A stretch of 32,000 nt of DNA from Wallemia ichthyophaga EXF-994 (Eukaryota > Fungi > Basidiomycota), in assembly GCF_000400465.1 (NCBI RefSeq), contig NW_008806277.1:390001-422000 (forward strand), read 5' to 3'. The notes under the pieces were generated by a model, which searched no databases, was not told the origin of the DNA, and saw only the letters and a list, made by a program, of their open reading frames with translations. Shown here piece after piece: positions 1 to 32,000 of this stretch. The first letter of the stretch is position 1; each line of letters opens with the position of its first letter. The position numbers were made by a program, and so were the translations under genes.

Positions 1-22
1 TGAAATACATAGCTTGCAAAAC

Positions 23-943
23 TCAACTAATACAATTATGATATAAAGAGACAATTTGCTCGTCTGGTAATTTGACAATTTCGACCTTCTCCTTTTTTGC
101 AAGGAGTTTGAGGTTGTAAACCAATTTGCTCTCGTTGTCGGGTAGGAAGAGAGGATGTCTGCTGTCAGGGAATAGAGTGATCCAATCATCGTTGTTGAAG
201 TTGAATTGCTTGAGGTATATTGATACGAGCGAGTTTGGCTTGAGTTTGAAGCCGAACATGGGCTCTTTGCCTTTAGATTCGCGTATTTTGATGGAATCGA
301 TGCTGTCAAAGTCTATGATGCGCGCAACGTGCAGTGTCGACGACGTTGGTTCTACGAGGAGAACAAGAGCGTCTTGTTTGTATAGAAGGTGCATATTGCG
401 ATTTGTAGCACCTTCTAAGGAAGACTTTCCAAAGAATGACTTGTATAAGGGGATAATATGCTCTGAGAGATAAATCTTGTCTAGATTGGTCTTTACGGAG
501 AACTCCTGCCAGTGTTTAGAGATGATAGGGTTCTTTATAAGTGTGAGGTGGCTGTTTTGCGTTGTTTTCTGGGTTATTGAAGCACTTGTCGGTGTTGTAG
601 TTACAGGGTAAGATTTGGGTGCTGTTGATGGACCTTCACGTGCCATTTCATCGGCCATTTCAGCCGCGATTTCAGGATCCCTCCACTTCCTCTTTCTACC
701 AGGATTCCTAGAATTCCAAGGATTCCAACTAACATCCGAATTCATTCCATTAACGGTAACAGACGTGTTCACTTGGTCATTAGAAACCAAATTAATTCGC
801 GGCTTAAACTTATTTATGATCTCATCATCCGTGTTCTCGTCACTTAGATTAAAATTTAAAGGCAATTGAATTAATTTATTCTTCGTCTTGTTATCACTAG
901 TCGTATACTGAACTTCAACTTGAATTTCTATTGATCGTGCCAT
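23..943 (-). CDS. Hypothetical 306-aa protein: basic NLS-like PGRKRKW, S/T linker, C-terminal globular domain (putative PH-like) shared with the 13612-15821 gene and the Ulp2-like gene
   Basis: Intact ATG(943)-TGA ORF, no clear intron, non-overlapping slot downstream of RNR2. Motif blocks LLYKQDAL / IDFDSIDSI / MFGFKLKPNS resemble blocks in two other genes here. No family recognised. Confidence 0.7.
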   Translation of the reverse strand: MARSIEIQVEVQYTTSDNKTKNKLIQLPLNFNLSDENTDDEIINKFKPRINLVSNDQVNTSVTVNGMNSDVSWNPWNSRNPGRKRKWRDPEIAAEMADEMAREGPSTAPKSYPVTTTPTSASITQKTTQNSHLTLIKNPIISKHWQEFSVKTNLDKIYLSEHIIPLYKSFFGKSSLEGATNRNMHLLYKQDALVLLVEPTSSTLHVARIIDFDSIDSIKIRESKGKEPMFGFKLKPNSLVSIYLKQFNFNNDDWITLFPDSRHPLFLPDNESKLVYNLKLLAKKEKVEIVKLPDEQIVSLYHNCIS

Positions 944-1030
944 TCTTCACTCTCAAGGTACTTGAAAGACAAAAGAAATCATCATAAATAAAATACAATT
1001 GTGAATATTTTCACGTGGTCATTCTAAAAT

Positions 1031-2298
1031 CTAGAAGTCTGCGTCGAGCGTAAACTCCTTACCTTTACCTGCTGTTTCGTCCGCTTTAACACCTGCCTTT
1101 GCATAATCTGACACTCTCTTCTCAAAGAAGTTGGTCTTGCCTTGAAGTGAGATCATTTCCATAAAGTCGAATGGGTTTGTTGAGTTGTAGTACTTGTCAT
1201 TACCCAATGACACCAACAGCCTATCAGCGCAGAACTCGATATACTGACACATTAACTTTGCGTTCATACCTATCAGCGCTACAGGGAGGGCATCTGATAA
1301 GAACTCCTGCTCAATTCCAACTGCTTCAACGATGATCTTCTCGACGACCTTTGGATGTGGTCGACGGTTGAGATGTCCAAAGAGCAAGCAAGCGAATTCC
1401 TGAGAGTGTTTGTTAGATGTGAGTGTTTAAAGTTGATAAAACTCACAGTATGCAAGCCTTCATCACGTGATATTAACTCATTCGAGAATGTCAATCCTGG
1501 CATCAAACCTCTCTTTTTTAACCAGAAAATGGATGCAAAGGAGCCACTAAAGAAAATTCCTTCAACAGCAGCAAATGCAATTAACCTTTCACCAAATGTA
1601 GCTTTATCGTCATTAATCCACTTGACAGCCCAATCAGCTTTCCTTTTAATGCAAGGGATTGTTTCAATTGCGTTGAACAAGAAATCACGTTGTTCAGGTT
1701 CAGGTATGTAAGTATCGATCAGGAGTGAGTAGGTTTCACTGTGAATGTTTTCCATCATGATTTGGAAACCATAGAAACATCTTGCTTCAGCGAGTTGAAC
1801 TTCACCGGAAAATCTTTCAAGTAAATTTTCATTTACGATGCCATCAGAGGCAGCGAAGAAAGCAAGAACATGACTAATGAAGTGCTTTTCGTCTTTGTTG
1901 ATCTTGTTTGTCCAGTCAGTGATGTCTTTGGATAAGTCCATTTCCTCTGCAGTCCAGAAGGAAGCCTCAGCCTTCTTATAGAATTGCCAGATTTCAGTGT
2001 ATTGGATTGGGAAAAGAACGAATCTTCTTGGGTTTTCCTTGAGAAGAGGTTCGTCTTCTTCTTTGCAGTTGACGTCGCCGACAAAGTATTTGCCACGGAG
2101 TTCTTCAGCCGAGAGGTTGTCTAGGTTGAGGTTGTTAGCGTCGATTGGTGTGTCTGTGGCGGTGTTTGTGGGTGTTTCAGCGTGATTCTTGTTGGATTGT
2201 TCACCAAAAGAGGGTTTTTTAGGATTAGACACGTTCAGCTTTGAATCCATTTGGTTTGATAGTGTGTGGATTGGCTGGTTTTGATCTACGCTTGACAT
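1031..2298 (-). CDS. RNR2: Ribonucleoside-diphosphate reductase small subunit (R2), 2 exons
   Basis: R2 motifs [41 protein letters not shown]-terminal KTNFFEKRV...FTLDADF. Intron 1400-1446 (47 nt, GTGAGT..CTAAC..CAG) joins EGLHT to [10 protein letters not shown]. Alternative in-frame ATG at 2337. Confidence 0.97.
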
Positions 2299-2345
2299 TT
2301 CCTTATTATTTTGGTGATGGAAGTACACGTCTAACATGTAACAAG

Positions 2346-2358
2346 TCGCGCGACGCGT
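2346..2358. promoter_or_regulatory. MCB (MluI cell-cycle box) ACGCGT with abutting TCGCGCGA palindrome upstream of RNR2
   Basis: TCGCGCGACGCGT lies 48-60 bp upstream of ATG 2298. RNR genes are classic MBF/MCB targets in fungi. Confidence 0.6.
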
Positions 2359-2603
2359 GCTTATGTCAAATTAGATTCGATTATGTCACACTTCTTTGTA
2401 ATCTATTGTAATTTAATTGCCTGACTTGGTAACCTACACATACTAAATCCAGCTATCTCTTCTGTTATCGGATTTGAATTTTCAGACTCCGATAAGATTT
2501 TATAGGGGCTTATTTAAATTTAAATTTGTAGTAGTCTACACTTGAAATTTTGTACTCTGTTTCCATGTAATTGCTTCTATCTGCTCGTTAAGCGTAGCCA
2601 CCA

Positions 2604-3389
2604 ATGAGTGACCTTGAAATATCCAAAGAGGGCCATGATACACCTGAGAACACTAAAAATAAGACTGGAATGATCTATATCTCTAGAATTCCTCCTGGAA
2701 TGACTCCTTCCAAAGTTAGGGCTATTATGGCTCAGCATGGTGAATTGGGTAGAATTTACCTGGCACCTGCAGGTGGGTTCGGATTAAAAGCCCTATCCAC
2801 AGCTCACACGTATGTCAGCCAATTCACACCCAAAGAACCCGCGCTTTAAAGAAGGCTGGGTTGAGTTTAAGAAGCGTAGAGTAGCCAGAAAGGTTGCACA
2901 GCTACTCAACGCCCAGCCAATTGGTGGCAAGAAAGGTGATCGTTATAGGGATGATATCTGGACGATGAAATTTTTAGGTGGTTTCAAATGGGAGATGTTG
3001 AGTGAGCATATTGGTGGGTTTTTGTTTGTGCGGTGTGCTATATACTGATACGCCCATCAGCCATCGAACAGGCCTCTCATTCGGCTAAACTGCGCAATGA
3101 ATTGTCTCAATCGAAGCGCGAGCAGGAGGATTATCTGAAGCGCGTCGACCGCGCAAAGAAGCAGTCAGCCATCGATGAACGTCGCTCTGCTAAAAATCTT
3201 CCTCCGAAGACTTCCGACAAGCACTACGAATTCAAACAGCGCCAAGTTGTGTCGCGTCACCCCTCCGAGCAAGCATCACAAGAATCAAATGCTAATGTTA
3301 ATGCAAAGCGGAAGCGCGCGGGATATGATCCCGCAGTGGAACAGCATAAGGCTAAAAAGTTAGAAACCGTACTAGGCAATTTATTTTAA
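2604..3389 (+). CDS. ESF2: Pre-rRNA-processing protein ESF2/ABT1 family, 3 exons
   Basis: Motifs [42 protein letters not shown]. Introns 2773-2818 (46 nt) and 3014-3060 (47 nt) join the three ORF fragments in frame. Confidence 0.93.
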
Positions 3390-3547
3390 TTTATGATGCA
3401 ATTTTTCACTAGCCTCGGCGAACATGGCGACTCTTCCTAGACATGCTAAATTGACATTCCGAATCGAGCAACGGTTAATATAAACTGTTGGTAAAGGATG
3501 AGGAAAGTTACTTACATACGATTACCATCACTGGCTGACGACATCCG

Positions 3548-5401
3548 ATGGATAACAGCAAACTAGCCTCCACCAGTTCCGAGGAGCCATTAACTATAGT
3601 GCCACCAGTTGCGCGGCGCTCGTTGATGGCCTCACCACAAGCCTCCATGTCAGCATCCGTGAGCGAGAAGTACATGTCATTCCCCGACGAGCCTTACCTC
3701 TTTGAGCGGGTGGCAGAGGAGGATGACGATGACAACGCGGATGATGACCTCCACCGCCCCGACGAGTACGTTAAAGCAACTGACAGAGTGGCTTCCGGCA
3801 GGCTATGTACTCGACGTGGAATACTCAATGTCGGTATGCTCGTTCTGCTCACAGCTGCGCTCTTGATGCTTTTCGCCGGATACCCTATATTGGATTATGC
3901 GCGAGAAGTGCAACGCACAACGAACGGCGGGTACAATCTAGGCTTCATCAACTCTACAGGCCAGACGGCGGTTATTGGAGGGATGCACACGCGCGGGCTG
4001 GTGGATCCCGATACGCCCGCTTCTGCGCGTCATCGCGTAGGTTACGACGGACAGGAGTAGTAAGTGGGCACATTGTTGCGTCTACACACACACTCACACA
4101 CTCCACCCCACAGCGAGCTGGTGTTCTCGGACGAATTCAACGAGGACGGCCGTACATTTTACCCGGGTGAAGACCCCTACTGGGAAGCAGCCGACCTGCA
4201 CTACTGGGGAACGAACAACCTGGAGTGGTATTCGCCGCGCCAAGTGAGCACATCTGGCGGGGCGCTGCACCTAACGCTGGACGAGGTGGAGAGTCATGAC
4301 CTCAATTACGAGGGAGGACTACTGACAAGCTGGAACAAGATGTGTTTCACGGGCGGGTATGTATCTGCATCAGTGAAGCTGCCGGGCGCTTCGGATGTGT
4401 GGGGGCTGTGGCCAGCGTTCTGGACAATGGGCAACCTCGGTCGAGCGGGTTATGGAGCGAGTCTCGATGGGCTCTGGCCGTATAGCTACGACAGCTGCGA
4501 CGTTGGCACACTGCAGAACCAGACACTCGGCACATACCCGCCCGCTGCAGCCACACAAGGTGACGAGTACCACGACTACAAGCTCTCCTTCCTCCCCGGA
4601 CAGCGTCTATCGCGGTGCACATGCACAGGTGAGGACCACCCCGGACCTTTGCTTGCAGATGGCACGTTCAAAGGTCGTGCTGCACCCGAGATCGATATCC
4701 TTGAGGCACAAGTTAGCGAGGCGACTGAAACCGGCCAGCTCTCTATGTCGGGCCAATTCGCACCATTTAATAGCAACTATCGCTACAACAACACAGGCGA
4801 CAACGTGCACCTCACTCATCCCGACAGAGACATACCCAACTCGTACTTTGGCGCAGTCTTCCAGCAGTCGGTCAGTGGCGTTGTGGAGTCGGACCAGGAA
4901 TGCTACCAGTTAGGCGCAGATGGGGGATGTTTCGACGAGTACGGGTTTGAATACACGCCTGGACCGGCTGGCGACATCAAGTGGTCTGTCGGCGGCGAGG
5001 TGCGGTGGACGATGGAAGCGGCGGCCGTGGGTCCAGACGCCACGACGGATATCAGCCAGCGCACTATCTCGGAAGAACCCATGTACATGCTGCTGAACCA
5101 GGGCATATCGGAGAATTTCGGCAACATTGACTGGGAAGAACTAATCTTCCCGTCGGTTATGTCAGTCGATTGGGTGAGAGTGTACCAGCCAGCTGGGAAG
5201 CGTAATGTGGGGTGCGATCCGGTGGAGATGCCCACCGCCAGTTATATCGCACGCCATCTGGACGCCTACAGCAACCCGAACCTCACAACCTGGGAGCAGT
5301 ACGGGGGTGAATGGCCTCTCAACGCCCTCGAGCACCAGGATGAGCAGAGGTGCGAGACCGCTCTAAATCTCGCACCCGATAACCTCATCGGGCTTGTTTA
5401 A
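3548..5401 (+). CDS. KRE6: KRE6/SKN1-like GH16 beta-1,6-glucan synthesis-associated type II membrane protein, 2 exons
   Basis: N-terminal TM segment (ILNVGMLVLLTAALLMLFAGYP), LVFSDEF, WPAFWTMGNLGRAGY, GH16 catalytic motif APEIDILE. Intron 4060-4113 (54 nt, GTAAGT..CAG) gives GYDGQEYELVFSDEF. Confidence 0.93.
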
Positions 5402-5613
5402 TCGCTTTGTTTTGTTTTGTTTCTCTTTCGCAGCACCAGTAGCTTTACCTGTATACGTCTTAATATAATATGGATATCACATTGTTTCTTTTTACACAGT
5501 AGCGAATGCATGTCGTTATGTACAAAGAACGTAAAATGAGAGAGAGGAAGCGTAGAAGAGGCGCGAGAAGGGGCCAGCCAGCGACCCAAGCATTCAGCGC
5601 AACCGACGCAACA

Positions 5614-7356
5614 TTACCAGCCGAAAGTCTCACAATGTTGAGACAGACCACCGATTTCCTTGAGATACCTCGGATCGATACCGCCGATGGCAGCTCTGCA
5701 CGATCTGACCGTGGAGGGAGGACCACAAATACCGACGACCATGCCATACGTGCAGTGTCTATCTTTAGCCATAAAGACAGCATCTTCGATTATAGCGGCG
5801 ATAGAGGGTCTCTTGGCGAGAATCTCTCCGTCTCTATGGGGGAGGAGGTAAGTGAGGTCATCGCTCGATACGCCGGCGGCGTTACCGTGGCGAGTGATGA
5901 AGACCTTAACGGTGAGGTCGAGCGGAACGAGGGAGGCAGCGACGAGGAGCGTCATAAGTTCCTCGTGGAAGACTTGATACGTAGCGACATCCCTGACTAT
6001 CCAAATGACCTGGCAAGTAGTAGCACGTGCGTGACCGCCTCTGCTCTGCTTAACGAGGTCTTCCGCACACGCAAGCACGAACGCGAGACCTGATCCCGCC
6101 GCCACAAAGAGCACATGGCCGTTCTTCCCGAAAGACGTATAGAGCGGACCACCGTAAGGGCCCTCGACGGTAACTGCAGCGGTGGGGACGCTGTCGTGAC
6201 CTGCTTTCTCAGGCCCTACCTCGTGCGTCCCGTATGTGATTTCGTTCTGCTTGCGCTGCGCTAGTGCCAGCACGCGGCTGCTCCAGTCGCCATTGCTGCG
6301 TATGATCAAACGCAGCCCGTCACTGCCACCTATCGCACTTGCTATGGAGATCGGGTGCTTCTCTATCAAATTACCCAATCCAAACAACTTGCCGCCTAGC
6401 TCCTGAACGCGCAGGTAGACGTGCTGACCTGCTTCCCAGCCACCGCGCAAGTCGGGGATTGTTATCGTTGTGTAGCCGGCTGCCGGGTGGGGAGTAATCT
6501 CCGCGAGACGAGAACGGGATCTGCAGAAACGCATAATGCAGTCAACGCCGTAGAAGACGATGCAAGGGATAATGAATGGCTGCGTCTGCTTCCAGTGGAT
6601 CATGATGGCGATGAGGTAGATCCAGTAGCCGAGCCAGTGGGAGTGCCAGAAGAGGTTGTAGAAGTTGGTGCGACACCAGGGGACAGACAGAACGGCGGTG
6701 AGTAGAAGACCGACCATGGCGAGAATGCCAGATTGGTAGAGGGGCGTTTTGAGAGTGGCTGCGGTAGAACCATTTAGAGTGCTCTTGTGGGCGTAGCCGG
6801 CCGTGTGGAGGAGAGCAAACAAGACGCAAAGCCTACCTAATAGCCTGTGGAGCTTGTTGAGCTTCTCGTATCCCCAGCCGCCCATAGTGCCGACAATGGA
6901 ATTCTTGAAAGAGAGGGCGGTGACAGCGGGTGTTACAGCGACAGCAGCCCAGCCAGCTCTGTTGGGTTCTTTGATGGGGTTCGTTGGGCCATACGCAAAG
7001 ACAAAGAGAGACGCAGCCGTGGCGAGCGCAAAGACAAAGGCCTGGCCAGCAGTGAGGGATATGCCTGGAAGGGGAGTGTTGGCTGTGGGTGCCAGCCACA
7101 CAGTGAAACGCTTGAATACGTTGGGTTTTGCGCTCTGGCCTTTGTTGAATGGGGATTTGGTGATGACAGAGAAAGGGTACGCGCCCGGGCCATCAATCTC
7201 ACCCTTGTGGAGGAAGGTGGCACGCTGGATACCGCGGGCCATCACCCAGTTCACCATCGACGGCAGTCTGGCTATGAACGCCACGCCTAACATTCCACCG
7301 AAGAATGCCTGCAAATAAATTGCTTGTTCATGCGATTGACTGATTGGGTGACTCAT
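5614..7356 (-). CDS. Ferric/cupric reductase (FRE/NOX superfamily), intronless, ~580 aa
   Basis: Two H-x13-H heme-ligand helices (HRLLGRLCVLFALLH; HWLGYWIYLIAIMIH), FAD-binding HPISIAS, VEGPYG, NADPH-binding AAGSGL, terminal ETFGW. First plausible ATG is 7356 (MSHPISQ). Confidence 0.9.
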   Translation of the reverse strand: MSHPISQSHEQAIYLQAFFGGMLGVAFIARLPSMVNWVMARGIQRATFLHKGEIDGPGAYPFSVITKSPFNKGQSAKPNVFKRFTVWLAPTANTPLPGISLTAGQAFVFALATAASLFVFAYGPTNPIKEPNRAGWAAVAVTPAVTALSFKNSIVGTMGGWGYEKLNKLHRLLGRLCVLFALLHTAGYAHKSTLNGSTAATLKTPLYQSGILAMVGLLLTAVLSVPWCRTNFYNLFWHSHWLGYWIYLIAIMIHWKQTQPFIIPCIVFYGVDCIMRFCRSRSRLAEITPHPAAGYTTITIPDLRGGWEAGQHVYLRVQELGGKLFGLGNLIEKHPISIASAIGGSDGLRLIIRSNGDWSSRVLALAQRKQNEITYGTHEVGPEKAGHDSVPTAAVTVEGPYGGPLYTSFGKNGHVLFVAAGSGLAFVLACAEDLVKQSRGGHARATTCQVIWIVRDVATYQVFHEELMTLLVAASLVPLDLTVKVFITRHGNAAGVSSDDLTYLLPHRDGEILAKRPSIAAIIEDAVFMAKDRHCTYGMVVGICGPPSTVRSCRAAIGGIDPRYLKEIGGLSQHCETFGW

Positions 7357-7534
7357 GTCTTTTATTTGTCTTGGTTGTTTGTGTTTGACTTTCTTTGCGA
7401 CCGGCGCCTTCTTTGGTATGTAAAAGCCTTCAACGTATCGCCTCGACAAGCCCGCGGACAAAGTCTGGAACGTACGTGTGATGATGTCATTATGCAAATA
7501 AAATATGAAAGTTTTACTAAAATTTTTATCTAAC

Positions 7535-9537
7535 TTAATCTGAATCGCTTGAGTCGTTGTCTTGGTTTTCATTATCACTCTCTTCACTCTCACTCTCACT
7601 ACCACTCTCTTCCTTTTTCACCGACTGCCCACGAAGCTGTGCCATCTGTCCCGCCAATGTGTCTTCCTCAGGCTCGCTAATATCATCCTCCTCCTTCTCC
7701 TTAGCCGCACCCTTCTCTACCACCAGCCTCATTGTCCTCGCTGCCTGGAATCCCCACCCTGGCTGCACTTCGGAGCAAACGACTGCCCTGAATGTGTAAA
7801 CTCCCGGCTGAGGTGGCGCTTGGAATTGCAGGTTGAGACTCTTTGCCACATTCTTAAATTTGGGAGTCTGAACCACGGGTATATTCGTGAAGCGACCCGG
7901 CTGCACGATGATCCTCCCCGTCTTGGCATCTGTCAGCATAGCGAGGTAGGTGATAGGGCGTTCATGCGGGAAGCGTGGTGTGTACGCGGCGTGTAATCTA
8001 CTATCCTTTACCTCCTCCAACACGTCGCTCTCGGGCTTGCTACCGTCGTCGCCGAGTGGGAAACGCGCAGGCACGAGACGCACCTTGGTCTTGAACTGCA
8101 CTATCGCACCTGGTGTTACTGTCTCTTCGTCGACGACTGTGAGGTATGTGTTAGCTTGCTTTGGTTTCTTCACGTTACACTAATATCTGAAAGTGCATCT
8201 TTGACTCCAAACTCACCTTCAAAACTGGCATCAGCGATGTCTACGTGGAGTAGCCTACCGAGAACCTCATTGACACCGTGATAGTCCTCTTGGCGCACAC
8301 CATCCTTCTCGCCCACTCGGAGCAACTGTCTACGTTCGTTTTCCGACGCTCTGGCGACGGTGAAGGGGGCTTTCTCTGCAAGTTCCTCAGCCAATGATTC
8401 CGGTATATTGTAGATACCCTTATACACGCTATCGCCGGGTTTAGTTGCTGTGAGGAGGTGGCCTGAGAGCTGGGCCATTTTGAGTGTGGTTGGAAGCCAA
8501 TTATGAGCGAGTGAGATAGCCAGTAACGTCCTGTGCACATGCAAAGCCACCGGGAGAATAGCGCGTTGCTGAGACTGCAGTTTTCTTGGCAATTCGATAC
8601 GCAGCACATGCGCAAACAGCAGGACAGCCGCGCGAACTGATTGTGGGCGTGCATATATACCTGTCGCTGGGAAGACATAGTCAAGCTGCTCTTTCGCAGT
8701 CCCCTTGACCATCTTGGCGGTATGCTTGTCGATGGGGGTGGAGGGCAGCACACCAACCATCTCGTCTGCCGTAGCGAGAAGATGGAGGAGGTCGGAAAAG
8801 TCAGCGTTTTCATCAACCTTGCGGAAGAATATGGCTGCGGTGGAGTTCTGCACGCGGTCTTTGGTCAGCGAGCGGCTGGCGAACCACCACTTGCCGACGA
8901 AATAGGGCAGACCGAGACCGAAGAGAATGCCATAGACACCGAGCACCCAGAGCGAGTTCTGTGAGTCGACGACCCACGTCGGGATAGCCACGCCCATAGC
9001 CACCTCCTGCTTGCCGTCGGGATGGCCAAACTGCTCGAGATTCTGCTTGACGACATCGTCAGTGAGCGCCTTGTAAGCCTTTGTGAGGCTGACAAAGTAG
9101 TTGTCAGCGTCCTCCGACGTCTGGTTGACAGCGAGTTTGACTTTGTCTGGGTGGAATTGCAGTGACAGCCTCTTGTAGTGCTTCCTGATCTGTTTCTGGG
9201 TGGACCCAGAGGCTAGACCAAGTATTTCAAATGGGTCATACACACTAAACTCCAACTTGATGTCCCTGGTCTTGATGGTTATGTAGGCGAACGCAGCCCA
9301 GCCCACAGCAAGCACAGCAAGACGCGTCCACGTAGCTTTTGGCTGTTTGGAAGACTTGGGCTTTGGGTGCTGCGCTGGATACGGGAAGGCTGGGAGGTGT
9401 AGGCCACCGGGAGAAGTGCTCTCGCGGAAAAAGCCATAGAGCGTGGATACAGACAGCGGGAACAGAATCAGGAATAGAAACGTGAGCGTGAAGTAGCCTG
9501 CGAATTGGCCACTCTCGTCGTATTGCGTGCCGGTCAT
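7535..9537 (-). CDS. SEC63: ER translocon subunit Sec63 (TM segments, J-domain, Sec63/Brl domain, acidic tail), 2 exons
   Basis: N-terminal QYDESG..YF, J-domain YDPFEILG...FHPDK, QFGHPDGKQE, acidic C-terminus DDISEPEEDTLAGQMA. Intron 8137-8216 (80 nt, GTGAGT..GCTAAC..CAG) gives ASFEVVDEETVTPG. Confidence 0.95.
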
Positions 9538-9877
9538 CTGCCGTCTGCCTCGTCTTGGTGGTTGAGTGGAAAGTGATGAGCTGTGATTTGAAGGTGTCAA
9601 TAAATTCTAATTTTTGGAGATGTGCAGTGAGTGGTGTGTGCTGAGTATGAATATAATATTCATCTCTTGATAAGACGGTTCGTTGGATTACATGATTAAA
9701 TTGGTTAAATACCACCCAAATACGGTGTGGAGTGTGCTGTGTGTGTGTGGTGATATAGCCTGTATAAATAAACACAAACAAATACAAATATAATTAAAAA
9801 TATTCAAACAGTCATCCCCACTCACACTAAATATCAGCACACTTGGACCCAAACCACAACGACGACGACGAATTAAA

Positions 9878-12197
9878 ATGATTATATTAAAGGGCGACCA
9901 AGCAGATTTTACAGAGAGAGATAGCAGAGGTGATTTGGTGCACGATGAGCCTTACCTACCGAGGTATTCAATTCATGGGATTAGTGGGGCGATAGCGGAG
10001 TCCGGGGAGGCAGCGCAGACAGCCCAAACAGCGCAACCACATCAATCAGGGCACACCAATCAAATGGTTCAAACGGGCGATCTCAGGCGTGAGTTTTGAT
10101 TGGTCCAAGTGATTACACCCACTCACTCCCACTTTCGCAGCGCTCCTCCCTATACACGCTCCTTATCACAATACACGGGACAGAACTACTGCCGCGCCTT
10201 ACAATCCAGTCGTTGCTGGTGTTGGTTCTGGTTCAGGCACAGGCAACGGCACAGCCACTGCCACCCCCTCATCCACCCACCTAGCTCCCTCTGACAGTCT
10301 TATCAACCCATTCGCTCACCCCGACGACGACGACTACGACTCACGCGACTCACGCTCCTTGCTGATTGCTGCTGCTCAGCTACAAAGACCTTCTGCTAAG
10401 CGAAGAACGAGGAAGAGGTTCTTCATCGCTCTGGCCTGGGCTTTGTCGGTGTATGTTGCTATCGGCGCTATTCTCGGTCCAATCCTGGAGCACTACCTCA
10501 ATGACAGCACTCCAACTGTTTCCAACGAATCTGACGCTAGCTACAGTCTCCCATACGGTCTCAGTGCAAATAGGTCATCTGTTTCTTCCAAATTGGCTTT
10601 GCAGGGCTTTTCTGAGCTCGTTCTGCTGCCTGCGTCGGGTAAAATTGACATTCAACTGCCACCATCTGTCAACGGCAAGGTTAAGGTCGAACGCTCACCT
10701 AAGAATGAAACTGATAAAGACGGTAACCCAACAGCTCCCTCCAAGGAAACTTCCTTTTGGGCTCAGTTTACTCTGCCAAAATCTGTAGACGCTGTCATGT
10801 CTAAACATAGTGAATCACTCATAGCACACCTCTTAGTCCCACTCCAGCCACTTCAACTTGTTTTACCTCTCCAACAGCCACCAAGTGGTATTAGCAATAC
10901 TACTTGGTATAATGGTGGTGATGACAGTGATGATAAAGGTGACGATAAGGGTGATGAGAAGGATGATGATAGGGATGATAGGAATGATAGTCATAATGAC
11001 TCGGACTCAGACTCAGACTCAGACTTAGACTCACTCCCAATTGCCCCTTCTAATAACACTCACAACTCTACAAACACCTCAAATCAAACCAGGCGTTCGT
11101 TACTCCCCCCACACACCCCCATCGACGTCGTCAGCCACCCTTCCGCTCCCACCAAATGGCACCGTGCTCTTTGTCCCCTTATTAGTCCAATTGGCGGTTA
11201 TATACCCACCTTCCTGCCATGCACCCAGATTAACAATATGCGCGCTCAAATTTGGTCTTCCTATCAAAATGAATGGAGCGAGCGTTACAAGCACAGCAAA
11301 GATCTCGATATTGCCTCCACACTCCCATCACACAACTCAAGACGCAGAGCAATCACAAGTGACCAACTCAACGCAACAACCCACAATGTTTCAGATGATG
11401 ATCATGTAGGACAGATAGAATTCAGTCCTGGTGGTGACGAGACAGAGGAGTGGGCCTCTTTAGTAGTTGAGTCGCTTAACCAAAACGAGACGGGAGGTTT
11501 GAATATAACGGTTGATGATCCATTCGGCAATGGCACATCTACAGTGGATGTGGTTCCCGCCTGTGGTGACTGCTACGCTGATGCGGCAATCACGCTCTAC
11601 CTTCCAGCAAACGTGCCAGCGTTAGACCTGTCAATCAGTACGCACTCGCGCGACATGGGCGTGTTCGTCAGCGATCTCACTGACGTCCTCTTTGACACGG
11701 TTCGGGTGGATCTCGACAGCGGTAATGTGGCAGTCGAGGATCTCAACGCTACCACGGCTACCATTGACACGCGTAATGGGACTATCGTTGGTACTTTCTC
11801 TACTAACTCGTATCTCACTATGAATAGCACCACTTCAACTAATGCCACAGTCTCTTTATTCGAAAAACCCTCCGTATACGCTAGTGATGCGTACATAAAC
11901 GCTTACTCGTCTAATGGTTACTCTACCCTCACCATCAATGGTACTGCGCTGAGAGATGATGTCTATGTTAATGCGGATGGTAAACAATCTTCTCAACTTG
12001 ACTTACCAGTTGATTATACTGGCAATTTTGGCGTTAAGGCGAAGGACGCGGATGGAATGGCCATATTGAATATCCAGAACTCAACCAAAGTGGTGAGAAA
12101 TGGTATCGGAGAGATTAGAAACACGAACCAGGAACAGGATCCATACGATGGACATATAGACTGGGAGTGGTCGACAACTATCTCCGAAGGCAATTAG
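9878..12197 (+). CDS. Type II membrane protein with a heavily N-glycosylatable lumenal part and a C-terminal putative-adhesin (DUF4097-like) beta-repeat region, 2 exons
   Basis: Exon 9878-10088, then intron 10089-10140 (52 nt, GTGAGT..CTCAC..CAG), continues in frame into ORF 10359-12197. Single TM (FFIALAWALSVYVAIGAILGPIL) after basic KRRTRKR. Many NxS/T sequons. Repeats such as VRVDLDSGNV and IDTRNGTIVGTF. Family call is by eye. Confidence 0.7.
10998..11033 (+). repeat. Hexamer microsatellite (GACTCA)x6, imperfect, encoding a DS repeat
   Basis: GACTCG GACTCA GACTCA GACTCA GACTTA GACTCA within the acidic linker of the type II membrane protein. Confidence 0.9.
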
Positions 12198-12463
12198 TAA
12201 GCCAATTAAATTACTTGAATCAATAGCCATAGCCAACTGGCTGTATAAAAAACGACCAATAGAATCCTTAACGTATATAATATAGTACACACACAACGCA
12301 AGCATATCATCACTGCATCAATCATTTACCTAAACAATAAAGAGAAATAAAAGAAATCTGCTCTTCACTCAAATGCTAAATCAAAGTAACGCTTTAATAT
12401 AATTCCACCAGTAATTGTAATAATAGCTCTCATTTCACATCTGCATAATAGCCGTCGCTCCTC

Positions 12464-13540
12464 ATGGCCGCACTAGCACTGCCGATAACTGCGCTCAGTG
12501 TGTTTCTGACGCGACAAGAACAACAGCGCGAGCAAGAGGGTGAGCGCAAGAAGCAAGATAGCGATGACTTTCTCACCAAGTACGGTATGCGGGGGGGAGG
12601 CGGTGGAGGAGGAGAAGGTACGACCGCCACACCCAACACGCCCACCATGCAGCACAAATCGCCCAGCGACGACTGCGATATACTAATGCTTGGCAGTGGC
12701 TGGATATCAAATTTCGCCGTGCCTGTGCTTGTCAGCAAGGGGTATACTCTGAGTGCGACGACGCGGCAACCGGTCCAAGGCGACACGTTTGAGAGGATAG
12801 CATTTGATTATGGAGGAGGTGATGGAGACGATGAATCAGACACGACGCTCGATGATCAGATTCGCGCTCTGCCCACAGCACGCACGGTCGTCATAGTGTT
12901 CCCGCTGCGCGGCGCTAAGCGGAGTGCGCGGCTAGTGGACAGCTACACGCGACTGAAGGGAGCTGCTCAATGGATCCAGTTAGGCAGCACTGGTATCTGG
13001 GGAAGTAGCGGCGTTGGCGAGACGGTGTGGATCGATCGCCATTCTCCTCCTACGCCCACCAACGAGCGTTTCATCGCTGAACAGGAACTCCTCTCCCTCT
13101 CAACGCCCTCCTCCCCGACTACCGTCCTCAACCTCGCCGGCCTCTATGGACAGGAACGCAAGCCGTCTAATTTTCTCAAGCGGTTGCAAGATAAACTCGA
13201 GATCAAGGGCAGTGTGCATTTCATTCATGGCGTTGACGCCGCTCGAGCTATTCTCCTCCTTCATCAACACTTCACTCCTGGTCAGAGGTGGCTGCTCACT
13301 GACGGACGCGTGCACGATTGGTGGGCTGTCGCTCTCGATAAAGCTGAACCAGGCAGTGTCGCACGCGCTAAAGTTAACGCTTTAACTAAACTTCTCGGCA
13401 TCAAGGCCTTACCTCGCCCTGTTGCTCATGTTGTCCCCGATGACGTCAATGACAGATCGAGGAAACTCGTTAGAGCGTTGGATAGCAGTCACTTCTGGCA
13501 CCATTTCGATGAAGCCCCTTTGAGTGGTACATTGTCCTAG
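12464..13540 (+). CDS. Atypical short-chain dehydrogenase/epimerase-like Rossmann protein (YeeZ-like) with N-terminal hydrophobic and poly-Gly extension, intronless
   Basis: ILMLGSGW Rossmann glycine motif, WIQLGSTGIW, VLNLAGLYG, HFIHGVDAARAI (IH..D.A.A as in extended SDRs). Confidence 0.7.
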   Translation: MAALALPITALSVFLTRQEQQREQEGERKKQDSDDFLTKYGMRGGGGGGGEGTTATPNTPTMQHKSPSDDCDILMLGSGWISNFAVPVLVSKGYTLSATTRQPVQGDTFERIAFDYGGGDGDDESDTTLDDQIRALPTARTVVIVFPLRGAKRSARLVDSYTRLKGAAQWIQLGSTGIWGSSGVGETVWIDRHSPPTPTNERFIAEQELLSLSTPSSPTTVLNLAGLYGQERKPSNFLKRLQDKLEIKGSVHFIHGVDAARAILLLHQHFTPGQRWLLTDGRVHDWWAVALDKAEPGSVARAKVNALTKLLGIKALPRPVAHVVPDDVNDRSRKLVRALDSSHFWHHFDEAPLSGTLS

Positions 13541-13611
13541 TCTATGAAATTAAATGTACTTTATAAGTTATTAGATACTACTGCTACTGCATCATACCTA
13601 TGTAAAAGTCT

Positions 13612-15821
13612 TCACTTGGTTCTTGGCCTTCCACGACCGTTCAGCTTCGAATTGGCGGTGACTGTTCCTCTTTCAGCTGCGTCAGCACACAAACTACCCA
13701 CTAACCTTGTATTGTATACAGGAACACCGTTTCTTTCAGCACAATCAAATACATGGTCTATAAAGTCGTCAAACGCTTGAAAGTTGAACTTTCTATTGCT
13801 CTTTATCCGCAACGCAAGCGCATCGTGACTACTTCTGAGTGGTGTCTTACCATCGCATTCGTTGATATACTCCACCACACTGCTATTTAGTTTCAAGTGA
13901 AACGCCAACACCGTATCCTCTGAGCGATCACTTGTGTAACTTGAAGTAGCTATACTCTTAACCACAGTAATCGGTATCATCCACACAGCCTGCGTCACTC
14001 CATTCACCCTCCCATACACAACAAAACAATCGTCTTCAAATCCTAAATATGCTGGCCAGCCGGGAACGCATAGTCCACAGTATATGTGATCATCAAATAC
14101 CGGAAATAACCTCCCTTTATGTAGGAGATGTTCGAGGTAGTAGTCCTGCGCGGGTCTTAGACGCTTACGGAATAGCGGCGCATAGTCAATAAACGATGGC
14201 TTTTGTAGTAGTTTATTGAGCGCTTTTCTCTTTCGTGCTTCTGGCATATATCTTGTCTGTAGATCCATGTCACTTGCTATTTTGTCTGTATTGTTGGTGG
14301 TGCTGCTTGTAGTGTCAGTAGTGTTAGTCATGTTAGTAGTAGCTTCTTCAGTAGTATTCGCTGAGTCAGTAGCTGCGTTTTTCGGAGCAACTCCTTTCTC
14401 AGTAGTCTTGCTAGCCGTATCTTTGTTGTTGGTAGCTGCATTGTTTGCGACCGTGTTTGTGTTGTTGTTTGTTTTGCTATTTGCTTTTTTCTCATTTGCC
14501 TTGGGGCTTACGTTTCCATCAACACTACCGTTTTCGTTTCCATTTGTATCTGTATGATGTGTCTGAGGACGTAAAGTTTGGTCAGAGGCTGCTGGAGGCT
14601 GCTGAGCAGCTTTGGCTTGCTTTTGCTGTATTTCATCAGCTATTTTTGAGGTGCTGGCCGTGTTTACTGTCTTCGCAATGCTTGATGTGCCAGCTGTTTT
14701 GGCGGTGTTTGCCCTGCTTGACGCAGCAAACGTAGCTGCGTTCGACTGTTCCCTCTTAACAGCAACACTCTTTGCGTGTTCAGACATCTCCAAAGCACGC
14801 TGCTGCAGTTGATCTGCGCTAGGTTTGTGCTCCTCTTCATCCAATACCATACTGTCACCATCCAAAACCTGTCTCACCCTGCGCTCTTCGTCTTCAGAAT
14901 GATTCGAAGCTCTTCTCTTGCGAATTTGATCCGACTTGCTCAATTCTTCATGATGCTGCTCATGTGGCTGGTTGACTTCTTGTGTTGGTAATCTCCTAGC
15001 TGAAGCTACAGGAGCTGCGGCTGGTTCCGGTTGTGGAGATATGGATCCCCAGTACGGCTCAGCGGTTGGATCTGGAGCTTTTGATACATTGCGAATGGGT
15101 TGGCGAGCTGGTTGCGTTGATTGCCAGTGCAGTACAGGTTGCTGCACCTGCTGCACTTGCTCAACTTGCTCAAAACCTTTAACTGGTTGCGTAATTCCTG
15201 CTACAAAGTTGCTATCATTGACGTTGTTGCTATCGAAATTGCTGTACTCGTTGGTCTCGTGATATTCTCCCATTGCAGATTGATCAAGCTGATTATCTTC
15301 CATGGGAACTTCAGCCCTATCGTAAATAACGCCATATTGCTGCTCGGGCTGCTCTCTTTGCTCCACGTGCCCAACGCCCTCCACTGGCCCGTACTGCTCC
15401 TCGGGGTAATCAAATTGACTCGGAGGGTACGCGTCCTGATATGGTTGAGGCTCCTGCTGCGAGTATCCAGACAAATCTATGTTGATATAGTATGTACAGT
15501 TTATCGTGACTCCGTTGCTACTGCTGCTACTGCTGTTTGCTGGGCGAGACGGTTGCATCCCACGAGGGAGCCTCAATGAGAGAGAAATGTCGTGATCGTC
15601 TGAGTTCGTTACCACTGTTTGCATTCCTTGAATTAGTCTTTCGGCTATCGGCGATGGAAGTTACAAACAAGACGAAACACGCAGGAACACCAACTCTCCA
15701 GTATTTCTAATTCAAATGTAGGTTTCTCATAGGAAGCATTGTTGTCTCGAGCTTTCCGCAGTGCGCGGCTATAGTTTAATGACTCTTCTCCGATATCGCC
15801 CAATTGTGTCATAATCAGCAT
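13612..15821 (-). CDS. Hypothetical, probably nuclear protein: long Q/T/N low-complexity region, C-terminal putative PH-like domain, terminal AT-hook-like RGRPR; 5' end uncertain
   Basis: 670-aa ORF 13612-15624. A stop-free 135-nt exon (15695-15829) joins it in frame via a 50-nt intron 15645-15694 (GTTGGT..TAG), giving an ATG at 15821. Further upstream exons are possible (see findings). Confidence 0.7.
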
Positions 15822-16391
15822 CGGAATACCTGCACAAGATGAGAAATATAAATTACAAATATTATTCCGTCTACTGTTTCTGCTTCGATAAGCCTTGTGA
15901 TTCTGGTTTTTTTTTTAATAATCGAGTCTGTGTATGTTAGCTCACGTGCCTTACAGACTAAATACTCACGAAGCTTCTTGCCTGGGTATGTTCTATCGCT
16001 GTACTGCGTGGTGAAAGTTTCTGTAGTAAATAGTCTACGCGCTTTTGGTAAAAATTTCATGTTGTGGCTTGACGAATAAAATGGCAGTATCATCTTCATG
16101 AGTGTGCGCGTTTAGCTACTTTGTTGTTTGTTTTATTACCTGTGACCCAAGGTGTAGTGCGAATTGATTTCGCGAGATTTCGTGGAAAGAGTCATAAGCT
16201 GCCTCATACCCATGGCTGCTCCATGTATTGTATCTATGAATGTTTGGTATCACATGAAAAAGAAACAAGATTAACAATTATATAGACGTGAATTATACAG
16301 ATCTTATTTATACAGGTCTTCCTTTGCGCGTAAATTATCTGCCTAATATGAGGCATATTAAAAAAGTAGGGAACTGCGAAATCTCCAGTTT

Positions 16392-18424
16392 TTAAGCTGA
16401 TGAGCCTTCCCCTGGCTTGACTTCCTCATCAAAGACGTAAAGCTCCTCCTTTGGTAATTTCCGACCGAATAAGTACCGGTTGATGAACCACGGAATCTGT
16501 CTGAATTGGTAAGCGATGTGGACGCGAGTAGGGGTGCTGAAGACTGCAGAAACCTTAGAATGACTATATGAAACACGGCTCAACTCACCTTGGTCCAACT
16601 CTTCTAGCGTCAAGCTCTTTGTTTCAGGAACGAATAAAAAGGCGAGACAGAAGAGAGCAGCGCACCATGCGGCGTACCATCCAAATGCACCTGAAGAAGT
16701 AAATGCTTCTTGAAGCGCTGGGAAGGTAATCGAGAGGATGAAGTTGAAGAGCCATAGAATCGCCGTCGCCAGACTCATCCCGAGATTACGATGTGACAGC
16801 GGGAATACTTCAGCGCTGTATGTAAATGGAACAGGTCCTGAGGTGTAACTGTACTGAACCGTAAAGAGATATACTCCAATCGCGACTGGAATGATTTGTT
16901 TGTCGAATGGAGCCAGGAATCCTAAGGCGACGACCAAAAGCATAGCGCACATGGTAGGATAACCAATCAAAAGCAATGCTCGACGTCCATATCTGTCAAT
17001 TGTAAAGAATCCCGGGATTGCAAAGAGGAAGTTGATCATACCGAATCCCCAAGATGCTAAGAGTGCATTCAATTCACTGAATCCAGCTCTAACAAAAATG
17101 TTAGAGCTATAATAAGCACATACATTAATACCGCAGAACTGTCGATCCCGGTTAGTTTGGACCATGTGCTCCTGGTAGAAAATTTGCACTTACTTGTTGA
17201 CCAAACATGACGATGGCGGAAGCTGCGGTAGCTCTACGGTTTCTTGGAATGGTAAAGAGCTCTAAAAATCTGAACCACGCTGACTTCCCTTGAATCATTT
17301 TCATTTCTTCGGTCATGCAGATGTGAATGTAGTAGATGTCACGCGCAGCTTGAAGATCGCTCGGACGTAAGCGCTTCAAGGCTCTTAAAGCCTTAGGATA
17401 ATTTTTCTTGCCTTTGCCCATCAGATAACGTGGTGATTCTGGGATGAATGGTATGACGCCCATAACGACTAATGCTGGAATACCAGCGCTACCAAGCATT
17501 AATCTCCAGTTTAAACCATCGATGTTAGCTGTGTCTTTGACGTGGTAGAAGATTAAATCAGCGACAAATCTATGATTTAGATGTTAGCTTTAGTTAGTAT
17601 GAATATTTGCATCATACCCTACTATGATTGAAATCTTAGCTTATTGTTGTTTTTGATGTAAAACACTTACACATAATACCGAAAGCTGTCCAAAATTGCC
17701 ACATCATAACGAGTGCACCTCTAATGTTGGCTGGGGTTGTTTCAGCAGCAAAAACCGGAACTGTTGCGCTCTTTGGACCGATACCTAATCCTAGCACAAG
17801 TCTGGAAACAAAGAGATGTTGCCAGGAATTTGTAACGGCTGACCAAATGCAGGTTGCGAACGACAGGAAGGCAGTGATCATGATAGTACCACGTCTCCCA
17901 AAAAATCTGTTAAGAGGGCTAGTAAGCCAGCAGCCAAGAACTGCACATGCTAGGTATGGCGCTGAATTAACCAAACCAAACAGCCAGACATCGACATCGG
18001 GGTTGATATTCAAATCCTGTGGATAGAAGAGTTGTGCACCATTTATGACTGTTTCATCCATGCCCTGAACGACAGCACCAACACTGCAACAGGCTACTAG
18101 CAGCCAAAGCTCACGTGTCTGATGTAATTTGTGTGTTGACTCCCTTCGGAAAGCCTCTTTGTCGTCGTCGGTGAGCTGAGATAGCATCTCTAATCTTTTT
18201 GGATCTTGCGCAACCAAAGCACCCTTTGCAATTTTTTCAGCATCATCCCCAAGCCCATACTCGTGCGCAAAAGCGGTTGCATCCTCATAAAGCTTATCGT
18301 GTGGGATGCCCTTGAGAGGATTTTCGAGCTTCTGGGTCAATGTCTTGGGTGGAGGAGCCCTTTGTTCGGGTAGAGAGTCATGGGAGATTTCAGGCTCAAG
18401 TTTGTGATCTATTTTCTTTTCCAT
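16392..18424 (-). CDS. MFS sugar-porter family transporter (polyol/myo-inositol-like), 5 exons including a 4-nt micro-exon
   Basis: Sugar-porter motifs QGMDET, NRFFGRRG, PVFAAET.P..IRG, PESPR, QQFCGIN, IDRYGRR, PETKSLTLEELD. Introns 17622-17670, 17570-17617, 17139-17193, 16544-16588. Substrate is not determinable from sequence. Confidence 0.92.
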
Positions 18425-18605
18425 GTAGTAAATTAAAATTAAAGAAGGGTATAAGGCGTTTGAGGCTATTTAAGTTACCAGATGATGTTTAAGTCATGGG
18501 ACCTAAATTGAATCTCAGATCGGAGGAACTGGCCGCGGCAGTCTAGATTGGCGTTCATCGGCATTCTAGCGCCTTCCGAATTTGGTTAAAGCGTAAATTA
18601 CAGAA

Positions 18606-18635
18606 TAATAATGAGCTAATAATGATTTAATAATG
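18606..18635. repeat. Three direct copies of TAATAATG at 11-bp period upstream of the MFS transporter
   Basis: Copies start at 18606, 18617 and 18628. Confidence 0.75.
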
Positions 18636-18859
18636 CCGAAATTGAGGCGGATGACTCCTCGGGGCGATCTATAAGATATCGTGACAAAAATGTAATCAAA
18701 GGTATCATGTCACGCTGGAAGGGATGCAAGACTGTGCATTCATAGATTCATGAACAAGATAAATAGTGTGGCTTGATTAGGAGAGAGCACTGGAAATCAC
18801 AGGTAGAGAGAATCCTTGTAAAGGTAAATGTCCAAGCTGATTGGCTGATATAACACGGC

Positions 18860-19309
18860 TTATTTCGCTGGTGATTGAGATTTGCTGCTGAACGCGCCAG
18901 TTGCCCAATCGTTGGAGTTTTGAACGTCTGGACCGGCAAGAGATCCACGATGGGGGCCGTTGCTGGTAACTTTAGGTTCACCAACCTAAAATATCTCAAT
19001 GGGATGAATATAGCGAGATTTCCCACGTACCTCTGAAACATCTGGATCAGCACCTTGGTCTTCCTCAATCGCAGCGTTTGCTTCAGCGCCTTCAATCGGA
19101 ACGCCCTGAGAAGTACGCAGCTGGGAATTACGCCTTGGCCTCTGAGAAGACTCTCCAGAAGGGATATCAGCCTTAGATTGGTTCAGCGTAGACTCCCTGC
19201 GCTGCTTTGGTGCGTTATCATCTGGAGGAGGGCTAACTTCTTCATCATCAGAATCGAATGGATTTCTAAATTTTGTTTCTTGTGCGTTGGCTGAGTTTGA
19301 TTTGATCAT
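18860..19309 (-). CDS. Small (~134 aa) hydrophilic, probably disordered hypothetical protein, 2 exons
   Basis: ATG 19309. Intron 18986-19030 (45 nt, GTACGT..TAG) removes the in-frame TAG and continues VGEPKVTSNG...SPAK to TAA at 18860-18862. No recognisable domain. Confidence 0.6.
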
Positions 19310-19340
19310 ATCTTTTGACAGTTGTAATCAACCTTTGTGC

Positions 19341-19364
19341 ACGACGACAACGACGACGACGACG
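19341..19364 (+). repeat. (ACG)n trinucleotide tract in the 83-bp divergent spacer between the small gene and the Ulp2-like gene
   Basis: ACG ACG ACA ACG ACG ACG ACG ACG. Confidence 0.8.
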
Positions 19365-19392
19365 GCAGCGTTAAAATAGATTTTAAGCTTAA

Positions 19393-22300
19393 ATGGGTTC
19401 AGAGGATCCAGCGTGCGTCGCTTTCCTAGGGCTACAATCCACGCTTACCAATACCCAGTCGCAGATCAGAGAGAGGTAAACCACCCATCCATAAGCAGCG
19501 CGTGAGTCGTTGTCGTTTGAATACCTGTAAACGCTCTCATACTTTTCCCAGGAATTCAAACTCGGCCTTGGGCGCGATACGCTCAGCATCGGTAGCAACA
19601 ACCACAACCCAAATAGACGGCCTGTGAAAAGCTGTGAGATAAATCGTTAGCAGTAGCGTATATTTCTCATTCCCCACACAGCTCCTGTCCAGCCAGCTCA
19701 AACTTCGGCTTTCTACAGTTCCACCCCACCCGCCGCGAGACAGCTGCAAAGTGATGCTGCCCATTCTTCCAAATCTGGTCCAATAGACATTGAAAGTGAC
19801 AACGGTGGCTTACCCACTCCTTCCACCTCCAATAGAGTAAAAGGTAAACAAAGGGATCATAGCTATGCTCAGTTATCTGCACAGTGGTCTAAACCCGTTC
19901 AGGACGCTCAAATTGACTTAGACTCTGATGATATTCCCATATCCAAAAGCGCTACTGGCGTGGCTGCAAATATGGCTGGGAAGGGTACACAGAAGAAACC
20001 CTTGATATCGTCGCGTAAGTCGCAGTCTAAACCATCGCAAGCTTCCCGAAAAGAGCCTTTGGATGTTGAACGAGGTAAACATATTAATCACGACAACAAC
20101 AATCTTTATACCACCAAAAAAGTCAGTGAAACCCTTCGCCATGGTTACCTGCATTACATCAATCTCAAGGGCTCCAATTCAAATAATGTCCTATATCTAG
20201 CTCAGACGAAGATCAACGGATATAACGTCGAAAAGTCAACTCATGGCTTGTATGCCTTGTATTTCGATGACGCCACATTATCGCTCTGTAGACGAGTACC
20301 ATCGCAAAAATTGATACCATGGCGGGTGATTGACCTCCAGGACTTGTATTCTGTCCAAGCTCGCAGCGAAGATATGTGCAGCGTGTTCTTCTTTGTACTC
20401 AAGGAAGATTCACCGACAATAAAGTCCCTTAAGGACCCTAAAAGCGAGTTAGCACTGGAGCATACAGTTGACGACAAAGAACTTACACTCTCAAACCACT
20501 TGAAATCGGCAAACAATACCATTACTTTTGTCACCGATCCAAATGCCCTCATCAATAGCAAAGATAAACACCGAAAACTTATTGGAAGTATAGAAAAAAC
20601 AATGAAAGAAGGCATACGAGAGATGCCTACTCCTCAATTTCAGCAATTCGTGAAATCCATCAATGAGAATGGCAGGGCTTCTGCCGACACAACCAAGTTT
20701 CCCGCTGATACAAGTAAGAGTAGGCCTCGGCAGAGCAGTGCAAATGAGACTATCACTATTGATGAAGAAGACAAATCCAATGCTAAATATGATGATGGTA
20801 CGCCAAAGGCCACTAAGCAAAAAAGAAAATCTTCAGCCAAAGGTCAAAATGACGAGATTGAGTTATTTTCTGAAGATGAAAGGGAGCAAGTCAAGAAAAA
20901 ACCTAAACCATCCGCAATTCCTAACATGGCGAAAGATAAACCCCCTCCTAAAGCAATCGTACCAGGTCAAGCCAGAGCACAAAGTCAATCAACACCTAAG
21001 ACTGAAGAAAACGATGAGTACACCTCTCGAAGGAGTATTAAAAACATCCCAATACCCCGCACGAACTCCACACGCAAAGCTAAAACTGATGCTAATAAGG
21101 CCAACAATGATGCGAAAACTTTAGCTTGGTGAGTGGTTCTGAGCATTTTAGATAGTCTCTGACAATACCCTTCTATACCAGCCACAAGCCTCAGATGGAT
21201 TCAGCAATTGCCAATGAGATTTATTTGATAAAGGAGTTTGAAAATGGCTGCCTAACAATACGGAGAGGCGATCGAGCCAGCATTGACCCTTCCGAATTCC
21301 TTAACGACTGTATAGTTGAGTATGGAATACGCTCAACGCTTATGAGGCTGCGAAATCGTGATCCGCTTTTAGCTGATCAGGTGCATCTTTTCAGCAGTTT
21401 TTTCTACTCATCTCTAGTAAATTCGTACGAAGGGTTGGGAGATCCCTACAAAACCATGTGGAGGTGGACGAAAGGTGTTGATATCTTTGCTAAAAAGTTT
21501 ATCTTGGTGCCAATATGTGAAAAGTGAGTGAATGTCACCTCCATTACCTACGCAGCTAACGAAGGCAGCTTGCACTGGTATTTGGCAATCATATACAACC
21601 CCAAAGGTGTGCTATACGGACCACCAGGAGACGCCAAGGATAAAAAGAAACAACCCAAACCGCGGTCGGCGACTGGAGCTGCTGGTGCGGCCGTCAATTC
21701 TGCTGCTGCAAAGAAGAAAGAGACTCAGAAGCGGAGAGAAGCGGCTAAATTAGATAAGAAAGCTGAAGCTGCCAAGCAGAAGAAGAATTATGATATCGTA
21801 GAACTCAGCTCTGATTCAGAAGAGGAGCCAGAGCGTCAGAGCCAAGAGAAGGACTTAAAAGATGAAAAGGATGGTAGCAAAGCAAGTTCCAGCGCAACAG
21901 GCAACTCACCTGAAGTCGATAAAGATGAAGACGTTGTTATGGCAGAAGCTCCTTTGTTCACACAAGGTTAGTGAATTTCACAGAAATTTCAAAGCTAATG
22001 TACAATACTCAGCTGAGCATACCGAGGCTTCTTCACAGCCAGATATACCAGACTCCAGTGCAGTGGAAGTTGTGGGTAGCGCAGATGGGGAATCAAGCAA
22101 AGTTGAAGGAGACGTGGACGTTGTGCACGAGATGCGTAGTAAAAATGCGCGCTGCTATATATACACACTCGACAGCTTGAGTGGAACGCACAGAGTTGTA
22201 ATAGACAACCTTTCCAGGTATCTCCAGATGGAAGCGCAGGGTCGGAAAGAGCTTCCCGAAGAAGAATTCAGTATGCCTGATGGTAAGACGCCGAAAGTAC

Positions 22301-24150
22301 CCAAACAGCCGAATTGGTGCGATTGTGGTGTCTACGTTATACACTACATTGATGTGTTTTTCAAGGATACGACTAAATACCTCAATTTGCTTTACAACTC
22401 ACATAGAATCAGACGCGAGCAGACTGATCCACAATGGGAGAACAAGGTTGCAACTAGTGCTCGCGAACGCCTGACCAAGGAGTTGGATGAAGAGGCTGCT
22501 ATATTTGACGCTGAGGAGATTCGCAAAGGAAGGCGGAAGCCCAAACCGATCGAAAAAAATAAGGAGAAAACTACTGAAACTGCTACTGTAACTCCAGCAA
22601 TTGGTGAAAATGATGGCGAGGATGCCGGTCAAAGTGATGATACAAATGACAAAGCTGTTAAATCTGGAAGTAATGAAAATTCGGATGAAGATAACAAGGA
22701 AATTGAAAGCAATCCATCTATTACTGCCACGACGGGTGAAAATGGTGAAGAAAGTACTAAAAATGAGAATGGATCTCACAAAGTTGAGCTACAAGCTAGC
22801 ACTAGCCAAGCAAAAGAGGAGGGTGTAATCAATATTTCAGATGAAAGGGACGGCTCCGCAGTAGCGCCTACAGATAAATCCTCAAGTCAGCCACCAGCTC
22901 ATTTATTAGGGGACTTGGGGGTTGTGATGGCATCCAATTTTATGGAAAGCTCAGGGCAGCATAGTGAGCAGCCTCACAGTGACTGTAGAAGGTCTCATGA
23001 TCTACGAGAGCCTCAGGTATCTCATAGATCCTCAGAGGCCCACGATGAAAGACAGCACACTTCTCACGATCATTCTCTGCGTTGTGCTCAGCAGATTCAA
23101 TCAGCGTCATCTTCGCAAACATCAAATCTATCTCTTCTTGCTCAACGAATAGAGTCAACCACGGCTTCGCCCGTCTCACCTACAATAATTACAAGTCTAC
23201 TACAGCGACTCAAGTCAAGCTCAACCTCACCAAAAAGAGAATCAAACTACTTCGATGCTCTTTCTGAGCGAATAGATGAGCACCGATCAGTGGATCCTGA
23301 ACGTATGCAGCAATTTCAGCAGTTGCAACAGTTTCAGAGAAATTTTGCTTCTATGCAAAGACCACAGGCTACCCCACCACCTCGCATTCCACACCCTTCA
23401 CAGGTTTCACAATCGTCTTTCCATGCAGCAAAGAAAGCGACTACAGAAATTGTTAATCGGAATATGGCACAGTCGCTTCAATCGCCAAATGATTCACAAC
23501 TAACTGAGACATTGATGCAAACGCAATCATCAGCTCAATCAGATGATACAGTATTTCCTAAAACTACCAGCAGTAAATCAATAAATTCCACAGCAGATCT
23601 ACCTTGTTTATCTGTCAAGCCAGACTCAACAGGAGTGATACCAAAGACAGATGTAAATAGTAATTTACCAAATGCCACGGAAATGCATCCGAGAGGGAAA
23701 AAAAGCAAGAAAGCAGCAGAAGAAAAACCAACTCGCAATGCTAAGATCAGGGATTTTCTTTCGAAACCTGCTGATGAAGAGAGAAGGGAGAAAACGATGT
23801 TTCAGCCACTAAGTTCTCACAGGCAGAACATGGGAATGAAGCCAAACAAAAATGACTATGATGAGTCTGCGAGTAAGCAGCATAGTAGAGAGCCAGGAGA
23901 TCCGCTTCCTACGTTTGCCATAGGCGCAAACCGAGCAAACCCAGAATATCCACAGTTCCAACGAAGTTCGGAAGATGAAAGGGATGAGAGAGACAGTCAG
24001 TTTGAAGGGCTCTCGATTATGGGCAGGAGTGGAACGATTGATTCTGGCCTTGATAGCCAATCACAGCCATCGCCTCGACCAGGGGAAATATCAGCGGCAA
24101 ACAACACACCGTTACCGTCACATCCAACGCTAGGATCGAGGCGGAGGTAA
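19393..24150 (+). CDS. ULP2: Ulp2/SENP6-7-like SUMO protease (peptidase C48), ~1489 aa, 7 exons
   Basis: Motifs FLND, HLFSSFFY, WTKGVDIF, VPICENLHWYLAII (His 21573), LDSL (Asp 22171), QPNWCDCG (Cys 22324). Introns 19413-19458, 19502-19551, 19634-19681, 21129-21181, 21524-21568, 21967-22012. Exon total 4470 nt, in frame. The first three exons are less certain than the catalytic region. Confidence 0.88.
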
Positions 24151-24331
24151 ACTAAACCCAAGAGTGAAATTCGCGCATCGTCAAGAATGATCCAAGGGCA
24201 TATGTCAAGCAACAAGTGGTTATAATAAAGAGCTATAAAACAAAACAAAGAAATTAATAATTATTTATTTGATAAACACAATTTTATAATTTTCATATCG
24301 AGCGAATCATAACTCATATTACAACAACGAG

Positions 24332-25748
24332 ATGTTTAGTAGGGGTGAGATTTGATATTAGAAGCTGTGAGCGCTGGACTGATAGGATTATATAGCCAGA
24401 GCGTCAGTACAGCAATTACCAAGAAGACCTGCTTCTGTGGTTAGTATTGGGAGAGAAACGCATCGACACAGCTCACGCCGGTGCACAGGCTGGATACCAT
24501 GATTTGAATATCACTCCAAAATCCAAATCACCAATCCTTAGACAAGGTCCAGGCGGAAGGAGTTCTGTTACTGGCCATGTCGCTACTGTTTTCGGATGTA
24601 CTGGATTCTTAGGACGTTATACGGTACAGAAAATTGGTAAGACGGCGTCTACAACCAAATTGAAGAGTTTTTAATTCAATTCAGCTCGTACTGGTGCTCA
24701 AGTCGTCACTCCATATAGAGACGAGCTCGAAAGGCGTCATTTGAAGCCAATGGGCGATCTTGGTCAGATTGTACCTATGGTGGGCATTCCTTTTTGAAAG
24801 TTTAGTACACGTCTCACTCACCCACTCTAGGAATGGGACGCTCGTAACCACCAACAGATAGCAGAATGCCTTAGACACTCAGACGTAGTCTACAATCTTG
24901 TTGGCCGTGATCACGAGACAAAGAATTTCAACTACGACGATGTTCACGTTAAGGCTGCTGCTGATATCGCTTCAATTGCTCAACAGGAGGGCATCGAGAG
25001 ACTGATCCACGTTTCACACTTCAACGCTGCTCATGACTCTCCTTCCGCTTTCTACAGAGCCAAACAAGCTGGTGAAGATCTTGTTCGTGAAAACTTTGAC
25101 GGTCCTTCCATCGTCAGACCTACAGTTATGTTTGGTCATGAGGATCGTTTCTTGCAGCAGATGGCTTGTGAGTTTGGGTGTATTGTGGTTTGAAAGTATT
25201 ACTGATGATATGATTAGTCTGGACTATTGCATACAAGCTCAACAAGGGTCAAACACGCGTAAAGCCGGTGCATGTGCTTGACGTTGCTGAGGCTTTACAC
25301 AAAATGATGACATTGGATCCAGGTCATGGAGACACATAGTGCGTTTTGCTGTGATTTTGAGCTTCCACACTAACAAACGTTTTCCAGCTCATTACCTGGA
25401 CCAAAAGAGTACACATATAATGAAGCGATTGACGTTGTTTCAGCATTGACATTGAAGGAGCACAAGGCACCATCAGTACCAAAAGCCCTCGCAAAGGCTG
25501 TAGCCAAGGTGATGGACAAGTCATTGTGGTGGCAGACAATGTCGGAGGATGAAGTAGAGAGACGCTACATTGACGATCTCCCAGGAATCCCAGCCGGACA
25601 CAAGAGCTGGAATGACTTAGAAATGATGCCTGATATAATGGAAGACGTGTCTATCCCTTACGTCAGAAGATTCCGTAGCGCAACGACATCGAACCTTCCC
25701 GTTGAATCTGGCGGTAAGCCATACAGACCACCAAGCGCACAAATGTAA
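24332..25748 (+). CDS. NDUFA9: Mitochondrial complex I 39/40-kDa subunit (NDUFA9), 372 aa, 7 exons
   Basis: Arg-rich presequence, [60 protein letters not shown]. Introns 24345-24395, 24440-24488, 24637-24684, 24780-24830, 25168-25217, 25339-25387. Exon total 1119 nt. Confidence 0.95.
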
Positions 25749-25825
25749 AACATTATCAATACATTTCCTTTATTTTGATTACATGTTTAGATTTACGTTC
25801 GTCTTTGTTTTCCAACGTCGATCAA

Positions 25826-27737
25826 ATGGGCAAAGCCAAAAAGCTCAGCAAAGAGGAGGAAACGAGAGACAAGAGGAGGTGGATGCGCTGGAGCAGTGCA
25901 GCGACTGTAAAAGGAATAGCTTTTAGTGATTTCGCAGGCAGCTACATCAACGCAGGCGCTGAGAGTGAGTTTATCGCAGCAGCTACACCACGTCAGGCTA
26001 AGCAAATTGAAAGAACTCGGGGCACAAAGATTCTGGCCTACGTCTGGGTGCGTTTGGTTGGACTACGTGTAGCTACTTGCTCACTCCAAGTCACAGTGAT
26101 ATGCCCCTCGAAATCGATAAGGCAGAGAAAGTCATCAGGGCGTTCACTACCGAGGGTATAGCAGTAGACGAGCCAATCGGTGAAGAAGGAAGGCAAGGTC
26201 GTCGTAGAGTTTTCAGGAAAATCGCTCCGAATGTCATGGCCTCCGCCAAAGGTATCGTAGTCTACACAGCTATGCGGTACGTTTGATGTTATTGGCTGCT
26301 TTGTACGCTGACAGCCTACCAAGCTCCGGTATGATGCCTTTCGGTGGTGCTGGTGGTAGTGGTATCGTTATCGCTAGATTGCCCGACGGCAGTGAGTGCA
26401 AGTTGGTCAAGTTTTTCACCGCTTACTAAGAATTAGACTGGTCTGCACCGTCGTGTATTTGCCCAAACAATGCGACTGTTGGTCTCTTGTTTGGATTGTG
26501 GGTTTACCTCTTTTATCCCGCTATTCCACATATTTGCTCACCTGCGATAGGGACGTGTACGATGTTGTGCTCGTGTTGCGTTCACAAAAGGCTCTAGATG
26601 GCTTTAAGGGCAAGGCTAATGTTACTCTGGGTGCTGAGCGTGGGTATTTGCCTGGTTTCTCGGTGTTTTGCTAATGTCTACTCAGTTGCCGTGGCTGCTG
26701 GGCCTGTTGGTGCTGGTGTATCAGTCGAGTCTGGCGTAGATAAGAGCCCTATTTGGTCTTATATTCGAAGTAAAGGCTTCTACGTCGGTACTGAATTGAT
26801 GGTGAGTGAGCATTGTCCATTTGATGTCATACCGATAAGCTTCAGGGACAAGTTTTTCTCGACAGATTCGATGAGAATGAGAGGTTTTACTAGTACGTTT
26901 AGCTCATTTTATGCGCAAATTTCAGCTCACCATCTTCTTAGCTGGCCTGGACTGAAATCCGGTCAAATTTTGGCCGGTAAGGTGCGACCGCCGCTAGAGG
27001 CAGAAAAGTTGTACCGAACACTCTACGAGGCAGAGACAGGTATAGCCCAGGGACAAAGTCTGGAGTATGAGGCGACGATATCTGAAGATGTATTGACTGA
27101 TCTCGATCTGAATGAGAACGAGACATTGAGATTACCACCTACACCAGAGCAGCTTGATAAGTTTGAGAGACAGGGGTATAAGGACGAGCTTGATATTGAA
27201 GCGGAGCAAAAAGAGCGTGAAGAGATACTGGCGTTACCTGCACCACCTAGACATCCATCGATTCTCAACTACCTAGCGAGGAAACAGCAAGGACTAGCAC
27301 TAACGGAGGTTACAGAAGACGAAGAGAGCGAGAAAGAGGAGAAGGATGAAAGGAGTGGGAAAGGGGAAGATGAAGAGGTGTTTGATTCAAGTCAAGCAAC
27401 CTCGAAGGAAGATATGCTTTATAGATTGAGGGAAGAAGAGCTTAACAGGGAGCTGGAAGAGTTGGATATGGATTCAGATTCTGATGAAGAAAAGGACAAT
27501 AAGCAAGACAATCAAGACACGGTCGATAAGGTTGAAACAACGAATATACCACCAGCGTTGCCACCGCGCAGACCAGTTGCTAAGCCAGAGTTACCACGAC
27601 GCGCTGATAGAAAGTCTTTGAGTGGAAATGAGAAGACAAGCAGGAGTAGCACACCGCCTCCTAGCTATAATCTGCAAGACAAGAAACATACGCCAGTGGA
27701 TACACGCTCAACGACAGAGTTTTCTGAGATAATGTAA
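25826..27737 (+). CDS. SYLF/Ysc84 actin- and lipid-binding domain protein without a C-terminal SH3, 509 aa, 9 exons
   Basis: Motifs FWPTSGD...EIDKA, GGAGGSGIVIARLPDG.WSAPS, DVYDVVLVL, GAELAVAAGPVG, SYIRSKG. Introns 25965-26013, 26048-26096, 26277-26323, 26392-26436, 26498-26550, 26640-26685, 26802-26845, 26893-26941. Exon total 1530 nt. Confidence 0.88.
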
Positions 27738-27790
27738 TTTTAAATATATTTACTTGATTTTCTTGTTTTACAAAAACATCCATCACCAAG

Positions 27791-30520
27791 ATGGTTAAAC
27801 AGGTGCACAGTATCGTGAATTCAGCTAAATTTGATGATCGGTGAGTTACTTGTACGTGGTAATGACGCGTATATTCACTCCCTTTAGGCTGTTCTGGGCA
27901 ACATTCAGACATCCACCGCCAACGCCAAACGAGCTGAACAGCGATCCACAGCCAATTTCCAACAAGCTAGAAGGACCCGCAGATCGCTATTACTTCTTCT
28001 CAATCGATAGCGATCTAGTTTGTACGTGTTTTTATAGAAATACTCGTGATTTCGTATCTCAAACGGCACAGATCTCTCTTTCTCCTGCGATTTTGGACCT
28101 TTAAATATTGCTCATTTATACAGGTACGATTAGTGCACTGCGATTCGGCGTCTTTCTCATCAATTTGCAGATTCTGCGTTTTGGTCCACGATCTACTCAG
28201 GGATCCTGATCTTATTGATAGGAAACTCGTGCTATATACCTCCACCAATCCCCACAATAAAGCTAATTCTGCCCTGCTGATGGCCCTCTACACCGTCTGT
28301 CTCCATCGCTAGTTACTCCTCCCGCTTACCCCACTTAGCTTATCGTGCTCAAACGTTCACCTTCAGACGCTTTTCATCCAATTGCAGATGTCAGTCGCCC
28401 TTTCCCATGAATTTTTCCCCTCAATTTCCTCCAGATCGAATTCATCCCTTACAGAGATGCCGGTCGCGGCAGGTGCGATTTCCATCTCTCAATATCCGTA
28501 TGTGTGGTGTTGATGGCTATCGCCTGCTAATTATGCGTAAAGGACTGTCTATGGGGCATTTACAAGTCTATCAATTTTGGCCTGTTGCGTATGGACAAAT
28601 TCGACTTGGAAGAGTATGAGTGGTCAGAGAAGGTTTTTATCGGTTGTTTTCATTCACAACTATCTCTCATTTTATGCATAGGTAGAAAATGGTGATTGGA
28701 ATTGGCTTACTCCAAATTTCAGTGAGTCTGACGCGTTTGCTATCTGCTCATCGTACTAAACGCGTGCAAAGTTGCATTTGCATCTCCAGTCGACCCTTCT
28801 TATGTGCGCTTGATACAGGCGCGGCAAAAAGTCGGGAAAAGTATCAAGTCTGAGCGTGATGACTTGCCTAGAAAGTTGCCATCTTCGTTCACTCTCCTCC
28901 TCGATCACTTCTCTCAGTCTGATGTCAAGCTCATTGTTCGACTAAACAATCCTCTCTATGACCCCAAAGAGTGGCACGAAAGAAGCATCAACCACTCTGA
29001 TCTCTACTTCGATGACGGCACCAATCCATCGGATGAAATTGTTAAAACTTTCATTCACATGTGCGACCATATCATTTCGAAAGGGGGTGAGTTGATGTGG
29101 ATTTGATTGATCTTGCTGACGTGCATAGGTGTCATCGCTGTTCATTGCAAAGCTGGTCTTGGTCGTACTGGTACGCTTATCGGTGGTAAGTGTTGGTGTA
29201 TATGGTGTACATTCTACTCACTCGCACCATCACAGCTTATCTTATCTACAAACATGGTTTTACTGCTAATGAGGTCATTGCGTTTATGCGCATAATGAGA
29301 CCAGGTAGCGTGGTCGGACCACAGCAGGTAGGTGCTTCCTTGCGTTTCAAATAGCAATCTAACAAAATAAACAGCAATACATGTACCAAAAACAATTTGA
29401 CTGGGTCCGGTGGGGTGTCATTGATGCGATGCGGAAAGAAGAGGAAGAAAGAAAGATCGAAAGGCAGCTAACAAATACAACAACAGTTACCTCTACACCA
29501 CCATTAGGATCTAACGATAATGGACCTAGCACGCCATTGCCAGCTGCGTCAACTTCAAAAGCTGGCATGACAGAGACACCTGCTCCTGTTGGACAGCCGA
29601 GAAAGACACCAGGTCCTTCGCGTGTCCTTGATAAAAAAACAGTCAGCAGTGGTAGTAGACCGGATGTAAATATCAATCTGAGTAGTTCACCATTGCGCAG
29701 ACCGCGTGTAGGCAGGAAGCGCTCATCTAGCATGCATTCGGGCATGGTGGGTGCAAAGGTGGCCCAAGAAGCTTCCAACGCGATGAGCAGAGAGAAAGAG
29801 CGGGAGAGAGAAAGAGAAGCAGCGAAATCGACACCACCTGATTCTAATTCTTTAAAGATATCATCAACGGCAGTCACTGAGAAGAGTAGTTCAGATGGCT
29901 CGACTAAATCTGCATCTATACCACACAACACATCCACATCTGCAGCATCGCCTGCTAAAATTCCTATCAGAGTCACAACAGCATCGCCAGCACGTCAGCA
30001 TCAGCGCGTAAACACGCAGTCGCAAACATCTGCACAGACATCACTGAGACCACAACCACCTAAGAGGACAACAACAGAGGTCGTAGAAACAACAGCGAAT
30101 GGCTCAAGGATAGTGCCTGCGAAAAGAGGTCATCTCTCACCTGCTTCGTCGGTTAGCTCGGCGGGTAGCTCTATGGGGCGTGTCGCTAGAGCTGTCGCTG
30201 CTGATAGCTGGATAGTCGATTCAAAGAAAAACAGTAGCTGGAAAGTGGAAGCTGGGGGTCCTGTAAGTCCCGTCAAAGGCGGTGGGGCCTCTGGAGGGAA
30301 TAAATTTGCTAGTACGATAGCTAAAGACTCTCCATCATCAAGCCTTACATCTTTATCATCCAAGTCGTCATCTAATTCACTCCTCTCACCTAACTCAATA
30401 CATAATGCCAATACTCCTAACTCAACTAAAAGTTCCAATCTTGGTAGAACTAATGCTTTGCGTAGCATTAGGAGACGTAGAAGTAGTCTCGGCGATACAG
30501 AAGCAGGTGATAGGTTGTAG
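27791..30520 (+). CDS. CDC14: Dual-specificity phosphatase Cdc14, 737 aa, 12 exons
   Basis: Motifs DFGPLNIA, KANSALLMA, PYRDAG, VENGDWNWLTPNFIAFASP, LYFDDGTNP, catalytic HCKAGLGRTG, MRPGSVVGPQQ. Eleven 42-50 nt introns between 27841 and 29374. Exon total 2214 nt, in frame. Confidence 0.96.
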
Positions 30521-30633
30521 AAAACCATTTACTTTAGCTCAAGCTAAGTTATTTATCAGTATTGGATTACTATATCATTCATATTTCATTCTATAAGGCT
30601 TACGATGTATGCAAATGGTATTATAGGTAAATT

Positions 30634-31933
30634 TTATAAAACATCTTCCATCCTCTCTGTGACTTCTTCGACTGGAGGCATGAGCACGGCTTGGATGGTT
30701 GGTATGAGTTGTTGTCTCTGCCTCTCGAGGGCGAGACCATTGGCGAAGCGGATGAATGAAATAAGAGTGACATATGCATCATTCCCTGCGTTATGGTAGT
30801 AGTCGCGTGTCTCAAATGCACCTTTCGGAGTGTCAACTTTGAGAATTTGGCTAAAGTCACTAAGTGAGACACCTTCGAGATTGTCGCCGATACATGTTAA
30901 CAACCTGTTCGTATCCAAAACTTCGACCTGGAACTCTTCCTTTGATGATGACTCTGCTGGTATTGAGTAGTGCGTCGCGTTCGCGCTGTGTTTTCTTCCT
31001 TTCAGCTGGAACATCGTGTCTAGTGATAGCATGTCATTCTTCACGCCATGCATAACCATCACCACCTTCTCATTGGCAATGGGGGTGAGAAGCTGCTTCA
31101 AAAATACCCGCGTTTCTTGTAAATTCAGCTGCTGACTCTTCCCATGTCTGAAATTGAATCTATTATCAGTCACGTAATTGCCATTCTTGTAGCGGGTATG
31201 ATCAGTGATTATGATATGTCCAGGTGTGATGACTTGATTCTCATTCTCAAAGTGTAGCTGAGAATAGCCAATTTCAGTGATCACCATGTGGTCAAGCTCC
31301 CAGCTCTCAACATCGACCGCGACATAACGCACTTTGAGGAAGCCCTTCTTGCCGTCATCAAAATCAGATCTAACACGCTCAAAGTAATATGATGATAGGT
31401 CGTGAGTACTAATGTTATCATCTCCTCCACGTTTCTTGGATTTGCCTTGACGGTGAAATCTCCTCATATCGCGGGTTAGTTCAGATGGGATAGTGTACGT
31501 CGTAGGAGTTATATGCGAGTATTGCGATAAATCAACGTAAGATGCTGACGATGGCAGTGGTAAACAAGCTGGACTGAGCTCATTCTCTAAGCAGATTCTA
31601 TAGCGAAGGTATTCAATATGCCGGGAAGGGATCAAGAATCGCCTAGAGCCATCGCCAGACATTGCCAGTTTCAACTCAATCCCTGTCTCTTCGTTGTAAA
31701 GATACGAGCTTGGTTCAGATAAGCTCTTTAATGCCGTTTTGAGTAGGGTGCGTGCTTCCTCGTGCTTCACTCGCGGTGCCCACTATAAACCGTATCAGTG
31801 GCTTTCTTTGTTTGCGATTATACTAACACTGTAGAGTATATCTGAAGGCGATGTGAGCGGGACTAACAGATAGCTTTATTAATTATTCACCGCTTAATTT
31901 ATACAAGCCATGCTTTCCGATATCGATGCTCAT
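30634..31933 (-). CDS. Gfd2/YDR514C/QIP-like DEDDh 3'-5' exonuclease-fold protein, 401 aa, 3 exons
   Basis: Motifs VAVDVESWE (D,E), ITEIG, NGNYV.DNR..F.HG.S, HGVKND (D), LDT, YHNAGNDA (H,D). Introns 31842-31890 and 31783-31827 flank a 14-nt exon and link ATG 31933 to the ORF. Exon total 1206 nt. Confidence 0.82.
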
Positions 31934-32000
31934 GACATCCAAGCAACGAAGAAGATCAAAGAATTTGAACAAAATACGCGTTAAAATATATTAGCATAGA

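Follow-up and report, generated by a model that had tools for sequence, protein, structure and literature searches.

Does the N terminus of a SUMO protease share a domain with two nearby genes that encode no protease? The question is raised by a 32,000-nt stretch of the Wallemia ichthyophaga EXF-994 genome (contig NW_008806277.1, positions 390,001 to 422,000; hereafter the window); the host is a salt-loving fungus. A first-pass annotation had reported that the same ordered sequence blocks recur in a Ulp2-like gene and in two orphan genes, here called A and B, and had proposed one domain in all three. Every block that it quoted is present in the translations where it had been placed (nt ~74-475 in gene A, ~13715-14145 in gene B, and ~20185-20625 in the Ulp2-like gene), and its block register was recovered by MAFFT alignments of 7 and 6 sequences, by HMMER, by hhalign, and, for A-B and A-C, by Smith-Waterman alignment (C denotes the Ulp2 N-terminal segment). 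On balance, we lean toward the reading that a single lineage-restricted PH-like (pleckstrin-homology superfold) domain of ~125 to 150 residues occurs in all three segments, with the Ulp2 N terminus probably included.

The protease gene (19972..24150, plus strand) is of the Ulp2/SENP6-7 type, with three introns and a product of 1344 aa. Its exons (19972-21128, 21182-21523, 21569-21966, and 22013-24150) were defined by reading the splice sites, and the spliced coding sequence is open. Pfam Peptidase_C48 (PF02902) matches fall on two exons (1.4e-6 and 2.5e-11), and the best PDB relatives are SENP7 (1e-24) and yeast Ulp2 (9e-22). The spliced protein contains the catalytic motifs LHWYLAII (His), LDSLSG (Asp), and QPNWCDCG (Cys), and with them the His/Asp/Gln/Cys set of the C48 family. 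Two introns interrupt the catalytic domain (21297..22377, plus strand), as does a long insertion of ~190 charged residues between the His-bearing and Asp-bearing segments, and the PDB match is found in two stretches. A large loop inserted within the catalytic domain is a hallmark of the Ulp2/SENP6/SENP7 subfamily. The window protein shares this insertion, long disordered flanks, and SIM-like motifs with these SUMO-chain-editing proteases, and differs from them in its candidate PH-like N-terminal domain. We know of no folded PH-like N-terminal domain described for the subfamily, and a literature search for PH-like or folded N-terminal domains on Ulp2 or SUMO proteases found nothing relevant. 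The conserved N-terminal segment, the candidate third copy, spans aa 45-234 (nt 20104-20673, plus strand); its candidacy is supported by its reciprocal best matches with gene A and by shuffle controls. In an exhaustive phmmer search of 1.84 billion proteins, its sole relative was the sister-species ortholog P0004 (68%).

Gene A (23..943, minus strand) corresponds to W. ichthyophaga E3P91_02376, in whose gene model an in-frame 72-nt intron (533..604) is spliced out; the intron accounts for a 24-aa gap in the same-species protein P0001 relative to the ORF and is bounded by GTAACT...AG in the DNA. Besides P0001, orthologs were found in Logan SRR25399871 (P0002, 63%) and W. hederae (P0003, 54%). 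The conserved C-terminal domain (aa 138-306, nt 26-532) is 69 to 79% identical across three species, with a PH-like core from strand 1 to the C-terminal helix at ~nt 92-457. Gene B is an intronless ORF of 670 aa on the minus strand (13612..15624). Its start had been placed at 15821; the start codon conserved in the sister species is instead the ATG at 15624. The sister-species ortholog (L003:769-2886(-), 705 aa) is 47% identical over the whole protein and 58% identical in the conserved C-terminal domain (aa 471-653, nt 13666-14214), a candidate PH-like domain supported by profile matches and shuffle controls. The pair YLSEHII/YYLEHLL, said to be shared by A and B, is not kept in the ortholog of B, which reads RYVNNLL; the C-terminal AT hook of B, GRGRPRTK, is present but becomes GTGRLK in the ortholog and thus is not conserved; and in gene A, the search for an AT hook yielded a basic KRK patch and nothing more. 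A SIM-like hydrophobic motif with acidic flanks in gene B, DSMVLDEEE, is kept by the ortholog as DSLLFDDEE.

The link between the two orphans runs through further family members. The sister species contains two additional tandem paralogs, D and E (E at L003:5213-6358), and beside gene B lies a decayed relic (15969..16166, minus strand) resembling the C-terminal part of E, which was detected by tblastn of E against the window (E=7e-5, 33% identity over 69 aa) and carries 3 internal in-frame stops. B, D, and E have a common architecture, consisting of a short N-terminal strand motif (ISLSLRLP...INCTYYINI at 15478..15588, minus strand, in gene B), a basic KRR-S patch, an acidic Ser-rich linker, and the C-terminal domain; paralog E has two clear AT hooks, KR[IR]GRPPKKRTRS, within its basic patch region. 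Gene A has the basic patch and the C-terminal domain in common with these proteins, and its N terminus bears an uncertain resemblance to their N-terminal motif. A profile HMM of D and E matches the gene B domain at E=8e-5, and with an HMM of B, D, and E, gene A is the top non-self match (E=0.012), a score reached by none of 5000 shuffles. Homology of A and B, bridged by D and E, is therefore well supported. Paralogs are 14 to 25% identical to one another as against 58 to 79% for orthologs, so the copies are old. The orphans belong to a small Wallemia family that evolves fast and duplicates locally, by tandem birth and death.

We then consider the fold. The segment modeled was that of gene A; for B and C, the fold is read from how they align to A and how they affect its model. 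With alignment rows from A alone, AlphaFold gave a pLDDT of 46.6 and a pTM of 0.42; on addition of the B, C, and C-ortholog rows these rose to 79.9 and 0.77, and all five models improved. The resulting model (mc42f127e9494) is a seven-stranded antiparallel beta sandwich with a C-terminal alpha helix, the arrangement of the PH-like superfold, with strands at domain residues 26-34, 47-52, 55-60, 66-74, 78-84, 92-97, and 117-122 and the helix at 131-147. Leading Foldseek matches in the PDB were nearly all PH-like and included the TBC1D23 PH domain, Spt16M, CARMIL, SSRP1, Sin1, and the Tfb1/p62 PH domain (TM normalized to the target, 0.58). The PH-like fold suggested by the first reading is thus supported for the gene A domain by the predicted structure, and gene B aa 471-653 and Ulp2 aa 45-234 are candidate PH-like domains.

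Membership of the Ulp2 N terminus is the less certain part of the proposal. Pairwise BLASTP was not significant (A-C E=27, B-C 0.42, and A-B 0.04, the last in another register). The pairwise hhalign comparisons that had been suggested as a check, made with very shallow profiles (2 to 3 close sequences per family, Neff ~1.3 to 2.7), were likewise not significant, with P=0.061 for A-C, 0.19 for A-B, and 0.25 for B-C; the pooled orphans against C gave P=0.023, and hhalign probabilities were 1 to 2%. Column shuffles reached the observed hhalign score in fractions of 0.064 (A-C), 0.26 (A-B), and 0.31 (B-C), and in 0.01 for the pooled orphan profile against C, whose shuffle p lies at ~0.01 to 0.02. 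Smith-Waterman shuffles gave p values of 0.007, 0.04, and 0.05 for A-C, A-B, and B-C. HMM comparison of A with C yielded p = 4e-4 to 3e-3 against shuffles, and HMMs built with one family left out reached E=3e-6 to 9e-5 against 607 real ORFs, the HMM of A and C matching the gene B domain at E=9e-5. The three-way resemblance could in principle be chance, with three unrelated proteins each carrying generic strand motifs, as the nonsignificant BLASTP and hhalign results would allow. We consider this highly improbable, because it is contradicted by the leave-one-family-out searches, by the shuffle controls, by the bridging of A and B through D and E, and by the 33-point gain in AlphaFold confidence when the putative homologs enter the alignment.

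A narrower objection is that the family comprises only the protease-less genes (A, B, D, E, and the relic) and that the Ulp2 N terminus is an unrelated or analogous strand-rich segment with generic alternating hydrophobic patterns. The HMM of A and B scores C at E=0.42 and does no better than A by itself (8.5 versus 8.2 bits); its two scores on C, 8.5 and 4.4 bits, have shuffle p values of 0.11 to 0.15. Orphan profiles score the ortholog C2 below C1 (3.3 versus 9.8 bits), and across orphan HMMs C2 receives just 0.4 to 3.3 bits. These values and the low hhalign probabilities favor this objection, and the improvement of the gene A model could come from the B rows alone. Against it, A and C are reciprocal best non-self matches in all ORF sets tried (the 258 window ORFs and the 607 ORFs that include two related loci), and when locus L002 is scanned alone with the C profile, the best match is again the A ortholog. 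Moreover, the real C segment adds 5 to 18 bits to mutual recognition of A and B and beats 119 to 120 of 120 shuffled controls. Adding it to the B profile raises the A scores from 1.4, -0.4, and 6.3 to 16.1, 10.7, and 24.7 bits, which none of 120 shuffled-C profiles reaches; adding it to the A profile raises the B scores from 6.8 and 2.8 to 20.2 and 7.8 bits, which shuffled C reaches in 0 of 120 and 1 of 120 cases. A second block, WITLFPDS...KLVYNL in A and TITFVTDP...KLIGSI in Ulp2, is colinear with identical spacing, and the indels between families A, B, and C sit in predicted loops. We therefore regard the orphans-only reading as rather unlikely and membership of the Ulp2 N terminus in the orphan domain family as probable. 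Of the original proposal of one domain in three genes, the part concerning A and B stands by way of D and E, and the part concerning Ulp2 is retained as probable.

How the orphans arose is a separate matter. They had been proposed to have arisen from Ulp2 by local partial duplication, with the N-terminal module kept and the C48 domain lost, and to act now as decoys in the SUMO pathway. All copies do lie within 20 kb of Ulp2, and B and Ulp2 have SIM-like acidic-flanked hydrophobic motifs. However, the orphan domain is always C-terminal and preceded by a long linker and an N-terminal motif (uncertain in gene A), both absent from Ulp2, which lies on the other strand. The orphans match no Pfam family and show no remnant of C48 sequence beside them; the C48 matches in the window are all in Ulp2. 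The age implied by paralog divergence and the birth-and-death history of the orphans among themselves also argue against this origin, and the adaptor or decoy role is speculative. Descent as truncated Ulp2 copies finds no support in domain position, strand, or the orphans' own tandem family, and we judge it quite improbable.

The domain lies outside described sequence families, as first suggested. With each of the three segments, Pfam returned no family at E<=10, so the curated PH-type families are unmatched; the domain profiles found nothing relevant among PDB sequences, nor did literature searches on PH-like or N-terminal domains of Ulp2 or SUMO proteases. As far as sequence searches can tell, the domain is lineage-restricted and previously undescribed, detectable solely in the W. 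ichthyophaga clade. If the three segments are indeed copies of one PH-like domain, it may serve as a noncatalytic docking module, like PH-like domains of other nuclear proteins. By binding a peptide or a chromatin protein, the module would steer Ulp2 toward particular substrates. The protease-less paralogs, whose basic motifs are of nuclear type, would be adaptors or competitors that dock to the same partners or to related ones.

Known systems offer several points of comparison. The PH-like domains of TFIIH p62/Tfb1, FACT Spt16M, SSRP1/Pob3, and Rtt106 bind peptides or histones, not lipids. The predicted fold of the gene A domain is the same as in these nuclear domains, the middle domains of SSRP1/Pob3 included (Foldseek probabilities 0.4 to 1.0; TM normalized to target <=0.58), and, as in histone chaperones, the acidic Ser-rich tracts of the orphans adjoin the domain. 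The Wallemia domain differs in lacking sequence similarity to them, in occurring singly and not as a tandem double PH, and, in the gene A model, in having N- and C-terminal helices and one more helix that lies between strands 6 and 7. The best structural match is the C-terminal PH domain of TBC1D23 (6jm5, 8qqf; E=2e-3, probability 1.0, target TM 0.53 to 0.54), itself a peptide-motif-binding domain; identity is 14 to 18%, TBC1D23 is an unrelated cytoplasmic trafficking protein, and we do not claim homology. A parallel in architectural logic is the N-terminal PH domain of USP37/USP26/USP29 (3u12), where a modifier protease is docked to its substrate complex by a PH domain at its N terminus. This PH domain was a nonsignificant match of the first, poor gene A model and is not among the top matches of the improved one. 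The two systems also differ in protease clan (USP versus C48) and modifier (ubiquitin versus SUMO), and the domains have no sequence relationship or Pfam match. In USP37 the PH domain is both required and enough for binding to CDC45 and MCM2, and LRR1, the opposing ligase receptor, has a PH domain as well, which suggests competition (PMC12084625); a second, nonprotease PH protein for the same complex is thus a feature that the two systems would share. USP37 is a precedent for a ubiquitin-like protease that carries a docking PH domain.

The first-pass annotation proposed that one domain is common to an orphan gene at 23–943 (−) (gene A; C-terminal domain, residues 138–306), a second orphan gene at 13612–15624 (−) (gene B; C-terminal domain, residues 471–653), and the N-terminal segment of a Ulp2-like SUMO protease (segment C; residues 45–234, nt 20104–20673, +). 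All the sequence blocks quoted in that proposal are found in the three translations, and their register was recovered by MAFFT (with the seven available sequences), by HMMER, and by hhalign. In the order A/B/Ulp2, the first aligned block reads YKQDALVLL/FEDDCFVVY/FDDATLSLC, the second ARIIDFDSIDSIK/WMIPITVVKSI/WRVIDLQDLYSV, and the third MFGFKLKPNS/VLAFHLKLNS/VFFFVLKEDS; a later strand (WITLFPD/LALRIK/TITFVTD) is followed by a helix. Two smaller motifs fared less well against a sister species (the Wallemia of Logan assembly SRR25399871), whose contig L003 carries orthologs of B and Ulp2. The YYLEHLL motif of B, thought to be common to the orphans, is not kept in the B ortholog, and the terminal AT-hook-like GRGRPRTK of B (13615–13638, −) is replaced by GTGRLK. 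The B ortholog reads on beyond the position of the B stop codon.

The window derives from Wallemia ichthyophaga: outside a 24-residue stretch that is spliced out of the public model, gene A is identical to NCBI protein E3P91_02376. The missing stretch corresponds to an in-frame, canonical GT...AG intron of 72 nt at 533–604 (−); it is treated as an intron in the public Wallemia ichthyophaga model and translated in the Wallemia hederae and Logan models. Gene B is an intronless ORF, and the start at 15821 proposed earlier is not supported, since the sister species retains the start codon and first 20 residues of the 13612–15624 ORF. The Ulp2 gene comprises exons at 19972–21128, 21182–21523, 21569–21966, and 22013–24150 (+), separated by three short canonical introns, and its spliced coding sequence is open over 1344 codons. 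Its C48 domain matches Pfam PF02902, has SENP7 and yeast Ulp2 as its closest solved relatives, and contains a long insertion of the kind typical of the Ulp2/SENP6/SENP7 subfamily; the label Ulp2-like is therefore correct. The B ORF and Ulp2 exon 1 were absent from public protein collections by word-indexed, exhaustive, and exact look-up, the last of which returned no record for the B ORF, and gene A was present; both may be missing from, or wrongly spliced in, the public gene models of W. ichthyophaga. The sugar-transporter gene between B and Ulp2 (16284–18585, −) has two canonical GTAAGT...CTAAC...AG introns, at about 17141–17193 and 17570–17671, and its sister-species counterpart is a single uninterrupted ORF of 547 residues (L003:6855–8498), so that intron presence differs between close species.

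Taken two at a time, the segments do not reach significance in profile–profile alignment: hhalign P values are 0.061 (A–C), 0.19 (A–B), and 0.25 (B–C), with each profile consisting of just two to three close orthologs, and empirical column shuffles concur. Judged by the refutation test that the first-pass annotation set for its proposal, these pairwise profile comparisons fail. BLASTP E-values are 27 (A–C), 0.04 (A–B, in a different register), and 0.42 (B–C), and the corresponding Smith–Waterman shuffle p values are 0.007, 0.04, and 0.05. Signal appears in other tests. Among the 258 six-frame ORFs of the whole window, the top non-self match of the A profile is the Ulp2 N-terminal ORF and that of the Ulp2 profile is A, a reciprocity repeated in related loci. 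With 5000 composition-matched shuffles, A–C comparisons gave p = 4e-4 to 3e-3, and the sister-species ortholog of segment C gave p = 0.013 to 0.017. In leave-one-family-out searches of 607 real ORFs, an A+C profile retrieved B at E=9e-5 and a B+C profile retrieved A at E=3e-6 and 6e-4; an A+B profile retrieved C at E=0.42 only, and adding B to the A profile did not help in finding C. Inclusion of the real Ulp2 rows raised B-to-A scores from 1.4, −0.4, and 6.3 to 16.1, 10.7, and 24.7 bits, and A-to-B scores from 6.8 and 2.8 to 20.2 and 7.8 bits. When 120 column-shuffled versions were substituted for these rows, the real scores were matched 0, 0, 0, 0, and 1 times. The Ulp2 segment thus holds information common to A and B, as an intermediate homolog would.

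The PH-like fold suggested in the first-pass annotation was borne out by prediction for A, the sole segment modeled. With three orthologous rows only, AlphaFold gave an unusable model of the A domain (pLDDT 46.6, pTM 0.42; five models, 34–47), with which Foldseek returned only nonsignificant matches. Addition of B, the Ulp2 segment, and the Ulp2 ortholog (the L003 B ortholog was left out) raised pLDDT to 79.9 and pTM to 0.77 (five models, 54–80), a gain that could be due to B alone. The improved model has seven predicted strands (domain residues 26–34, 47–52, 55–60, 66–74, 78–84, 92–97, and 117–122), with the last strand preceded by a short helix and followed by a long C-terminal one (131–147); indels between the families are located in predicted loops. 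Its Foldseek matches in the PDB are almost all PH-like domains, including those of TBC1D23 (E=2e-3, probability 1.0, target TM 0.53) and TFIIH p62/Tfb1 (target TM 0.58), and further CheF, Spt16M, CARMIL, SSRP1, Sin1, and Rtt106. A lipocalin or CRABP-like barrel was seen with the poor model only and disappeared with the good one, and the order of strands and helices does not fit a SUMO-like beta-grasp fold.

Relatives are few. Orthologs of A were found in W. hederae and in the Logan Wallemia, and the C-terminal 169 residues, 69 to 79% identical among them, are the best-conserved part of the protein. B and its ortholog share 47% identity over the whole protein and 58% over the C-terminal domain. 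When 1.84 billion representatives were searched exhaustively by phmmer with the Ulp2 N terminus, a single protein was returned, exon 1 of the Logan-species Ulp2 ortholog (68% identity), so no deep profile can be built. Word-indexed homolog searches with the Ulp2 N terminus and the B C terminus returned no match, which is uninformative because the same index missed the orthologs later found on L003; metagenome scans with the C and A alignments were also negative. The domain segments of A, B, and Ulp2 have no Pfam match even at E≤10, and a scan of full proteins and domains yielded only the C48 matches of Ulp2 and a subthreshold DUF4551 match in a sister-species paralog (E, below), which we regard as noise. 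Profiles found nothing among PDB sequences except a spurious match to eS25, and literature searches on Ulp2 or SUMO proteases in combination with PH, PH-like, or N-terminal domains yielded no description of the domain. The earlier view that this is not a described family therefore holds: by its fold it belongs to the PH-like superfold, and at the level of sequence it is an undescribed, lineage-restricted family. At least three genes of the locus carry a conserved domain that public annotation and Pfam overlook.

These profiles also brought to light two more paralogs on L003, D (L003:4082–5035, −; 317 aa) and E (L003:5213–6358, −; 381 aa), which lie in tandem between the B ortholog and the sugar-transporter gene; as intact genes they are absent from the window. 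A D+E profile retrieved B at E=8e-5, and the top non-self match of a B+D+E profile was A (E=0.012), at a score reached by none of 5000 shuffles. B, D, and E have in common an N-terminal motif, [IFG]S[LF]SL[RN]LP ... I[NR]C..[YF][IV]NI (15478–15588, −, in B), a basic KRR-S patch, and an acidic Ser-rich tract; paralog E also has two clear AT hooks (KR[IR]GRPPKKRTRS). In A, the segment LIQLPLNFNLSD ... KPRINLVSND (776–874) is possibly related to the N-terminal motif. In the equivalent position of the window, 15969–16166 (−), lies an E-like pseudogene relic of a third orphan paralog (tblastn E=7e-5). Flanked by gene B and the sugar-transporter gene, it resembles the C-terminal part of E and is interrupted by three in-frame stops.

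A relationship among A, B, D, E, and the relic is very likely, and the paralogs, common motif, and relic identify the orphans as a birth-and-death tandem family in its own right. The first-pass annotation had instead suggested that the orphans could derive from partial duplication of the Ulp2 N terminus with loss of the protease domain. This origin is unlikely, because the orphans carry the domain at the C-terminal end and Ulp2 carries it at the N-terminal end, because the N-terminal motif and linker common to B, D, and E have no counterpart in Ulp2, because the orphans lie on the opposite strand, and because identities of 14 to 25% between paralogs versus 58 to 79% between orthologs indicate that the copies are old. 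The Ulp2 N terminus itself is probably a member of the PH-like family; on present data, any domain transfer may have run either way. A single PH-like domain family embracing A, B, and the Ulp2 N terminus is the best-supported reading and a moderately probable one. The reality of a new sequence family of known fold is modestly supported, and its link to Ulp2 is interesting and unproven.

Recruitment of Ulp2/SENP6-7 to particular chromatin substrates is partly understood, and yeast relies on short motifs. Nuclear PH-like domains, such as those of Tfb1/p62, FACT (middle domains), and Rtt106, bind peptides or histones. By analogy with these domains and with USP37 and LRR1, the PH-like domain may dock Ulp2 to a chromatin partner, for which the orphans would be adaptors or competitors. 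SIM-like motifs are present in B and in Ulp2, and their SUMO binding is putative. At 14830–14922 (−), in the otherwise divergent linker of B, the block RKRRASNHSEDEERRVRQ is identical in the sister species and is followed by a conserved SIM-like hydrophobic triplet and acidic run (DSMVLDEEE/DSLLFDDEE). In Ulp2, ETITIDEEDK (20746–20775, +; ETILIDEDD in the ortholog) follows the N-terminal domain, and NYDIVELSSDSEEE (21786–21827, +) lies within the insertion of the catalytic domain. More speculatively, and in our estimate improbably, a young, fast-duplicating chromatin-type family and the essential SUMO-chain protease Ulp2 of Wallemia would have acquired a common docking domain by domain shuffling within a single locus, and the protease-less paralogs would tune the site of Ulp2 action by competing or bridging at the same chromatin partner.

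Practical value is modest, as Wallemia is no genetic model and the family is visible so far in the W. ichthyophaga clade only. A folded PH-like docking domain on Ulp2, held in common with protease-less neighbors, would be a new targeting solution, and the locus would illustrate how a domain arises within one lineage, duplicates in tandem, and decays. If true, the scenario would describe a natural paralog-decoy system in SUMO deconjugation. The PH domain of the deubiquitinase USP37 docks it to the replisome, and LRR1, the receptor of the opposing ligase, also has a PH domain (PMC12084625); this pair is the analog of the proposed pairing of Ulp2 with the orphans.
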